Below, one piece after another: positions 1-64,000 of a DNA stretch of 64,000 bases; within the stretch, counting starts at the first letter, position 1, and every line of letters begins with the position of its first letter. The position numbers and the translations under genes were made by a program. Origin of the DNA: Promethearchaeota archaeon (GTDB lineage Archaea > Asgardarchaeota > Lokiarchaeia > Sigyniarchaeales > SOKP01); NCBI GenBank assembly GCA_019057795.1, contig JAHLWS010000080.1, positions 1-64,000 on the forward strand, read 5' to 3'. The notes under the pieces were generated by a model. The model ran no database searches. It saw nothing but the letters and a program-made list of their open reading frames with translations, and was not told where the DNA came from.

Positions 1-160
1 TCTCGTATTCTTCAGAATTTGTTTTATATCTCATATTATTAGATAGGATAAACGCGTATTTTAAGGTTATGGTCATTTTGTCGCCACCTACAAGCGTTTA
101 CAAGCTGGACTGAGATGAACTTGCAGCCTCATAAAAAAAAATAAAAAAAAATATAGAAGT

Positions 161-1021
161 TTAATGCTTCAAAACCGCTTCTTTAACTTCCATGTTTATG
201 TAGTCGAATCCTTTTAAGTTAGGGGCTAAGTTCTTTGGCTTTATTCCGAGAATACCAGAAAAAATAATATCCACAGAAAGAAAGTCTGCCGTGATCCTCA
301 CGAAGGGCGCGAAAGATCTTGCGCCGATCGAACCATTCATCACTTCTTCGAACGCTCCCTGTTCTCTATCGTATTTTTCTCTGACTCCTGGCATCGCAAA
401 CACTTTCGGCAAGAAGGCCTGATAGGTTGCGAGGTTGATCTCTTCTTTCATGTTCGAAAGCTCGGAATAACTGTAATGGTACGTGTCTAAACCATAGCAA
501 TTCTCGTAATCTACGCTTTCAGGAGTGAACCACCAAGTAAACAAGAATGGTACGGCCCAAGACTCAACCATAGGAATCGCTCGTTTCCGACACTCTCTGG
601 CTATAAAGATCGAAGTTGCGGGGTCGTCTAAAGTCAACGCCACCACTTTCACGTCTTCGAGAACTGCATCTATGTTTCTTTCGGTAATTTTAAAGAATTT
701 CTTTATTGCAACTTCAGGGTCGATTTTTCGTATAAATTCTTCCATGACATCGATTTTTCTTTTACCGATGTCCTCAATGGTACAGATTTGCCGGTTCAAG
801 TTAGACTCGTCGAAAACGTCGAAATCGCAAATTACTAAGTTTTGACAGCCTGAGCGAACGAGATTTTCGGCTAAAGGTCCACCCAATCCACCCACTCCGA
901 GAACCGCAACTCTCGAGGTTCTAATCGTTTCTTGTTCATCGAACTTAATGGGGCCGATGTTTCGAGTTACGCGCTCCCAATAAGAATTTGACCAATTATC
1001 TAGTTTTTGGTTTACAAACAT
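161..1021 (-). CDS. ThiF/MoeB/E1-like adenylyltransferase (non-MoeB subtype)
   Basis: VAVLGVGGLGG, CDFDVFDESNLNRQ and GKRKID motifs; N-terminal YWERVTRNIG; no paired CxxC zinc motifs. Confidence 0.9.
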   Translation of the reverse strand: MFVNQKLDNWSNSYWERVTRNIGPIKFDEQETIRTSRVAVLGVGGLGGPLAENLVRSGCQNLVICDFDVFDESNLNRQICTIEDIGKRKIDVMEEFIRKIDPEVAIKKFFKITERNIDAVLEDVKVVALTLDDPATSIFIARECRKRAIPMVESWAVPFLFTWWFTPESVDYENCYGLDTYHYSYSELSNMKEEINLATYQAFLPKVFAMPGVREKYDREQGAFEEVMNGSIGARSFAPFVRITADFLSVDIIFSGILGIKPKNLAPNLKGFDYINMEVKEAVLKH

Positions 1022-1245
1022 TTTATATCAACTCTTTTTTATTATTTTTGTTTAATATATTTTGAATTTACAATTGGGGAGCGTTTATAAAAGAAAATTT
1101 TTGAAATTTGTAGATCGAGGAATTTGGGGTAATTTTATTTTTAATTTTTATGGAACTTTTTTTCTCTTATTTTCTAAAATTTTTGTTTATATAGACTGGC
1201 CTTAAGGTGAGAGTAATTATTAGAAAGTAGTTACAGCGCAAAAAA

Positions 1246-2481
1246 ATGTTAACACAAGATGTAATTCAATATCCCATTATACCTTACAAAAAGCTTAAAC
1301 CAAACTCAGTCGACGAATTCTTAGAGATATTTGAGGACATTTTGGACTTAGATTTAGAGCACGGCATGGAATTGGACTTTCTGATCGACACCAAATTGGG
1401 AAGCGATAAAATAAGCCCCACTTTGGTGCTCGCTAAACCTAAAGACGCTAAAGTTATCGCAAGTATTTGCAAGGAAGTGTACGATGGTACTTATCCCTAC
1501 AAAGAGATCGAAGACGAGCGCATGGTTAAGAAGATGATCGAGAGTCCCGATAACCACTTCATTTTGTTCGAAATAGATGGGGAGGTAGTAGGTTGTTTTC
1601 GGTGTGCGTTAGACTTCGAGCACAAAAAAGGATATTCTGGCGGGTTTATGGTAAAAAAGAAGTTTCAGCAAGTCTTAGATGTTACTAAATCCATAATAGG
1701 CTCTTACGCTTGGATGTGGAAAACTTATCAGAAGGAGATTTTGATGTGGTATTGCGAAAACCGAACCGCTCACGCTGCTTCTCAGTACATTACTTCAGTG
1801 TGCGGGATAAATACGGTCGCGTTCTTTCCCAACAAGGATGTATTCTACAACCAAGTAGAATCTGATGTGATGGGCGTTATTTATTGCGAAAAAACACTTA
1901 CTAAATACAGGGATCGAAAAATGCCGGTATTAATATCCAATGCTTTGGATAATTTTTTGTACTGCGACAACCTTTACAAATTAGGAAGTTTTCAGTTGGC
2001 TACTCCCGACCTCTGCTTGAACTACAACAAGATTTTCGAGCTACAAAAGGTTTTTAGAAAAGACTTAATTACCGACAAGTATGGGTACGAGTACCATCAA
2101 TCTTTTATTAAGGGCACAAAATCATATTTTAATTTTTTACACACGCCTCAAATTCAAAACTTCGAGAAAACTAAATATCACGTCGATTCGTTGGAGGAAT
2201 TGTACGTGTTTTTAGAGGAATTTTTAAAAAGCATGAAAGAAAATGCCATTCGATACAGCGAAGTATTTGTTTCGGCTTTCAGTCCAGAACACCAGCAATT
2301 ATTTTTCGAGTTCGGGTTTCGGGCGAGAGGATATGTACCCTGTTGGAACTACAACAAATCCGAAAACAAGTTCGAAGATTACGTGGTTTTTAACTACTAC
2401 GAGGGCGAGGTTTCACAAGCCGAGCTTCTACCGAAGGGACAGGAGCTAGTAGACATGTTAAGCGTACAAATAAATCCGTGA
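1246..2481 (+). CDS. Tandem GNAT-fold N-acyltransferase-like protein
   Basis: FEIDGEVVG strand, VKKKFQ motif-A-like segment, C-terminal FFEFGFRARGYVP; similar architecture to 56389..57474. Confidence 0.6.
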   Translation: MLTQDVIQYPIIPYKKLKPNSVDEFLEIFEDILDLDLEHGMELDFLIDTKLGSDKISPTLVLAKPKDAKVIASICKEVYDGTYPYKEIEDERMVKKMIESPDNHFILFEIDGEVVGCFRCALDFEHKKGYSGGFMVKKKFQQVLDVTKSIIGSYAWMWKTYQKEILMWYCENRTAHAASQYITSVCGINTVAFFPNKDVFYNQVESDVMGVIYCEKTLTKYRDRKMPVLISNALDNFLYCDNLYKLGSFQLATPDLCLNYNKIFELQKVFRKDLITDKYGYEYHQSFIKGTKSYFNFLHTPQIQNFEKTKYHVDSLEELYVFLEEFLKSMKENAIRYSEVFVSAFSPEHQQLFFEFGFRARGYVPCWNYNKSENKFEDYVVFNYYEGEVSQAELLPKGQELVDMLSVQINP

Positions 2482-2557
2482 TTTTTTCCTTTATTAATGT
2501 TCATCTGAGGATGATATTCGTAATATCTTAAATCAATTAAAAAAAAATGATGAAAAA

Positions 2558-3724
2558 ATGGAAATTAGTTTAGAAAAACCGACAGAGCTTACTGTCGCTT
2601 CAACACGAAATATTTCTGAAATTCAATTTGTTTTAACTGAGCTTTTATATGTTCCTGACGAAAGGCTAAAACTCGTGCTTGTTTTAGAACTTGTAGATTA
2701 TTTTACAGAGAAATTTTCGAAACCAGACTATAAAATTAGATTTTTTTACGCTACTCAGGACGGAATCTTAACGGGATTCGTAATTTGTCAAATAGACGGT
2801 GATTACAAAAGTTATGGAATGTCATGCCCCACTTTTGGGTGGCTTCATGCCAAAAATTTTCTTTCTTGTAAAAAGCTCATGAATGAGTGTGAAAATTTCG
2901 TTCGCGAAAACAAAAAGAAAAAGCTCCGTGGTCCAATCAATTACCCAAAATTTATCGGTGGGATCGGTTTTCAGACCGAAGGTTTCGAGGCACCCATGAT
3001 GAGCGGCGTAATGTTTGGTGATCCCGAGTCGAAAGTTCTGGAGTACTTGCAACAATTAGGCTACAAAAAAGACTCGAAGTACTTGTGCCTTGATACTTTC
3101 TTAAAAAAGTGGGATAAAGGTAAAAATCTAGACGAAAATATAGCAGTCAGGTTTTTGCCCCTCGACGAAATAAGGGGTTTAAAGGAGCAAATCATGGGCT
3201 TAGCATCTCAATCTCTATATGCCGTGCTTGCCGATGCGCCAGGCGGTAGAACTCGATTTGACGAAATGATGGACGGATACGCTCAAGCGTGCAAAGTACT
3301 TAAATTAGTCAGCGAAGAATTTCCCCAAGATTACGCCGATGTTCCCGGGTTCCGAGAAACTTGGGAATCTTGCGACTTAAAAAAGATCGTTCCTATGGCC
3401 ATCTTCGGTTTCGACCGAAACACTAACGAGCTGGTAGGCGTCATTATGTGCCAACCGAACTTGTTTCAGCTGTGGAACGGAGAACCTTTAACCCACTTAA
3501 ATGTAGACACGGCTATGATAAAAAAAGAATACACTGGAAAGGGGATCTTCTCCGCGCTTCACAATATTGGAGTGTTTATATCGTCAAGCGCCTACGGATT
3601 TAACTACTACGAGGGAACTACAATCTGGGCTAATAACGACCGAGCGATAAAGGCTATTTTTCCTCACGGGACCCCAACAAGAACGCATTATGTAGTTCAA
3701 AAGCGATTGCTAAAAAAGAATTAA
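2558..3724 (+). CDS. YghO-like GNAT N-acyltransferase
   Basis: LRGPINY...EGFEAP...LQQLGYKK, IKKEYTGKGI (acyl-CoA motif A), IWANNDRA. Confidence 0.65.
   Translation: MEISLEKPTELTVASTRNISEIQFVLTELLYVPDERLKLVLVLELVDYFTEKFSKPDYKIRFFYATQDGILTGFVICQIDGDYKSYGMSCPTFGWLHAKNFLSCKKLMNECENFVRENKKKKLRGPINYPKFIGGIGFQTEGFEAPMMSGVMFGDPESKVLEYLQQLGYKKDSKYLCLDTFLKKWDKGKNLDENIAVRFLPLDEIRGLKEQIMGLASQSLYAVLADAPGGRTRFDEMMDGYAQACKVLKLVSEEFPQDYADVPGFRETWESCDLKKIVPMAIFGFDRNTNELVGVIMCQPNLFQLWNGEPLTHLNVDTAMIKKEYTGKGIFSALHNIGVFISSSAYGFNYYEGTTIWANNDRAIKAIFPHGTPTRTHYVVQKRLLKKN
3686..3723 (+). repeat. 38-bp direct repeat, copy 1 (3' end of the 2558..3724 gene)
   Basis: 35/38 identical to 4100..4137. Confidence 0.9.
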
Positions 3725-3815
3725 ACACGAATATAAATTTTTTTTTCTTATATTTTCAAGCAGTAAAGTGTTGAGCAAACCTTTATATTATAAATATTTA
3801 TACAAAGATTATACG

Positions 3816-4088
3816 ATGAAATTTAAGAAAACACTCAAAGCTGTAATTAAAAACTTATTATGGTTCGTGTTCTTGGCAATACCCGTATACTTAGTAGTAT
3901 ACGTTGTTACCAAATTATCTTTCCTGATTTCTGAGGGCGCATATGTTAACTTTCCCTTGGAGTTAGCGTACCAATTGTACCCACTAATGGAATTAGTAAG
4001 CCATATCGTGGGTGCTTCGGTAAGCGTAGTGGTTGCAGTAATCGGTTTGTATTTTATAAACCGTTTTTTAAAACGATATCCTATTTAA
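3816..4088 (+). CDS. Small membrane protein (2 TM)
   Basis: ATG at 3816 behind a TTTATATT TATA-like box; two hydrophobic segments. Confidence 0.7.
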   Translation: MKFKKTLKAVIKNLLWFVFLAIPVYLVVYVVTKLSFLISEGAYVNFPLELAYQLYPLMELVSHIVGASVSVVVAVIGLYFINRFLKRYPI

Positions 4089-4099
4089 GAATTTAAAAT

Positions 4100-4137
4100 C
4101 ATTACATAGTTCAAAAGCGATTACTAAAAAAGAATTA
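4100..4137 (+). repeat. 38-bp direct repeat, copy 2 (orphan gene 3' end)
   Basis: cattacatagttcaaaagcgattactaaaaaagaatta matches 3686..3723. Confidence 0.9.
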
Positions 4138-4381
4138 TAAATTTTAAAAATTTATTTTATTTTCTATTAAGAATTACACAATACGGACAAAACTTATGAT
4201 GAGCTTAAAAGAAATTTTAGGAAAAAATACTTTAAGAAATTAAAAAAATCACTTTATTTCAAAAATCTCATTATCTTTTTATAGGTATTACGATACAAAT
4301 TTCGAAATAGAAAGCTTAAAGTTATTATTTATTTAGTGTTGAGATGTTAAAAAAAAAAAAAGAGGTGTTAGTATATACCCC

Positions 4382-5083
4382 TTAACATATAGGTTTGGTA
4401 TTGTCTGGAACCCACTTAGTCATACTTTTTGTCAAATAGGCTACCCCACCGGGCATTCCATAGAGTCCTGCATAAATCCATCCTCCTTCTGGCCATAATC
4501 TTTCTTCCCAATGTCCATCTCCGTTACCTTCTTCTACCCAAACTTCATGTTCGCCATAAGGGCTTATAAGCATAAGGAAGAGTCTTGTTTCATAATGACC
4601 TCCTGTATTGGGCAAGGTTATTAATCGATTTCGATAATCTATCTCCAAAAAGGTATCTGTAGTTTTAATCATTCCTGGACCCATGACAAGCCAAAGATTA
4701 GTCCAGTTGACCTCCCGCACTTCGCAATACCAAGAAAAGCCCGGGATAACCATCGCATTTTTGAGCTTACCCTTCATCGAATAAATTCTCTCACCTGATT
4801 CATCATAGATTTTTATATGGAATTCTACTTGTCCCAGAGGTTCACCGCTGACCTTATCGAATTCAATCCTTGCTATGATTATAGTATTAGCTCCAGGAAG
4901 ATCTAAGTCATCCCCTTTCGCCATGAAATCAACCATTAAGAGGCGATTATTATCTATGGGTTTCGCGTGTGTGAAACTGTTATGATGCTTACCAGAAATA
5001 ATGACATTAATATTGCCGTGGTCACTTTCAATTTCATTTTCATTATTATTTTCACCTACAAACTTTTGCAAACGGTTAATCAT
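4382..5083 (-). CDS. Hypothetical protein
   Basis: 233-aa ORF followed by a long oligo-T terminator on the minus strand. Confidence 0.7.
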   Translation of the reverse strand: MINRLQKFVGENNNENEIESDHGNINVIISGKHHNSFTHAKPIDNNRLLMVDFMAKGDDLDLPGANTIIIARIEFDKVSGEPLGQVEFHIKIYDESGERIYSMKGKLKNAMVIPGFSWYCEVREVNWTNLWLVMGPGMIKTTDTFLEIDYRNRLITLPNTGGHYETRLFLMLISPYGEHEVWVEEGNGDGHWEERLWPEGGWIYAGLYGMPGGVAYLTKSMTKWVPDNTKPIC

Positions 5084-5250
5084 TTTTTATGGATCAAAGA
5101 TAGTTTTTAATAAGAGATGGGTGAATAATGTTTCAATTAGGATATCCTATCCTAAATCTTTGATCGAAAATGATCAAATAGAAAAAGGGATAACATACTA
5201 TTTAACATTTTTGTCAAAAGATTAATTTGTTAAAAAGTTAATCTTCTCCA

Positions 5251-5345
5251 TTATTTTAACACAAAATACATCCGTCTATTGTTTTTTCCTTTATTTACAG
5301 TTTTAGTTACTTCAATTTCTCCGATTTCTTTAAGATGGTTAATTT
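5251..5345 (-). pseudogene. Possible winged-helix C-terminal gene remnant
   Basis: Start-less frame ending INHLKEIGEIEVTKTVNKGKNNRRMYFVLK*, resembling a wHTH wing. Confidence 0.3.
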
Positions 5346-5453
5346 TTAGATTTAGCTTTGGAATAATATAAAGAGTTAAAAGTGTGGAAAATTTTGATTT
5401 CTGTTTACTTTTGAACTCAAAGTTTAAAAGAATAATGATAAAAAAATTGTGAG

Positions 5454-5678
5454 TTAAGCTTTGATTTTTTCGGGTTTGCTATAATTTTTTAAGTCGTTGT
5501 TTCGATGGTTTTTGAACTGTTTAGTTTTCCGCTCCCGCAAGATTTCGTTGACTAAAGCAACAGCGCCACGCTTTAAAAAAAGTCGCATAAATTTTAATTC
5601 GTTAACGCTTACATTTAAGGAGTGGAGAAATTCCGGGTGCCGATAAATTTGCCATTCAAGATTTCGTATTTTTTTCAT
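5454..5678 (-). CDS. Small hypothetical protein
   Basis: 74-aa ORF with GAGGT ribosome-binding-like sequence upstream. Confidence 0.6.
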   Translation of the reverse strand: MKKIRNLEWQIYRHPEFLHSLNVSVNELKFMRLFLKRGAVALVNEILRERKTKQFKNHRNNDLKNYSKPEKIKA

Positions 5679-5710
5679 ATTATTTACCTCTATTTCTTAT
5701 TTGTAGCGTT

Positions 5711-5868
5711 CTATTTTCGCTTAAACTTTCTCACCATCGAATCCCAATTATCTGGGCTAGAACACCCGTCCAAAATATAATCGTCTATTGTGCTTATAGT
5801 GGCTTCTGTGTTATGTTCTTCAGAAGTTGTACCTATAATGTGTGCTAATTTAGAATTATAAATATCAT
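5711..5868 (-). pseudogene. Small frameshifted ORF
   Basis: GGTGAT-ATG start is out of frame with an open stretch YNSKLAHIIG...WDSMVRKFKRK*. Confidence 0.3.
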
Positions 5869-6083
5869 ATCACCACTTTCCACTTTTTCCTGTTATTATA
5901 GTTTATCTTAAAATATTTTATTCTTAAAATATGAGAGTATATTTAAAGAAAAATTTCTTATAGGTCTTACAAAAAGACTTAGAACTTTCTGAAAGTTTAT
6001 TTATCTAATAACTCATACTAATCTTAAGCGCAAATTTATTTTCATTATAATTGCTATATTTCTTATCTAGGTGTTTTGATTAG

Positions 6084-6344
6084 ATGGATGAAATTACGGG
6101 AATTCTTTATGCTAAAACCGCAGGTGTCGGAACCTTATCTGAAGGGCCTAAATATTTTATTAAACCTTTGGATGATTATGCAAATAAATGGTCAGAAATT
6201 CTCGTGAGGAAAAAAACCCACTTATGGGAGAACGATCCTGTATTGCATAAGTTTATAGATAAAAAAGTGTTGATACTTGGGGAAATAATCGAAACAAAGA
6301 GTACAATTACGGTTGATTACGAATTCGTAAGAGTATTAGATTGA
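6084..6344 (+). CDS. Hypothetical protein
   Basis: 86-aa ORF, AGGTG upstream. Confidence 0.75.
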   Translation: MDEITGILYAKTAGVGTLSEGPKYFIKPLDDYANKWSEILVRKKTHLWENDPVLHKFIDKKVLILGEIIETKSTITVDYEFVRVLD

Positions 6345-6492
6345 ATTGTTTAATTTCATTCAAATCAAAGATGTAAGGAACTTAAAACTATTTATTAGAA
6401 AAGGTATATTGTGCTTTTTCTTTTAAATATCGCTATTTTATTGAATAATTAAAACGAAAATACTCTTAATAACGGATTTTCTTCTTAACACG

Positions 6493-6837
6493 ATGATATG
6501 TGAGTACTGTGGTGAATCATTCAAGGACTCTGAAAAAAAAATTGTAGAGCATGTGAATATTGCACAAAAAACTAAAAAACATCGATTTTGCTCACTTAGA
6601 TGTAAAGATAAATGGAGTCTTCAAGTTCAAAATCGGAAGTCGCGGATACTTGTTATTTGGGCAATAGGTTCTTATATAGATAAGTATTTTTTCATCAAGA
6701 AACTCATGAAAGTACGGAGTCCGTCATTGTTGGGTTCAGAAACAAAAAAGAGTTATTTCAAATCTAATTTCAACGAGATAGAAACGTTGGAATTAGTTAA
6801 TTCTAACGATAAAAAGGTTTTAAAAGTAAAAACTTGA
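6493..6837 (+). CDS. TRASH/treble-clef zinc-finger protein
   Basis: CEYCG...FCSLRCK. Confidence 0.7.
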   Translation: MICEYCGESFKDSEKKIVEHVNIAQKTKKHRFCSLRCKDKWSLQVQNRKSRILVIWAIGSYIDKYFFIKKLMKVRSPSLLGSETKKSYFKSNFNEIETLELVNSNDKKVLKVKT

Positions 6838-6856
6838 TTTTTAGATGCTTTCAGGA

Positions 6857-7147
6857 TTACTTTTGAGGTTCGATATGCTCGAGTGATGATAGATAGCTCA
6901 TTGAGAAATCGTGATAGCCGTCTTTAGAAGGCGATTTAATTCCTTCGGCTCGAATATAATGTCCAACACGAGGTAAAAATCCGTAGGAATTTATTTTTGA
7001 GGCACTAACTAATACAGAATACATGTATATGCCCACACGAACGGTTAATGACATATATCCATAAGTGTAGGCTCGAGAAATGCGCTTCTCGCCCCCCCTA
7101 ACTTCAACAATTCTTCCTTCAATAGTTGTTTTTCCCTTAAATGTCAT
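6857..7147 (-). CDS. Small OB-fold-like protein
   Basis: Beta-rich; TIEGRIVEV...PRVGHYIRAEG pattern. Confidence 0.55.
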   Translation of the reverse strand: MTFKGKTTIEGRIVEVRGGEKRISRAYTYGYMSLTVRVGIYMYSVLVSASKINSYGFLPRVGHYIRAEGIKSPSKDGYHDFSMSYLSSLEHIEPQK

Positions 7148-7189
7148 TGATATTCATTCTCATCTTAAAATTTAGAAGTAAATTTAATC

Positions 7190-7582
7190 TCAGAAAAAGG
7201 GTCCAAATTTTTCATAGACGCGAATTAAATTTTCGGAATAAAATTGAATTTTTTCGTCAAGGGGGTTAAATTCTACAGCTTTTTCCATGACTTTTTTTGC
7301 TAATTTTATATTTTTCATATCAATAAATGTAATAGTTAGCAAACCCCAAGCTTCTATTAAAGTAGAATTTAGATCAGTAGCAGTTTCAAAACACTTTATG
7401 GCGTCGTCCAACTTATCCAAGCGACGATTGACGATCCCTAAATAGAGCCAACCTTGCTCGTTGGAAGGGTCCTTATCCAATAAGTCGTTTATGATGGCCA
7501 GAGCTTTGTCGTTATCTCGCATAGTTAAATATTTATTTATGCTTTCGATAATCTCTTTGTTTTTAATTTCGTCTAATTCCAA
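7190..7582 (-). CDS. TPR protein
   Basis: DPSNEQGWLYLG...AIKCFETA and EAWGLL...AVEFNP repeats; TTG start. Confidence 0.85.
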   Translation of the reverse strand: MELDEIKNKEIIESINKYLTMRDNDKALAIINDLLDKDPSNEQGWLYLGIVNRRLDKLDDAIKCFETATDLNSTLIEAWGLLTITFIDMKNIKLAKKVMEKAVEFNPLDEKIQFYSENLIRVYEKFGPFF

Positions 7583-7731
7583 TGAAGCTCACTGTGTGAT
7601 ATTTTGTTTCTAATTATAGTTTACACTAGCTTATTTATTAATATTTATATCGAGCCTTTATAAAAAAAAAAGAATACCATACAAGTAATACTTTACTATA
7701 AAAATTAAACTATAATAGTCATAAAAAAGGT

Positions 7732-7983
7732 CTAAAACAACTCAGGGTGCTTTTTTTCGATAGAATTGAGGGTCGAAACTAAATCGTAGAGAAGTTTTTC
7801 GTCCTTACATTGATTAATTGACTCGGATAACTTATTCAACAGCGCGTTAGCTAAATTTCTCTCGTATTCAGTGAGTTCTACAGAATTGTTTTGAAATATT
7901 TCGTCAAACTCGCTTTCAAACCACTGTAATTGGTGTTTAAATTCCTCTATTTGAACCTTTTCGATGTTAAAATTTAGATACAT
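7732..7983 (-). CDS. Hypothetical helical protein
   Basis: 83-aa ORF, GAGGAG upstream. Confidence 0.7.
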   Translation of the reverse strand: MYLNFNIEKVQIEEFKHQLQWFESEFDEIFQNNSVELTEYERNLANALLNKLSESINQCKDEKLLYDLVSTLNSIEKKHPELF

Positions 7984-8359
7984 GCGTCTCCTCGATTAAA
8001 ATTTTACATAAAATTTTAAACTACAGTAATAGTTGTAGAACTCATTTAAAAAGTTAAGGATCTCTGCGGGTTTTCTGAAATATCCTACGACAAACGGGAG
8101 AATATTTTACACACAAAAAATAAAAATAAGTCGGATTGTTAATCTCTGTTAATATAGCAATAGAACAATTAATTTAACGCTTAAAACGCCCTAATAACTT
8201 TACTAAATTTTAGTCGGAACTTGAATATGAAATTAGCATAAATAAAAAAAAAATAACGACATTATCTATTGATGCCAACACATATTTTGATAAATTTTCT
8301 AATTTTACTTTATATTATCAATAAAACATTTTACAATAACACTTCGTGAAAGCACACTT

Positions 8360-8584
8360 TCACGAAGATAAGCTTTTCTCTTCCTCAATTAATTTTCTTG
8401 CATATCTAACTGTAGCTGATAGATCCTCTTTAGACAATTCAGGGTATGCATCCATAATTTCCTCAAATGTTTTTCCCGCTTCTAGCCATTCAAGAATAAT
8501 CGAAATCATTATTCTTGTTCCTTTTATGCAAGGTTTACCATGACATATTTCAGGATCTGTTTCAATTCTCTCTTCAATTACCAT
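8360..8584 (-). CDS. DUF433 antitoxin-like protein (orphan)
   Basis: IETDPEICHGKPCIKGTRI...YPELSKEDL. Confidence 0.9.
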   Translation of the reverse strand: MVIEERIETDPEICHGKPCIKGTRIMISIILEWLEAGKTFEEIMDAYPELSKEDLSATVRYARKLIEEEKSLSS

Positions 8585-8740
8585 TTCAATTATTTCAATA
8601 TACTAATTTCAAATATAAGAATATTTTTCTTCATTAAATGAATGATCAAATCTCAATTAATAGATATCTATCTTAAATGGAAGTTGAAAGAAATAATAAA
8701 TCTACTTAAAATTCATGAAAAAATAGCAAAAAAGGTGTTA

Positions 8741-9487
8741 TTATTTTTCTTGAAAATATTTACTTTCAAATTCTTCTAATTCATAAGGTGGCCAAGCACT
8801 AGGGGTTTTGTAATTTTTTACAAACCTATGCGTACAGATTGGAGCTCCAAATCCAATAGCTTGAGTACGAGAAAATCCAAAACCTAAGCCTTCAGCTTCG
8901 TAGTGGTCGCCTAAACATATAAAGGGGAGATATTTCTCATCACCCAACTTTTTAAACGCTTTCTGAACTCCACACTCCGTAATATCCCAACCCCATTCAA
9001 AAGGAGCTTCATCGTCTTCTACGAAATCCATTACCCAATCGTCTGGATAGAGCTTCATTTGGGTTTCCTCAGTTAATTTTTTTTGGTAGTCCATGTATAC
9101 AGGATCGAAAGGGTATTGGGAAGGGTCTCGGCCCGCATTTTCTAACGCTTCTTTTCTAAGTTTTTGGGCTGCTATTACGTAGTGATAATGAAATGCCCCT
9201 ATTTCCTCAAATGAAAACCCTTCTTTTTCTAATGTGCGAAATATTGCGAGATCAGATATGCATTTAACAAGGACTAAAGTGAGAGGGTTCTTTTGTCCAC
9301 CAATATAGGAAATTTTAGGTAAAATTTTTTCAAATTCCGCTTTCATTTGACTAATTAATTCTTTGGACTTCTTGTCATCAAATTTCTTGCAAAGTTCTTC
9401 ATTTGCTACGGTTAAACGCTCATTAAAACTTCTCATGAATTTAGTTTTCTTTCTAATATAAAAATCTTCTACCATTTTTGCTACCAT
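8741..9487 (-). CDS. L-2-amino-thiazoline-4-carboxylic acid hydrolase-family protein
   Basis: ITECG, ICLGD, RTQAIGFGAPICTHRF. Confidence 0.8.
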   Translation of the reverse strand: MVAKMVEDFYIRKKTKFMRSFNERLTVANEELCKKFDDKKSKELISQMKAEFEKILPKISYIGGQKNPLTLVLVKCISDLAIFRTLEKEGFSFEEIGAFHYHYVIAAQKLRKEALENAGRDPSQYPFDPVYMDYQKKLTEETQMKLYPDDWVMDFVEDDEAPFEWGWDITECGVQKAFKKLGDEKYLPFICLGDHYEAEGLGFGFSRTQAIGFGAPICTHRFVKNYKTPSAWPPYELEEFESKYFQEK

Positions 9488-9597
9488 AGTAATTATTTTA
9501 GGATCACATATTATAAACTATCACATTGTAGAGTGAAAAAATAGTAGATTCGACCGTTGGTGTTAATAGAAAGCAGGAAATCATAGCATATGTATTA

Positions 9598-10542
9598 TTG
9601 ATCTTAACTTCCGTTATCTGGGGAGGTACGTGGCCTTTAGGTCGATGGTTAGTCTTAGAGGAAGTTGGAGGAGCTACTATCCCTCCTTTTATGATTGCCG
9701 CGATTCGGTATTTTCTGGTTGTAATTTGTTTTTTTCTGATTCTTAGAGTTAAAGAAGGAACTTTAAATTGGCAGTTTGCTAAAGAGCACTGGAAGATATT
9801 AACTTTAATGGGTCTGTTTTCGGTTGCAATTTATCAAGCAGGTTATTTAATTGGAGAGATGCTTACTAGTGCTAGCGATGCGAGTATCATGGTCGCAACT
9901 AATGCAGTATGGGTTATTATTCTTTCAAGTTCTTTCTTAAAGACCGAGCGATTTGCATGGAGAAAGATGGTTGGTTCGTTATTAGCATTCACAGCAGTAA
10001 TCATTGTTGTAGGTTTTTCTCCGAATGTAAACGTGGAGAATCGGATTCTTGGGGATATTATGATACTACTAGCGGCATTTTCGTATGCAATCTATACTGT
10101 AATTTCACGTTTTTTCTTAAATAAAACTCTCGAAAATACTGAATCTTATCAACCAAGCTCTATCTGGATCATGACTTGGGTTTCCTTGTTTGGGTTTTTG
10201 ATAACCACTCCGATAGCGTTAATTATTAGTCCAGAGTTCATAATTCCAGCAACTTATTTAACCATTCCCCCCCGAGTGTGGATCGGCATATCGTATCTAG
10301 CATTCCTATCTACGATCGGAGGATACACATTCTACTTAGAAGGAGTTAAACGTTTAAATGCTAGTAGAGCAGCAATCTTTCAGGCGTTGGTTCCCTTATT
10401 TGGAGTTTTATTTTCTGCTCTCTTTTTACAAGAAGAATTCGATGTTTTTGTTTATCCATTTGCTTTATTATTAGTTATAGGAGGAATTATTTTAGTAAAT
10501 CGTAAAACATCTCAAGAAAACGAAAATAAAAATAAGAGATGA
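9598..10542 (+). CDS. DMT/EamA family transporter
   Basis: IWGGTW start, about 10 TM, GDIMILLAAFSYAIY. Confidence 0.9.
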   Translation: MILTSVIWGGTWPLGRWLVLEEVGGATIPPFMIAAIRYFLVVICFFLILRVKEGTLNWQFAKEHWKILTLMGLFSVAIYQAGYLIGEMLTSASDASIMVATNAVWVIILSSSFLKTERFAWRKMVGSLLAFTAVIIVVGFSPNVNVENRILGDIMILLAAFSYAIYTVISRFFLNKTLENTESYQPSSIWIMTWVSLFGFLITTPIALIISPEFIIPATYLTIPPRVWIGISYLAFLSTIGGYTFYLEGVKRLNASRAAIFQALVPLFGVLFSALFLQEEFDVFVYPFALLLVIGGIILVNRKTSQENENKNKR

Positions 10543-10737
10543 GGATATTAATTAGAAATTATTTTGAATATGATTTATCCATCATATCAGATTATTATTT
10601 CCCCGCATTTGGAATTTAATTACAGATATAATTGAATAAATTATAAACAATTTTGTATAAATCTTTTAATAAATAATTATTATTCAATATATTATTGCTT
10701 TTTTTTAATATTATCAAATATTTGAGGTGAAATAAAA

Positions 10738-11403
10738 ATGGAGATTGAAAACAAAAACGAAGGCGTTGTTAAAAACTTAGCAGAGAGAGTTAAGAAAGGA
10801 GAAATTTCACCGAAGGAAGCAAGGGAAGAATTATATAAAATGGGGCTTCGTCACAAAGATTACGAACTGAAATATAAAAAAATTACTTTACCCTTTGGAA
10901 TTTTGGGATTATTATTTATTTTGATTCCCTTTTTAGTTAAATTCACGGGATTACCAATTATAAATTCCTTCGTAGATTTATCGTTTATAATTTTTCATCC
11001 AATTTTTTTGGTTACTATATTCATTTTGTTAATGTTTTTAATAATAATAGGATGTTATGCCGGATACCTAAGACATACAAGAGGAGGAACTAAAGATGGC
11101 GATGAGCCTATAATCCATATTAAAGGAGGTCCTTATGCTGTTATGAGACATCCAACTGTAGCGTTGCTTGCGATTATACCTTTATGGTTTTCGATGATTC
11201 TTAGTTTGGCTATGATTGTTCCATATACAATTATTTCTGTTACTGGAAATATCTTGTTATTTATAGCAATATATTTTGATATTAAAGGAGAAGAAGAATT
11301 TAACATAATAAAATGGGGAGAAGAATATAGGCAATATCAGAAGGATGTGCCTAAATTCAATTTTTTAGTTGGATTTATAAAATGGGCTAAAAGAAAAATG
11401 TAG
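10738..11403 (+). CDS. ICMT/PEMT-family membrane methyltransferase
   Basis: GGPYAVMRHP and EEE...WGEEYRQYQKDVP. Confidence 0.85.
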   Translation: MEIENKNEGVVKNLAERVKKGEISPKEAREELYKMGLRHKDYELKYKKITLPFGILGLLFILIPFLVKFTGLPIINSFVDLSFIIFHPIFLVTIFILLMFLIIIGCYAGYLRHTRGGTKDGDEPIIHIKGGPYAVMRHPTVALLAIIPLWFSMILSLAMIVPYTIISVTGNILLFIAIYFDIKGEEEFNIIKWGEEYRQYQKDVPKFNFLVGFIKWAKRKM

Positions 11404-11411
11404 ACCATAAG

Positions 11412-11876
11412 GTGTTAGTGAAAAAAGTGAGAATTCCTATACAAGTATTGGTCTATCCCGTTAGAAAAACCAATAATGAATGGGAGTATTTAATGCTAAA
11501 AAGAATAATAAGCCGAGGGGGCGTTTGGCAAGGAGTTACTGGAGCCCCTGAAGGTGATGAAACTATTGCTGAGAGCGCCAAAAGAGAATTATGCGAAGAG
11601 ACAGGCTATAGAGTTTTTACTCTAATTAAAACTGATATATCTTATATAATTCCAATGCGAGATAAATGGAAGGACATCTATCCTGAGGACACTAAAGAAA
11701 TCCCTGAATATCTTTTTATTGCTAAGATAAATGATCCAGGTCCACCTCAAATAGATCCTATTGAACACGACGATTGGAAATGGTGTTCTTATGAAGAAAC
11801 TATGGATTTACTATCCTGGGAGAATAACAAAAGTGCTCTTGAATTCGTTCATAAGTTCTTAAGAAAAGAAAAGTAA
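11412..11876 (+). CDS. NUDIX hydrolase (NudB-like)
   Basis: WQGVTG...ESAKRELCEETG Nudix box; EHDDWKW. Confidence 0.9.
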   Translation: MLVKKVRIPIQVLVYPVRKTNNEWEYLMLKRIISRGGVWQGVTGAPEGDETIAESAKRELCEETGYRVFTLIKTDISYIIPMRDKWKDIYPEDTKEIPEYLFIAKINDPGPPQIDPIEHDDWKWCSYEETMDLLSWENNKSALEFVHKFLRKEK

Positions 11877-12100
11877 TTAATTTATATAGATTTTATAAGA
11901 AGTTTCGCTTAATCTTATAATAGCACTGCTATTTGAATAAGTGGTAGTTCCATCCCAGGCATGGAATAAAGGTTTAAAAAATCATCCATAAATATTTTTA
12001 TAGAAGCGTCTTCTTAATATTATATGCAAATCGTTAAATATTTATTATATTCAACGCAAGTCATTTATTTAAAAAAATTATAATTTTTAAAAAAGAAATT

Positions 12101-12793
12101 ATGGGAGAAAAAGCAATGAAAAAGTACAAACCTATTTTAATAATAGTTATTTGTTCTCTAATACCTTTATTGTTTACAGCGATAATTCCCTATGTATTAC
12201 CTACAGAATTACATCTTAATTCACTTAAGAGAAACGATCATAGCTGGACTTCTGAAATTAAATTGTATGTTATAACTTTGGAAGAAGGATCTCAATACAC
12301 AATTGATGTAGATATAGATTCCTTTTGGGGTATGGATATATCGATAAGAATAGGAGAAACGCCCTATATGATAGAAGGATTTTCAGTCGATAGCGGCTCA
12401 TCTACAGGAGAAACAATGCATTTTACAGCATCAAAAACAGGTGATTACTATATTCAGATTATAGTTAATTCAGGTGGAGGCTTTTATGATATAATAGTAG
12501 AATCAGGGACAATAGGTTCAGCTACGGGAACAACTCTTGAATTTTTTGATGTTTCATATTTATTAGTTTTAATACTACCTTGTGTATTTATTTTCGTAAT
12601 GGGATTAATAATCCTAAAAAGAAGAGCTTCAATACCAGAAAGGAAACCTTTCATTAGTGTTTATAAGAGATGGGATAAGCCTGAGAAAGAAGATTTAGTT
12701 GAAAAAGAAGAGGTAATGATTTGCGAATACTGTGGAAGAGAAATCAAAAAATTCCTAAAAAAATGTCCACATTGTAATACATCTCTACAGTAA
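12101..12793 (+). CDS. Membrane protein with extracellular beta domain and C-terminal zinc ribbon
   Basis: N-terminal TM, PPC-like TGDYYIQI, second TM, CEYCG...CPHC. Confidence 0.75.
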   Translation: MGEKAMKKYKPILIIVICSLIPLLFTAIIPYVLPTELHLNSLKRNDHSWTSEIKLYVITLEEGSQYTIDVDIDSFWGMDISIRIGETPYMIEGFSVDSGSSTGETMHFTASKTGDYYIQIIVNSGGGFYDIIVESGTIGSATGTTLEFFDVSYLLVLILPCVFIFVMGLIILKRRASIPERKPFISVYKRWDKPEKEDLVEKEEVMICEYCGREIKKFLKKCPHCNTSLQ

Positions 12794-12866
12794 AGTCTCT
12801 TACTAAAGAGATTTATAATCACTAATATAACTAATACTAATTAAAAAAAAATATACTAATTTTTTA

Positions 12867-14327
12867 TTATTTTGGGAGCCTATAAAAAACTGTATAAATA
12901 ATTGCGAAAATAAGATAAGCTCCAATAGGAATCAATAGAATCCAAAATTCATTAGGTTGGAAAAATTCGATTTGAAGTATCACTGTTATAAAAGTCATCA
13001 ATAAAAATATTGTCCATAGTGCCAAAATCCTTGTTTTTATTGGTTTTCTAACGACATAATGAATAATCAAAGCTGCGATTGCGTAAATATTAATGATCAT
13101 GAGAGGTATTGGCACCCAGAAGCCTTGGCTCCAGAATGATAAAAGAAGAATTGAAACAAACACTATGAAAAAGTTGAAATAATATAATATCCTTCTTATT
13201 AAATCTTCTTGATGATCAATTTTATACCACAATATACCAAACCCAATAAATATAATCCATAACGCTACTAAATCTATCATGTCAAAAGGATTGAAAGGAG
13301 CAGCCATTCCGTAGTGAGTCCCCCACCAAGCAGTGATCATTCCATATCCTAATATCTGGGTGAGTAATATATGATATGTTGATTTACCAATTAAAGAGAT
13401 AGACTTTGAAATACGCCAGTCAGATTTTTGAGGTAAAAATCGGATTGCTAGCAAAACAAGCATAGCAGAATAAGGAAAAACTAGGAAATGATAATCTCCT
13501 CTTAAAAGTGGAAAACCTTCGATCCTAAATCGAAAGCCATAAAATTGGTAAGCTATAAGATATGCTAAGCTAATTGGAAATATTATCCACATAAACAAAT
13601 TTCTTTTAATTGTAAGTTTATGACCAAAAGAAAACCATATACCCAAACCGACTGCAGAAAGATAAAATAAGATACTCATCATGAACATGTTTAAGAGATG
13701 TACTTCTTCCCAAGTTGTAATTTCTCCAATAAAGAAAAATACTGTGATTTGCATAGCAATTTCAATGAGAAAGGTTAGCGCTAATGTTAGACCAGGTTTT
13801 TTACTAAATCCCTTATATAGTAAAGGCATGATTAAAATTGACTGGAATATTACAGGTAGAAACCAATTGCCTGGTCCCCAAAATGGCAATATTCCTATAA
13901 AGAGATTTATTATACCATGACTTGGATAGAATTGCCCATTATACATTGCCTCAAAATCAAATCCATACATGAACAACCCAATAAAGGTTGATACAACGTA
14001 TAGTATAAGAAAAGGTATGATATAGCGGATAATTTTTCTCTTGAAATAACTCCAAGAATATAATTCTTTTAAAGATAAATCCTCCTTTCCTTTAAATGAT
14101 AGTCCCATGTTAAATCCCATGACTACCAAAAATACTGGAATAGAAATCCTTTCCCATAATGCAACACCAATTTCACTTTTAATCGTCCACGCTACGAAAT
14201 GATCGAAGATAACTAAGAAAATCATTACTGCTTTCAAAAAGTCTATTTGAAAATAATTCGACTTACGTCCATTTATTGCTTCTTGTTCAAGATCTTGTAA
14301 AATAGTTTCATTCATGTTATTCGTCAA
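12867..14327 (-). CDS. Acyltransferase-3 family membrane O-acyltransferase
   Basis: IDFLKAVMIFLVIFDH, PVFLVVMG, IGKSTYHILLTQ. Confidence 0.85.
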   Translation of the reverse strand: MTNNMNETILQDLEQEAINGRKSNYFQIDFLKAVMIFLVIFDHFVAWTIKSEIGVALWERISIPVFLVVMGFNMGLSFKGKEDLSLKELYSWSYFKRKIIRYIIPFLILYVVSTFIGLFMYGFDFEAMYNGQFYPSHGIINLFIGILPFWGPGNWFLPVIFQSILIMPLLYKGFSKKPGLTLALTFLIEIAMQITVFFFIGEITTWEEVHLLNMFMMSILFYLSAVGLGIWFSFGHKLTIKRNLFMWIIFPISLAYLIAYQFYGFRFRIEGFPLLRGDYHFLVFPYSAMLVLLAIRFLPQKSDWRISKSISLIGKSTYHILLTQILGYGMITAWWGTHYGMAAPFNPFDMIDLVALWIIFIGFGILWYKIDHQEDLIRRILYYFNFFIVFVSILLLSFWSQGFWVPIPLMIINIYAIAALIIHYVVRKPIKTRILALWTIFLLMTFITVILQIEFFQPNEFWILLIPIGAYLIFAIIYTVFYRLPK

Positions 14328-14466
14328 AATTTTTAATGTTTAATTTTTATTGTAAATTATAGTATTTTTACTGTATAGTAAATTATAATACTTTATCATT
14401 ACGTAATTTTATATTCTTAAAGGAGTCCAATCTTTATATTCAATAATAGTTTTTTTCGTATCTCCT

Positions 14467-14595
14467 ATGGTAGTTCTTATAGAGATTAAACAGAAGTCGT
14501 TCAAAATTAGAATATTAAAAACTTTAGAAAAATTAGGATTGAATAAGGGAATTGAAGTTACAGTAAATCTAAAACCGTTAAAAGATGCTACATAA
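14467..14595 (+). pseudogene. Degenerate DUF104/AF2212-like antitoxin
   Basis: MVVLIEIKQKSFKIRILKTLEKLGLNKGIEVTVNLK resembles LKPLEKLxLxEGxEVxV; TATA at about 14433; no toxin follows. Confidence 0.4.
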
Positions 14596-14685
14596 TTAGA
14601 AATAGAGACAAATCGATAAAGTGGTAGATCAGTTCAAGAACACTTGAAATTGTAATATTTTATTACTCAAAAATAAAAAAAAATA

Positions 14686-14699
14686 GGCTCTTATGAGCC
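14686..14699 (-). terminator. Hairpin plus oligo-T terminator
   Basis: ggctc-ttat-gagcc just after the stop of 14704..16077, followed by a T run on the minus strand. Confidence 0.5.
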
Positions 14700-14703
14700 A
14701 TTA

Positions 14704-16077
14704 TTAGACTAAATAGAAGCTTGTTGGATAATTGAAATATATCTTCTCCCCGTTATCATACCAAGTAAATTCAAATTGAAACTCATAATATCCTAGTGGA
14801 AGTTCCTTAAAAACAGTGAAATAGTATGCTGGGATAACTAAATAGAAAATTTGAACTAATCCTGGTTCGCCAAACATTTGACCTTCCTCATCGAAATACC
14901 AAACAGTATCAGAAAGGATAATAACTTCTTCGCCAAATACTACTTGAATTGTATAGGGTGGGAAGGCTAACCCTTCCATTCTCTCTGAAAATAGTTGCAT
15001 TACTCCAGGAATTAGATAACCTTTCTCGTCAGATCGAAATTCGCGACCAAAACCTAACTTATTAGCCTCGGGATCGAGTTTCGCGTTTATTATTTCCTCT
15101 TCTATAATAGTAAAATATTCCCAACCATTCTTTTCCACGAACGGATACTCGTCGTATTCATAAGAAGTGTCTGACCAGAAATTTCCTTCTTCCATGTAGG
15201 GATGAGACCAATTATTCATTATTGGCTGATAATCAAACGCCTGTACGCTGTTATCTATGAAGTTATTGTGGTAGACGGTATTTCCTTCGGATCCGAGGCC
15301 AAACGAGATTCCATAGAAGTTATCTGCAATCGTGTTTCTCAAGACATCGTTCATATCCGCGTCAGTTGAATTAATTCCTAATAGATTGTTTTCAAGGGTA
15401 TTCTTGTAAATGATGTTGTCTTTGGGGGAATGTTCTGGTTCGCCTATATTTATTAATGCAATACCAGCTCTAGCATTTCCAACGCAGTAGTTCTTCTCTA
15501 TTATATTTTTGTGGGCTGATGCAATAACAATTCCTGAAACAAAATTATTCTTACAATCGTTTTGTTTAATAGTAGTATACATACCCCATCTGATGTAAAT
15601 CCCAACTTGATTTTCGCTACAATAATTTTTTTGGATCCGGATATGTAAACATCCAATTACGGCGATTCCCGCTCCTTTGTTATCAATAAATCGATTCTTG
15701 AAGATGACCCCATTTTTAGTGTTGGCTAATACAAGTCCTGCACTTTCTCCTTCTATACCGCCATTACTAAAAGTACACTTCATTATTTTGAAATACGCGT
15801 CTGAGTCTTGAATCATCATGGCAAATATAGATCCACTTACATCAATGACTAAGTCCTTAATCACGTAGGGATCTTCTTCGGTACCAGAACCTTTTAGCCA
15901 CGGTTCTGCGCTCCAATCCATCCAAGAACAACCAGGAACGGCATCATTGATTAAAACAGGACCGCTAGTATATACTTGTTTCTTCGCTGTTACAGATACG
16001 GCGAACATGGGAATGATTATCGATAGTGATAGTGCTGTCAGTAATAAGCTAATTTTTACAAATTTTGCTCTATTCAT
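14704..16077 (-). CDS. Secreted right-handed beta-helix (NosD/CASH) protein
   Basis: Signal peptide, GSGTEEDPYVI, repeated N..GI PbH1 units, GNFWSD. Confidence 0.85.
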   Translation of the reverse strand: MNRAKFVKISLLLTALSLSIIIPMFAVSVTAKKQVYTSGPVLINDAVPGCSWMDWSAEPWLKGSGTEEDPYVIKDLVIDVSGSIFAMMIQDSDAYFKIMKCTFSNGGIEGESAGLVLANTKNGVIFKNRFIDNKGAGIAVIGCLHIRIQKNYCSENQVGIYIRWGMYTTIKQNDCKNNFVSGIVIASAHKNIIEKNYCVGNARAGIALINIGEPEHSPKDNIIYKNTLENNLLGINSTDADMNDVLRNTIADNFYGISFGLGSEGNTVYHNNFIDNSVQAFDYQPIMNNWSHPYMEEGNFWSDTSYEYDEYPFVEKNGWEYFTIIEEEIINAKLDPEANKLGFGREFRSDEKGYLIPGVMQLFSERMEGLAFPPYTIQVVFGEEVIILSDTVWYFDEEGQMFGEPGLVQIFYLVIPAYYFTVFKELPLGYYEFQFEFTWYDNGEKIYFNYPTSFYLV

Positions 16078-16141
16078 ATAATTTCTACCTTTTTTTTACA
16101 TTAAATGCTGATCAAAAATGATCAAAAATTATTATAATAAT

Positions 16142-16251
16142 TATTGATATTGATCAAATATCTGTTGTTGAATATAGAATATAAAGATTACAATGAAATT
16201 AACCGTAAATTATTATTTTTACCAGTAAAAATATGGATGCTACTAGTAAAA
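16142..16251 (-). promoter_or_regulatory. TATA promoter plus array of TTAC-NN-GTAA palindromes, copy 1
   Basis: 16142-16190 is 45/49 identical to 21470-21518; GTAAA cores at 16205, 16225, 16246. Confidence 0.7.
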
Positions 16252-16349
16252 ATTGTTCAAATTGGTTTAAAATATCTCAGAAAGAAGTAATTTATTTTGT
16301 CGATAAAATTAAATTATAAAATTTTTAAAAATGAGAAAAACAGATTAAA

Positions 16350-16898
16350 TTATCTTTGTATCTCTTTAATTAACGCATTAAAAGCAACATCAAGCCCTTG
16401 CCCTGTTTTTGCAGAGGTGATATAGTAACCAAGGAATTTTTGCTCCTTTACAATATTTTGAATCCTTGTCTTATCTAGATTCTGTACATTTATCAAGTCA
16501 ACTTTGTTGGCAAAAATTATAACAGGAATCTCTCCGCAATATTGTTTGATATCTTCATACCATGATGTTATGCGCTCAAAACTCCGTTCACCCAAATCAT
16601 TTTTTTCTAGACTATATACAATAATCGCTGCTTTACTTGCTCTGTAAAAAGAAGGGCGTAGAAAATGGAAATCGTCTTGTCCTGCGATATCCCAGAATAT
16701 TAATTCAATCCTATATCCATTAATTTCCGTTTTATAGTTAGTTAGTTGTGCTCCTATAGTTTTAATATAATCAGTTTTAAAGGTCCCTTGAGTGAATCTT
16801 TGAATTAAGGAAGTTTTCCCAACACCCCCGGTTCCGATAACAGTAACTTTAATCTTCAATTTTTTCTTTACAGATTCTACTTCCAAACTGAAATTCAC
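16350..16898 (-). CDS. Rab-like small GTPase
   Basis: GTGGVGKTS, WDIAGQ, NKVD, SAKTG; no CaaX. Confidence 0.95.
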   Translation of the reverse strand: MNFSLEVESVKKKLKIKVTVIGTGGVGKTSLIQRFTQGTFKTDYIKTIGAQLTNYKTEINGYRIELIFWDIAGQDDFHFLRPSFYRASKAAIIVYSLEKNDLGERSFERITSWYEDIKQYCGEIPVIIFANKVDLINVQNLDKTRIQNIVKEQKFLGYYITSAKTGQGLDVAFNALIKEIQR

Positions 16899-16959
16899 AA
16901 CTTTAAATTCTTTTTACATTCTAGTATATTTAGATGTTTCTTTATATAAAACTTTAGAA

Positions 16960-19434
16960 TTAGAAGCTTTCAATCTCTGTTAAAAAAATATCCGCTATGA
17001 CTAACCACTTCTTTTTTAGTTCATAATCACAGAAACATTTGTTTGTAAACTCTTTCCCCTTCCTTAGATATTCAACTGCTAATTCGTAGTTTTCGAGCTC
17101 TTTAAAGCAGATACCCAGTTTAATATAAGTCTGGTATATAAACCATCCGCTACTACTCAGTCCAATTACTTTTTGAAATTGTTCAACTGCTTTTTCATAT
17201 TCTTGGTAATTCATTAAAATCTCACCATACGAGTCGTAATACATCCCGTTATTTTGCTCGGACTCGATAAGTTCCTCTATAATTTTTAACGCTTCATATT
17301 TTTTATTTAGATATTGATACCAATAAGCCTTAAAATTGCGTAAATCTTTATCTTCCGGATTTTTTTCAAGTAATTCGTCAACAATTTTGAACCCCGCGTC
17401 AAGATTTCCTAGCAGTTTATAAACAGATGCTTTTTTCATTTTAAGATCCTTTTCAATTTTTGGGAATTTATCAAGCATTTCATCAAGTAAATCTAATAAA
17501 TCGTGATATTCGTTGAAATACATGAGGACTGCACTCTTGGAGAGATATAAATCAACTTTATTTGGCATAATACTGATTGCCTTATCTATCAATTCATTTG
17601 ATTCTTCATACTTGTTTAATTCAAGTAATACCCGGCTCTTTAGCATAAATAGTAATGCTTTATTAGGGCTAAAGGTATCTAATGCGATTGCCTTATTAAT
17701 ATTATTAAGCCCATAATCTTGTTTTGATTCTTCGTCATCAAACTTGTAAATGAGGTTGTAAGCAAGCGCCAGTCCTCGGGTGGCGTGAGAGAGAGCGTGT
17801 TCTGGATATGTTTCTATAATTTCATTAGATAAATTTATTGCACGGCTGAAATCCCCAATAGTCAGACTTGAAAAAACAGTAAGGAAATAAGCAAGAGTTA
17901 AGATTCGATCCTTATTTTGTGGTAATTTAAGCTCATCGTTTAACAATACTAGCGCATCTTCATACCTATTTAAATAACATAAAACGATAGCTTTAACGAT
18001 TGTTAAAAAACTATCTTTTTCATATGACTTTATGGTAGTTTCTATACTCTCTAGAGCTTTATTATATTCTTTGTTGTCTATTAAATGTTGGCATACGCTA
18101 TTTTGGGGCTTCAATTTCTCTTTGTAATATGGTTTAAGAATTTCTAAGAACACCGTATCTAATTGATAATTTACATCGCTTTGACCCATGAATTGATATT
18201 CCAAATCCTTAGGACTTCTCGTTTGAAAAATATCTATCATATTTTGCCAAATAATTGCGTCTAATTTATCGTAAGTTTCTTTCAATTCAGTTTTTACTTC
18301 AATTTTATAAGCTAAATAATTAATATAACTAGGTAAGAATTTTCTGAAAGAATCTCGTAGGGCTTTATCAAATAAATATCCGCAAACCTCTTCTAAAACA
18401 GCTTTTTCGATAGTGAATGCGTCGAAAGATCTTGAAAATAACCTGTTTAGATAAGTAAATTTGGTAATATGATTTTCCGTAATAGTCCGCAACATTGATT
18501 CTAACTTACCCTTTTCTTGAAAATAATAAATAGACTCTGGCGATGGTTTCAATGTAAAAAATTTGATAGGATAAATATTACTCTCTACAATTTCATCGAC
18601 ATAATATTCCAATTTTGATAGTTTAATTCCATATTTATTCGCAAATTCTTTAAGCGAGATATAGTCAGGGTATTGATCTGGATGGTTAATCGACATGTAA
18701 AGGACAATTTTTTCAAAATCCGCTTGGTTTGTTAGCATAGACTTAACTCTGTCATAATCAAGTTTTAAAATAGTTGTGAGATACCTAAATTGAATGTTTT
18801 CATCCTCCACATTATTATCATCAAAAAACTTTATTGTCGTTATAGTAATCTCATCAATTCTTTTGCTTTCTTCGTTTAAAATTGATTGTCTATCTAAATC
18901 GTAGTTTTGCAGCATTTTAGAATATTCAAATTTACCTGAATTGGTTATTCTGTACTCTTTATTCTCTCTTATGACAAATTCTTTATTTAGTAAAAGGTTA
19001 ATTTTTTTTGATAATGAGGATTGATTAATAGCTAGTGGAGGTTCAGTAAAATGCGACCACTTGCAATAGTTATTATTATACACCATCCAGAGTATCCAAT
19101 CCTCGTAGTTTCTTTTTCTCGTAATAATAGCAGGGGGATAATTTAACTTTCTTTTCGCACCGTGAGTACTAGATATCTCGTGATATCTTCTACGTCCTTC
19201 GCTTGTTATTTTATATTTACCTCGAGCATAATTTTCAACAAAACCCTTACTTTTTAACAAATTTATGTATTTAGAAAGCGTAGATGTAGTAAAACTAAGT
19301 GGTTCTTGCGTAAAGTTAGACCATTGACAATCTTCATTATTAGCGAGCATCCAAAGAATAATGTGCTCAAAATCTTTCTTTCCAATTTTAAAATCTTTAT
19401 AAAATCCTTCGGGGGGATAATTAACTACTGCCAT
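16960..19434 (-). CDS. Tandem winged-helix plus TPR protein
   Basis: Two repeats ILWM..NN..C.WS.FT..PL....S.LSK.INLL..K.FV......Y.IT..G; C-terminal TPR array. Confidence 0.85.
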   Translation of the reverse strand: MAVVNYPPEGFYKDFKIGKKDFEHIILWMLANNEDCQWSNFTQEPLSFTTSTLSKYINLLKSKGFVENYARGKYKITSEGRRRYHEISSTHGAKRKLNYPPAIITRKRNYEDWILWMVYNNNYCKWSHFTEPPLAINQSSLSKKINLLLNKEFVIRENKEYRITNSGKFEYSKMLQNYDLDRQSILNEESKRIDEITITTIKFFDDNNVEDENIQFRYLTTILKLDYDRVKSMLTNQADFEKIVLYMSINHPDQYPDYISLKEFANKYGIKLSKLEYYVDEIVESNIYPIKFFTLKPSPESIYYFQEKGKLESMLRTITENHITKFTYLNRLFSRSFDAFTIEKAVLEEVCGYLFDKALRDSFRKFLPSYINYLAYKIEVKTELKETYDKLDAIIWQNMIDIFQTRSPKDLEYQFMGQSDVNYQLDTVFLEILKPYYKEKLKPQNSVCQHLIDNKEYNKALESIETTIKSYEKDSFLTIVKAIVLCYLNRYEDALVLLNDELKLPQNKDRILTLAYFLTVFSSLTIGDFSRAINLSNEIIETYPEHALSHATRGLALAYNLIYKFDDEESKQDYGLNNINKAIALDTFSPNKALLFMLKSRVLLELNKYEESNELIDKAISIMPNKVDLYLSKSAVLMYFNEYHDLLDLLDEMLDKFPKIEKDLKMKKASVYKLLGNLDAGFKIVDELLEKNPEDKDLRNFKAYWYQYLNKKYEALKIIEELIESEQNNGMYYDSYGEILMNYQEYEKAVEQFQKVIGLSSSGWFIYQTYIKLGICFKELENYELAVEYLRKGKEFTNKCFCDYELKKKWLVIADIFLTEIESF

Positions 19435-19619
19435 AATTCATTTCAATCTAATCGGACTAATTGATTCCTTTAATAAATAAATAGTTTTGGAACTATTTAA
19501 ATTATTCCTTACTTATTGTAATGTTCGAACTTCGGGATAAGTTTCACAATAGAAACTATAAAACGAAGATTAATCTATTTTAAATTAACAAAAAACTCTA
19601 AAGAAGAAGTGAAAAAATC

Positions 19620-20384
19620 ATGCAAGATGTAGAAAATGTTTATCAGGATGCGTACTACAGAACAAAGTGCATTAAAGGGTTATTTATTCACGATATTTCA
19701 AATTTGTTCCAGATAATCAGTAATTCTATAGAGCTCTGTGAATCGTTGCTAAAAGACCAAGTAAAAATAGAGGATATCACGGAGTACTTTCAAATGATTG
19801 CACAGCAATTAAACAGAGGTAAGAAGTTAATTAGAAATGTTAGAAATCTTTCAGAATTGGAAGAATACGAAATGCCTTTAGAACCTGTGGAAGTATTTTC
19901 TAAGTTAAAAAGTGCGATTAATTTTACTTATATTAGTTTTCCTAAAAAAGATATTGATATTAAGGTTATTTCTGATTACGGAAACCTTTGCGCCATGGCA
20001 AATGAGCTATTGAGTGAAGTATTTGAAAACATAATCATGAACTCTATTAATTACAATAAAAATAAAGTTGTTCAGATTGAAGTAATAATTTCTGTGATAG
20101 ATATTTATTATAAAAATTATGTAAAGATCGAGTTCAAAGACAATAGCATGGGTATCGATGACGCTAGAAAAGAGATAATCTTTCAAGAAACCCATATGAA
20201 AAGCAGGCATTCTAAAGGTATGGGAATCGGGCTATCATTAGTTGCCAAATTAATTGAATTATACGGTGGAAATATTTGCGTTAAAAATCGTATAAGGGGA
20301 GATTCGACGAAGGGTAGCAATTTCATAATCTTAATACCGTTAGCAAAAAATAATAAGGTGATGTTTGATGACAAATTGTTATGA
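19620..20384 (+). CDS. Histidine kinase lacking a sensor domain
   Basis: H box FIHDISN, N box FENIIMNS, DNSMG, GMGIGLS. Confidence 0.9.
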   Translation: MQDVENVYQDAYYRTKCIKGLFIHDISNLFQIISNSIELCESLLKDQVKIEDITEYFQMIAQQLNRGKKLIRNVRNLSELEEYEMPLEPVEVFSKLKSAINFTYISFPKKDIDIKVISDYGNLCAMANELLSEVFENIIMNSINYNKNKVVQIEVIISVIDIYYKNYVKIEFKDNSMGIDDARKEIIFQETHMKSRHSKGMGIGLSLVAKLIELYGGNICVKNRIRGDSTKGSNFIILIPLAKNNKVMFDDKLL

Positions 20385-21204
20385 ATATATAAAACCAAAT
20401 AAAATGAAGAAGGATATAAAATGGTATACTTACGTAGATTCTTTTCTTGACTCTAAATTACACGATTTCATGGATGAGTATAAAATAAACAACCAAGCGA
20501 AAATCATAAGAAATTGCGTGAGCTATTGTATTGATTACTTAAATGCTATCTTTTTGAAGAAAGCACATGACGCTTCTCAAAAGTATGATGAAATCGAACT
20601 TGATAATTTAATCAAGAAAGCAATTAACGGGTACGAAATTGGCAATGGCTTTCACGAAGAATTAAAGCAAAAACTTTCGCCCCTTAAATTATCACTCTTA
20701 ATGCTAAATAATTATATCGAGGATAAAGAGAAACTCTTAGAGGGTATTCAGAACGCAATAAGCGCTTTAGAAGACATAGAACTTTCTGTGAAGCGCCATT
20801 TTGAAGAACCTAAACTAATAAGATTTATAAAAAAGTTTGATATTTTGTATATTGAAGATAACGAATTAGAAAGAAAAACAGTTGACACTTATTTTAAGAG
20901 AAAAGGCGTGGATATTAAATCAGTAGAAACTTCTGAAGAGGGCCTTGACATTTTGAAAGTTTCTACACCTCAAGCTTTTTTATTAGATATAGATTTAAGA
21001 AATAGCAATATAGATGGGGCCAAATTGTGCCAGATGCTAAAATCTAAGGAGTTATATAAATCAATTCCTATAATTTTGATATCCGCTGTTGTTTCAGAAA
21101 AAAAAAGACAAGAGATATTAAAAATTACAGAAGCAGATGATTTAATTATTAAGCCTATTGACAAACTAGCAGATTTAGATGTTCTATTAAAATACCTAAA
21201 ATAA
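20368..21204 (+). CDS. Response regulator: RHH-like N-terminus, helical linker, C-terminal receiver
   Basis: IEDN, LLDID, ISA, KP receiver residues; N-terminal KWYTYVDSFLDSKLHDFMDEYKINNQAKIIRNCV. Confidence 0.85.
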   Translation: MTNCYEYIKPNKMKKDIKWYTYVDSFLDSKLHDFMDEYKINNQAKIIRNCVSYCIDYLNAIFLKKAHDASQKYDEIELDNLIKKAINGYEIGNGFHEELKQKLSPLKLSLLMLNNYIEDKEKLLEGIQNAISALEDIELSVKRHFEEPKLIRFIKKFDILYIEDNELERKTVDTYFKRKGVDIKSVETSEEGLDILKVSTPQAFLLDIDLRNSNIDGAKLCQMLKSKELYKSIPIILISAVVSEKKRQEILKITEADDLIIKPIDKLADLDVLLKYLK

Positions 21205-21469
21205 ATCCATATAATTTTTTTTTTTATCTTTTATTTCAAATTATTTCTATTTATTTTCTTTGTTAAATGACCAAAAATATGCTACTATAATACAAAACAA
21301 TAGAATACAATTCTATCCTTCTGGATTTAGAAATAACAGGCCATGAATGGAGATCAACAATCATTCAGCTATAAATCCAACAAAAGAAAAGCGTTTTCAT
21401 TTTAACTACTTTTCTTCGTATTTTCATTCGCCCTCTATTTTTCTCTCAAATTTCATTATCAATTATAAC

Positions 21470-21600
21470 TATTGATAATGATCAAATTTCTAGTGTTGAA
21501 TATAGAATATAAAGATTATTTCGAATATTGCTAGTAAAAGTTGAAAAAATAGTAGTAAATCTTATATTTTAGTGGTAAAAATTACGAATTACTGGTAAAA
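21470..21600 (-). promoter_or_regulatory. TATA promoter plus array of TTAC-NN-GTAA palindromes, copy 2
   Basis: Matches 16142-16190; GTAAA cores at 21534, 21555, 21575, 21595. Confidence 0.7.
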
Positions 21601-21818
21601 TTAAAAGAGCTAATTAATTTAACTCTAATCGATACATTAGAATTACTGGTTAGTTCTTAGCACAACTAACAACATATTATCCTAACTTCCTTTTATTTTA
21701 TAAAGGTGTTAATATTTGTAGAAAAAAAGTAAATATATATAAAGAATTTTAACAATTTAGTATATTGCCTATAAGTGTTTTTCCAATTAAGAGAAAAATT
21801 AATATTTTTAAAGGGTAG

Positions 21819-23405
21819 ATGTTTTTGACTTCCTTAAATATTAAATTAGATAATTTTGAAGAAGAATTTATAAATAGTGTTGATTCAATATTCGATGCTT
21901 ATTTGTTACTCTCAAATGAGAATATAGTATTGAATTACAGGATTAAAGACAAACTTCTTAATTTATATTTCGGCAGGGAAAGTCTTCAAGAAAAAGATCT
22001 CATCAAGTCTTTTGGAGTTCAAATTCAACAAGAGAGTAAGAAAGAATTAATTCGAAAAATTTTAGAAAAAAAACCTCAAATATTTGAATTTAGTATAAAG
22101 GTAAATGATCAAATTGGTTATTACAATGTATTTATTTTTATTTTAGCTGATGACCAAATGCTCATTAATTTTAGGAATATCGACAAACAAAAGAAAATTG
22201 AATTTGAGCTAGCTGAAGAGAGAAACATATTAAAAAATATAATCGAATTAAATCCTTATGCTATCGAAATAAAAGATTTTGAGGGACATCATGTTAGTTC
22301 TAATAAAGCTTTCATTGATATGTTTAAATCAGTTCCTCCCCCAGAGTATTCTATCTTTGAGGATCCGCATATGAAAAAGATAGGAGTTCTTGATAAAATT
22401 TTAACCTTGAAGGAAGGAAAGGTTTTAAGGATGGGGGAACATTGGTACGATCCTCGCGATTCCGCAATAGAAAGTAATTTAAATTTAGATGAGATTCCGA
22501 GTTCTTTAATATGTCATAAAGCTGTGTCTTTTCCAATATTTGACAGAGAAGGAAATATTAAGAATTATGTATTTATGCATGAAGATATTACCGAGCGCAA
22601 GCAAGCTGAAATTGAGTTAGAGGGTTTAAGGAAAGATCTAGAAATTAGAATAAAAGAAAGAACGATCAAACTGGAAAGTTCAGAAAAAAAATATCGGAAG
22701 GCTTATAGTAGAGCAGATTGTTATAAGGGACTGTTTACACATGATATCTCTAACATGTTTCACACGATTGGAAACTCCATCGAATTATGTGACACGTTAT
22801 TAAAAGAGGGTATTAAAAACAACGATATGCTTGAATATTTTGTAGTGATTGAGCAACAGATTAAACGAGGAAAGAAATTAATAAATAATATCAGAAACCT
22901 TTCAGAAATTGAAGAATCTGAAATGCCTTTAGAACCTACAGAGATTTCTGAGAAATTGAGAAGTGCTATTCAATTTACAAGAGTAAATTTCCAAAAACGT
23001 GAAATTATTGTTAATATCGAATCTGAAACTAATAATACGATTTACGTATTTGCTAACGACCTATTACTTGATGTATTTGAAAATATTCTTATTAACTCTG
23101 TACTTTATAATAAAAATGATACTGTAGAGATTGAAATTAATATCTCAAGAGTGATGGATAATGGGAAGTCGCAAATCAAACTAGAATTTAAAGATAATGG
23201 TATTGGCATCAATGATACTAAAAAGAAACTTATATTTACAAAAAATGTTAAGAAATCGATAGGCTCTAAAGGTATGGGGCTTGGACTTTCTCTTGTTGCA
23301 AAACTTTTAGATTTATGCGAAGGTAAAATCTGGGTTGAAGATAGAATTAAAGGTGATTATACTCAAGGAAGTAATTTCATAATTCAAATTCCTGAAGCAC
23401 TATAA
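21819..23405 (+). CDS. PAS-domain histidine kinase
   Basis: PAS/PAC (NKAFIDMF, EDITERKQAE), FTHDISN, DNGIGI, GMGLGLS. Confidence 0.92.
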   Translation: MFLTSLNIKLDNFEEEFINSVDSIFDAYLLLSNENIVLNYRIKDKLLNLYFGRESLQEKDLIKSFGVQIQQESKKELIRKILEKKPQIFEFSIKVNDQIGYYNVFIFILADDQMLINFRNIDKQKKIEFELAEERNILKNIIELNPYAIEIKDFEGHHVSSNKAFIDMFKSVPPPEYSIFEDPHMKKIGVLDKILTLKEGKVLRMGEHWYDPRDSAIESNLNLDEIPSSLICHKAVSFPIFDREGNIKNYVFMHEDITERKQAEIELEGLRKDLEIRIKERTIKLESSEKKYRKAYSRADCYKGLFTHDISNMFHTIGNSIELCDTLLKEGIKNNDMLEYFVVIEQQIKRGKKLINNIRNLSEIEESEMPLEPTEISEKLRSAIQFTRVNFQKREIIVNIESETNNTIYVFANDLLLDVFENILINSVLYNKNDTVEIEINISRVMDNGKSQIKLEFKDNGIGINDTKKKLIFTKNVKKSIGSKGMGLGLSLVAKLLDLCEGKIWVEDRIKGDYTQGSNFIIQIPEAL

Positions 23406-23458
23406 TAAAAAAATTATTATTAAGAGTAATTAAATGTAATCTTAGATGGTGTGTATCA

Positions 23459-24289
23459 ATTAATAATATCAATCAAAATAATAAAACTGAAAAAGAAAAA
23501 AAGGAAATAAAATGGTATACTTATGTAGATTCAACACTCGACAGTAAACTAAAACAATTCATGGAACAATATAATATTACAAATCAAGCAAAAATTATAA
23601 GAAATTCCGTTAATTCCTATCTCGATAATGTATATCAAATATTACAAAAAGATATTGAAAGAAAAGAATATGATCAAAAATTAATTAATGATTTTATTAG
23701 AGAAGCTATTGATGCTTTTGAATTACACACGACTTTTCATGAAGAGTTAAAACAAAAAATTTCACCTCTTAAAGTATCCATTCTAATGTTAAGTAATTTT
23801 CTAAATGAACCAAATAAGTTAATTGAAAGTATTGAAAATTTAAAAAACGCCTTGCTCGAATTAGAAAGTTCAATAAAAAGGCATTTTGAAGAACCTAAAC
23901 CAATAAGACATATAAAAAAATTTGATATTTTATATATTGAAGATAATGAATTAGAACGAAAAAACATTGACACTTATTTTAAGAGAAAAGATGTTGATAT
24001 TAAATCTGTAGAAACTTCTGAAGAGGCCCTTCACATTTTGAAAGGTTCTACTCCTCAAGCCATTTTATTAGATATAGATTTAAAAACTAGCAATATTGAT
24101 GGAGTCAAATTGTGCCAGATGCTAAAAGCTAAGATGCTATATAAAGCGATTCCGATAATTTTGATATCTGCTGTTGTTTCAGAAAAGGAAAAAAAAGAGA
24201 TATTAACAATTACAGAAGCAGATGATATAATTATTAAGCCTATTGACAAACTAGCAGATTTAGATGTTCTATTAAAATACCTAAAATAA
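23459..24289 (+). CDS. Response regulator paralog (RHH-linker-receiver); start uncertain
   Basis: Paralog of 20368..21204; the conserved IKWYTYVDS lies in frame upstream of the first ATG (23561). Confidence 0.8.
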   Translation: MNNINQNNKTEKEKKEIKWYTYVDSTLDSKLKQFMEQYNITNQAKIIRNSVNSYLDNVYQILQKDIERKEYDQKLINDFIREAIDAFELHTTFHEELKQKISPLKVSILMLSNFLNEPNKLIESIENLKNALLELESSIKRHFEEPKPIRHIKKFDILYIEDNELERKNIDTYFKRKDVDIKSVETSEEALHILKGSTPQAILLDIDLKTSNIDGVKLCQMLKAKMLYKAIPIILISAVVSEKEKKEILTITEADDIIIKPIDKLADLDVLLKYLK

Positions 24290-24407
24290 ATCCTTATTAA
24301 AATATTTTTTTTTTAACTAAATTTTTTAACAATTTTATAAAGATATCAATATTAAATTCTTATAGAAGTTAGTAACGAAATTAATTTATTCTTTTTAAGT
24401 GAAAAAA

Positions 24408-25799
24408 ATGGAACTTCAAGAAATCTTAAAACAAATCCCAAACTATAAAGAATTCATGACAATTGCTGAAATGGATGGTTCCAGTAAAAAGTTAGCACAA
24501 TCCTTTGACCATGTAGACTTGAAAGAAATTGGCAAATCACGAGGTGGACGAACAATATATTGTTTAAAAATTGGAGAAGGTAAAAAAAACGCGCTTCTCT
24601 TTGCATTCCCGCATCCCAATGAACCAATAGGGAGCATGAGTTTAGAATTTTTATCACATTTTTTAGCAAAAAATCCTGAATTTACGAAAAAAACCGGTTA
24701 TACATGGCATTTAATTAAAGCAATTGATATCGATGGAGCGATTCTTAACGAAGGATGGTTTAAAGGAGATTTTAATCCCTTAAAATACGCAAAGAATTAT
24801 TATAGACCCGCGCCCTTTGAACAAGTTGAATGGTCATTTCCAATCAATTATAAAAAACTCAAATTCGAAACTCCGCCACCAGAGACTCAAGCTTTAATGC
24901 ATTTAATACAAAAATTAAAACCTAAGTTTATGTATAGTCTTCATAATTCGGGTTTTGGGGGTGTATATTTCTATGTATCTCGGAGTATTGGAAATTTATT
25001 TGATAACCTCGTTAACTTTGTTAAGAGAGAACATCTACCATTGCATTTAGGAGAACCTGAAACACCTTACATCAAAAAATTACACGATGGAATTTTCCAA
25101 ATGTTTGGAATTCAAAAGCAGTATGATTATGTTGAAGCTAAAGGTATAGAGAATCCTCAAGAATTTATAACATGTGGTACTTCCTCATATGATTATCTTA
25201 AAAGTATAGCTAGTGAAGAAAATTTTACTCTAGTTTGTGAGATGCCCTATTTCTACCACAATTCCATAGGAGACACTACTTTAACTGAATTTGAAAGAAG
25301 AGATCTCCGTATGCAATCTTTGGAATACATGAAAAATATCTCTATACATGCTAAGAAAATTTTTAGGCACATAAAGAAATTTTGTGATAAATCTTCACGG
25401 ATATACACTGCTGTGGAGGGTTATATTAGGATAACGCGTCCTTCGCTTGAATTGGAGATTAATGTTACAAAAACTTCCTCAATGTACGAGGGGAAAGCAA
25501 CTGTTTCTCAAGCATTTGATTTAAATGTTTCAAGTAGATATTATTATTTACTAATTATATCAATGATAGTAAGATTATGTGAAGAAGCTATTTCAATTCA
25601 CCCGGAAAATGAAATTGAGATTACAAAAATTAAAAACGACTTAGAGAAATGGATTGAACAAAAAATCAAGGAATTATTAAGCGATACCAAATTTGAAGTT
25701 ATTCCCATTCAAAAATTAGTTCGTGTTCAAATCGGAAGTGCATTTATCACTTTAGAAAACTTATCAAAAAAAAATAACGCTATAAAATTGATTTTGTAA
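24408..25799 (+). CDS. M14 zinc carboxypeptidase family
   Basis: IGKSRGGR, HPNE, SLHN, CEMP. Confidence 0.88.
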   Translation: MELQEILKQIPNYKEFMTIAEMDGSSKKLAQSFDHVDLKEIGKSRGGRTIYCLKIGEGKKNALLFAFPHPNEPIGSMSLEFLSHFLAKNPEFTKKTGYTWHLIKAIDIDGAILNEGWFKGDFNPLKYAKNYYRPAPFEQVEWSFPINYKKLKFETPPPETQALMHLIQKLKPKFMYSLHNSGFGGVYFYVSRSIGNLFDNLVNFVKREHLPLHLGEPETPYIKKLHDGIFQMFGIQKQYDYVEAKGIENPQEFITCGTSSYDYLKSIASEENFTLVCEMPYFYHNSIGDTTLTEFERRDLRMQSLEYMKNISIHAKKIFRHIKKFCDKSSRIYTAVEGYIRITRPSLELEINVTKTSSMYEGKATVSQAFDLNVSSRYYYLLIISMIVRLCEEAISIHPENEIEITKIKNDLEKWIEQKIKELLSDTKFEVIPIQKLVRVQIGSAFITLENLSKKNNAIKLIL

Positions 25800-25858
25800 C
25801 GCTGCATCCCGAATCGATAAAAATGAAGCCAAATTGAAATAAGATATTAAAAAACTTT

Positions 25859-26073
25859 TTAGAATTTTAATTCTGAATTATTAGCATTTTCTCCTTTAAC
25901 GTCTTCAATTTCTTTTTTTGAATAATTCTCTAAGAGATTGATAATATTAATTGTTTTATAAACCTGAATTTTCTCTTGTTTATTAAGATGTTTATCATTA
26001 GACCATATTCCATCGTTTTCTATTGCTAAAGCTAAAGCTATGAATTGAGTATCTTTTTCATCAATATTTAATA
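25859..26073 (-). pseudogene. 5'-truncated PIN-domain toxin
   Basis: Start-less frame IDEKDTQFIALALAIENDGIWSNDKHL...ELKF*. Confidence 0.75.
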
Positions 26074-26101
26074 AATAAATTAAAACCTAAGTTTATGTAT
26101 A
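26066..26101 (+). repeat. Copy of carboxypeptidase gene segment 24901..24936
   Basis: 34/36 identical. Confidence 0.85.
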
Positions 26102-26167
26102 AAAAAATAAAAATAAAATAAAAATTGGGAATTTTTATTTATAGACATTAGTCTATGCTCTAACCTC

Positions 26168-26530
26168 TTATTTTTTTATTAATTTAGATAAAAAATCTTG
26201 GTTTAATACAATTTTTCTATTTGTACAGTCAATTTTATCTTTTTTAAGTAAATTAAGGAATTTTTCAAATAGGGGAATAGTAAATTCATCCCGATTTGGA
26301 TTTACATCTAAAATAATGATTCCCTGACTTACTGAAAAGTCATCTTCTAAAAAATCTTTATCAAAGGTTACTAACGTATAATTCTGAGAGTTAATTAGTG
26401 TAATAAGATCTCCATTCTTAATACCAAATAATTTTCGATTTCTAACCGAATCGACTTGAAAACCACATCTTTTTATAGTATTTTGTAATTTTTTTGTAAT
26501 ATTTTCGTCACAATAAAATTTATACTTCAT
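26168..26530 (-). CDS. DUF5615 PIN-like toxin
   Basis: FYCDENI...LVTFDKDF...GIIIL; coupled to DUF433. Confidence 0.85.
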   Translation of the reverse strand: MKYKFYCDENITKKLQNTIKRCGFQVDSVRNRKLFGIKNGDLITLINSQNYTLVTFDKDFLEDDFSVSQGIIILDVNPNRDEFTIPLFEKFLNLLKKDKIDCTNRKIVLNQDFLSKLIKK

Positions 26531-26759
26531 GAGAGATTTCCGTTTTTCCATTATATGTATCTACTATATGACCAGCATAAATTAAACATGCAATTATCTG
26601 TTCTCGAGATATATGATCATATTCTTGTTGAATTTGTTCAATAATCCAACCAGAAGAAACCAATTCCAAAATAAAACTTACCTTAATTCGGGTTCCCTTA
26701 ATATGTGGTTTCCCAAAACATATGTCTGGATCGATAGAAATTAGTTCATTTACATTCAT
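26520..26759 (-). CDS. DUF433 antitoxin
   Basis: ISIDPDICFGKPHIKGTRIKV; likely start at 26759. Confidence 0.9.
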   Translation of the reverse strand: MNVNELISIDPDICFGKPHIKGTRIKVSFILELVSSGWIIEQIQQEYDHISREQIIACLIYAGHIVDTYNGKTEISHEV

Positions 26760-27002
26760 GATGTGGTAAATCCTCCCATATAAAATCATCTAATCCTTTC
26801 TTATTAATATTACTTATAATCAGTCGCTATTATAAAAATAGTTGTTTAGGCTTAAATAAGTATTTATTTCAAAACTATTCCTATAATGCTCATAGGTTAA
26901 ATGTTCAATACTCGAAATAGAAAGCAATCTTAAGTCATATGACGAAGTATATTTTATAACGTTCTATTAAAATATCTAAATTAGAATAGATAGAAAGCAT
27001 GT

Positions 27003-27392
27003 TTAAATGTTTATAATCTTTAATTGTGAAACTCGTTGATAATGATTGACATTATCTGTTGCTAACTCAGCACCATGTTCCAATGTAACTGCTGCAATAT
27101 AGATATCATTTAACTCAATCAATTGTCCTTTTTTTTGTAAATCTGAATATATAGTAGCTGCGATATATGAACTTTTAATTGAAAGAGGAAGAACAGGAAA
27201 TTGTTGTATTAAACTTTTTACTGCTTTCATATTATGATCATATTTTTTGGAGATTTCTGCTCCTAAAAATAGTTCAAATGCAGTAATTGTGGTGAAAGCT
27301 ATTGATTTGTCCTTTAAAAAATCTTTCCATTGCTCTCCGCGATTCTTCCTTCGTAAAATATTAACAAGAATATCTGTATCAAGAATAATCAA
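27003..27392 (-). CDS. vapC: VapC PIN toxin
   Basis: MIILDTDILV, ITAFEL, NDIYIAA, LATDN. Confidence 0.92.
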   Translation of the reverse strand: MIILDTDILVNILRRKNRGEQWKDFLKDKSIAFTTITAFELFLGAEISKKYDHNMKAVKSLIQQFPVLPLSIKSSYIAATIYSDLQKKGQLIELNDIYIAAVTLEHGAELATDNVNHYQRVSQLKIINI

Positions 27393-27625
27393 TCAAATTT
27401 CCTCTTTTTTCCATTAAATGGGATTAAATTACGCTTAATTTTTTCCTGAATTTCCTTATATTCCTGATCATTTATATCCCATAAACCAAAAAAAGCTTCT
27501 AATTTTTGACCATTTATCTGCATTGCTAATCTTCTTAATAATTCTGAAAAACTTTCATCTTGCTTTTTTAATAATTTTAAAAGCTGATAAACGTCTTCTG
27601 TTATTGTAATAGTTTTTGAAGCCAT
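27389..27625 (-). CDS. vapB: VapB antitoxin
   Basis: KTITITEDVYQLLK...ESFSELLRRL; 4-bp overlap with vapC. Confidence 0.9.
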   Translation of the reverse strand: MASKTITITEDVYQLLKLLKKQDESFSELLRRLAMQINGQKLEAFFGLWDINDQEYKEIQEKIKRNLIPFNGKKRKFD

Positions 27626-27739
27626 AATATATGTATGTTTAACTATATATTTAAATATATGATGAATGGATTAACACAATAAAAACATTTATATGGGGGT
27701 TCGATTCCTTCAATTTCGAATTTTTGTTAGAATAAGACC

Positions 27740-27845
27740 ATACATGAAAAATATCTCTATACATGCTAAGAAAATTTATAGGCACATAAAGAAATCCAAA
27801 TCGGAAGTGCATTTATCACTTTAGAAAACTTATCAAAAAGAAATA
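27740..27845 (+). repeat. Mosaic copy of two carboxypeptidase gene segments
   Basis: 27740-27795 = 25325-25380 (55/56); 27797-27845 = 25728-25776 (48/49). Confidence 0.95.
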
Positions 27846-27882
27846 GAACAAAAATTAGCATTTAGCACTCTTGAAAAGAATG

Positions 27883-28236
27883 CTATGTATACAATCCTTC
27901 GGGAGGAGGTTTATTGTATGGAGTTCTATAGTAGTTCGCATATATTTGTCTTAACATTTCTCTAAATCGAGTAGTATTATATTTCCAAAGCAAATCGCTT
28001 AAATCAATGTTTTTTGGATTGTAACCCGCTTGGTCATAAACTTTCCTTCTTTGGGGATCGCTTAATGTATCGTAGGCTTCGTGTAGTTTAATAAATCTCT
28101 CCTTAGCTCTGGGATCGGTTCTATTAAGGTCGGGATGGTATCTTTTTGCTAGTCTCCGATAAGCCAGTTTAATTTCTTCTTCGGAAGCGTCTTCTTCGAC
28201 TTCGAGAATTTTATAATAATCCTTATTCTTTTCCAT
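27883..28236 (-). CDS. Stand-alone J-domain protein
   Basis: DYYKILEV...[12 protein letters not shown]...[15 protein letters not shown]. Confidence 0.92.
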
Positions 28237-28438
28237 TTTGAATATTTTTCTTTTTATTTTGTATAAGAAGAAAATGAGGAAATATAAACTTAAGTTCGAG
28301 TTAATATCGAATATTTCTTCCTATATTTTTAAATCTAAAGGTATTTTCGCACATTTCTTTTTAAAAAATTAGTTGGGAAGGTTTAATCCATATTTTTCTA
28401 AAGCGATTATTGCTATAATTTCGTACATCTCATCGCCA

Positions 28439-29296
28439 TTAACATAGTTCAGATTGATTTTTTAGAAAACTCTCGACTCTATCTAACCAATCGTTAGTTA
28501 AAGAATTAAACAATTCTTCTTGCTCAATTTGAAGTATATGTCCTGCGCGATCTAATATAGCAAATGTAGCTCTTGGATAATTTTCTATAATATTCCATGC
28601 ATCTCGATACCCTACGGCAGAATCTTGTCTCCCTAACAGAAATAAAGTTGGCTTAGTAAATTTATCATTCAATAGATTCACATTAAAAGAAAATGCATGA
28701 TTTTCTCTCACTTTTTCTAAGAATGCCATATCGGCGATTGTCAAACCTGATAATCCTTCCTCTTTTCCTCTTTCCAAAACTTTTTTGTTAATAATTGTTG
28801 CTACATCTTCAAATATTTCCTTTTCAAAAGGACTTAGTTTGGAAATTAAATTTTCATCCTTTACTAAGATAACAGGTTCAGGTAAATCTCTTTGCTCTTC
28901 ATAAGGTAATATAGCAGGTACTAGAAATAAAACACCATCAATTAAATTCTGTTTTTTCTTGATCAATCCTCTTACTAAATAACAACCATATGATTCACTA
29001 ACAATAATAAAACTCTCATTGGGAATAATCATTTCCACAAATTCTATGATAATTTCAAGATAATCATCTGTACCTTTAATCCAATCCTCCCCCTTAGTTT
29101 TTCCCATTCCTGGTAGATCAAAATATATCCTTTTATAGTTTGGCCGAGTTTCGAAAAGAGGTTCCATACACCCTTTCATAAGGCGATGATCGACAGGCCA
29201 TCCATGGACCATTAAAACGGGATACCCATCACCATAAATCTCATAGTATAGTGTAATTTTTTCAAGCTTACATTCCATCGCAATCATTAAATCCAA
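28439..29296 (-). CDS. Alpha/beta hydrolase
   Basis: VHGW, DLPGMGKT, ESYG nucleophile elbow, GRQD, AGH. Confidence 0.9.
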   Translation of the reverse strand: MDLMIAMECKLEKITLYYEIYGDGYPVLMVHGWPVDHRLMKGCMEPLFETRPNYKRIYFDLPGMGKTKGEDWIKGTDDYLEIIIEFVEMIIPNESFIIVSESYGCYLVRGLIKKKQNLIDGVLFLVPAILPYEEQRDLPEPVILVKDENLISKLSPFEKEIFEDVATIINKKVLERGKEEGLSGLTIADMAFLEKVRENHAFSFNVNLLNDKFTKPTLFLLGRQDSAVGYRDAWNIIENYPRATFAILDRAGHILQIEQEELFNSLTNDWLDRVESFLKNQSELC

Positions 29297-29377
29297 TTAA
29301 AAAAATTTTAAATTTTAAACCCTTATATTAAATATTAACAATTATATAATATATTTTTATACTTGAGGTATATTAGT

Positions 29378-29662
29378 ATGTCGGTTGTGAAAATACAAAA
29401 TAAGAAAGTATTGGAACAGTTACAAGCTAGACTAACACTTAGACTAGGGAGAAAAACTACTCAGATAGAAATACTTGATTATTGTTTAATATTAGCGAAT
29501 GAAAATTTTGAAAAATTGGTGGAATTAGTGAGTAACAAGCCAGTTTTAAGTCTTGAAAAATCTGGGCAAATTATCGAAGCGAGAAATAAACTCAAAAATG
29601 TAATCTATGATGAAGAAGCTACATTTACCTGTAAAGATGATAAAGATATTTATACTGAATAA
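29378..29662 (+). CDS. Probable orphan antitoxin
   Basis: VVKIQNKKVLEQLQARLTLRLGRKTTQIEIL resembles 32958..33236; no toxin downstream. Confidence 0.6.
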   Translation: MSVVKIQNKKVLEQLQARLTLRLGRKTTQIEILDYCLILANENFEKLVELVSNKPVLSLEKSGQIIEARNKLKNVIYDEEATFTCKDDKDIYTE

Positions 29663-29734
29663 TTCGCTGGCTGATATGCATTTTCTCATAGTCAGATGAC
29701 GAAATATATTAAAATAAAATTAATTAATTAAAAC

Positions 29735-32054
29735 TTATTCTGGTGTCGCTCGTTTTTTCATAAATACATAGACGACGGTTATAACGGCAACTACTCCGAC
29801 TATTGATACAACAACAATAACAATAGTTGGATCATCCCAACTTTTGGTTATAATTACATCCTTAGATGTTTCATGTCCTAACGTATCATTCGCATAGAAA
29901 GTAATAGTTATTGAGCCTTCAGACAATGCAGCCCATACTGTTTGGTCAATAGTAGCATTCGTATTAATAGCGTAAATGGTTAACCCTCCGTCAAGCGTGT
30001 ACCACCGTTTATCCAGAAAATCATCAGTAATTGTAACACTAAAACTTGGAGCACTAGTTCCAAAAACATCGTCTTCGGAAGGAGTATTAACGATTATCGA
30101 TGGGGCACCGTCTTCTGCTATAGGTAAATAATCTATGCTTCCAGCAGTACCCCCTATATATGGGTACTCATAATCTACAATTCCATCATTTGGACTTACA
30201 TCTGGACTAGTCCAATTATCCCAGTAATTACCAATTGTCGTGCTATTCCATTTGTTATCAGTTCCAGCATCCAAAGCATGTATTCCATTTTTTAGAAAGA
30301 AGTTCTCATAAATGATATTATAATAGCAAAAAGGTTCTATATACATTCCATAATAATTGTTATCGCTTAGGATGTTTCCCGAAATCGTACTATTATCGCA
30401 ATGATCAAAAAGTATTCCTGCAAACCCATTATCGTTTACTAAATTTCCCGAAATCGTACTATTATCGCAATCTTCTAAATATATCCCAAGAAAGATGTTA
30501 TTGTTTGCGGTGTTTCCCGAGATTTTATTATCATAACATGCACTATATAAACATATCCCGCGAACGCTATCATTCGCGGTGTTTTCCGAGATCGTATTAT
30601 TATTGCAATTGCTATCTAACCATATCCCGCGATTGCTATCATTCGCAATGTTTCCCGAGATCGTATTATTATTGCAATAATCTTCTAAATATATCCCTGA
30701 ATAGTCGTTATCGTTTGCGGCGTTTCCTGATATGGTATTGTTATTGCTATAGTATAAAGATATCCCGTAATCGTTATTTGTACAGTTGTTATTAATTAAT
30801 CGAGAATTATTCACGTTTTCTAAGTAGATTCCTACCTTAGAATGATAAATCAGGCACTCTCGAACGATGAAAGAGACGTTTGAATTACTTACGTAAATGC
30901 CGTACTCGAATCCAAAACCACTTATTTTTAGGTTTTCAATGATATATGGATTATTCCATGTTCCGTTACCTGAACACCATGATTGAGTTTTTGCCCACGT
31001 CCAATTATGTGCGTCGACACCTGTGGCAGTACCATTGATATATAGGTAATTGTAATGTGGAATTTGAACAATAATTATTTTCTATGATATTACCTATACA
31101 CTCAAATTCATAAATGCACCATCCATTATCTGTCAAGATATTATCTGAGATATTATTGTAGTCACTCTGATCGAGCCTTACACCTAAATCATTTGTGTTT
31201 ATTGTATTGCTTTCAATTGTATTGTTATCGCAATTTAATTCTAAATATATCCCGATTAAGGTATCGCTTACAAGGTTTCCCGAGATCGTATTATTATCGC
31301 AAAAATCTACTAAATATATCCCGATTAAGGTATCGCTTACAACGTTTCCCGAGAATTTATTATCATTACATTCACTATATAACGATATCCCAACCTCATT
31401 ATTTTCGTTTGCGGTGTTTCCCGAAATGATGTTATCTTTACTAAACGATAAACTTATTCCGTCATAATCGTTATTACTAGCGGTATTTCCCGAAAGAGTG
31501 TTGTTATCACAAGTTCCAGCGTGCATAGCGGTAAATATTATCCCCCAATTGTTGTTGTTTGCGGTGTTTCCCGAGATCGTATTATTATCACAATCATATA
31601 ATAAATATATCCCTACAAAGTTGTTATTTGCGGTGTTTCCCGAAATAGTTCCGTTTTGTGTGTTTTCCAATTTGATTCCCGCATCACTCCATTCCGATCC
31701 CGAGTTGTAAACCGTGCAATTTCTGATTATAAAATGATCATTTTTGGAGTTGTTTATGATAATTCCACTCCCAGTACCACCACAATCAACCGTAACATTT
31801 TCAATTATATAGGGCTCTTGCCATGTGCCTTGACCATAACACCAAGGTTGATTAACTGCCCATGTCCAATTACCAGAATATGTGGTATTATAGGTCATTA
31901 ATGCATCAATCATTTTGCCCGGATAACCACTTGAACTCTTCAGGTTATTAAAGGTAGTCTGTTCAACCTTAAAATCAAGCTTAATGTTAGGCAAAAACAC
32001 GAAGCTCATTCCTAAAATAATTAGGATTATTATTTTTTTCGCATTAGATTTCAT
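29735..32054 (-). pseudogene. Membrane-anchored double beta-helix (NosD/CASH) protein split by a frameshift
   Basis: ORFs 31005..32054 and 29735..30814 join if one AT is restored in the (AT)n at 31038-31044; signal peptide, C-terminal TM plus KKR. Confidence 0.88.
30370..31650 (-). repeat. Coding tandem repeats of about 66-78 bp (beta-helix coils)
   Basis: 33-bp identity at 31241/31310 and 24-bp identity at 30586/30655, each 69 bp apart. Confidence 0.85.
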
Positions 32055-32260
32055 TTTATTTTTCCTTAAAATTATCGTTAACTAATAAGATGATAATGAA
32101 TTATTTAATCCTTTTCTTTATTTATGGTCTTACGATGCTCTCGAGATTGACTAAAAAGTAAAAGAAAAGACGACAATTTTGTATAAATAATCTTATTTAC
32201 GTAAGTGATGTTTGTTTTTAGATTCTTGTAATATAGGTATCAATCAATAAAAAATTGCTA

Positions 32261-32412
32261 TTACTAATCAGATTAAGATAGTTCTAATTAAAGTTAAATT
32301 AGACATGATCAAATATTTAAGATTGAAATAAGATGAAATTTTATTAAGGAATAATAATTGAATGATCTTCTTTAATACGGTCTAAAACAATTTCAGTTTT
32401 AACTTCTTCAAC
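32261..32412 (-). repeat. Orphan copy of the Lrp gene 3' end plus downstream DNA
   Basis: Matches 34237..34388; encodes VEEVKTEIVLDRIKEDHSIIIP*. Confidence 0.95.
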
Positions 32413-32476
32413 AACAGAGGGAAAAGACTTATTCGACATAATAATATTCTTTATCTATGGTCAGTATAGTTGAATA

Positions 32477-32956
32477 CTAAAGTGTAATCCATATATTAAG
32501 AGGATTTTCAATTTTTGGTCCTAAAGATTGAAATGATTCATGTTTGAAGTGAACATCACATGAATACATCACATCGATTTCTTTATAGATTGGTAGGACG
32601 CAGAGATAATCCCAGATATGGATTCCACTTTGTAAGCTCATATCTAAGGCTTTATTTACATGTTTGATTGTATTCTCAAACCAGATAATAAATTCACTTG
32701 TTAGTAATTGAAAACAATATCTTTGTACATTATCTAATGGGATCCGCATTCCTCGAAAACCTAAAATATGAAATATTTCACAAAGTTGATGATGTGTCAT
32801 AAATATTTCATTTTGGCTTATTTGGTTTTTTAAAAATTTTTTAGCTCTTTCATGGAATTTGTTAGCATTCTGAAAATCTGATTCCTTTGAGAATTTTTCG
32901 GATTTAGGTTTCTTTTTAGAAAAAATCCATATTTCAGTATCTATGAAGACCCTCAT
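32477..32956 (-). CDS. PIN-domain toxin
   Basis: MRVFIDTEIW...LCEIFH...IWDY...YSCDVHF; likely start 32956. Confidence 0.85.
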   Translation of the reverse strand: MRVFIDTEIWIFSKKKPKSEKFSKESDFQNANKFHERAKKFLKNQISQNEIFMTHHQLCEIFHILGFRGMRIPLDNVQRYCFQLLTSEFIIWFENTIKHVNKALDMSLQSGIHIWDYLCVLPIYKEIDVMYSCDVHFKHESFQSLGPKIENPLNIWITL

Positions 32957-32957
32957 T

Positions 32958-33236
32958 CTATACACCAATATCTTCAAAATCATATTCTTTAAAATCATCT
33001 GGTCCTGCGCCTTCAACAGTTTCTTCTAATAATTCTAGAAATTTCTTTCTATCTTGTTTAAGTTTTAGACTTTTCGATGAATTTTTATCGACAGTGTTTT
33101 GCCTTTCTTCTAAAAGATAATTTATTGCCCTTTCTAAGGTCACTCTTTTACCCCTCTCTTTAGTCAATTCCCCTGCTAAACGATGTAATTTTTCAAGAGT
33201 CTTCTTTGATACTTTTATAGTTGTATTTTCACTCAT
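32958..33236 (-). CDS. RHH-type antitoxin
   Basis: TTIKVSKKTLEKL...TLERAINYLL; abuts the PIN gene. Confidence 0.8.
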   Translation of the reverse strand: MSENTTIKVSKKTLEKLHRLAGELTKERGKRVTLERAINYLLEERQNTVDKNSSKSLKLKQDRKKFLELLEETVEGAGPDDFKEYDFEDIGV

Positions 33237-33509
33237 ATAGTATATATAGTATAATAGGTATATAAAGTATACTTGAATTTAATATTAAAACAAGTTATAT
33301 CAGATTTTTTTTCTATTATTAAATCTTAGACATTATGAAAATTACTTTTTAATTACATTTTCAATGATTTTAACTACCCCATTTTTCCCCCACCCCCGTG
33401 GATGGTGCCCTCTCCTAAAAAAAAAATTACTATATATTGCTAGTTTTGAAAAGATATAATAACTGTCATTTACTATATTATAATGACAATTAGAAAGATG
33501 AAAATACAA

Positions 33510-33758
33510 ATGACTGAAAAAATTACTCAAAAAGTCTCATCAAATGGAAGGATTGTAATACCAAAAGAATGGAGAGACAAGTTAGCTATTGAAGATAAAA
33601 ATGAGGTTGAGATGGAATTGAAGGACGATAAGACCATTTTAATCAAAAAAAAGACACATCCTCTTGAGATTGAAGATAATTTATTTGAAGATGTGCCTCC
33701 ATTTACAGAGGAAGAGTTAGATCAAGCAAAAAAATCATTATTTCCTAGTGAGGAATAA
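33510..33758 (+). CDS. AbrB/MazE-family antitoxin
   Basis: KVSSNGRIVIPKEWRDKLAI. Confidence 0.9.
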   Translation: MTEKITQKVSSNGRIVIPKEWRDKLAIEDKNEVEMELKDDKTILIKKKTHPLEIEDNLFEDVPPFTEEELDQAKKSLFPSEE

Positions 33759-33786
33759 TCAAAAAATTGATGGTTCTTGATATAAA

Positions 33787-34188
33787 ATGATAGAAAAAGC
33801 AGTAATTGATGCTCAGGTTCTATTTTATTTCCATTATAACTATCAAAAAATTCCCCCAATACTCCAACAATTGAAAAAAAAAGTAATAAATGGAGAAATA
33901 ACAGTTATCCTACCTACAATTGCAATCGCAGAATTACTTTGGAAAATGAGAAAAGCTGGGAAAACAATCGCATTTGAGGAGGCTCTCAATCGATGGGAAC
34001 GCTCAGAAAATATCATTATCGATGATTTTAATATAACAATCATTAAATTGATGGTACAAAATGCTAAAAGTCACGAATTGCATGATGAAATCATCGCTAT
34101 GACGTGTAAAAAGCACGATACGAACATTATTTACTCCAATGATAAAAAATTTAAAGAAATATTCAATTTACAACTAAGATCTTGGTAG
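33787..34188 (+). CDS. VapC-like PIN toxin
   Basis: AVIDAQV, PTIAIAEL, ELHDEIIA, YSNDKKF. Confidence 0.88.
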   Translation: MIEKAVIDAQVLFYFHYNYQKIPPILQQLKKKVINGEITVILPTIAIAELLWKMRKAGKTIAFEEALNRWERSENIIIDDFNITIIKLMVQNAKSHELHDEIIAMTCKKHDTNIIYSNDKKFKEIFNLQLRSW

Positions 34189-34236
34189 TAGAGGTTTGCA
34201 TTTTTATTCTCCCTCTATAACATTTATTCATAAGAA

Positions 34237-34388
34237 TTACTGATCAGAGTAAGATAGTTCTAATTAAAGTTAAATTAGACATGATCAAATATTTAATATT
34301 GAAATAAGATGATATTTTACTAAGGAATAATAATAGTTGTATCTTCTTTTATTCGATCTAATACGATTTGGGTCTTAATTTCTTCAAC
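34237..34388 (-). repeat. Native Lrp 3' end plus downstream DNA (repeat partner)
   Basis: Matches 32261..32412. Confidence 0.95.
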
Positions 34389-34793
34389 ACCGGGAAGATT
34401 TCGCAATTTCTCAATTAGAATCATCGAATCTTCGTGATCCAGACATTTAGCCATGATAAACAAGGGATATTCGCCAGTAACTACATACGCATACTTTATC
34501 TTTTCCATACCTTCAATATGTTCCTTAATGCGTTCCAAAGGCTCAGAAGAGTTTACTCGTAAGGAAGCTATTACCATTTCGCGATATCCTAACTGACGGC
34601 AATCTATTAAAGCTACGTATTTTTTTATAAGTTTTTCTTCTAACCTTACTATTCGAGACCTTATAGCAGTAGGACTTTTTCCAACTTTAACAGAAATCTC
34701 TTTTATTGTAATTTTTGCATCGTTTTGTAGTAATTCTAAAATGTCCTTATCAATTCCATCAATCTCTGGAAGTTTCATGTTTGTTGCTGTCAT
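34320..34793 (-). CDS. Lrp/AsnC transcriptional regulator
   Basis: IDKDILELLQNDAK...RSRIVRLE; VTGEYP; divergent from the hdr operon. Confidence 0.93.
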   Translation of the reverse strand: MTATNMKLPEIDGIDKDILELLQNDAKITIKEISVKVGKSPTAIRSRIVRLEEKLIKKYVALIDCRQLGYREMVIASLRVNSSEPLERIKEHIEGMEKIKYAYVVTGEYPLFIMAKCLDHEDSMILIEKLRNLPGVEEIKTQIVLDRIKEDTTIIIP

Positions 34794-35088
34794 GGTATTA
34801 AACCAATTTTAATTTAAATTATTTTTAACTATATTTTTCTTATTATTTTTATATTTTTTAAAAATTTAATTCTCTAAAGCTTTATTAAGATTTTATTGCT
34901 TATAATTTTTTCACTAAAATCACACTTTACTTTAGTGATTTTTTATAGATAAATCAATTTCTTATAGTTAAAAAAACTACTATTTAAATATTATTTAATA
35001 TTTCTTTACTACAAAGATATCATAAATTAATTTAATTTGATATCAAAATAAGAAAAAATAGATAAAATAACTATAAAAGTGGAAAAAA

Positions 35089-35313
35089 ATGGCAGATATA
35101 ACACTTAATGCAGTAGGAAAAAAATGTCCTATGCCGGTTTTAATGACGAAAAAGGAACTAAAAAAAATGAGTTCAGGACAGACTCTTGAACTTATTGTCG
35201 ACGATACAGGTGCTATAAAAGATGTACCAGCTCTTCTGAATAAAACTGGCGATGAATTATTGGAAACTAAAGAAGATGGGGATCATTTAATATTTATGAT
35301 CCAAAAAGCTTAA
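35089..35313 (+). CDS. tusA: TusA/SirA sulfur carrier
   Basis: GKKCPMPVL (CPxP), DD.GA..DVP. Confidence 0.92.
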   Translation: MADITLNAVGKKCPMPVLMTKKELKKMSSGQTLELIVDDTGAIKDVPALLNKTGDELLETKEDGDHLIFMIQKA

Positions 35314-35342
35314 GATTAGATTATATGAGGAAAGTATTTGCG

Positions 35343-35711
35343 ATGACATCTTATTCATTCTTTATTAGTACAGAACCTTATAAATTTGAAGCTATTGATT
35401 CTCTAATTGAGATCTGTAAAGCTATGATTAGGAAGGGAAATTCAGTAAAGGGATTATTCTTTTACGGCTCGGGAGTATACAACTTGAAGAAAGACATTAG
35501 TAGTGGCACTTCAATCAGGAACATTCCAAAGAAGTTAGAAGAATTTTGCGGTGAAAATAAGATACCTGTTGTCGGTTGTAGTACGTGGGTTAGTCTTACA
35601 GGCTTAAACGAAAGCAATTTCATCAATGGAGCAACCGAAGAGGGATTAGGGGACTTCTCAAATTGGGCTATAGAATCAGACAAATTAATTGTTTTCGGAA
35701 CGGGGGGCTAA
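35343..35711 (+). CDS. dsrE: DsrE/TusD sulfurtransferase
   Basis: TEPY, FFYGSGVY, conserved Cys in GCSTW. Confidence 0.85.
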   Translation: MTSYSFFISTEPYKFEAIDSLIEICKAMIRKGNSVKGLFFYGSGVYNLKKDISSGTSIRNIPKKLEEFCGENKIPVVGCSTWVSLTGLNESNFINGATEEGLGDFSNWAIESDKLIVFGTGG

Positions 35712-35716
35712 AAACT

Positions 35717-36085
35717 ATGGTAGAATCTGTTGTTATTATAACCGATCAATCGCCAACGGGTAAGAATTCTGCTGCTGAAGCGATCCGAATTGGTTCGGGA
35801 TTTGTAGCTCTTGGAGAAATTATTAATTGCCAAATAGTTCTCACTGGAGACGCGGTTTATCTTTTAAACAAAAAAGCAAAACCTACAGCCGTTGGTATGG
35901 ACCCCGTAGATGAAACTATCGAAATGGCTGACTTATCGGACTTAGAATTATATGTTTTAGATAAATCGTTAAAAGATGCCGGTTTAACCGTTGAAGATTT
36001 AATTGAATACGAGAACTTAAAGGTCATTAGTATTGAAGCATTAATCGATTTAATCGAACAAGCAGACACCTGCTTTAGGTTTTAA
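35717..36085 (+). CDS. dsrF: DsrF/TusC
   Basis: SPTG...AEAIR, GDAVYLL, KSLKDAGL. Confidence 0.8.
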   Translation: MVESVVIITDQSPTGKNSAAEAIRIGSGFVALGEIINCQIVLTGDAVYLLNKKAKPTAVGMDPVDETIEMADLSDLELYVLDKSLKDAGLTVEDLIEYENLKVISIEALIDLIEQADTCFRF

Positions 36086-36100
36086 CGGGGTAATATAAAA

Positions 36101-36451
36101 ATGACGCAAGAATTGAGTGAATTTAATTTTTTATATTTATTTGGGTTTAGCGAAATTACAGGGAACCATTTAGAGCGATTATTACCAATATTGAAAGGCC
36201 AGATTAAAAAAGGAAGCCAAATTGGGCTCGTTTTGATTCACGATGGGGTGATTGGTATTAATAAGAGAGGCCGAATTACAAAGGCAATGGAAGAGCTTCT
36301 CAGCTTGAAAGTTACATTATATGCGATGATCCCCGATTTGAAAGCCCGTGGAATAGCTTTGGAGCAAACTCACGATAAAATTAAACGAATTGAATACGAC
36401 GACTTAATCGATCTTTTAGATAATAGGCTAAAAATAATATCTTGGATGTAA
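36101..36451 (+). CDS. dsrH: DsrH/TusB
   Basis: LIHDGV, DLKARGI, IEYDDLIDL, ends ISWM. Confidence 0.85.
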   Translation: MTQELSEFNFLYLFGFSEITGNHLERLLPILKGQIKKGSQIGLVLIHDGVIGINKRGRITKAMEELLSLKVTLYAMIPDLKARGIALEQTHDKIKRIEYDDLIDLLDNRLKIISWM

Positions 36452-36554
36452 TTAGTCCGAGACAAGAATTAAGATTTTTTTAATAACATATCAAGAGAAA
36501 TTAGTTAAAAATTTAGTAAAAATATAAAAAAAAACAGAAAAAAAAGTGTTTAAA

Positions 36555-36971
36555 ATGGCTGAAAAAATGAGTTTTATTGTAAGTGATAAATCCTTCGAGA
36601 AATTTATGATGGCAACGATTCTTGGGACTACTGGAGCAGCAATGGACACTGAAATGAACTTTTTCTTTACTTTTTGGGGTTTAAACCTCTTAAAAAGAAA
36701 GTTTAAGCCTAAAGCAACTGGCATGCCAACCGGAATGAAAGGGATGGGTGCTATGATGTTTAGGAAAAAGTTAAAGAAATTTGGGATTGATAATCCTTGG
36801 AAATTAATCAAGGACGCTGTTGAAGACGGTAAAATGAAGCTTTATCCATGTCTAATGACTATGGATTTAATGGGTATAAAAAGAGAACAAATGTGGGACT
36901 TTGTTGAAGATCCAATTGGAGCAGCAGGTTTCATGGAAATTAGCGAAGGAGCAAATGTAATATCGTTATAG
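36555..36971 (+). CDS. DsrE2-like sulfurtransferase
   Basis: FFTFWGLNLL, YPCLMTMDLMG, GAAGF. Confidence 0.9.
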   Translation: MAEKMSFIVSDKSFEKFMMATILGTTGAAMDTEMNFFFTFWGLNLLKRKFKPKATGMPTGMKGMGAMMFRKKLKKFGIDNPWKLIKDAVEDGKMKLYPCLMTMDLMGIKREQMWDFVEDPIGAAGFMEISEGANVISL

Positions 36972-37038
36972 ATATTACTCTAAATTTTTTTTTTTTTTAT
37001 TATTCAAGATAATTAAACAGTAAAAAAGATGGTAAAAA

Positions 37039-37605
37039 ATGTCTGATACGAAAGAATACCACCGAGAATTTAAAACTAACGAAGATTTTGATAAAGATTA
37101 TTTTAAAAATATAGAAAGAAAGTCTAATATTTGGCAATGCATTCAATGTGGAACATGTACGGCGAGCTGTGAAAGTGGTAGATGGACCGCATTAAAAACT
37201 CGTATGATTATACGAAAAGTTGTTCTTGGAGATTTATCAGTGCTAAGCGATCCTGATATTTGGTTGTGTACTACATGCTATCAATGTTATGAGCGTTGTC
37301 CTCGCGATGTGAGGCCCACAGATGTTATTATGGAATTGAGGAACTACGCAACTAAACTGGGAAATATATCACCAAATCATAGGGCTGTTGTAGGGTACTT
37401 AACAAACTATGGACATGCGGTACCGATAAATGACGAAATAAAACAACGAAGGGTTGAATTAGGATTAGACGAACTTCCTCCCACTGCGTTTAAATTTAAA
37501 CAAGAAGGGGACGGAAAAGATTTGAAGAAATTTGAAGAACATTTGTTTGATCTTCCTCCAGTTAAGGAAATTAAGGAGGAAAAAAAGAAGGAGGAGGAGA
37601 AATAA
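37039..37605 (+). CDS. hdrC: Heterodisulfide reductase subunit C
   Basis: CIQCGTCTASC, WLCTTCYQCYERCPR, GHAVP. Confidence 0.95.
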   Translation: MSDTKEYHREFKTNEDFDKDYFKNIERKSNIWQCIQCGTCTASCESGRWTALKTRMIIRKVVLGDLSVLSDPDIWLCTTCYQCYERCPRDVRPTDVIMELRNYATKLGNISPNHRAVVGYLTNYGHAVPINDEIKQRRVELGLDELPPTAFKFKQEGDGKDLKKFEEHLFDLPPVKEIKEEKKKEEEK

Positions 37606-37608
37606 GTA

Positions 37609-38526
37609 ATGGTAAAAGAAAATACATTTGCGTTTTTTTTAGGGTGTCTCATGCCTAATAGATATCCTGCTATTGAAAAAGCTACGATGTATGTTATGGA
37701 AAAATTAGGTTATACTTTATTAGATATGGAGAGAGCTACATGTTGTCCCGCTCCAGGAGTATTTCGCTCGTTCAACAAATTTGATTGGATGGTGGCAGGT
37801 GCTAGAAACCTCTGTATAGCTGAAAAACTTGATGTGGATATTATTACTGTCTGTAATGGATGTTTTGGAACGCTCCAAGAGATTAACAAACATTTAAAAG
37901 AAAACGAAGAGCATAGGGAATTGGTAAACGAAAAACTGAAACTTCTTGGCGATTATGAGTTTAAAGGAACGATCGATGTCCGACATATTGCCGAAGTGTT
38001 AGGATATGAAGTTGGTCCTTGGGGTATTGAAGAAGTTATAATTAGAAAAGTTAACGCCCGCGCTGCGGTACATTACGGCTGTCACTTTCTAAAACCAACT
38101 AGAATTAGAGAGATTGAAAGCTCTGAGGGACCAACGATCGTAGAAGAGTTTATTGAAGCGTTAGGGGTAGAATCTGTAAGATTTAAAGAACAATTAACTT
38201 GTTGCGGCGCTGGCGGAGGGGTAAAAGCGTACTCTGGCGACGCAAGCATGACGATTTTTGGAGAAAAAATGAAAAATATTGATGAAGTAAAACCTGATTT
38301 TATATTAGATATATGTCCCTTCTGTCATCTCCAATTTGAGACGGGACAAGATTATCTCAATAAAAATAAAGATTGTAATTACGATTATCCAGTTATTCAC
38401 ATTTCGCAACTTGTTGCGTATTGTATGGGGATGGACCAAGAATTTGTTGGTCTTCAATACCAATTAATGGGCAGAGATTACATTTTTGGTCGGCAAGAAA
38501 TCAAAAAAGAAGAGGAGGTCGTGTAA
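37609..38526 (+). CDS. hdrB: Heterodisulfide reductase subunit B
   Basis: FLGC, CCPAPG, CNGC, HYGCH, CCGAGGG, CPFCHLQF. Confidence 0.95.
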   Translation: MVKENTFAFFLGCLMPNRYPAIEKATMYVMEKLGYTLLDMERATCCPAPGVFRSFNKFDWMVAGARNLCIAEKLDVDIITVCNGCFGTLQEINKHLKENEEHRELVNEKLKLLGDYEFKGTIDVRHIAEVLGYEVGPWGIEEVIIRKVNARAAVHYGCHFLKPTRIREIESSEGPTIVEEFIEALGVESVRFKEQLTCCGAGGGVKAYSGDASMTIFGEKMKNIDEVKPDFILDICPFCHLQFETGQDYLNKNKDCNYDYPVIHISQLVAYCMGMDQEFVGLQYQLMGRDYIFGRQEIKKEEEVV

Positions 38527-40563
38527 TTGACTGTTAAAGAAGAAAAAGTAAAGCCAATAGAAGATATTGAAGAAAAAACTGTATTTCAAGATTCAAAAGA
38601 TGAAGAGCCTCGGATTGGCGTTTTCATATGCCATTGCGGGCATAATATTGCTGGAACTGTAGATGTCGCGAAAGTAGCAGAATACGCAGGAACTTTACCC
38701 AATGTGGTAAAAGCAGAGCATTACATGTTTATGTGTTCAAAGCCAGGCGTTCAGATGATTAAGGATTCCATTAAAGAATTAGGAGTTAATAGAACTGTCG
38801 TAGCAAGTTGTTCTAAAAACCAGCACGGCAGAACATTTGCGAGAGCTATCGCTGAAGAGGGTATTAATAAACACCGCCACCAACAAGTTAATATACGGGA
38901 ATATTGTAGTTGGGTTCATAAAAAAGAAGAAGAAAAAGCGACTGCAAAATCGCTTCGTTTGGTAGAAGCTGGAGTTAATCGAGCTCGAAAACTTGACGAT
39001 GTAGAAACAAGGCGAGTTACGACCACTAAAGCAGCTTTGGTTATTGGAGGGGGTATCGCGGGACTCCGATCTGCTCACGATATGGCAGAATTAGGAATAC
39101 CAGTGTTTTTAGTTGAGAAAAACTCTACGATAGGAGGTCATATGACGAGGTTGAATAAAACATTTCCAACCTTAGAGTGTCCTCAATGTTCAATATCTCC
39201 TTTAACTAACGGTGTGGCGAATCATCCATTAATTGAGCTTTATACAAATGCTCAAGTTAAAAATGTTGAGGGCTCGTTAGGAAATTTTGAAATTGAAATC
39301 GAAATTAAACCTCGGTATGTTAAAGATAATTGTACATCTTGTGGTGAGTGCTCCTTACATTGCCCAGTAGAAGTACCAAGCGAATGGGATAAAGGTATGT
39401 CTATACGGAACGCTATTTATAAAGCATATCCTCAAGCAATTCCCGCAACATTCGTACGGGACAAGAAGGCTTGTATTGAGTGTAATACATGTATTAACCT
39501 ATGTCCAGTTCAAGCGATTGATTTTTCGATGCAACCTGAAACTAAAACTGTTAAAGTTGGCTCAATTATAGTTGCTGCGGGTTTTAGCGAATACGATCCT
39601 ACGGAAATTGAACCCTACCACTATGGGCAAGAGGGATACGAAGATGTCATTACTCAATTGAAATTGGAAAGAATGTTATCACCAACTTCTTTAACAAATA
39701 GCGAAGTATTGCGACCATCTGACGGAAAATTTCCTAAAAGCATTGTAATAATTCAATGTGTAGGTAGTAGAAACGACCAAGTCGGCAATCAATATTGTAC
39801 GGGCGTTTGTTGTAAATTTGCGATAAAAAACGCTCGAATCGTAAAAGAAATGTATCCTGACACCGATGTAACGATTTGTTACATTGATATAAGAACTCCT
39901 GGATTAAATTTCGAAGAATTATATAAATCTGCTCAAGAAGTTGGGGTCAGATTCATCAGAGGGAGACCTTCAGAAATCATTAAGGATCCTATTAGTGGAG
40001 AGTTAACAGTTATTGTAGAAGACACTTTGAGCATGACGCCTTTGCAATTGTCAGCTGATTTGGTAGTATTATCAGCAGCTATGGTGCCTCCCGAAGGAAT
40101 AGGGCCGCTAGGTTCTAAACTTCACGTATTACGCTCAAAAGAAGGATTCTTAAAAGAATTTCACATAAAAATGAACCCTACATTAAGTAGCAAAGGAGGA
40201 ATATTTTTAGCAGGTGCGATCCAAGGGCCAAAAGATATTACTGAGACTGTAGCTCACGCGGGAAACGCTGCCGCTCTAGCCGCTGCACCATTGGTAAAAG
40301 GCTACATAGAAAAGGAAATGTTAGTTCCAACGATAGATTACGAATTATGTGTTAATTGTGGAATTTGCAAAACAATTTGTGCACCAGCTGCTATTGATAT
40401 TGACGAAAACGGAAGACCTACAGTCAACGAAGTAGCGTGTAAATCATGCGGCATGTGCATGGCAAGTTGCCCAACGAGTGCAATTCAATTGATTAATTTC
40501 ACAGAGGATCAACTATACGATGAAATAATCGCTGTATCAGGCGGAGGTGCCGTGTGCGAATGA
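38527..40563 (+). CDS. hdrA: Heterodisulfide reductase subunit A
   Basis: GVFICHCG.NI, GGGIAG, KTFPTLECPQC, QCVGSR, CTGVCC, ferredoxin motifs. Confidence 0.96.
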   Translation: MTVKEEKVKPIEDIEEKTVFQDSKDEEPRIGVFICHCGHNIAGTVDVAKVAEYAGTLPNVVKAEHYMFMCSKPGVQMIKDSIKELGVNRTVVASCSKNQHGRTFARAIAEEGINKHRHQQVNIREYCSWVHKKEEEKATAKSLRLVEAGVNRARKLDDVETRRVTTTKAALVIGGGIAGLRSAHDMAELGIPVFLVEKNSTIGGHMTRLNKTFPTLECPQCSISPLTNGVANHPLIELYTNAQVKNVEGSLGNFEIEIEIKPRYVKDNCTSCGECSLHCPVEVPSEWDKGMSIRNAIYKAYPQAIPATFVRDKKACIECNTCINLCPVQAIDFSMQPETKTVKVGSIIVAAGFSEYDPTEIEPYHYGQEGYEDVITQLKLERMLSPTSLTNSEVLRPSDGKFPKSIVIIQCVGSRNDQVGNQYCTGVCCKFAIKNARIVKEMYPDTDVTICYIDIRTPGLNFEELYKSAQEVGVRFIRGRPSEIIKDPISGELTVIVEDTLSMTPLQLSADLVVLSAAMVPPEGIGPLGSKLHVLRSKEGFLKEFHIKMNPTLSSKGGIFLAGAIQGPKDITETVAHAGNAAALAAAPLVKGYIEKEMLVPTIDYELCVNCGICKTICAPAAIDIDENGRPTVNEVACKSCGMCMASCPTSAIQLINFTEDQLYDEIIAVSGGGAVCE

Positions 40564-41012
40564 GTGATTGTGAAACTTCTGACGAATATATTAAAGAGAG
40601 GATTCAAAACATTGTTGTTTTCATGTGTAACGAGTGCGGTCAAGGCTCAGCAAACACCGCTGGTGTCGCTCGAATGTCGTACGACGCTGCAATAAGAATA
40701 ATTAGAGTACAATGCACAGGTCAAATTGGACCCATTCAGATTACGGACGCTTTGAACAATGGAGCCGACGCAGTAGCTTGCGTAGGATGTTGTTTAGGAG
40801 CATGTCATTTCTTTAACGGAAATATTTTATCAATGCACCGAATAAAATTAATGAAAAAGCTTTTTAAGGAATTGGGATATAGCGACCAGTTTGTAAACCA
40901 ATACACGTCGCGAGCTGCTGAAGGTGAAACTTCTGTTGGCGATTTTGAAGACATTATAGATCGATTAACAACTGCAATTATACAAAAGGGGACGATAAAA
41001 GATGGATGTTAG
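40560..41012 (+). CDS. mvhD: MvhD/FlpD [2Fe-2S] subunit
   Basis: FMCNECG, RVQCTG, GADAV..VGCCLGACHF..GN. Confidence 0.9.
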   Translation: MSDCETSDEYIKERIQNIVVFMCNECGQGSANTAGVARMSYDAAIRIIRVQCTGQIGPIQITDALNNGADAVACVGCCLGACHFFNGNILSMHRIKLMKKLFKELGYSDQFVNQYTSRAAEGETSVGDFEDIIDRLTTAIIQKGTIKDGC

Positions 41013-42243
41013 AATTTTTCAATTTAACGGTTGTAATAAATGCTACAATGAAACATTACTACTTAAAGAAGACTCAGAATATAGTATAGAATTCGTCTCT
41101 GATCCTAAAAATTGGAAAGGAGAAAAAGTCGATATTTCGGTAATAACAGGGTATTTAATCCCAGATGACTTAAAGCATTTAAACAAAATTAAAGATAATT
41201 CAGAAAAAGTTATTGCTTATGGAAATTGCGCAGCGACCGGAGGCGTATTTGCTTTAGCAAACCAGAAAGGACACGATGTTACTCCTTTACAAAACTTAAT
41301 TGGAGACTCGCAAAATATCAATGGCTGTTTAGGAGAGATTGAAGAGTTAAAGAATACAATCGATGAGAAGGAAATACATAAACTTAAAAATTTATGCGAA
41401 GTTTGTTCCCGAAAAGCAACTTGCGAATATTTAGAAGAAATAAAGCGACAAATAGAATTAGACGATTCCAGTACTTGTTTTAACGACTTAGGTTTTCTCT
41501 GTAGTGGTTTTATCGCAAAAGAATGTAAAGAGAGATGTATTGATTACAACACTCCTTGTAGGGGCTGTAAGCCAAGCATAGACCGTTCTGGGATTCGAAT
41601 GCTCGGACTGTTCGGAACATTGGCGGGGAATGTAGAGATTGCGACTGAACATTCAGTTAAAGGAGCTACAGATAAGCTTGCAGACGAAGATGACGACTTA
41701 ACTGATGGTTTACCTGATATAGTCGGTAACTTTTTTAGGTTTACACTACCTACTTCTGGTTTACCAAAGGGTAGAATACCTTCGTCAGGAACGCTGTTAG
41801 AAGACCTATTTATTGGTAGGCTAATAGAAGAGATTCCTTTGATAACAGGACTTTTAGGCGGTAGTAAATCGATCTCATTAACGCTTAAATTCATTGAATC
41901 CTACGAAAAAGCGAATGAAATAAAAGTAAGCGAACAAGTCAAAAAATTTCGCAGTGAATTGCTAACATTAGAAGATGAATTGCTAAACGCAATTGATAAA
42001 GAAGATTCTACTAAATATAAAGAAGTCACTGAGAAAATAAGAAAAATTGCCGGGAATATGAATTTATCGAATTTGTATTTTGGTGGTTTCAAAACAAAAA
42101 TTAATGATAGCGATAATTTTGACGATTATAAAACCCATATTTTTGAAATAGTGGAAGGAACCTATAAAAATGGTTCTGTAGAATATAAAATAGATTCAGA
42201 TGGTATTTTAACAGAAATAAAAATAAAAGAGGGATTAGTATGA
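41002..42243 (+). CDS. MvhG/group-3 hydrogenase small-subunit-like Fe-S protein with C-terminal extension
   Basis: GCNKC, AYGNCAATGG, NGC, CEVC, CF...LCSG...C...C......CRGC. Confidence 0.8.
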   Translation: MDVRIFQFNGCNKCYNETLLLKEDSEYSIEFVSDPKNWKGEKVDISVITGYLIPDDLKHLNKIKDNSEKVIAYGNCAATGGVFALANQKGHDVTPLQNLIGDSQNINGCLGEIEELKNTIDEKEIHKLKNLCEVCSRKATCEYLEEIKRQIELDDSSTCFNDLGFLCSGFIAKECKERCIDYNTPCRGCKPSIDRSGIRMLGLFGTLAGNVEIATEHSVKGATDKLADEDDDLTDGLPDIVGNFFRFTLPTSGLPKGRIPSSGTLLEDLFIGRLIEEIPLITGLLGGSKSISLTLKFIESYEKANEIKVSEQVKKFRSELLTLEDELLNAIDKEDSTKYKEVTEKIRKIAGNMNLSNLYFGGFKTKINDSDNFDDYKTHIFEIVEGTYKNGSVEYKIDSDGILTEIKIKEGLV

Positions 42244-44705
42244 GCTTTGAACTATTACAAAAAGAAATTATTGACGCAGGTTTATGCCAAGGTTGTGGTT
42301 TGTGTGTAGGTTATTGCAAGCACGTAGAAATGGAAACACTGCGTCCAGTATTAAAAGATTATTGTATTTTAGAAAGAGAGGGACAAAAATGCGGTAAATG
42401 CTACGAGAATTGTCCTCAAGTAATACAGAAAAAATTCAAAGAAATGCAACCAAAAGGAATGTATTCCTTAAGAAGCACAGACTCCGAAATTTTAGCAAGG
42501 GCTTCAAGTGGTGGATTTGTAACCACAATCGCCAGGCATCTTTTAAAAGAAAAAGAACTGTCTGAAATCGTCATGGTACAAAATATTAACGACTTACCAA
42601 AAGCAAGTATAGTAACAGACCCAGATGATGTTGTTCAAAAAGCTGGGGTTGTATACGGACGATCAGGCGTTTTACAAAAATTAGTGGAGGTAACAGGAGA
42701 AAATTTCGAGCCTTTAGGAATTATTGGAGTTCCCTGCGAAATTAGAGGCGCTGCTGAACTTGAAGAGGAAATGAAAAGAGAAATCCTCAAAATGGGGTTA
42801 TTTTGTAATTCAAGTATTCGAACTGAATATACTGATAGAGGATTAATTCAATCACCGTGCTCTGGTGGATGTCCTTCAGGAGTTGATGCTCGAGGTTATA
42901 TTGCCTTAATCCGTGATGGACATTATTTTGAAGCTGTGGATTTAATACGTGAAAAGAATCCTTTACCCTCTATTTGCGGAAGAATCTGTACGCACGAATG
43001 TGAGCATGGATGCTCATTAATAGGATCAGATACCCCCGTTGCTATTCGAGAATTAAAGAAATTTGTTACCGAATATGAAATTGAACATGGTAAAGCTATA
43101 AGTGCTAAAGACGGCAAAAAACTAGGAAAGAAAGTTGCAATCATAGGTTCTGGACCAGCAGGTTTAACAGCGGGCTATTTTCTATCCCTTAAAGGGTATT
43201 CGCCCACTATTTTCGAAAAAACGGATCAAACAGGTGGAATGTTAAGATTTGGAGTACCTCAATTCAGATTACCTAATTACATACTCGATTACGATGTAGA
43301 GACTATTAAAAATGTTGGAGTGGAAATAGAATTTAACAAACCGTTAGGTCCTAATATGACTATTGAAGATTTAAAAAAAAATGGCTTTGAAGCGATTTTT
43401 ATCGCAACAGGCCAATATAAACCTCGTACATTACATCTTGAAGGTGAGGACCTACCAAATGTATTTGTTGCTATTAATTTCCTTATCGATAGGAAATATC
43501 GCGAATGGACAAAATTAGAAGAATTTAAGGGTAAAACAATTGGTATTATAGGTGGAGGTCCCGTAGCCGTCGATGTAGCTCAAACAGCTCTGAGATTGGG
43601 CGCTGAAAAAGTACACCTTGTAGATATTATGTCTGAAAAAGATCTTGAACTTACATTGAGAGAGATTCCAGATGAAGAATATAAATACATGGAATACCAT
43701 TTTGGAACATCAACCTCTAAAATAACCAAAGGAAAAGGCGATGGATTGATATTAAATAGTCACAAAATTGAATGGGGAGAACCTGACGATACTGGCAGAC
43801 GCCCGCTAAATAAAGTTGAAGGCTCTGATTACGAAATTGCAATCGATTCTATAGTTATTGCGGTTGGACAAACAGTGGATTTCAATTTAATTGATATAGC
43901 TACAAATAACAAACTCAAAAAAGAACGGAACAAGATCGATGTCAATCCTATAACATTTGAAACTAATATTCCAGGTGTTTTTGCTGGCGGGGATATTATC
44001 TCGAACTCAAAAGCCGTTGCTATCGCAGCAATTGCTCACGGAAAAGAAGCTGCAACCTCGATAGACCGTTATTTAAAAGGACAAGATCTTACAACTGGTC
44101 GTTTTAAAGAAGATAGAATGTTTTTCGCTGGACAAAAGAAACCGCCAAAAGACTTTTCTTTAAAACCAGAATCATTAGAAGAAGCTACAGAGAATATTGA
44201 ATGGAACTTTGATGAAATCGATTCGATGTTTAACGAAGACATGGCGTTAGCGGAAGCGAAACGTTGCTTAAGCTGTAACCACTACTGTTTACATTGTCAA
44301 GATTTTCCTGCGATCTATTCGGACTTTACAGCCGGCGAAGTAGGCTCTGAAAAAGGATTTACTACGGTTGTAGCATGGACGGATAGAGGAAAAGAAATTA
44401 TTGAAAACTCAATTAAAAAAGGTTTGTTTGAAGTAGGAAGCGTTAACGAGGAAGAATTAAAGGAAGCTATCAATCTGAAGTCAAAAAGAGAATTAAAAAT
44501 CCTAAATAAAACGCCCAGACAAGAAGTCTTAAATTATATCGTACGCTTAGGACCAGCCACTATTAGTAAAATCGCTGGAATTTTGGATTTAGGAGCGAAA
44601 AAGGTTCGATACGAAGCCTTAAGGTTAGTTCAATTAAACCAGATTGAGATGAAAGTTGAGCCTGGTATGGACGAGCCAATTTTTTCACCTATCTGTGAAG
44701 ATTAA
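42240..44705 (+). CDS. Ferredoxin-FrhB/FdhB protein with a nested GltD/SudA/NfnB module and C-terminal wHTH
   Basis: SSGGFVT, GVPCE, GLFC, then PCSGGCP, CGRIC...CE, GSGPAG, GGG, FAGGD, EAKRCLSC, then CLHCQDF...GEVGS..GFTTV; TISKIAGILDL. Confidence 0.88.
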   Translation: MSFELLQKEIIDAGLCQGCGLCVGYCKHVEMETLRPVLKDYCILEREGQKCGKCYENCPQVIQKKFKEMQPKGMYSLRSTDSEILARASSGGFVTTIARHLLKEKELSEIVMVQNINDLPKASIVTDPDDVVQKAGVVYGRSGVLQKLVEVTGENFEPLGIIGVPCEIRGAAELEEEMKREILKMGLFCNSSIRTEYTDRGLIQSPCSGGCPSGVDARGYIALIRDGHYFEAVDLIREKNPLPSICGRICTHECEHGCSLIGSDTPVAIRELKKFVTEYEIEHGKAISAKDGKKLGKKVAIIGSGPAGLTAGYFLSLKGYSPTIFEKTDQTGGMLRFGVPQFRLPNYILDYDVETIKNVGVEIEFNKPLGPNMTIEDLKKNGFEAIFIATGQYKPRTLHLEGEDLPNVFVAINFLIDRKYREWTKLEEFKGKTIGIIGGGPVAVDVAQTALRLGAEKVHLVDIMSEKDLELTLREIPDEEYKYMEYHFGTSTSKITKGKGDGLILNSHKIEWGEPDDTGRRPLNKVEGSDYEIAIDSIVIAVGQTVDFNLIDIATNNKLKKERNKIDVNPITFETNIPGVFAGGDIISNSKAVAIAAIAHGKEAATSIDRYLKGQDLTTGRFKEDRMFFAGQKKPPKDFSLKPESLEEATENIEWNFDEIDSMFNEDMALAEAKRCLSCNHYCLHCQDFPAIYSDFTAGEVGSEKGFTTVVAWTDRGKEIIENSIKKGLFEVGSVNEEELKEAINLKSKRELKILNKTPRQEVLNYIVRLGPATISKIAGILDLGAKKVRYEALRLVQLNQIEMKVEPGMDEPIFSPICED

Positions 44706-44738
44706 TTAAAAATTCAAAAATAAAAAGAGGTAAAAACT

Positions 44739-44975
44739 ATGAAATTTGATCAAGAATTAAATGTGTGTGGTTTAGTTTGTCCCGTACCTGCGTTGAAAAC
44801 CAAAAAGCAACTCATGAAGATGCGACCCGGTACCGTATTAAAGGTGATAACTGACTATAGACCCGCAAGTGAGTCAGTTCCACGTGATTTAGCAAAGACT
44901 AAACATAAACATTTAGGGACCGATTTTCTCGAAGATGACGAGCAATGGTTAATGTATTTTGAGTCAGTAAAATAA
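44739..44975 (+). CDS. tusA: Second TusA/SirA sulfur carrier
   Basis: CGLVCPVP, LKVITD. Confidence 0.9.
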   Translation: MKFDQELNVCGLVCPVPALKTKKQLMKMRPGTVLKVITDYRPASESVPRDLAKTKHKHLGTDFLEDDEQWLMYFESVK

Positions 44976-45185
44976 AACTACAAAACTTTTTTTTATTTTT
45001 TTTATTTATTTTTTGAACAACTGATTTCATTAAGACTAAATATAAACATTTAAGGATGGATTTTACGAGCTCTGCAAAATTCCGTTTACTTCTCATTATT
45101 TAAATATTTTAAAAACCTAGATCAACTTATTATATTGATATGATTCGAGAATAATATTTGAAGATAATAGCCTACGATGAGATAA

Positions 45186-45773
45186 ATGGGAAGAATAAAA
45201 TCTTTTATCCATAAATTATCGGCTGATATAAAAAGTTTAGGTAACAAAGATATTAACTTTATTCAGATGCGTCTTCTAGTGTCAAATATAACTCCTGAAT
45301 TTGAACAAAGTATTAAACAAAAAGTATCTCAAGGGATACTCAAAGCTGAGATTCGGGAAGCAAGCATGGAAGATGTTGATAGTTTAATCAAGCTTCATGA
45401 TCTCGCATGGCATTCGACCCCAATGCCGTATAGACCTTTAGATAAAGAAAATATAGTTAAAATGCTCAAAGATGAAGATATAATCTTCCTAATCGCTAAA
45501 ATTGAAGGAAAAGACAGTGGATTTGCCTTGATCTATTTTACAGGAACAGATAGAAAAATTAGTGTTATCGCGGGTTTGGGAATCCTTCCAGAATTGCAAA
45601 GAAAGGGATTAGGAACTATGTTAGGTTTAGCGAGCTGGGATTACTTTAAGAAGAAGGGAGTGAAAGAATTACGATGTAAGGTGTATAAAGACAATAAAAC
45701 ATCCTACAATTTCATACGAGGTCTCAAGTTCGAGGAATATGATGAGGATTTCGTTCAATGGAAGCTTTTTTAG
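45186..45773 (+). CDS. GNAT acetyltransferase
   Basis: ILPELQRKGLG, VYKDNKTSYNF. Confidence 0.9.
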   Translation: MGRIKSFIHKLSADIKSLGNKDINFIQMRLLVSNITPEFEQSIKQKVSQGILKAEIREASMEDVDSLIKLHDLAWHSTPMPYRPLDKENIVKMLKDEDIIFLIAKIEGKDSGFALIYFTGTDRKISVIAGLGILPELQRKGLGTMLGLASWDYFKKKGVKELRCKVYKDNKTSYNFIRGLKFEEYDEDFVQWKLF

Positions 45774-45838
45774 CTGTTAGAGCCAATTTTTTAATTTATT
45801 ACTTTAAAGTTTTTAATGATGTTATAATCATTTAACTT

Positions 45839-46585
45839 ATGGAAAAAGATTCAGAACATTACGGAGATAAATTCCAACAAAAATCTAAATATGTTAGAAA
45901 CAGAATGCCCCAACATATTTTAGATTGGTCGAGAAGGCCGAAAACATATAAAACATATCCGAACGCAATAAAACAAATCGAACTTCCAAAACCTGATTTT
46001 GAGAAAACGATTGATTTTTGGAGAGTAATTAGAAATCGGCACTCAACCAGAAAATTCACTAAAGATCCTATATCTTTAATGGATCTCAGTTTGCTCTTAT
46101 TTGGAATGTCTGGGTTAAACAGGATTTTTCCTCAATTTGCTTTTAGAACGGTACCATCGGCGGGCGGTTTGTATCCAATCGAAATCTACCCTGTAGTTAA
46201 TAATGTTACCAGTTTAGAAAAAGGTGTCTACCATTATAATATTAAAGAACATTCACTAGATTTATTAAAAGAAGGAGATATTAGAGGTAAGGTGGCTGAG
46301 GGGTGTCTTGGTCAAAATATGGCTTTTATTTCAGCTGTGAATTTTATTTGGACGGCTATGATTGGCCGCTCTCAATGGAAGTATTTACAGAGGTGTTATA
46401 GATATATATATTTAGATGCAGGGCACATTGGACAGAATTTTTATCTGATTGCTGAAGCGCTTGGTTTGGGAGCTTGTACTGTTGGAGCAATTTATGATGA
46501 TGAATTGAATATCTTGCTCGAAATCGACGGAATTAATGAAACTTCGATCTATGTTGGTGTATTAGGTAAAAAATTTAAAGAATAA
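45839..46585 (+). CDS. SagB/ThcOx-family nitroreductase
   Basis: RHSTRKF, RTVPSAGGLYPIE, DAGHIGQN. Confidence 0.92.
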   Translation: MEKDSEHYGDKFQQKSKYVRNRMPQHILDWSRRPKTYKTYPNAIKQIELPKPDFEKTIDFWRVIRNRHSTRKFTKDPISLMDLSLLLFGMSGLNRIFPQFAFRTVPSAGGLYPIEIYPVVNNVTSLEKGVYHYNIKEHSLDLLKEGDIRGKVAEGCLGQNMAFISAVNFIWTAMIGRSQWKYLQRCYRYIYLDAGHIGQNFYLIAEALGLGACTVGAIYDDELNILLEIDGINETSIYVGVLGKKFKE

Positions 46586-46619
46586 AAATAAAAAATGCAT
46601 GGAGCAATTCTTTTTTTGC

Positions 46620-46799
46620 TCAAATTTCCAACCCAAAATCCCAATTGTTTAGGATAACATCATCAATAGAACTCGGTCCTTTTTTTAATTTTTCTTGGAT
46701 TTCTCGAGTTTTTATGTCATCTTTCCAAACCGCATCCGTAGCTGCTTGAAGGATTGTATCTATTTCCTTTTTTATATTATCCTTGCTTGTTAATTTCAT
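46620..46799 (-). CDS. Small hypothetical protein (59 aa, not in ORF track)
   Basis: MKLTSKDNIKKEIDTILQAATDAVWK...NWDFGLEI*; TTTTAAATA about 25 bp upstream (leaderless). Confidence 0.55.
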   Translation of the reverse strand: MKLTSKDNIKKEIDTILQAATDAVWKDDIKTREIQEKLKKGPSSIDDVILNNWDFGLEI

Positions 46800-47142
46800 G
46801 GTAAGATAAAATATTATTGTTAATTATTTAAAAGTAAAGACGCATGTTATTTTTAAAAAACCTTTGGGTAATTTGGGTAAAGAATTAATAAATATATAAT
46901 TTTTGTATTAATTAATTAACATTTTTTATACTTTTAGTAAAAAATATGATGATACATTAATTTAAACAATCTTATCTTTTTAGAAAAAGATTTTTAATCG
47001 TATGTTTTATCAATTATTTAGAGTTTTTTCGCAATATCCATCTCGTAAGAAAATCATCTAAATAGAATTGGATTATTAATATTTAACATGATATAAATAG
47101 AATGATGATTTCATTAAATTATATATTGGAGGGAATAAAGTT

Positions 47143-48492
47143 ATGAATGAAACTAGCAAGTTTTCAAAGATAAGAGAGAAATTAAGCAACTTATTTCATA
47201 GAATATTTGAACCAAGTCATATTTTTTATACAATTACATTTTTTATTGTAGTTGTAATAATTTCTTTACTAAGTTTTATTGCAAGTCCTATTATTGGAAA
47301 TGTTTTACTATTTATTACATCAACTTTCTCGTTAACATTTATATTTTTAACGATTTTTGGAGTAGTTCCAAATCTGAAATCTTTTTTATTTTCACCCGAT
47401 AAAAAATTTGATCGAAGGAAGATTTTTAGTTTAATAATCGCATTTGGAATTAGCACGGTTATTATTGCATTGTACTTTATTTTAACTTCTCTTCCTGAAT
47501 TCCCGATTCAATTCTTAAAATGGGATTACGTTCTTCCATATTTATTTGTTGGTATATATTTTGGTTGGAATGTTATTCAAATTTTTTTTATTAGAGTAGG
47601 ATTTGAACAATATTCTATAAAAGTTGACAATTGGGTATTAAAAGATAAAGAAGACTTTAAACAGAATCAATTCTTAAGTTCAATATTTCTAATTTTAGCT
47701 TTAGCAGTGCCTGTGTTAATCCAAATAGGCACATATTTTGGATTTATTGATTATTTTGAGGCTGATCCTGGTAATCTTTTTGATCCATTGTTATGGTTTA
47801 ATGGTTGGAATATTGCTATGTTTGTAGTTATTGTTATTATATCTTGGCGTTTAGTTACTATATATATTAAAAGCCAAAGAAATGAAACTCCAAACGTATT
47901 TTCCTCAATATTTTACATTTTAATTTGGATTATTATTTGGTATAGATCGTTTAGTTTTATAAATTCGTTTAGAAGCGTAGCTCAAGCTGGGGGAATTGAT
48001 TTTTTCAGAATATTAATGGATATTCTTTTAATGATCTTTACTACGATCATGGTTTTAAAGGGATTAGGAACAAAAGTTACAAGGTCTAGAATTTTAAATG
48101 AAGATAATTTAGCTTTTTTACTTTTTGCTTTTACTATTTTATATATTGAAGGCCAAATTGTCATGATAACTGGAGCTGGTGCTTTAACAGGATCTTTTAC
48201 TGATAGAAATCAGATAAGTATGTTAAACAACTTTTTGATTTTAGTAGTGACTATAAGCTTTTACTGGTGGTATTCTGAATACACATTAGAAAGAAAGGGT
48301 CTAATTCTTAGGAAAGCCTTTAAACCAGAGGAAGTCATTGTTGTTGTTAAAGATTTTAAAGAATATTTAATTAATAGCGGTGCTCTTGATGCAAATAAAA
48401 TAAATGATTGGGAATTCCAGAATTTTTTAAAACAAAAGAAATTAAATATAAAGGAATCGGGTAAACCTGAATCAGAGAAAGTGGACGAATAG
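47143..48492 (+). CDS. Polytopic membrane protein
   Basis: About 10 hydrophobic segments; GGAGG upstream. Confidence 0.8.
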   Translation: MNETSKFSKIREKLSNLFHRIFEPSHIFYTITFFIVVVIISLLSFIASPIIGNVLLFITSTFSLTFIFLTIFGVVPNLKSFLFSPDKKFDRRKIFSLIIAFGISTVIIALYFILTSLPEFPIQFLKWDYVLPYLFVGIYFGWNVIQIFFIRVGFEQYSIKVDNWVLKDKEDFKQNQFLSSIFLILALAVPVLIQIGTYFGFIDYFEADPGNLFDPLLWFNGWNIAMFVVIVIISWRLVTIYIKSQRNETPNVFSSIFYILIWIIIWYRSFSFINSFRSVAQAGGIDFFRILMDILLMIFTTIMVLKGLGTKVTRSRILNEDNLAFLLFAFTILYIEGQIVMITGAGALTGSFTDRNQISMLNNFLILVVTISFYWWYSEYTLERKGLILRKAFKPEEVIVVVKDFKEYLINSGALDANKINDWEFQNFLKQKKLNIKESGKPESEKVDE

Positions 48493-48543
48493 AAAATTAG
48501 ATTATAGGTAAAACTTTAAAGAAAATTAAGTTTAAGAAATTTT

Positions 48544-49278
48544 ATGGAAGACATCGAAAATATTTTATTAAAGATTCAAGATAATACGAATCCGCAGGAA
48601 ATTAATGACATTTTAATTGAACTAAGCAAGAACCCGAACGAAAAAACTTTAATTATAGTGGATTATTTTTTAGATTCGTTGAATGCAACAATCTTAAATA
48701 AAATAAAGTTGAATTTGATTTTTCTCCTAGGTGCAATTGGGAGCGTAACAATCTTAAACAGAAAATATTTGAATTTTTTGCTCGAAAGCTATTTTAACTC
48801 AGACAGATGGGTTAGAAACGAAATTATTCAATCCTTTCTCGTTATTTTGCAAAACCACGAATACAATAATGAGATTTATCAAATAATAGAACACGCGTTA
48901 AACGAAGATTATTTGCCTATAAAAAAGAGCGCCCTAAGTGTTTTAATGATATTAAAGGAGCTCCCCGAAAAAGTTGTATTAACTCTCTTAAGGATTTTAG
49001 ATACAAACAACGATGAAATTCTTGAAATGGGATTGAAGATATTAAAAAGAAGCGTTCAAACTTGGGATGAATTATTTGAGTTGCTAAACATTTCAAAAGG
49101 TTATACAATTTTAAACAAATTTATAGTTAGAGTTCTAATCTTAGAGTATTTTGATTCAATAAGTGAATTAGAATCGTTTATAGAAAAAATTAATTCCTCG
49201 AAATGGGAAGAAGAATACAAAATATTATGTAACACCGAAATTAACTCGTTTCAAAGAATTTTAAAGAAAAAAGCATAA
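48544..49278 (+). CDS. HEAT-repeat-like protein
   Basis: SDRWVRNEII, ALNEDYLPIKKSAL. Confidence 0.7.
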   Translation: MEDIENILLKIQDNTNPQEINDILIELSKNPNEKTLIIVDYFLDSLNATILNKIKLNLIFLLGAIGSVTILNRKYLNFLLESYFNSDRWVRNEIIQSFLVILQNHEYNNEIYQIIEHALNEDYLPIKKSALSVLMILKELPEKVVLTLLRILDTNNDEILEMGLKILKRSVQTWDELFELLNISKGYTILNKFIVRVLILEYFDSISELESFIEKINSSKWEEEYKILCNTEINSFQRILKKKA

Positions 49279-49298
49279 GATTTGTTGATGAAATTAAT

Positions 49299-50576
49299 TT
49301 ATTCGTAGTTTTCTAATACGATTTCCAGTTTTTCATTTGAATAAATTATCTCGTTAAAAATTTTGATTAAAGCCTTAATAATTTCCCTCGGGTTTCCCTT
49401 GGTATTTTCAAATATATTTCTCAAGATTCTTTTATTTAAGGGAAAGTATGGATTTTGAAAAGCGTTAATAAAATCACTAATCCCCATATTCTCGTAGAAA
49501 AATCTCATACTTTCTTTATAGAATTCAAATATATCTTCTTCGTTAAAATCTAAAAGAAAGAGAGGGTCCTTTATTGAAAACAAAAGTTCCGCGTTCTTTT
49601 CTTGATATTTTTTTTTAATTTCTTCTAAAGAATCGATGGATTTCAGAGTTATAATTATGCGTAAACCCTCTATTTGCTGTAACTGAACGATTTTATCAAA
49701 TATTTTTTCAGAAGCAATATCGTCTGGCGATTTATCAGCTCCGTACAACCAACTAGGATCATAGATTTCTTCAGCGGAATCATCTTTTGGTTTCGTTATG
49801 GAAATAATTTTTTCAAAATCGTCAATAAACAAGATCGTTCCTGATTTAGAATTTTCAATTAATAACATTAACATCATAAATGCATTTTTACCTTTTCGAA
49901 GATCGTGCGAGATATTTAAGCTTGAAAGTTCCTTTACATCCATGAGTTCCCCTAATAACCATCTTTCAGCTTCAATCCTTTTATAGGGATCTAACTGATG
50001 AGTTACAATCCCAGATATTATATCAGTTAAGATTTCCGTTTCTATTTTGCTATATTTATTTGATAATAGTTTAAACGCAAAATTTTTTATTTTTTCAAGA
50101 TTTGCTACATGGAAAAAACCAAATTTCCTTTCTAACGCGCCCCATTCGTCACATAATCGATTTATAATGAATTTTAAAGGAGCTAATTCTAAGTTTTCGA
50201 TAAATTCAGAATAAATATTATAAAAAAACTTTTTATAGATATATTCTAAAGAAATATAAAAAGTATTATAACGATAAAGGGAATTCTTTAGAGCCCAATA
50301 AAGTTGTGTCTTACCTGTACCTACTTCTCCTATGATAGGGAGGATAAAGTTTTTGTCTTTTTCGACAATATTTTCAATTGTTTTAATTAAATCTTTTCTG
50401 GAATTAACCAGTCCTAATTCTTCCTTAATTTCACCCGTACAAACAAACTTTTTGAAAGGGTTATTTCCCCATTTTAACACACGGATTAATTTTTTCCTTT
50501 TATTTTCATATAGAATCATGTTGCATAAATTTCCTTTTAGAGCTTTAGTTCTTCTATGCCTAAAATTATTATCCAT
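49299..50576 (-). CDS. P-loop ATPase (AAA+/BrxD-like)
   Basis: Walker A GEVGTGKT, Walker B LFIDDFE, GNPREII; start uncertain. Confidence 0.8.
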   Translation of the reverse strand: MDNNFRHRRTKALKGNLCNMILYENKRKKLIRVLKWGNNPFKKFVCTGEIKEELGLVNSRKDLIKTIENIVEKDKNFILPIIGEVGTGKTQLYWALKNSLYRYNTFYISLEYIYKKFFYNIYSEFIENLELAPLKFIINRLCDEWGALERKFGFFHVANLEKIKNFAFKLLSNKYSKIETEILTDIISGIVTHQLDPYKRIEAERWLLGELMDVKELSSLNISHDLRKGKNAFMMLMLLIENSKSGTILFIDDFEKIISITKPKDDSAEEIYDPSWLYGADKSPDDIASEKIFDKIVQLQQIEGLRIIITLKSIDSLEEIKKKYQEKNAELLFSIKDPLFLLDFNEEDIFEFYKESMRFFYENMGISDFINAFQNPYFPLNKRILRNIFENTKGNPREIIKALIKIFNEIIYSNEKLEIVLENYE

Positions 50577-51175
50577 TTAACATTTGTTAGCGATCTCTTC
50601 ACAGTTGTTATTGGTTCGTAGGAAACTGATAAATTATTATTCTCATCTCTTCCAACTATTAAGCAATCATAGAAAACTGGATCACTTCTAATATCAATTA
50701 CTACTCTATCGGCCAATAGAATTCCATTTCCTACGAAGGACACAGGGTTTCTAAGCATTTCTTCTTTAAAAAAATCCAAATGATTAATTCCATATTCATA
50801 ATCATCTAAATAAAGAACTGCTGTATTAAGTTTATTTAAGGTGTAAGGAAATGCATCAGAAAATTGACCTTCATCGTAGACTTGCATAACATCCTCAGGA
50901 ATAAGTATAGAGTATTCGATTGTCGAAGTATCTTTAATGCTAAGTTCATCTATTTTTCGAGAGTAAGCGGACATTTTATTGTAAATCAATTCGAATCCGA
51001 CTTTAAATCCGTTGGATATAAAAATCCCTTCTGAGTTCGATATTTTTAAATTGTCAGAAAAAATGATAGAATCCTTATCGTCGTTGCATCGAGTAATTAT
51101 AGACCCTACGAATTCTCCTTCTTTCTTTATTCCCTTTACTAAATCGTATAAAATGTTGCCGTTAACATCGCTCAT
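50537..51175 (-). CDS. Hypothetical protein
   Basis: 212-aa ORF overlapping the ATPase ORF. Confidence 0.7.
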   Translation of the reverse strand: MSDVNGNILYDLVKGIKKEGEFVGSIITRCNDDKDSIIFSDNLKISNSEGIFISNGFKVGFELIYNKMSAYSRKIDELSIKDTSTIEYSILIPEDVMQVYDEGQFSDAFPYTLNKLNTAVLYLDDYEYGINHLDFFKEEMLRNPVSFVGNGILLADRVVIDIRSDPVFYDCLIVGRDENNNLSVSYEPITTVKRSLTNVKWIIILGIEELKL

Positions 51176-51263
51176 AATTACGTTTAAATTAACATCTCTT
51201 TTTCCAAATATCTAACCAAACGAATGTATATATATATATAGTATTACTTAATAATTAAGTAGA

Positions 51264-52508
51264 ATGGGTTCAATGAGTATATCCAACAAAATTTCTGAAT
51301 TGTCTAAATTTGATTTGCTTAAAAGAGCAAAAGAACACATTTTTTCGACTGGGTTAAACGACGGTGCTTCGAAATTGTGTAAGGCAAACATGAAATATGG
51401 TTTAGCGCAGTTTCAATTTATTCAAGAGAAATATGGATTTGAACCTAAAGCTACGTTTATATCGTCTCCAGACGAAACAATCTCGAGGAACAATTTTCGA
51501 TGGAATTCGGGGCTAGGATACGGCGGGAGACTAAATTGGGGGGATGGTAACGACAAGATAATTTTCCTAAATGTAAAACCAAATTGTTGTGGGATACTAG
51601 TTGGAGGATTAGAAGAAATACCGGATCCTTACGATCTCATAAAAACGATAGATAAAGTAAAGAGCATAAAGTTATACGATAATGACGTTTTAATAAATTG
51701 GGATTATGGTGTATCTAATCACTTTATAAATTGTTTTGAAACTAGAATTCTTTCAGACATTGATTTTCCACCTTATATGTTCATGATTCACGGTTCTGCA
51801 CCTGAATTTCGCGACGATAAATATGGAATAGGTTTATATATCGATATTTCAAAAACATTAAAGGAACGTGCTATCGCAGAACAAACTAAATTTGGAAGTC
51901 AATATATTTTGTTAGATTCCGATGCGAAAGAATATCTTGATTTTAACAAAAAAGCAATTAACTTTTCTAATAAAAAACGAGAAATCATTGCAAACGAGTT
52001 ATTCGGTACCGAATATGAGATAGTATGCAATACTCCTCACCAATTTTTAAAAGATTATAACAACATGTACTTAGGAAGTAATTGTACTGATGCAGATTTT
52101 GAGCTTGTTCCAACTAATATTTTTCCTACAGCATTAAGAGCTGATGTTGCGTGCTATCTATTTAAAGGTAAAAAGAGCTTTTCAGAAATAACTTTAAAGA
52201 ATAACAATTTTTTAGAAAGAGCAGAAAATCTAGAGCTATTAGATCTTCTAACGAATGCTGACATATTGCCCCACGGTGGAGGGTACATGTTGCCCGATGT
52301 TAGCCGCGTACAAAAAGTTTTAGAGTATAAAGACCAGAGATATTTTGCTTGCGAATTAGTAAAAGACAGTAACAAATTAAAGATAGTTCGAAACGTTAAG
52401 GAGTTACAATTCGAATATAGAGGGCGAGACGTAATTCTAAAAACGCTTCAATTGGACCTTGGAGAAATAATAGCTCGATTAAACCCTGTATTCTCTTTAA
52501 AATTATAA
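51264..52508 (+). CDS. Divergent RtcB-like nucleic-acid ligase
   Basis: NCCG, SNHF, MIHGS, PHQ, PHGGG, ARLNPVFSLK in RtcB order. Confidence 0.65.
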   Translation: MGSMSISNKISELSKFDLLKRAKEHIFSTGLNDGASKLCKANMKYGLAQFQFIQEKYGFEPKATFISSPDETISRNNFRWNSGLGYGGRLNWGDGNDKIIFLNVKPNCCGILVGGLEEIPDPYDLIKTIDKVKSIKLYDNDVLINWDYGVSNHFINCFETRILSDIDFPPYMFMIHGSAPEFRDDKYGIGLYIDISKTLKERAIAEQTKFGSQYILLDSDAKEYLDFNKKAINFSNKKREIIANELFGTEYEIVCNTPHQFLKDYNNMYLGSNCTDADFELVPTNIFPTALRADVACYLFKGKKSFSEITLKNNNFLERAENLELLDLLTNADILPHGGGYMLPDVSRVQKVLEYKDQRYFACELVKDSNKLKIVRNVKELQFEYRGRDVILKTLQLDLGEIIARLNPVFSLKL

Positions 52509-52509
52509 G

Positions 52510-54555
52510 CTATTCTATTTTTGCTCCAGGTGGAATGTTTTTATCAGGCGTTAGAACAGAAACGATATCTCCATCAACCGCAGCAAGTAACATTCCTTCG
52601 CTTAAAATTCCCCTTAATTTCCTAGGTTCTAAATTAGCTAATATTACTATCTTTTTACCTTTTAATTCTTCTGCTTTATATTGTTCTGCTAAACCGGCAA
52701 CTAGAGTTCTCTTTTCGTCTCCTAAAGTAATAGACAATTTGTATAATTTATCTGCTTTAGGAACTTTTTCGACACTCTCTATAAGTGCCACTCTTATATC
52801 TAATTTTTTAAAATCTTCATATGAAACCAATTCTTTATCACCTACCTTTGATTTTTGTTCTTTAAATTTCTGAAGTTTATCTTTAATTTCTTGAACATCA
52901 AGTTTTTGAAAAAGAGGTGCAGGTTTTTTAATTTTTAGCCCTTCTTTTACAGAGTTTTCGTTTATACTATCCCATTTCAAGTTTGAAGTGGGAACATTTA
53001 TGTACGACAAAATCTTTTCTGATGTTCCTGGAATAAATGGACTCAATAAAATACCAAACGCATAAACTGCTTGAATGCATATATTGAACACATGCCCAGC
53101 AGTTTCTTTATCTTTCTTGATCAAGTGCCATGGGGCCTTATCGTTAAGATATACATTCCCTTCTTTTCCAAAATTAACAATGTCTCTTAAAGCTTTTCTT
53201 AACTTGAAGTTTTTAATACTTTCTCCAATTTCATAACTAATACTATTTATACGCTCGATAAATTTTTTGTCAACTTCGTCAAATTCTACTTTGAGAGGTA
53301 CAGTTCCATTAAATTGTTTATCAATAAAGGTTAAAGTTCTATGAATGAAATTTCCGATGTTATCGTTTAATGTTTTAATGTTGTTTTCAAATTCAGACCA
53401 TAGGAACGAAGTATCACTAGTTTCTGGACGATTATAAACTAAAGTAAATCGCCAGTAATCAAGTGGAGCAACTTCTAAAGCCTCATCGATCCAGATTCCT
53501 ATTCCTCTCGATTTAGAAAATTTCTCGTTTTCAAACATTAACCATTCTGTAGAAGAAACATTGTAAGGGAGTATTAATTTCTCTCCATTGCTTTTATCCT
53601 TGTTATAGGATAATAACAAAATCGGAAATATAATCAAATGAAATATTATATTGTCTTTCCCGATAAAAAAGACTGTTTTAGTTTCTGGATCTTTCCAAAA
53701 ATAATCAAATTTCTTTGGATCTTTAATAATATTTTCTGCCCATTCTTTTACGGCGGAAATATAGCCCAAGACGGCTTCAAACCAAACGTAAATGGTCTTT
53801 TCTTCAGCTCCTTTAAAAGGGGCTGGAATCCCCCATTCTAAATCTCTAGTAATGGCTCTTTGTGGAATTCCTTCTGAGATACTATTTAAACACATTTGTC
53901 GAGCATTCTGTGGAATTAGTTGGTTTTTTTTTATAAAACTATCCAACTTATCTTGTAATTTGGGCAAATCTAAATACCAATGCTTCGTTTTACGGAGTAC
54001 AGGCGGATTGTCGCATATCACACAGCGAGCTCTTTTTAACTCTAAGGGAGTTAATAATTTCTGGCATTTATCACATTGATCTCCCCTCGCATTTTCAGCT
54101 TCACAGTGCGGGCAAATTCCTTCAACAAATCTATCTGGAAGAAATAATTTATCGTGCTCACAATACAGAGATTCTAATTCCTTTTCAAATATGTATCCAT
54201 TTTTCTGAATATCCATATAGAAATTTCTTACAAACTCAATGTGTGTAGGATTATGAGTAATAGTGTAGTTATCATATGAGATTTGCCATTTTTTAAATAA
54301 ATCTTTAATTCTGGTATGATTTTTCGAGGCTAATTCCTGAGCTGACATATTTTGTTTTTTAGCTGCAACCGCGACGGGCGTTCCATGTGAATCCGAACCC
54401 GAAACAAATACAACTTCATCTCCTTTTAGCCTACAAAATCTTGCAAATATATCGGACGATAATACGCTTCCAATCATGTTTCCTAAATGGGGTATGGCAT
54501 TAACATAAGGCCAAGCTGAAGTAATTACCCATTTATTTTTTTCAATATTGGACAA
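52510..54555 (-). CDS. metG: Methionyl-tRNA synthetase
   Basis: SAWPYVN..PHLGN, zinc knuckles, KFSKS, C-terminal tRNA-binding OB domain. Confidence 0.98.
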   Translation of the reverse strand: MSNIEKNKWVITSAWPYVNAIPHLGNMIGSVLSSDIFARFCRLKGDEVVFVSGSDSHGTPVAVAAKKQNMSAQELASKNHTRIKDLFKKWQISYDNYTITHNPTHIEFVRNFYMDIQKNGYIFEKELESLYCEHDKLFLPDRFVEGICPHCEAENARGDQCDKCQKLLTPLELKRARCVICDNPPVLRKTKHWYLDLPKLQDKLDSFIKKNQLIPQNARQMCLNSISEGIPQRAITRDLEWGIPAPFKGAEEKTIYVWFEAVLGYISAVKEWAENIIKDPKKFDYFWKDPETKTVFFIGKDNIIFHLIIFPILLLSYNKDKSNGEKLILPYNVSSTEWLMFENEKFSKSRGIGIWIDEALEVAPLDYWRFTLVYNRPETSDTSFLWSEFENNIKTLNDNIGNFIHRTLTFIDKQFNGTVPLKVEFDEVDKKFIERINSISYEIGESIKNFKLRKALRDIVNFGKEGNVYLNDKAPWHLIKKDKETAGHVFNICIQAVYAFGILLSPFIPGTSEKILSYINVPTSNLKWDSINENSVKEGLKIKKPAPLFQKLDVQEIKDKLQKFKEQKSKVGDKELVSYEDFKKLDIRVALIESVEKVPKADKLYKLSITLGDEKRTLVAGLAEQYKAEELKGKKIVILANLEPRKLRGILSEGMLLAAVDGDIVSVLTPDKNIPPGAKIE

Positions 54556-54766
54556 TTCGTATTACCTCTTAATTTATAGTTAGGTTATAGTTATTTATCG
54601 ATTATAATTGTTATAATTATAATTAATTAATCTAATAATGATTGTTAAAGTAATTTACTTTCTTATTTCAACTTTATGAGATTGAGAGTGAAAAACTGAA
54701 CGATTCTTGCTCTCATAATATATTTTAAATAGCTAATATATAAACTCAATTTTAAGTTCTTTTCTT

Positions 54767-55942
54767 TTAATAGCTAATCTGTGCTCCACAATTTCTACAA
54801 GCTTTAATTTCATCGTTCATTTTACTTAAGCAAGGTTCGTGATAATAAGCTCCGCATTTTTCGCATTGAAATGCTTTATAATCTCCTAAAAAAATGCTAT
54901 GACAAAAAGTACAAGATACATCGATTTCGTCGATTTGAGATTCTGGAATTAATTTCATTCTTGTAGTGTTTATACCGCTTTCATCGATTAATTTTATTTT
55001 AGGTTCGTTATCGGGCTTATCCTCGATTAACTTTGATGCTGATAATGGAAGTTCTAATAAGAAGAAACAGAAAGGGCACCTGAAAACCATTTCTTTGTAT
55101 TCTGTTTTCTTAGCCCACATCGCTGTGCAAGAAAGATGCATCGGGCGTTCACATGATGGGCAGTACCTTCCTTCGCTAAAGAAATCCGCTCCCGTTATTG
55201 GTGCTTTTACTGAGTGACAAATTTGGCATTTTTCTTGCCCCCTTTCCTTACGACTCATCATTAACCTAATATCTAATAAGCTTGGTCTCCTCAGTGGTAA
55301 AGCTATATCGCTTATCAGAGGGGCTAACTCGTTTTTTTTATTTGGTCCAAAATAGTCAGTCGTTATTTTACTCTCCTTTTTCGACGCGAATGACCTTCCA
55401 GCATTTAATACCGCTTTTGAATTGTTAAAAAATCCAAATTTTCCGCCTGTAAGTTTTACAATCTTTTTTAAAATACTTTGAGAATAGTCTTGCGTTTTGC
55501 CTAATTGGCAAGCATCAATATAAATCCCCAATCCTTTAGCAATATTAACTATTTTTTGAATTTTATTACTAAGCTTCAATTTACTATCCGAAATAATAAA
55601 TATTCTATATGTTTTTCCCCCTAACTTCCTCATCTCCTTTACTAAGATTTGCAAAGAAAAGGCTAATCCTTCGTCTAGCATACCAATCCCAGAGATATGA
55701 ATTTTCTTTAAAGAGTTAATTAATTTTTCTTCTTCATGTGTAAAGGAACTCAGTTTCTTTATAGTTGCCCCAAAAGAGAGCACTGCAATTCTATCTTTAG
55801 GATCGATCGTAAATTTCTCACTAATAAAGTTTTTAACGGTTTCTAAGGCGACAAAAAGTCGATTAGGCTTAAAGTCTTTTCTTAACATAGATCGAGAAGA
55901 ATCTATAAGCACAACGCAGTCTTCAATTTTTATATCGTGCAA
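54767..55942 (-). CDS. vWA domain plus two C4HC3 RING-type fingers (Ssl1/p44-like)
   Basis: DSSRSM..KDFKPNRL; CQIC..CPSC....HLSC...W...CPFC; CTFC..CEKC....HEPC..CRNC. Confidence 0.85.
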   Translation of the reverse strand: MHDIKIEDCVVLIDSSRSMLRKDFKPNRLFVALETVKNFISEKFTIDPKDRIAVLSFGATIKKLSSFTHEEEKLINSLKKIHISGIGMLDEGLAFSLQILVKEMRKLGGKTYRIFIISDSKLKLSNKIQKIVNIAKGLGIYIDACQLGKTQDYSQSILKKIVKLTGGKFGFFNNSKAVLNAGRSFASKKESKITTDYFGPNKKNELAPLISDIALPLRRPSLLDIRLMMSRKERGQEKCQICHSVKAPITGADFFSEGRYCPSCERPMHLSCTAMWAKKTEYKEMVFRCPFCFFLLELPLSASKLIEDKPDNEPKIKLIDESGINTTRMKLIPESQIDEIDVSCTFCHSIFLGDYKAFQCEKCGAYYHEPCLSKMNDEIKACRNCGAQISY

Positions 55943-56052
55943 TTTTTTTTTTAGAAATATTCAATGAATTTAAAAGAATTAAAAAAAGTTAGTCTTAAAT
56001 AGGTTTCTATTCTATGCGCGTTTTTTCGGTTTATCCCTATATTTTTCTTCGT

Positions 56053-56226
56053 TTATTTCTTGCTTAAAAAGTTATAAGCAAAAAGCGCAAACACCTTAAT
56101 TGAATTGATAAAGTCTTGAATTTCTATATATTCGTCAATCGCGTGAGCAGTTCCCATGCTACCAGGTCCAAACAAGATAATCTGAGGGCGATATCCATCA
56201 TTCCATAAGTAAAGTGCGTCAGCACT
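56053..56226 (-). pseudogene. Orphan 3' end of an M20 peptidase
   Basis: SADALY...FGPG...AHAIDEYIEIQDFINSIKVF...KK* is ungapped-colinear with the last 57 aa of 57487..58848 (26/57 identical). Confidence 0.9.
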
Positions 56227-56388
56227 TATTGATAATTTTTAAAGTTTTTTTTCTTTTTAATTTTTAATATTTCGCTGCAAATTTCATGGTTTGTTTTTTT
56301 TTTTTAAAATTGGTCCTTATACTTTTAAATAGCAATAACGATAATTTTGATATATTATATTTTCTAATTTACGAGTCCAATATTAACA

Positions 56389-57474
56389 ATGTGTGAAAAT
56401 TCTTTAGAAATATCAAATTCATATCTTCATAATTTTGAATCCAAAAATGGATTAGAATTTGGATTTCGTTATGGTGTTCCTCAAGATAGTGTACAACTAG
56501 TCAACATCTTCAAAGAAGTTTATGGATGGAATTATTTATATCCCACGGTATATAATAAAAAGAAATTTTCAAAACTTCTTTCCTATAAGAATCAAACTTG
56601 GTTTATTGTCGAAGATATCGATACTAAGAAAATCGTTGGTACAGGTGTAATGGAGAGAAAAAGTGAAATCTCCGTCTGTGCCTCAAAAACATTGATTTTA
56701 AACAAATATCAAAATCTTGGAATTGCGAGAGTTTTAGGGACTCAGAGCGTTTTTAGTTATTTATCTAATCCAGAATTAAGTGCCCTCATAAGAATTGATA
56801 TAGATGTAAGAGCAAAGAGTATAAACTCACAGAAATTGGCTGAAAAAATTCGTTGCATTCCCTATGGTTTTATACCTAATTATAATAATTATGCTGATAA
56901 GAGGAATTTTGACTTTTCTAAAGGAAAACCCTTCTCTTCTGGTGAAATTGAAGCTGTCATGATGTATGTATCTCCAATTAAACATTTTTGGAAAATTAGA
57001 AATAGAGAGATTACAGTAATAAATAGAAAGGAAATTTTGGACTTTTATAATATTGTTAAAAAACACATTACGAGAATGAATCGAGATAAATTATTAATAA
57101 GAAATGCGTCTAATTTTCTAATTAATAACTTTACTATCGATAAAGATCCTTATAAATCTTGTATTTCGATTAAAGGTTATTTATCTGAGAGAATCTTAAA
57201 GGATTTATTAGAGAACTATTCAAATTGGAATTTGGTTGAGTGGAGAGTACCAACTACATTAGAAGGGTTGGGTTCTCAGCATATTGCATTAAATAATGGA
57301 TTTAAAGTAGTAGGATATGATCCGGGTTCATTTTTTAATCAAAAATTAACTGATGACACAATTGTTTTTTGTAAATTTCCAAATGGAATAGATTTTTCAC
57401 AATTTGAAGGTTTAAATGTGGTAGATAAAAATAAACCAATAGTAAATAAAGTATTAAAGTCTGTAATGGATTAA
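56389..57474 (+). CDS. Tandem GNAT-like protein
   Basis: ILNKYQNLGIAR, GFIPN, NGFKVVGYDPG; related to 1246..2481. Confidence 0.7.
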   Translation: MCENSLEISNSYLHNFESKNGLEFGFRYGVPQDSVQLVNIFKEVYGWNYLYPTVYNKKKFSKLLSYKNQTWFIVEDIDTKKIVGTGVMERKSEISVCASKTLILNKYQNLGIARVLGTQSVFSYLSNPELSALIRIDIDVRAKSINSQKLAEKIRCIPYGFIPNYNNYADKRNFDFSKGKPFSSGEIEAVMMYVSPIKHFWKIRNREITVINRKEILDFYNIVKKHITRMNRDKLLIRNASNFLINNFTIDKDPYKSCISIKGYLSERILKDLLENYSNWNLVEWRVPTTLEGLGSQHIALNNGFKVVGYDPGSFFNQKLTDDTIVFCKFPNGIDFSQFEGLNVVDKNKPIVNKVLKSVMD

Positions 57475-57486
57475 AAATCTAAAATT

Positions 57487-58848
57487 TTAAGGTTTTTTCA
57501 AGTAATCAAATGAAAATAGAGTATAAACTTTAATTACATTAATATAATCCTCGAGTTCTATATATTCATCAATGGTATGAGCTTTAGCCGCATTCCCTGC
57601 TCCAAATATTAAAGTTTTGTTACAATAATCCGAACCTCTATAGTAATGAGCATCCGCTGCTCCAGGATATAGTGAGTAAAACGGGCGTTTTTTGTATATT
57701 CTTTCAATTAAAGAATACAAATACATTAATTTTTTAGATTTTTCCCAGTTTTTCCAATAAGAGGCTTCTGCCTCATTAAGTATTTCTAAATAAACAAAAA
57801 TATCTTCGGGATTGCTGTGTGGTGTATATCTTACTTCATAACCAATTTTTTCAATTAATTTTTTTAGCGCTTCAACTAACATCTTTGTGTTTTGCCCCGG
57901 GAGTGTTCTAATATCCATTAATGCTTCACATTGATTTGGGATAACATTTCCTTTAATACCACCGCTAATCATATTAATGCTTTTTGTATATTGTGTAAGC
58001 GATTTTACAAAATTCTGTATAAGCGGCTGCTCATTGTAAACTTTATCAAAATGTTCTTTATTCGGGAAAGTAGCACTTATAAGTTCTTTTATTTTTTCTT
58101 CAGACATTGGAGGTTGTACATTTGGTAAAAAATCATCCAATTCGTCTAAATGTAAGACTATTTCACTCATCATTGATATCGCATTCTTACCAAGAAAAGG
58201 AACTGAGGAATGACATGCAACCCCGTTTGTGATTATTTTTAATTGAATATGTCCTTTTTCTCCTAAAATTATGGCTTTGGGTAGAGGATGGAAACCTGTA
58301 GGTTCACCGATAATTAAAAAGTTACAATAAAGATTTTTTGATTGTAAATAATTTTCTAAACACCATTTCGTTCCTAAATTACCTCCTGTTTCTTCATCAG
58401 CTACCGCATTTAAGACAATATTCCTCGTAGTTTCGATATTAAATTTTTTTAAAACAGATAGCGCAATTACCATTGCTGATAACGAGGCTTTCATATCTGT
58501 AGTCCCTCTACCATAAATGAACTTTTTTCTCTTAATAAAAGCAGAAAATGGGGGATATTTCCATTCTTTCTCATCCCCCGTGGGTACTACATCCATATGT
58601 CCATTAAATACGAGACATTTACCATCAAAATTATGATTGAGAAGTGCGATTAGATTAGCACGGTTTTCTCCAAATGGGAAAACCTCAGTTTTTATTCCTT
58701 CTTCTTTTAAGTAATCTTCAATAATTATAGCAACATTTTTTTCATTGCCAGGTGGATTAATTGAGTCAGCTTGAATAATTTTCCTGAAAAATTCGACATA
58801 TTCCTCTTTATTTTGTTCAATTTCATTAAGAATTGATTTTTCACTCAT
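57487..58848 (-). CDS. M20 (ArgE/DapE) metallopeptidase
   Basis: NGHMDVVP, GRGTTDMK, DEETGG, GEPT, AHTIDE. Confidence 0.93.
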   Translation of the reverse strand: MSEKSILNEIEQNKEEYVEFFRKIIQADSINPPGNEKNVAIIIEDYLKEEGIKTEVFPFGENRANLIALLNHNFDGKCLVFNGHMDVVPTGDEKEWKYPPFSAFIKRKKFIYGRGTTDMKASLSAMVIALSVLKKFNIETTRNIVLNAVADEETGGNLGTKWCLENYLQSKNLYCNFLIIGEPTGFHPLPKAIILGEKGHIQLKIITNGVACHSSVPFLGKNAISMMSEIVLHLDELDDFLPNVQPPMSEEKIKELISATFPNKEHFDKVYNEQPLIQNFVKSLTQYTKSINMISGGIKGNVIPNQCEALMDIRTLPGQNTKMLVEALKKLIEKIGYEVRYTPHSNPEDIFVYLEILNEAEASYWKNWEKSKKLMYLYSLIERIYKKRPFYSLYPGAADAHYYRGSDYCNKTLIFGAGNAAKAHTIDEYIELEDYINVIKVYTLFSFDYLKKP

Positions 58849-59017
58849 GATACTATTTAACCAACTTCACGATTAATTTTGATAATAAAATTGTTTTGAA
58901 CATTTATAATATTTTGTCATATAGTATTCTATCTGATAAGTTTAAAATAAATTAGCAAATTTTAATATTCTTAGATAATTTTAAAAACTAAAATATTGAT
59001 AAATACGGTTGGTTTAA

Positions 59018-62000
59018 TTGATTCGACGAAAAAAGGATGTTAAAAGAATTTTTTTTGTAAGTATATTCATAATTTCTATGCTTTTAGTGAATATTCACAT
59101 TTTTAATGGTTTATATTTAGATGGTAGTAATAACCAACTAACAAATTTGTTAAACGACGATAATAACCTTTTTTCTTCTGAAACTGACCCGTACCTAACA
59201 GATTATTACATTAACGGCTCAGGAGACAATCAAAACGTTAGAATTTACGCTTTAAATAGTTCGGAAACAAATGAGAATAATCAAGGTTTTTTTGAAATTC
59301 CTTCTATGTCAGTTACTGATACGACATATCTCACATATGGAAATTTCAACTTCACTTTCCAGAATAATTACACAGCAGATCACGTAATAGAAGACACAAG
59401 CGCGTTAGACGCAAGAGAATTCATAAAATTTACTTATAATACTAGTTTATCCTCAATGAATGTGAATACTGGAGAGATTCTCAATGAGCCTATCAATTTA
59501 GACTGGCTTGTCGATGGAAATCCTGATACAAATATTGAATTAAATTCTTCTTCGAGCGGAGAATTAAATTTTACGATCGATTCAAGTTTTGCAGGTACAT
59601 CATATATTAGTGGGAGTCCATCAATTAACCTCGCGTTTAATAGATCTTTTATATTAGGCTTAATTTCAACTTTTTCAAGCAGTATTGATTTGGATGCTTA
59701 TTTAACCTTAAAAATGTTTAATATATCTGACTCCACTTGGATAAACGTTACGGAAACGATGTTTATAAATAGCAGTTTAGGCACTCAATTAATTGAAAAC
59801 CGATACGTTAACGAAAACTTAAACTATATTAACTCCTCCGATATTAGTAAGATACAATTCTACTTACAAAGCTTTGATAGCAATGACTTTGTCCTTACCT
59901 TAAGAGAATTTAAATTAGAGTCCACTTACGCGTTTGATTTACCTATTACCAATAGTGAATATGTCGCTTTAGAGTTTGATTTGAAGGGAGAAAGTTCGGC
60001 AGTAAACGGTTTTTACGCTTGGATAAGAACATTGAATCTTACTGAAGCCCTTAACGCAGAACTAAATATAACCTTATACGAAGCTAATTCAACAATAACG
60101 AGAACTCAAGCTAATTTAAATAATTTAAAACCTAACAACACTAAATTAATCGATTCAATAATAATTGATTATCGCGATTATCATGGAGATTCTTTATCCT
60201 ATTTCGAATTTAACCAAGCGAATACTCAAAATCTAAAACTCTATAATTATTTCATAGTAATTAAATCAAATCGTTCAGAACAAATATATAGCTTAGTAAC
60301 ACTTCCTGAATCTACTTATGGTGATCCAGACTCTACAGTAGATCATCAATTAAGAACAACTAATGACGATGGTCTAACCTGGAATGTTGCCACAAAACAA
60401 GTGACTCCAGGAGGCTACAAGTCCGAAGAATTAGATGCAGCAGCTTTTAAATTAAATGTAACGCGCGGATATATGCCTTCTGACTTTATAAATCCTGACG
60501 ATAATCAAGATACGCTAAAAATACAAGATATTCCAATAGAAAATCAAAAAATCAGCGATCCTCCTTACGATGTAAGCTCATCGTTAGAATGGGGATTAGG
60601 GCAATGGAAGAACAACTTTACAGTTGAAATTGTCAATAATAGTTTACACAATTTCCAAATAGACCTCACATGGAATAATAGTATTATTCAAGGGTTTAAA
60701 TTCAACGTTACGTATACAGTAAAGGGTTATTGGGTAGAAAGCGCGAATAGTTATTATAAGGTATCATACGATACAATTCCAAGGTGGAATTTAAATTATA
60801 CACTAGATTTAGGTAATATAAATCTTGATAATTGGGATTTCCATGAATTTTGGTTTGTATATCCCAACGATTGGGATGCAAAGAACCTGACTAATCCAAA
60901 TTACGATGAAATTTACGAAGAAGTGATAAATAGCACAGGAGGAGAGACTAATTTTGACGCTAACCCATCGTATGATTTTACAGCGATTAATAACGCCACA
61001 GTTAACGATATTGACGGAATATACTCTCTTAATTTAACGAGTAGCAACCTTATACATGAGATGCACAGTTACATAAATTACAATGGAATTTTATGGGAGA
61101 CAAATGGATTTATGTATGGAGATAATATATCTGTAGAAGTTGCTATCCAAGGCCCCGGCGGCATACCGCCCACAAACGGTAATGCAAATGTTACATTGTT
61201 TTATCCAGATAATAGTACCATATTTCCAGGAGCAGAAAGGAATTCATCAGCAGGAGTGATTAAAAGTAATTCGCTTGTATATGATTTCAATAACCAAACT
61301 ATTTTAAATGTTACCAAAGATACGCCTCTCCTTGGAAATTATTATTTAGGCTATTTCTGGGAAAACGGTTCCGCAGTTGGATGTAAGAAACTGAAATTAT
61401 ATATAGACACTTATGATGTTAATATGAATAGTTTATTCTACGAACCAATCTTGAATCAAAACGTCCTTGACGGCATTGTAGACAAGGTTTATGAAAGTTA
61501 TTCAATGTTAATTGGTACAATAAATGTAACCGATGAAAAATATTATCCAGACTTTTACGCGGTTAATAATTCTGATATAAATCAACAATTTATTTACGAA
61601 ATAAACAATGAAAAGATACCAATATTAGTAAAAACCTTTTTACAAAATGAAACTCTTCTAAATCCCGATGAAGATATCAAAATAAGCGCAACAATTCAAA
61701 ATTTGCACGATTTTGTCGATTTGGAAGTTAAATTAAAAGTTCAATTAGTGTCTTTGGTTAACGAAGAATGGATAATTGCCGAAAAGTATACGGATGTAAA
61801 AACTCTAAATATAAGGGGAGATCCTAACGGTGCTGATACGCAAGAATTTTCCGTAAATCTTACAATACCGACTCTTCAAGCAGACGGAGTTTGGCAAGGC
61901 GTAAACGCGCCCGTTAGAAAAGGAGGAGCTAAAACAATATTTACGGTCTATTTTGAATACGCTGGAGAAAGTCATGAAGTTGATACTTTTGAAAGTAATG

Positions 62001-63202
62001 AGTATTCTTTATTAATTAATAGCACTCAAAATGTATTTGAAGGGTACATTATAACTTTAAAATACGACGAGGAAATTACAGGAGCTTCTATATTAAAACC
62101 GTTTGAAAGAGAAGCGTGCCAATACATGCCCGATCATCAAACAACAATTGTTGTAAATATTTATGATAAAAACTTCGTAAGCAGTTATAATCAATTTAAT
62201 GAATCATTTTCCTTGAAAATAAATAGTCAATTCTCTGATATCGTTATTAATCCTCAAACACCAATTTACGGACAAAAATTTTACATTAGTTCTGTGTTAA
62301 CGACCGAATTCGGCGATGAAATTCCAAACAAGAAGGTGACTTGCCAATATTTTAATAGTGGTTTATGGGAAAACATTTCATCTCAAATTTCGGGTGCTAA
62401 TGGAGTATCAAGCTTTGAAATTGATACTCTATCGCTACCACGTGAAGATGACCTTCTATTTAGGCTTACTTGGCAAGGAGAACAATATATTTTAGAGAAC
62501 TCGCAAAACATTTCTGTGTCTATATACAAAGTATCTAACAACTTATCGTTGGGAATTGTATCGAACGTAAATCAGATTATAAGAAACGGTAAAACAACAA
62601 TTACAATAACATTAAATAATATTGGCGATTCAGAATTAACAATTTCTAATTCTAGTATATCTATTATAATCGATCCTTCTTTAACATATAGCATTGTTGA
62701 GATAAAACATTTAATATTAAACAACTTACAGCCGGGAGAATCTACAGACATAATAATATCAATAGAGATTCCAGCTATAAATCAGATGACGATTACAGTA
62801 TCAGTAGAAGCAACTAACGAATTAACAAAAGAGAATATAACCGTTCAAGCGTTAAAAACTTTTAAAATTTATGACATACCTCTTGCAAATTATATCACCG
62901 TTTTCTTTACGGTAATTGTGATCGGTATTTTTGCGTTATTATGGGGCGTAATGTACTTATATGTCAAAAGAACTACGAAGAAAATTGAAACTCCTATCGA
63001 AGAACCTTCTAAGAAAAAACCAAGAAGAGGAAGGTATGTAAGTGTAAGTGAATTACCCAAAGAAGAACCTAAAAAAATGCCGGCAAAAAAACCAAGTAAA
63101 AAATTATCTAAAAAACAGAAAAAAAAAGAAATTAAGACAGAAAAGCCTGCAACAGATTTAGATTCTTTATTAGAAGAAAAAGGTCTTAAAGATAAAAAAT
63201 AA
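59018..63202 (+). CDS. Large membrane-anchored cell-surface glycoprotein
   Basis: N-terminal signal/TM, many N-x-S/T sequons, Ig/CARDB-like LQPGES, C-terminal TM and Lys-rich tail. Confidence 0.8.
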   Translation: MIRRKKDVKRIFFVSIFIISMLLVNIHIFNGLYLDGSNNQLTNLLNDDNNLFSSETDPYLTDYYINGSGDNQNVRIYALNSSETNENNQGFFEIPSMSVTDTTYLTYGNFNFTFQNNYTADHVIEDTSALDAREFIKFTYNTSLSSMNVNTGEILNEPINLDWLVDGNPDTNIELNSSSSGELNFTIDSSFAGTSYISGSPSINLAFNRSFILGLISTFSSSIDLDAYLTLKMFNISDSTWINVTETMFINSSLGTQLIENRYVNENLNYINSSDISKIQFYLQSFDSNDFVLTLREFKLESTYAFDLPITNSEYVALEFDLKGESSAVNGFYAWIRTLNLTEALNAELNITLYEANSTITRTQANLNNLKPNNTKLIDSIIIDYRDYHGDSLSYFEFNQANTQNLKLYNYFIVIKSNRSEQIYSLVTLPESTYGDPDSTVDHQLRTTNDDGLTWNVATKQVTPGGYKSEELDAAAFKLNVTRGYMPSDFINPDDNQDTLKIQDIPIENQKISDPPYDVSSSLEWGLGQWKNNFTVEIVNNSLHNFQIDLTWNNSIIQGFKFNVTYTVKGYWVESANSYYKVSYDTIPRWNLNYTLDLGNINLDNWDFHEFWFVYPNDWDAKNLTNPNYDEIYEEVINSTGGETNFDANPSYDFTAINNATVNDIDGIYSLNLTSSNLIHEMHSYINYNGILWETNGFMYGDNISVEVAIQGPGGIPPTNGNANVTLFYPDNSTIFPGAERNSSAGVIKSNSLVYDFNNQTILNVTKDTPLLGNYYLGYFWENGSAVGCKKLKLYIDTYDVNMNSLFYEPILNQNVLDGIVDKVYESYSMLIGTINVTDEKYYPDFYAVNNSDINQQFIYEINNEKIPILVKTFLQNETLLNPDEDIKISATIQNLHDFVDLEVKLKVQLVSLVNEEWIIAEKYTDVKTLNIRGDPNGADTQEFSVNLTIPTLQADGVWQGVNAPVRKGGAKTIFTVYFEYAGESHEVDTFESNEYSLLINSTQNVFEGYIITLKYDEEITGASILKPFEREACQYMPDHQTTIVVNIYDKNFVSSYNQFNESFSLKINSQFSDIVINPQTPIYGQKFYISSVLTTEFGDEIPNKKVTCQYFNSGLWENISSQISGANGVSSFEIDTLSLPREDDLLFRLTWQGEQYILENSQNISVSIYKVSNNLSLGIVSNVNQIIRNGKTTITITLNNIGDSELTISNSSISIIIDPSLTYSIVEIKHLILNNLQPGESTDIIISIEIPAINQMTITVSVEATNELTKENITVQALKTFKIYDIPLANYITVFFTVIVIGIFALLWGVMYLYVKRTTKKIETPIEEPSKKKPRRGRYVSVSELPKEEPKKMPAKKPSKKLSKKQKKKEIKTEKPATDLDSLLEEKGLKDKK

Positions 63203-63263
63203 AAATAAAATCTACTTTTTTTAATATTCTTTTAAAATTTTTTCTAAAAAAGAGGAAATAAAA

Positions 63264-63617
63264 TTATATCTTTGAAATTGAAATTAGGTTTCTTTTTAGA
63301 AGACTTAGAGATGCTTTTCCGTCTAAACCTGCTAAAGCAATTAGGACAATTGCATCAGACTTGACGATTACGACATAACCGCTTTCTAGATCGATAGTAG
63401 CTGTTTTAAATGCTCCTTTACCGATATCATTACCCATAGTGCCCGAAGCTTTTATTATAGCTACGCAAGTTTTTGCTATCGCACTGTGATCCATTTCTGT
63501 TATCGTTTGGCCAATAATGACTTTTCCTTGCAGATCAGAGGCTATTAAACCTTCGGTTTCAGGAACTATGTCAAATAATTCTGATAATTTTTTTTCAATA
63601 ACTTTTTTATCTACCAT
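63264..63617 (-). CDS. Roadblock/LC7 protein
   Basis: EGLIASDLQGKVI...ATIDLESGYVVI. Confidence 0.85.
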   Translation of the reverse strand: MVDKKVIEKKLSELFDIVPETEGLIASDLQGKVIIGQTITEMDHSAIAKTCVAIIKASGTMGNDIGKGAFKTATIDLESGYVVIVKSDAIVLIALAGLDGKASLSLLKRNLISISKI

Positions 63618-63928
63618 AAAAATACTACTCTTTATCTATATTAATTAATATAAATTTGAATTCTGAATTAGATTACTCAAGTTAGTCTAAATAAATTCTT
63701 AAATATATATATATTTTAAAGAAATTTAAATTTATCAAAAATACAAAAAAAAAGCGAAAAAGTAACTTTTAAGTCTAAATAGCAATTCATTGATTTGTAT
63801 TAATTAAGCAAAATTTTATTTTTATTATTTTAGTAATAATTTTTAAGCCTTTAGTTTATTATTATTATTAAATATTATAGGTTATAGATCATAAAATCAG
63901 ATAAAATAATAATGAGAGAGAAGTTAAA

Positions 63929-64000
63929 TTGATTAATAGAAGAGAAGTCAAGGATATCATCAGAAAGTTTGAGGAACGCGAAGGAATTCGCGGGGTCATC
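63929..64000 (+). CDS. Probable second Roadblock/LC7 protein (runs off window)
   Basis: TTG start; MINRREVKDIIRKFEEREGIRGVI. Confidence 0.55.
   Translation, partial: MINRREVKDIIRKFEEREGIRGVI

Follow-up and report, generated by a model that had tools for sequence, protein, structure and literature searches.

In the genome of a Promethearchaeota archaeon (an Asgard archaeon) ordinary genes are found next to inserted genes and an orphan copy of their own 3' or 5' end, and these structures probably arose, with an estimated probability of about 0.6, by one-sided, homology-anchored illegitimate recombination that brings in DNA of other lineages within this archaeal group. The window, a stretch of 64,000 nt (GCA_019057795.1, JAHLWS010000080.1:1-64000), contains four such loci, and all four orphan gene-end copies described in an earlier note on this DNA were confirmed at their positions (Table 1). 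The interpretation given in that note is partly supported; the insertion, the lack of recombinases of the families searched and the genome-wide spread hold, while its specificity for 3' ends, its emphasis on TA cargo and its reading of age do not.

The genome is a MAG of 87 contigs with an estimated contamination of 7.5%, and comparisons were made with close relatives and with 800 kb of one single-contig relative. G000 denotes the genome under study, G0xx its relatives and C15, C20, C60, C68, C74 and C82 its other contigs.

Orphan gene ends in the window

The clearest of the four loci is locus 4, the only one with a clearly visible chimeric anchor when loci 1–3, C15, C60 and C82 were also compared three-way with relatives. 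With tblastn the M20 C-terminus was found a second time as a 56-aa stretch (46% identity, E 3e-13) at 56059-56226(-), separated from the M20 gene (57487-58848) by a 361-aa ORF. In G040, G009, G005, G052 and G038 VWA directly adjoins M20, which represents the empty site, and each of these five relatives has one M20 3' end, matching both the orphan (92–95%) and the end of the intact gene. When comparing G000 with its relatives along M20, the identity is 55–70% over 57514-58650 and jumps to 95–99% from ~58650; in the protein, G040 shares 55 of the 60 N-terminal aa and ~55% of the rest. The switch is located at the motif GENRANLIA, conserved across all alleles, and leaves ~200 nt of resident sequence at the 5' end and a foreign allele over the remaining ~1150 nt, the latter with up to 62% aa identity to other genera versus 51–55% to its own genus. 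These comparisons show that the intact M20 is a chimera with a foreign allele and that the orphan is the old resident 3' end. Since the crossover sits in a short conserved motif, both joints may be short-homology or illegitimate and not true homologous recombination. The proposal that a resident gene serves as anchor while its C-terminal allele is swapped is supported at this locus, where most of the coding sequence is foreign. The passenger gene was not found among 40 genomes of the genus but has a homologue (49% aa) in the distant BC1 MAG, where the native gene order is VWA, passenger, M20.

At locus 2 the three near-identical fragments of the M14 gene reported earlier were found, all colinear with M14 and with sharp edges, but what had been counted as a third TA unit is a 5'-truncated PIN_2 fragment abutting fragment A'. 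At the site of fragment C' an intact M14 is found in G015, the empty site of this locus, and a 45–70-bp remnant alone in G032, G039 and G014; fragment C', adjoining DnaJ, appears from these alignments to be the ancestral M14 3' end. Which end is the vertically inherited allele, a check suggested in the earlier note, was settled only here and at locus 4 (the orphan). The DUF5615/DUF433 pair is 97.5% identical in G038, arranged differently, and a 128-bp remnant of the VapC 3' end (96%) is kept beside DnaJ in G005. With its three tiny fragments of 94–98% identity and, interspersed, a truncated PIN gene and the TA pairs, this locus requires several steps or else a more complicated event.

Locus 3 is framed by a direct repeat of 154 bp (88%) around two TA pairs. 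Outside the coding sequence the repeat is 94% alike and includes a perfect run of 47 nt, a long perfect core seen at locus 3 only, while the coding part is ~80% alike. The palindrome TCTAATT-N7-AATTAGA sits in this run and is found genome-wide at these two places only. Because the non-coding part is more alike than the coding part, a crossover inside the repeat (with a circle or at an att site) is favoured, and single-crossover integration of a circle fits better than illegitimate recombination with a distant anchor. The junction between orphan and TA pair is common to G038 at 97.8%, orphans of the Lrp 3' end exist in three species (G000, G038 and G014), and G032 has one Lrp 3' end only. The MazE/PIN pair recurs with 90% identity at an unrelated G007 locus, where a direct repeat of 52 bp flanks the block that contains it.

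The repeat at locus 1 is identical in 35 of 38 positions (3686-3724 versus 4100-4138) with a weak extension to 3754/4168. An empty site is found in G005, and the 5' region of the cargo (97 nt) is 94–96% conserved in G042, G002 and contig C74 of G000. The label GNAT, given earlier to 2558-3724 and 56389-57474, is without Pfam support, and among the genes considered for it only the neighbour at 1246-2481 showed a sub-threshold match to Acetyltransf_1. The check for empty sites in relatives thus succeeded for loci 1, 2 and 4, so that the cargo there is inserted DNA and not the product of decayed tandem paralogs.

Table 1. Features of the four loci, with positions in the window.
Feature	Position	Strand	Remarks
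Locus 1 anchor gene	2558..3724	+	388 aa, without a Pfam family; paralogues exist on C68 and C20
Locus 1 repeat copy 1	3686..3754	+	last 39 nt of anchor and ~30 nt downstream
Locus 1 cargo	3768..4088	+	predicted membrane ORF, 106 aa; lacking at the G005 empty site
Locus 1 orphan 3' end copy	4100..4168	+	continuous with ancestral downstream flank
Locus 2 anchor, M14 carboxypeptidase gene	24399..25799	+	intact; 92% to G001, 83% to G015
PIN_2 fragment	25862..26086	-	5'-truncated, no start codon; cut at the joint with fragment A'
Orphan fragment A'	26066..26101	+	copy of M14 nt 503-538 (24901-36), 94%
Cargo TA pair DUF5615/PIN_10 and DUF433	26168..26789	-	26168-26551 and 26520-26789
Cargo TA pair VapC (PIN) and VapB	27003..27625	-	
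Orphan fragment B'	27740..27795	+	copy of M14 nt 927-982 (25325-80), 98%
Orphan fragment C'	27797..27845	+	copy of M14 nt 1330-1378 (25728-76), 98%
DnaJ-domain gene	27883..28236	-	ancestral convergent neighbour of M14
Locus 3 orphan copy	32260..32413	-	last 70 nt of Lrp (in frame, stop codon at end) and 84 nt downstream
Locus 3 cargo pair 1	32477..33236	-	92-aa RHH-like ORF and 179-aa ORF; also at Lrp locus of G038
Locus 3 cargo pair 2, MazE/PIN	33483..34188	+	
Locus 3 repeat copy joined to intact Lrp	34236..34389	-	
Locus 3 anchor, Lrp/AsnC regulator	34320..34793	-	
Locus 4 orphan, vertically inherited M20 3' end	56053..56226	-	92-95% to intact M20 of G040, G009, G005
Locus 4 imported passenger	56225..57486	+	164-nt promoter region and 361-aa ORF 56389-57474
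Foreign part of chimeric M20	57487..58645	-	55-70% nt, 51-55% aa to own genus
Resident (vertical) 5' part of M20	58646..58848	-	95-99% to relatives

Gene-end events across the genome

A genome-wide search at the DNA level revealed 37 outer-side gene-end events, 23 with a 3' end downstream and 14 with a 5' end upstream of the gene, versus 4 wrong-side and 10 mid-gene orphans (outer-side placement 37/41, p = 1e-7). At the protein level terminal probes gave 41 outer-side orphans (19 from 3' and 22 from 5' ends) versus 4 from matched mid-gene probes of 60 aa. Events at 5' ends are therefore about as frequent as those at 3' ends (14 versus 23 for DNA, p = 0.19; 22 versus 19 for protein) and the claimed 3' end specificity is lost. 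Near repeats (<10 kb) are direct in 405 cases and inverted in 18. The pattern is genome-wide, as had been predicted, and its density, 7.5 events per Mb, is equal in 800 kb of the single-contig relative. G032 has empty sites for C15 and C60.

The cargo blocks range from 0.3 to 9.7 kb and outside the window their content is mixed (transporters, hydrolases, HepT/MNT pairs, TIR proteins and others), contrary to the former emphasis on TA genes. The repeats are 40–355 nt long with 67–98% identity, and when all 37 were compared with each other no common motif or core and no cross-similarity appeared. Differences within the repeats of 3' events are distributed over codon positions as 0.27/0.17/0.55, against 0.25/0.14/0.61 in true orthologues and 0.33 at each position under neutral decay; the two copies thus resemble diverged alleles and their divergence is no clock. 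Divergence had previously been taken as the age of an event, but at locus 4 it is that between donor and recipient, and the overall codon-position signature is that of alleles diverged under selection.

Contig C82 holds two stacked haplotypes that are single in relatives (A-Y-B in G032/G005 and X-B in G052/G009), joined at a B5'|A3' junction with a microhomology of 1–2 nt. Junction sequences gave no exact match in public metagenome contigs.

In the window no tyrosine or serine recombinase, TnpB, DDE_Tnp_1 or Y1 transposase was found, in agreement with the earlier note for the families searched, and none of the six recombinase families searched for was present in the 37 cargo intervals genome-wide. 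The whole genome has four tyrosine recombinases and one serine recombinase, all outside the window and the cargo blocks, and one of the tyrosine recombinase genes (C82 124000-124914) is followed by an orphan of its own 3' end 2.3 kb downstream. No tRNA gene was found in the window, and the search for terminal inverted repeats gave none, only weak AT-rich inverted matches.

Possible routes of insertion

In the favoured mechanism the recombination and repair machinery of the host would perform the import, with no recombinase encoded by an element. The incoming fragment would consist of a version of the resident gene together with extra adjacent genes; one of its ends would pair and cross over within a conserved stretch of the resident gene, and the other would be joined illegitimately, with 0–2 nt of microhomology, slightly farther along the recipient (homology-facilitated illegitimate recombination). 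When this joint falls inside the end of the resident gene, and not past it, that end would be left as an orphan, and the resident gene would then terminate in donor sequence with the cargo next to it. The same process at a gene start would leave an orphan 5' end upstream. The scars would be located at gene ends because selection retains only events that leave both neighbouring genes functional. The order in which this happens, the linear or circular state of the incoming DNA and the enzymes taking part are all inferred.

A Campbell-type integration, where circular DNA (an excised islet, a plasmid or a circularised fragment) bearing a copy of the gene end is inserted by a single homologous crossover in that copy and leaves direct repeats on both sides, is unlikely overall, but it is compatible with one-sided recombination and may apply to some loci. 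The perfect non-coding run at locus 3, beside a coding difference of ~20%, is expected from a crossover in the non-coding part, and the Lrp orphans of G000, G038 and G014 also agree with this route. The junction on C82 is the one expected of a circularised A3'-X-B5' fragment, although one-sided recombination of a linear fragment explains it equally well. TA modules are 97–98% identical in G038 and 90% in G007 (the other repeat-flanked block) versus 70–94% for neighbouring core DNA, an excess which implies that islets move. At locus 4, however, ~1 kb of the resident M20 copy would also have to be deleted once the circle had integrated. Insertion at specific sites by a trans-acting integrase, with the repeats as attL/attR over gene ends and elements that are non-autonomous or have lost their integrase, is very unlikely and disfavoured as a general cause; it would suit the palindrome in the identical core at locus 3 and the orphan of the C82 tyrosine recombinase gene, but recombinases are just five in the genome with none in window or cargo, the repeats vary widely in length and identity and have no common core, the window is without a tRNA target, and a site-specific crossover could not produce the 1.15 kb replacement at locus 4.

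That strain variants of the MAG were joined in tandem during assembly is hardly credible, even considering the number of contigs, the estimated contamination and the contigs of relatives that often end at the same variable spots. The assembly is without Ns and hence without scaffolding gaps, junctions such as B'|C' and B5'|A3' have no common k-mer able to mislead a graph assembler, the cargo/orphan junction of locus 3 recurs in the independent MAG G038, G014 and G005 have remnants of their own at the same sites, and the structures are equally dense in the single-contig relative. The least credible reading is that of decayed tandem paralogues, an eroded duplicate with old cargo common to the relatives. 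Tandem paralogues are frequent in this genome (98 repeat pairs in two same-strand genes) and the three colinear fragments at locus 2 resemble an eroding copy, but relatives have empty sites, outer-side termini account for 37 or 41 orphans, mid-gene positions for 10 or 4 and the wrong side for 4, the repeat differences are allele-like and not neutral, and at locus 4 the orphan is the vertical allele and the intact gene foreign. The empty sites together with the bias towards gene ends refute it as a general explanation.

Relation to known systems

The closest known case to the one-sided recombination proposed here is the C-terminal displacement in Rhs, CDI and T6SS effector-immunity loci, which leaves orphan 3' fragments and for which homology-facilitated illegitimate recombination has been proposed (Kirchberger et al. 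2017, PMC5361080; therein cited, Jackson 2009 on rhs, Poole 2011 on CDI orphans and, for the mechanism, de Vries & Wackernagel 2002, Prudhomme 2002 and Meier & Wackernagel 2003). The layout is alike, with an intact gene, new genes and an orphan of the old 3' end, in direct orientation at all four loci; a conserved gene part is the anchor, a recombinase is unnecessary, and remnants can stack over successive events, as at locus 2. However, the anchors here are ordinary genes (M14 and M20 peptidases, Lrp, a family-less protein and many others) and not polymorphic toxins, the mixed cargo has no toxin/immunity logic selecting for retention, 5' ends are struck about as frequently as 3' ends, and in this Asgard host the scars are spread genome-wide (~7.5 per Mb) instead of being confined to a small set of dedicated loci.

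Another comparison is with integrative elements whose att sites lie in tRNA or protein genes and which copy or rebuild the 3' end of the target, as with archaeal SSV-type and pNOB8-type integrases. Direct repeats of gene 3' ends around an insert, and the perfect core with a palindrome at locus 3, are similar, but here no integrase is found in or near the blocks, no core is common, tRNA targets are lacking, the blocks are only 0.3–9.7 kb and at locus 4 a gene is replaced over >1 kb. Transposons and IS elements have a transposase, terminal inverted repeats and a short target-site duplication; here TnpB, DDE_Tnp_1 and Y1 transposases were absent from both window and cargo, inverted matches were only weak and AT-rich, and the repeats are 36–355 nt copies of host genes. 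An integron cassette array has attC sites between its cassettes and an integron integrase; here the bracketing repeats are host gene ends, different at every locus, with no tyrosine recombinase nearby. Flexible genomic islands of the replacement and additive kinds, present in populations of bacteria and archaea, sit between conserved flanking genes, and likewise one intergenic spot carries differing cargo in different relatives (downstream of Lrp, between M14 and DnaJ, and in the X and Y haplotypes of C82). A clean double-crossover replacement leaves no orphan, however, and the scars described here would be the subset with one illegitimate joint.

The kind of process is thus already known, and what is unusual is its breadth across dozens of ordinary genes. 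If the Campbell-type route were true, recombination between the repeats could release the islets again and their mobility would depend on host recombination alone.

Repeated gene ends in the window and in the genome

The source genome (G000) is a MAG of 4.95 Mb in 87 contigs, with ~31% G+C and zero Ns, and the window makes up the first 64 kb of its 123-kb contig C80. An earlier note on this DNA had described four loci where an intact gene (the anchor) is followed by other genes (the cargo) and then by an orphan copy of the anchor's own end, and all four are present in the sequence (see table). Pfam confirmed the M14, Lrp/AsnC, M20 and TA families in the window; the label GNAT, given to the locus 1 anchor and to the gene at 56389-57474, was without Pfam support. 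At locus 2 the pieces repeated downstream of M14 are short, sharp-edged and colinear, with two TA pairs, DUF433/DUF5615 and VapBC, between pieces 1 and 2. Of the three TA units proposed there, one is only a truncated PIN_2 fragment. The locus 3 repeat brackets two TA pairs. The statement that the window holds no recombinase or transposase was borne out for the families searched (zero matches to the tyrosine/serine recombinase, TnpB, DDE_Tnp_1 and Y1 transposase families), and no tRNA gene was found in it.

Positions of anchors, repeats and further features of the window
Feature	Position (strand)	Identity	Remark
Locus 1 anchor	2558-3724 (+)		388-aa gene
Locus 1 repeat	3686-3724 and 4100-4138	35/38	brackets a 106-aa membrane ORF
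Leader of small membrane ORF	3739-3835	94-96%	97 nt over promoter/leader and first codons; identity to relatives G042 and G002 and to G000:C74:79932-79999
57-nt intergenic repeat	16134-16190 and 21462-21518	89%	upstream of two different genes; another copy near DnaJ in relative G005
Histidine-kinase/response-regulator pair	19620-24289	~70% (nt)	tandem duplicate, identity over 1.6 kb; single pair in G005
Locus 2 anchor (M14 carboxypeptidase)	24399-25799
PIN_2 fragment, 5'-truncated	25862-26086 (-)		ends at piece 1
Locus 2 M14 piece 1 (A')	26066-26101	94%
Locus 2 M14 piece 2 (B')	27740-27795	98%
Locus 2 M14 piece 3 (C')	27797-27845	98%
DnaJ gene	27883-28236 (-)
NosD/beta-helix proteins	29735-32054		two adjoining proteins made of 69-nt periodic repeats
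Locus 3 repeat	32260-32413 and 34236-34389	88%	154 bp; last 70 nt of Lrp and 84 nt downstream
Locus 3 palindrome	32283-32303 and 34258-34278		TCTAATT-N7-AATTAGA; nowhere else in the genome
Locus 3 anchor (Lrp/AsnC)	34320-34793 (-)
391-aa protein	54767-55942		N-terminal vWA domain, C-terminal RING/PHD/C1-like zinc fingers; adjoins M20 across the family
Locus 4 orphan	56059-56226	46%	56-aa copy of the M20 C-terminus, E 3e-13; beyond the 361-aa ORF following M20
Locus 4 anchor (M20)	57487-58848 (-)

Comparing the genome with itself gave, for copies no more than 10 kb apart, 405 direct and 18 inverted pairs, NosD/beta-helix-type repeat proteins being the source of many of the intragenic matches genome-wide. 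When intragenic and gene-gene pairs were dropped and at least 150 nt were required between the copies, the gene-attached copy lay at the gene 3' end with the orphan downstream in 23 pairs and at the 5' end with the orphan upstream in 14, against three pairs with a 3' end and upstream orphan, one with a 5' end and downstream orphan, and ten with a mid-gene copy and the orphan on either side. The orphan thus favours the outer over the inner side (p = 1e-7), while 3' and 5' events do not differ clearly in number (p = 0.19), and a protein-level scan (60-aa probes, 2895 genes) gave 19 C-terminal orphans downstream, 22 N-terminal orphans upstream and four with mid-gene probes. The pattern is therefore genome-wide, as had been supposed, but it is not specific to gene 3' ends.

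The repeats (median 116 nt, 88% identity, with a median span of 1.8 kb between the copies) are locus-specific host gene ends. A search for a motif or sequence shared among the 37 repeats and for terminal inverted repeats around the cargo found none. All cargo intervals were free of the genome's recombinase and transposase matches, and its two Y1 transposase matches also lie outside the window. The cargo of 32 other events (76 ORFs) was mixed, including HepT/MNT pairs, TIR proteins, ABC and MFS transporters, hydrolases and ferredoxins.

Contig C82, outside the window, has a tyrosine recombinase gene (G000:C82, 124000-124914, minus; event span G000:C82:121518-124914) that is itself an anchor: the 160 nt at its 3' end recur as an orphan (85%) 2.3 kb downstream, with three ORFs between, an arrangement reminiscent of integrases with an att site inside their gene.

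The two copies as alleles and the M20 gene of locus 4

Sorted by codon position (1/2/3), the differences between the two copies numbered 80/50/161 in the 3' events and 49/30/63 in the 5' events. The 3' events (0.27/0.17/0.55) are near the pattern that true orthologues show when G000 is compared with three relatives (0.25/0.14/0.61) and far from an even split, which argues for the repeat copies being alleles and against a gene with a decaying duplicate. A rough mixture estimate puts the share of the differences that date from a time when both copies belonged to working genes at about four fifths.

M20 directly follows the VWA gene in five same-genus relatives, and its single 3' end matches the orphan (92-95% identity) and, weakly, the end of the intact M20 of G000. 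Compared with those relatives the M20 of G000 is 55-70% identical from 57514 to ~58650, while its first ~200 nt (from ~58650) and the upstream DNA are 95-99% identical. In the protein, 55 of the first 60 residues are identical to relative G040 and the remainder to ~55%, the switch being situated at a motif, GENRANLIA, that is conserved in all alleles. The foreign part is 51-55% identical to proteins of its own genus and up to 62% (aa) to those of other genera among 154 genomes of the order; those genomes are without the passenger gene. A search of 40 genomes of the genus did not find the passenger ORF at the M20 site. BC1, a distant MAG and the only genome with the donor-type order, has VWA, a passenger homologue and M20 in this native order, at 49-54% identity.

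Taken together, the identity switch, the empty sites and the gene order of BC1 show that ~85% of the resident M20 gave way to a fragment imported from a distant lineage that has not been sampled. The fragment brought the 3' ~1150 nt of the donor M20 and the neighbouring gene with its promoter, and the orphan is the last ~170 nt of the resident M20 left behind. As to which end is vertically inherited, the orphan is the vertical allele at locus 4, while in a three-way comparison of gene copy, orphan and a relative's single copy (loci 1-3, contigs C15, C60 and C82) both copies were about equally distant from the relatives. The direction of transfer and a chimeric anchor are established at locus 4 only. 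The divergence of the copies had previously been read as the age of the event, but at locus 4 it reflects the distance between donor and recipient.

Loci 1 to 3 and further contigs in the relatives

Empty sites, which the earlier note had suggested looking for in relatives, were seen for loci 1 (G005) and 2 (G015) as well as in the five same-genus relatives for locus 4, and relative G032 has one for the events on both C15 and C60. At locus 1 one gene end in G005 aligns to both copies and then continues into the downstream flank. The genes neighbouring the 97-nt leader are only 70-90% identical between the genomes sharing it, and this stretch may be mobile or strongly constrained.

At locus 2, M14 abuts the convergent DnaJ gene in G015 and its single 3' end matches both C and C'. 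Several relatives (G032, G039, G014 and others) have lost M14 except for a piece of its 3' end beside DnaJ (45-70 bp, with differing left edges), and G005 carries a 128-bp, 96% remnant of the VapC 3' end at this site. The single end in G015 together with these remnants shows that C' is the ancestral M14 end, and from its T-rich strand complementary to M14 we infer that it was retained as a 3' flank serving DnaJ. More than one event is required to explain the remainder of this locus; further, more diverged M14 remnants were looked for between A', B' and C' and none were found.

The first TA pair of locus 3 and its junction with the orphan are found in G038 at 97.8% identity, without the MazE/PIN pair, while in G014 a separate orphan Lrp 3' end accompanies other cargo. 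The MazE/PIN pair recurs in G007 at 90% identity, in a block that lies at an unrelated locus between 52-bp direct repeats. The non-coding half of the locus 3 repeat (94%, with a 47-nt perfect run) is more alike than the coding half, which fits a crossover inside the repeat. The palindrome within this run, absent from all the relatives' loci examined, may serve as a recombination core or be bound by a protein. An islet-rich and heavily rearranged contig, G038:C127 (6.8 kb), harbours TA modules of loci 2 and 3 at 97-98% identity, less than 2 kb apart and in changed order, along with two Lrp 3'-end fragments and zero intact Lrp.

On C82 the order is A3'-X-B5''|A3''-Y-B5'. The arrangement A-Y-B occurs in G032 and G005 and X-B in G052 and G009, so that C82 stacks two alternative haplotypes in G000.

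Probable recombination at gene ends and its meaning

The best explanation so far is host-run, homology-facilitated illegitimate recombination, its rival being the single-crossover integration of a circle. The C82 junction, where the 5' piece of gene B meets the 3' piece of gene A with 1-2 nt of microhomology, is compatible both with a linear fragment that was anchored in A and had an illegitimate joint and with a circularised fragment and one crossover, and which of the two took place probably differs by locus. An assembly artefact could also be thought to produce such structures. When searched for in metagenome contigs, the B'|C' junction of locus 2 and the orphan/cargo junction of locus 4 gave zero exact matches, although the lineage may be absent there. 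Against an artefact, the junctions are without common k-mers able to mislead a graph assembler, the same or analogous junctions appear in independent MAGs, and G026, a relative from the same order whose 4.36 Mb form a single contig, has an equal event density in the part examined. Its first 800 kb contain four 3'-end and two 5'-end events (7.5 per Mb, the same density as in G000), with cargo including a MazF pair, an MNT, a DNA methylase, and a radical-SAM enzyme together with a TetR regulator. This suggests that the scar density is typical of the lineage and not peculiar to a single assembly.

On the features tested the scars do not belong with integrase-borne elements or transposons, nor probably with integrons, since the bracketing repeats differ at every locus and no tyrosine recombinase is nearby. 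Loci of the Rhs, CDI and T6SS kinds show 'C-terminal displacement' with orphan fragments, for which homology-facilitated illegitimate recombination has been proposed (PMC5361080). The anatomy and proposed mechanism match, but here ordinary genes serve as anchors, events occur at either end of a gene, and the scars are scattered over the genome of an Asgard archaeon.

The scars are a directly readable record of integrase-free gene import, in which entry point and cargo are visible, and in at least one case (locus 4) a housekeeping-type gene has become chimeric by taking in an allele foreign to the genus. To our knowledge little is known of gene uptake in Asgard archaea, where few classical mobile elements have been found. 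If the density seen in G000 and G026 is above that of other prokaryotes, it would suggest an unusual balance of recombination and end joining in the group; if not, an ordinary footprint of recombination, easily seen in AT-rich, islet-rich genomes. It is conceivable, though in our opinion unlikely, that Lokiarchaeia-type Asgard archaea exchange genes at a high rate without recombinases, with gene-end copies as portable homology arms. Small cargo islets (TA pairs, defence genes, transporters, enzymes) would then leave the chromosome as circles and enter that of a relative at the same gene, and ordinary genes would incidentally turn into in-frame chimeras whose N- or C-terminal part is foreign. 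If so, the lineage closest to eukaryotes would have a prokaryotic counterpart of domain or exon shuffling.

Follow-up and report, generated by a model that had tools for sequence, protein, structure and literature searches.

What an Hdr enzyme does in an archaeon that makes no methane, and what it oxidises and reduces when no hydrogenase is encoded with it, is the question raised by a gene block of this Asgard (Lokiarchaeia) organism. We hold it about evenly balanced that the block encodes a cytoplasmic, hydrogenase-independent, electron-bifurcating Hdr of the methanogen type, with carrier-delivered sulfur or disulfide as the inferred substrate, and carrier-borne sulfur is a testable candidate for what the enzyme acts on. 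New here are a fused dead-hydrogenase remnant, a GltD insertion, a conserved oligo-T tract, and the universal loss of Arg240 in HdrB.

Gene content and transcription units

From Pfam and NCBIfam scans of the window (the whole stretch of 64,000 nucleotides analysed), 13 genes were identified in the order divergent Lrp, then tusA-dsrE-dsrF-dsrH-dsrE2-like-hdrC-hdrB-hdrA-mvhD-mvhG-like-FrhB/GltD-tusA. Every gene named in the initial annotation, including the divergent Lrp gene, was matched with its position and orientation:

34320-34793, minus strand: Lrp/AsnC-family regulator, divergent from tusA1 (Pfam HTH_AsnC-type and AsnC_trans_reg)
35089-35313, plus strand: tusA1, sulfur-carrier protein (PF01206, 6.6e-24)
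35325-35711, plus strand: dsrE, TusD-like (PF02635; TIGR03012 below cut-off)
35717-36085, plus strand: dsrF, TusC-like (PF02635; TIGR03010 below cut-off)
36101-36451, plus strand: dsrH, TusB-like (PF04077; TIGR03011, 51 against a cut-off of 49.2)
36546-36971, plus strand: DsrE2-like soluble sulfur carrier, DrsE_2 family (PF13686, 4.2e-24)
36985-36998, plus strand: T14 tract between dsrE2 and hdrC (sequence read)
37039-37605, plus strand: hdrC, two [4Fe-4S] clusters (TIGR03290, 177 bits against a cut-off of 160)
37609-38526, plus strand: hdrB, catalytic subunit with two CCG domains (TIGR03288, 361 against a cut-off of 345)
38527-40563, plus strand: hdrA, full-length bifurcating flavoprotein (E 1e-194, residues 26-667 against 5odc_A)
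40554-41012, plus strand: mvhD, [2Fe-2S] connector (PF02662, 1.3e-30)
41002-41598, plus strand: small-subunit (MvhG/FrhG-like) domain (Oxidored_q6; VhuG and FrhG matched weakly)
41599-42243, plus strand: cysteine-free [NiFe]-hydrogenase large-subunit remnant, fused C-terminally to the small subunit (Foldseek, VIA-align)
42240-42860, plus strand: FrhB N-terminal part, ferredoxin domain and FrhB_N (Pfam FrhB_FdhB_N, residues 74-145)
42861-44285, plus strand: GltD/NfnB-type NAD(P)H-FAD module with two [4Fe-4S] clusters, an insert in FrhB (Fer4_20, Pyr_redox_2)
44286-44705, plus strand: FrhB C-terminal part and C-terminal tail (FrhB_FdhB_C, residues 665-737)
44739-44975, plus strand: tusA2, of an Asgard-specific TusA subfamily, last gene of the hdr unit (PF01206, 1.7e-18)
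44987-45003, plus strand: T8-A-T8 tract 3' of tusA2 (sequence read)

Between hdrC and the fusion, neighbouring genes either overlap or are separated by 3 nt, as had been described, and the scans found no NiFe large-subunit gene within the block, in agreement with the earlier statement that mvhA is missing there. The identity of dsrF stands, but its listed ORF starts at a TTG (35663), whereas the ATG at 35717 is where orthologue alignments begin. The name dsrE2 holds as a family-level call only, the score against the NCBIfam DsrE2 model being 56 where the cut-off is 210.

The genes had been taken for one co-oriented operon; the co-orientation is correct, but the single unit is doubtful. The T14 tract probably serves as an archaeal terminator, belongs to the hdrC promoter region, or both; at least nine T are present in 45 of 54 orthologous dsrE2-hdrC spacers. 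An Lrp gene occurs at all 41 Lokiarchaeial loci whose flank is long enough, and three relatives that are cultured or closed, namely MK-D1, L. ossiferum and Harpocratesius, have it between dsrE2 and hdrC. A T7 run is found 3' of dsrH, and the T8-A-T8 tract likely marks the end of the hdr transcription unit. The block probably comprises two or three transcription units and, because the tract between dsrE2 and hdrC is conserved, only tusA2 is clearly in that of hdr. The parting of tusA1-dsrEFH-dsrE2 from the hdr unit by an oligo-T tract, and in some genomes by Lrp, speaks against a substrate delivered by the carriers.

The Hdr core and its input arm

HdrABC is, judged by its sequence, of the canonical methanogen type. 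HdrB matches a solved methanogen HdrB over its full length at E 1e-90 and all ten of its CCG cysteines are invariant in orthologues, while HdrA matches sHdrA (6tjr) only partially (5e-40). The full-length methanogen-like HdrA and the absence of a lipoate-binding protein from the block set the system apart from sHdr, as had been proposed. To call it a third type of Hdr system, as the initial annotation did, was too strong, given the closeness of HdrB and HdrA to solved structures and a comparable input-arm swap already characterised as Elp-Hdr (PMC12350162); that interpretation is partly supported, and the block has an HdrABC of methanogen type whose input arm has been exchanged, as in Elp-Hdr, not a wholly new type. 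In HdrB, equivalents of Arg14, Gly46, Gly198 and the tunnel residue Phe233 are kept in 80 of 80 orthologues, position 201 is Lys or Arg in 78 of 80, and the CoB-phosphate contact Arg240 is replaced in all 80; five of the six published CoM/CoB contacts (residues from PMC13261682) are kept or conservatively replaced.

The MvhG-like protein (413 aa, 41002-42243) begins with an Oxidored_q6 domain, whose best fold match is MvhG (5odc_E) and whose 12 invariant cysteines are enough for three FeS clusters. Its C-terminal part holds no cysteine and has no Pfam match, and only 22 representative clusters match it among 1.84 billion proteins. Every top Foldseek match of this part is a NiFe large subunit or NuoD, and VIA-align gave Z of 10.3-12.6 over 147-155 residues against SHI alpha, Hyd-2 L, FrhA and MvhA. 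In the MvhG-like protein, a hydrogenase small subunit and a cysteine-free remnant of a [NiFe] large subunit are joined in one chain, which bears out the earlier view of a complex without its own hydrogenase large subunit.

In the FrhB/GltD fusion (821 aa, 42240-44705) the GltD module is nested in an FrhB part that is close to Fsr-N and FrhB; the module matches NfnA (9n5u) at E 8e-91 and NfnI-L (5jca) at 2e-66, and the C-terminal tail matches a winged-helix family weakly. The module is restricted to Lokiarchaeia, and the orthologues of Thorarchaeota and of the more distant metagenomic lineage L120 carry plain FrhB, its N- and C-terminal parts being contiguous in Thorarchaeota. It is a Lokiarchaeial insertion into an ancestral FrhB. 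Harpocratesius has the gene cut to a 142-aa remnant (residues 1-78 and 760-815) with a weak HTH_24 match, the rest of the block being kept, which is a point against the reading proposed here. The suggestion that NAD(P)H or F420H2 replaces H2 is supported, the flavoprotein being a plausible entry point for either and two CofE (F420 ligase) genes being present in the genome.

The closest parallel in architecture, ElpABC-HdrABC of Methanothermobacter marburgensis (Nomura et al. 2025, PMC12350162; PDB 8RVU/8RVV/8RVY), carries on its HdrABC an F420H2 dehydrogenase of the FrhB family, an MvhD homologue and an FdhA that is truncated and dead. It shares with our block the type of HdrABC and the replacement of the hydrogenase by a dead redox-enzyme remnant, an FrhB/FdhB-family flavoprotein and an MvhD homologue. 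The remnant here, however, comes from a [NiFe] hydrogenase (small subunit plus cysteine-free large-subunit stub) and not from FdhA, the Lokiarchaeial FrhB contains the GltD/NfnB insert for NAD(P)H, the organism is without CoM/CoB/Mcr, and sulfur-carrier genes accompany the block; between ElpB (8rvu_E) and the FrhB part the match is weak (5.7e-11). MvhAGD-HdrABC of hydrogenotrophic methanogens (5ODC/5ODR) has clear homologues of HdrA, HdrB, HdrC, MvhD and the small-subunit domain; the block differs from it in lacking a functional MvhA, in the lost Arg240 and in encoding another electron donor.

Sulfur carriers and conservation of the block

The TusA-TusBCD(DsrEFH)-TusE/DsrC relay of E. coli and Allochromatium combines TusA with a DsrE/F/H trio, the active cysteines lying in TusA and DsrE. 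The block has the same proteins with both active cysteines: Cys13 of the CPxP motif in TusA1 is invariant in 57 of 57 orthologues and Cys85 of DsrE in 58 of 58. Unlike in that relay, no TusE/DsrC was found in the genome, DsrH has no cysteine (nor was a conserved cysteine column found among its 57 orthologues), and Cys38 of DsrF is conserved (58/60). The DsrE2-like gene is single-copy in the genome and its Cys102 is invariant (63/63). In TusA2, Cys14 is invariant in 86 of 86 orthologues and Cys10 is kept in 69; Lokiarchaeial and Thorarchaeotal copies are 56-61% identical, and only 144 relatives were found, all with Asgard or generic names where a source was given. TusA2 forms a very conserved subfamily specific to Asgard archaea.

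Counted over species-representative Lokiarchaeial genomes at loci with enough flank, HdrABC and MvhD lie beside the MvhG-like gene in all 55 loci, tusA2 follows downstream in 61 of 63, dsrE2 and tusA1 are present in 41 of 41 and dsrEFH in 40 of 41; the genes are associated far more than chance would allow. Within Lokiarchaeia, conservation of the block is strong and extends to the cultured Promethearchaeum syntrophicum and Lokiarchaeum ossiferum. Thorarchaeota have the block with its gene order reshuffled and without the GltD insert or the DsrE2-like gene, and the carrier-hdr link is also found in L120, so that the synteny check suggested earlier upheld the linkage. All three gene orders have tusA2 and dsrE/F adjoining hdr, with tusA2 inside the hdr unit in each lineage.

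Electron path, substrate and rival readings

In the path that we propose, the proteins would form one complex. NAD(P)H would enter at the FAD of the GltD module (and F420H2 at the FrhB flavin where, as in the ancestral form, GltD is absent), and electrons would pass through the FeS clusters of FrhB/GltD to three [4Fe-4S] clusters of the small-subunit domain, held by its fused, nickel-free large-subunit fossil, and through the [2Fe-2S] cluster of MvhD to the bifurcating FAD of HdrA. One electron would go uphill to ferredoxin and the other via HdrC to the two non-cubane clusters of HdrB, where an S-S bond would be cleaved. The bond may be that of a sulfane sulfur (persulfide, polysulfide or thiosulfonate) or a disulfide from the TusA/DsrE carriers, with TusA2 as the most likely dedicated partner, and carrier-derived sulfur would be released as sulfide. 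A fermenting syntroph could in this way re-oxidise NAD(P)H on sulfur while half the electrons are lifted to ferredoxin.

The substrate is not expected to be CoM-S-S-CoB, since McrA and ComA (the latter sought in the suggested check of CoM/CoB biosynthesis) were not found in the genome and Arg240 is replaced throughout. The earlier idea that HdrB acts on a TusA/DsrE-bound persulfide gains from the conserved gene linkage, but we infer the hand-over itself from gene neighbourhood only, and the largely retained CoM/CoB pocket points equally to a small-molecule disulfide; the residues at positions 14, 46, 198, 201 and 233 would fit a long anionic one better than a protein cysteine. It is possible, if on the whole doubtful, that the same complex and path serve to reduce a low-molecular-weight heterodisulfide (a CoM/CoB-like pair or another cytoplasmic Asgard thiol), with the TusA/DsrE proteins as the sulfur source for synthesis or repair of that cofactor or of FeS clusters. 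HdrB is near-maximally close to methanogen HdrB for a non-methanogen, methanogen Hdr takes several analogues with altered head groups according to PMC13261682, and published Asgard work names an 'unidentified heterodisulfide' (PMC11291895); yet there is no known candidate thiol or biosynthetic pathway, and five carrier genes, especially tusA2, would stay attached to hdr through three rearrangements without explanation. We consider it improbable that the carriers are mere neighbours of hdr, perhaps under a common Lrp, and serve ordinary thiolation (tRNA, molybdopterin, thiamine, FeS), although they are publicly annotated as tRNA 2-thiouridine synthesis proteins and the oligo-T tract lies between them and hdrC. 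To the same side, and against our main reading, belong Harpocratesius, where a cysteine-desulfurase-like gene and a ThiF gene among the carrier genes hint at biosynthetic sulfur traffic, and a complete genome of the same genus (G008) that keeps tusA1-dsrE2 without dsrEFH or any hdr-block orthologue. A place in the Tus tRNA route is opposed by the lack of TusE/DsrC and of a strong MnmA match in the genome, and by a separate ThiF-TusA-ThiI-like operon and a second DsrEFH set on contig C79; moreover, tusA2 keeps its place within the hdr unit, and three of five near-complete relatives without the hdr block also lack dsrE2.

Same-family carriers feed sHdr-LbpA in sulfur oxidisers with TusA/DsrE3 (PMC11094781), another Hdr-type enzyme whose genes are linked to those of TusA and sulfur transferases of the DsrE family, and Hdr complexes are reversible in principle. 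An oxidative direction, with sulfane sulfur or thiols of the carriers as donor, NAD(P)+ or F420 as acceptor and ferredoxin as co-donor (confurcation), is nevertheless quite unlikely: the subunits are of methanogen type, with full-length HdrA, a single HdrBC pair and MvhD, the block is without LbpA, the hyp gene and hdrC2B2, and no genes that would form or handle sulfite downstream were seen in it. Since the organisms ferment anaerobically and have a surplus of reductant (PMC7015854), the reductive direction is probable. Very unlikely is an H2-dependent Mvh-Hdr completed by an MvhA from another locus that binds the MvhG-like protein, as published Asgard metabolic reconstructions assuming MvhADG-HdrABC might suggest. 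The genome does hold two real MvhA genes, but each directly follows its own MvhG beside Hdr parts, neither being the orphan that the initial annotation wanted searched for; the fused remnant would fill the large-subunit face, and the FrhB/GltD donor is encoded within the unit.

Delivery of the substrate by sulfur carriers has already been sketched in a 2025 preprint for a related Asgard, Nerearchaeum marumarumayae (10.1101/2025.07.22.663070, Fig. 5 legend). The model differs in using H2 through a group 3c hydrogenase, with sulfite or thiosulfate as substrates; in the passages considered here, neither the fusion with the dead hydrogenase nor the FrhB/GltD donor is described, and nor is the block's conservation. 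In the entries of Supplementary Table 3 of Imachi 2020 considered here, the MK-D1 orthologues (DSAG12_01139-01151) have RPKM values of 182-348, within the range of most other genes compared.

Gene content, conservation and transcription of the hdr-sulfur carrier block

The genome, which belongs to the Lokiarchaeia/Promethearchaeia, comprises 4.95 Mb in 87 contigs with about 30% G+C. Our ORF listing and Pfam/NCBIfam scans bore out the genes and coordinates that the initial annotation had claimed for the block, in which the plus-strand order is tusA1, dsrE, dsrF, dsrH, a gene for a DrsE_2-family carrier (hereafter dsrE2), hdrC, hdrB, hdrA, mvhD, an MvhG-like gene, an FrhB/GltD fusion gene, and tusA2. 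From hdrC to the fusion gene, neighbouring genes overlap or lie 3 nt apart, and tusA2 follows 33 nt further.

Features of the block (ORF listing, Pfam/NCBIfam scans)
34320-34793, minus strand: Lrp/AsnC regulator, divergent
41002-42243, plus strand: MvhG-like protein, 413 aa
42240-44705, plus strand: FrhB/GltD fusion protein, 821 aa

A MazE-type antitoxin and PIN-domain toxin pair (33483-34188) lies directly upstream of the Lrp gene, and a nitroreductase-family gene (45839-46585) lies downstream of tusA2 past a GNAT gene, a position it also occupies in about 15 related loci.

Searches recovered full-length relatives of the MvhG-like protein from Asgard records only, among them the cultured Promethearchaeum syntrophicum MK-D1, Ca. 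Lokiarchaeum ossiferum, Ca. Harpocratesius, Ca. Sigynarchaeum, and Thorarchaeota. We mapped their neighbourhoods by tblastn over 97 loci, and the counts below refer to Lokiarchaeial species-representative loci with enough flanking sequence.

Genes found with the MvhG-like gene in Lokiarchaeial loci
HdrABC and MvhD: 55/55
tusA2, directly downstream: 61/63
dsrE2: 41/41
tusA1: 41/41
Lrp: 41/41
dsrEFH: 40/41

The sole dsrEFH exception is MK-D1, in whose published table TusB is nonetheless listed. In Thorarchaeota, the order is hdrCBA-mvhD-mvhG-like-FrhB-tusA2-dsrE-dsrF-dsrH, and in the most divergent relative found, a metagenome locus (L120), it is dsrE-dsrF-hdrCBA-mvhD-mvhG-like-FrhB-tusA. The sulfur-carrier genes thus stay with hdr in Lokiarchaeia, Thorarchaeota, and L120, as the proposed linkage predicted, and no other evidence for a functional link is as strong as the retention of the same partners through three gene orders. 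Five near-complete relatives lack the MvhG-like gene; in this small mixed sample an orthologous HdrB was missing from all five, dsrE2 was absent in three, a contig ended inside dsrE2 in one, and a bare tusA1-dsrE2 pair was present in one, a pattern that at most weakly supports co-loss. The complete genome of a relative of the same genus (G008:C20, 9156-9879) carries a bare tusA1-dsrE2 pair with neither dsrEFH nor an orthologue of the hdr block.

The block had been described as one operon, which likely holds for hdrC to tusA2, whereas oligo-T tracts suggest that tusA1-dsrEFH and dsrE2 stand apart. dsrE2 is followed 14 nt downstream by a T14 tract, and at least nine T are retained in 45 of the 54 orthologous dsrE2-hdrC spacers; a T7 run follows dsrH, T8-A-T8 follows tusA2, and a single T8 run occurs within hdrC-tusA2. 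The Lrp gene of MK-D1, L. ossiferum, and Harpocratesius is located between dsrE2 and hdrC. The likely units, as judged from these tracts, are tusA1-dsrEFH, dsrE2, and hdrCBA-mvhD-mvhG-like-frhB/gltD-tusA2. The entries for the MK-D1 orthologues (DSAG12_01139-01151) in Supplementary Table 3 of Imachi 2020 give RPKM values of 182-348, in the range of most of the other genes compared, which shows that the block is transcribed during amino-acid-fermenting syntrophic growth.

The input arm of the complex

The N-terminal half of the MvhG-like protein is a hydrogenase small subunit, with MvhG of 5ODC (5odc_E) as its best fold match and 12 invariant Cys, enough for three FeS clusters; MvhD matches PF02662 at 1.3e-30. 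The small subunit with its three-cluster ligands and the MvhD of MvhADG/Frh hydrogenases are therefore both encoded, but the four Ni-Fe-binding Cys are not, and a PF00374 gene is absent from the block. The C-terminal ~214 residues of the MvhG-like protein contain no Cys and match no Pfam family. Relatives of this domain are rare (only 22 representatives among 1.84 billion proteins); it sits at the C-terminus in every full-length relative, the remaining relatives being fragments.

Modelled alone, the C-terminal part reached a mean pLDDT of 70, mostly above 70 for residues ~70-210, and the top ~45 Foldseek rows were almost exclusively [NiFe] large subunits and complex I NuoD homologues. In VIA-align, P. 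furiosus SHI alpha, E. coli Hyd-2 L, FrhA, and MvhA aligned over 147-155 residues with Z of 10.3-12.6, and 137 chains reached Z >= 8; helical domains can attain such values by chance. Foldseek with the whole 413-aa model returned no large-subunit match, its alignments being mostly of 130-200 columns to small subunits and complex I homologues. Nevertheless, true descent from a large subunit is favoured by the uniformity of the match list and by an alignment that spans all of the confident domain. The fold matches, together with the Cys-free domain, indicate that the MvhG-like protein is, as modelled, a fossil hydrogenase in which a small subunit is joined to a large subunit that is halved and free of nickel. 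The earlier suggestion that the complex has no hydrogenase is thus upheld by both the missing PF00374 gene and the Cys-free large-subunit-like domain.

A catalytic subunit could conceivably be supplied from elsewhere, since the genome encodes two NiFe large subunits. Neither is the orphan mvhA that the initial annotation had proposed to search for, as both sit beside their own MvhG: on contig C60 the order is yeeE/tusA (divergent)-mvhG-mvhA-hdrC-like-hdrB-like, and on C82 mvhA comes after a wHTH-HdrA-MvhD fusion gene and its own mvhG. Because each MvhA adjoins its own small subunit and the block already carries the fused remnant, completion of the complex by a distant MvhA appears unlikely from this gene arrangement. 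The 438-aa MvhG on C60 also bears an extension, which we compared with that of the MvhG-like protein and found to be unrelated.

The C60 locus (C60:580-6685) has minus-strand genes for a YeeE/TsuA-type transporter and TusA and, diverging from them, mvhG (438 aa)-mvhA-hdrC-like-hdrB-like, with no hdrA; here a real hydrogenase is paired directly with an HdrBC module beside a thiosulfate-type importer, making it a second sulfur-linked Hdr-type cluster. The C82 locus (C82:31932-36533) carries, in this order, genes for an 848-aa wHTH(DUF7347)-HdrA-MvhD fusion, MvhG (254 aa), and MvhA (434 aa), with a glycine-cleavage operon (T, H, P1, P2) just downstream. Beyond the block, the genome holds at least 11 HdrA-like, 11 MvhD-like, and at least 11 HdrB/CCG-like matches, a very large repertoire for a non-methanogen.

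The nearest matches to the GltD part of the fusion protein are NfnA of Nfn-Bfu (8e-91) and NfnI-L, and those to the FrhB part are 8rja_E, the F420H2-dehydrogenase half of Fsr, and FrhB. The Thorarchaeotal and L120 orthologues are plain FrhB proteins matching fusion residues 1-207 and 683-808, so the GltD module, of about 475 residues, was inserted in Lokiarchaeia. The genome carries two CofE genes, an indication that the organism makes F420. In Harpocratesius (locus L016, 8865-9293), FrhB/GltD has shrunk to a 142-aa ferredoxin domain with a weakly wHTH-like tail, the other block genes being intact; in Promethearchaeum sp. (L012/L088, 1650-4090), tusA2 is immediately followed by a second FrhB/GltD paralogue, which is broken into two pieces by a split or frameshift.

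HdrABC type and comparison with known systems

Both HdrC (TIGR03290, 177 against a cut-off of 160) and HdrB (TIGR03288, 361 against 345) pass the NCBIfam equivalog thresholds. The two CCG motifs of HdrB are complete and supply ten Cys for a pair of non-cubane [4Fe-4S] clusters, all conserved without exception across 21 aligned orthologues; together with the two [4Fe-4S] clusters of HdrC this is the methanogen-type arrangement. HdrA scores below the cut-offs of the NCBIfam HdrA/HdrA2 models; we assigned the type of HdrB and HdrA by similarity to solved structures, and both match methanogen subunits over their full length (1e-90 and 1e-194, respectively), HdrA residues 26-667 aligning to 2-646 of 5odc_A (E 1e-194). 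HdrA has four Fer4 stretches, with N-terminal, inserted, and C-terminal ferredoxin domains around the FAD domain, and sHdrA (6TJR) matches it only partially. The best 120 relatives in the HdrB search are all Asgard.

The sulfur-oxidising sHdr system comprises hdrC1B1A-hyp-hdrC2B2 (or B3), a short sHdrA without ferredoxin domains, and LbpA, whereas the block has one hdrCBA set and a 678-aa HdrA. No GCV_H-like gene that could encode an sHdr-type LbpA occurs in the block; two GcvH homologues sit on contigs C82 and C73. The full-length HdrA, the single hdrCBA set, and this absence agree with the earlier view that the system is not sHdr. In FlxABCD-HdrABC, the NADH-dehydrogenase subunits FlxA-C are encoded beside hdrABC; the block shares only MvhD (the FlxD equivalent), and its NAD(P)H module is of the GltD type.

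Among characterised designs, the nearest is the F420H2-fed Elp-Hdr of M. marburgensis (PDB 8RVU/8RVV/8RVY/8RWN), in which a truncated, cofactor-less FdhA (ElpA), an FrhB/FdhB-type F420H2 dehydrogenase (ElpB), and an MvhD homologue (ElpC) are mounted on HdrABC (PMC12350162). The block likewise encodes an FrhB/FdhB-family flavoprotein (FrhB_N and FrhB_C), with putative F420H2 use, and MvhD together with HdrABC. ElpA is a molybdopterin-less truncated FdhA, whereas the block has no FdhA-like gene and its scaffold derives from a hydrogenase; the Asgard module is the hydrogenase-derived counterpart of Elp-Hdr. The enzyme is therefore not the third type of Hdr system that had been proposed, but a methanogen-type HdrABC with a swapped, hydrogenase-derived, hydrogenase-dead input arm. 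It is a second independent case, after ElpA, of a dead catalytic subunit retained as an electron-wire scaffold.

The HdrB pocket and candidate substrates

We transferred the published CoM/CoB contacts of M. thermolithotrophicus HdrB, namely R14, G46, G198, R201, F233, and R240 (PMC13261682), by HMMER alignment onto 80 orthologues.

CoM/CoB contact positions in 80 HdrB orthologues
Arg14, Gly46, Gly198, tunnel Phe233: invariant, 80/80
Arg201: Lys 73, Arg 5, Leu 2
Arg240 (CoB phosphate contact): Thr, Ser or Gly in 80/80, never Arg

The CoM/CoB site is thus incomplete at Arg240. A search of the genome, whose marker-gene completeness is 100%, for McrA (PF02249) and ComA (PF02679) found neither, and by these two markers the organism differs from one with Mcr and CoM biosynthesis. 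These absences and the loss of Arg240 point to a substrate other than CoM-S-S-CoB, and HdrB is predicted not to act on this heterodisulfide.

The carriers beside it retain their reactive positions: an active-site Cys is present in both TusA and DsrE/TusD as in a sulfur relay, and DsrH is Cys-free.

Conserved cysteines of the sulfur carriers (orthologues)
TusA1 C13: 57/57
TusA2 C14: 86/86
DsrE C85: 58/58
DsrE2-like C102: 63/63
DsrF C38: 58/60

TusA2 has a second Cys, C10, in 69 of 86 orthologues, mostly Lokiarchaeial; its mean column identity is 80%, and Lokiarchaeial and Thorarchaeotal copies are 56-61% identical. Its subfamily is small (144 matches), and every source name given is Asgard or generic.

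Such carriers could instead serve housekeeping tRNA thiolation. Eight TusA paralogues and a second DsrEFH set are encoded in the genome. A TusE/DsrC acceptor (PF04358) for such a relay was not found in the genome, nor was a strong MnmA: PF03054 gave weak generic PP-loop matches (E 1e-6 or worse) and, being unspecific (matches in 14/14 control genomes), supports only the absence of a strong MnmA. On contig C79, a separate ThiF-TusA operon with a ThiI-like PP-loop ATPase bearing an NFACT-R RNA-binding domain (C79:79333-81439) is, from its gene content, a likely biosynthetic thiolation route. This operon and the two absences make it unlikely that the hdr-linked set is a housekeeping tRNA relay. 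The second dsrE-dsrF-dsrH set (C79:85625-86726) lies 4 kb downstream of that operon.

The carriers as the source of the HdrB substrate are a well-motivated reading, to which we give something short of, or at best, an even chance. Tentatively, the physiological substrate may be protein-borne sulfur (a persulfide, trisulfide, or thiosulfonate) on TusA2, which TusA1, DsrEFH, and DsrE2 would load and HdrB would reduce, so that NAD(P)H/F420H2-driven sulfane-sulfur reduction would be coupled to ferredoxin reduction. The main rival is a small-molecule disulfide. By its conserved contacts, the HdrB pocket still looks suited to a ligand with an anionic end and a chain that threads the tunnel, which keeps the rival live, at a probability that we regard as rather low.

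Published reconstructions build Asgard energy metabolism largely around MvhADG-HdrABC and, for organisms that lack CoM and CoB, let Hdr reduce an 'unidentified heterodisulfide' (PMC7015854, PMC11291895). Among the best-conserved Hdr sets of Lokiarchaeia and Thorarchaeota, the block stands as a non-hydrogenase complex, predicted to be NAD(P)H/F420-fed and built on a fossil hydrogenase, and it makes the sulfur carriers a concrete candidate route to the substrate that can be tested. If reduction of carrier-bound sulfur proves true, it would answer which substrate Hdr reduces in Asgard archaea and would be the first case of an electron-bifurcating heterodisulfide reductase acting on a sulfur-carrier protein. 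A biochemical test is feasible now, because the block is transcribed in cultured P. syntrophicum and encoded in L. ossiferum. In Harpocratesius (L016, 16414-18989), genes for a class-V aminotransferase (cysteine-desulfurase-like) and ThiF lie between dsrH and dsrE2.
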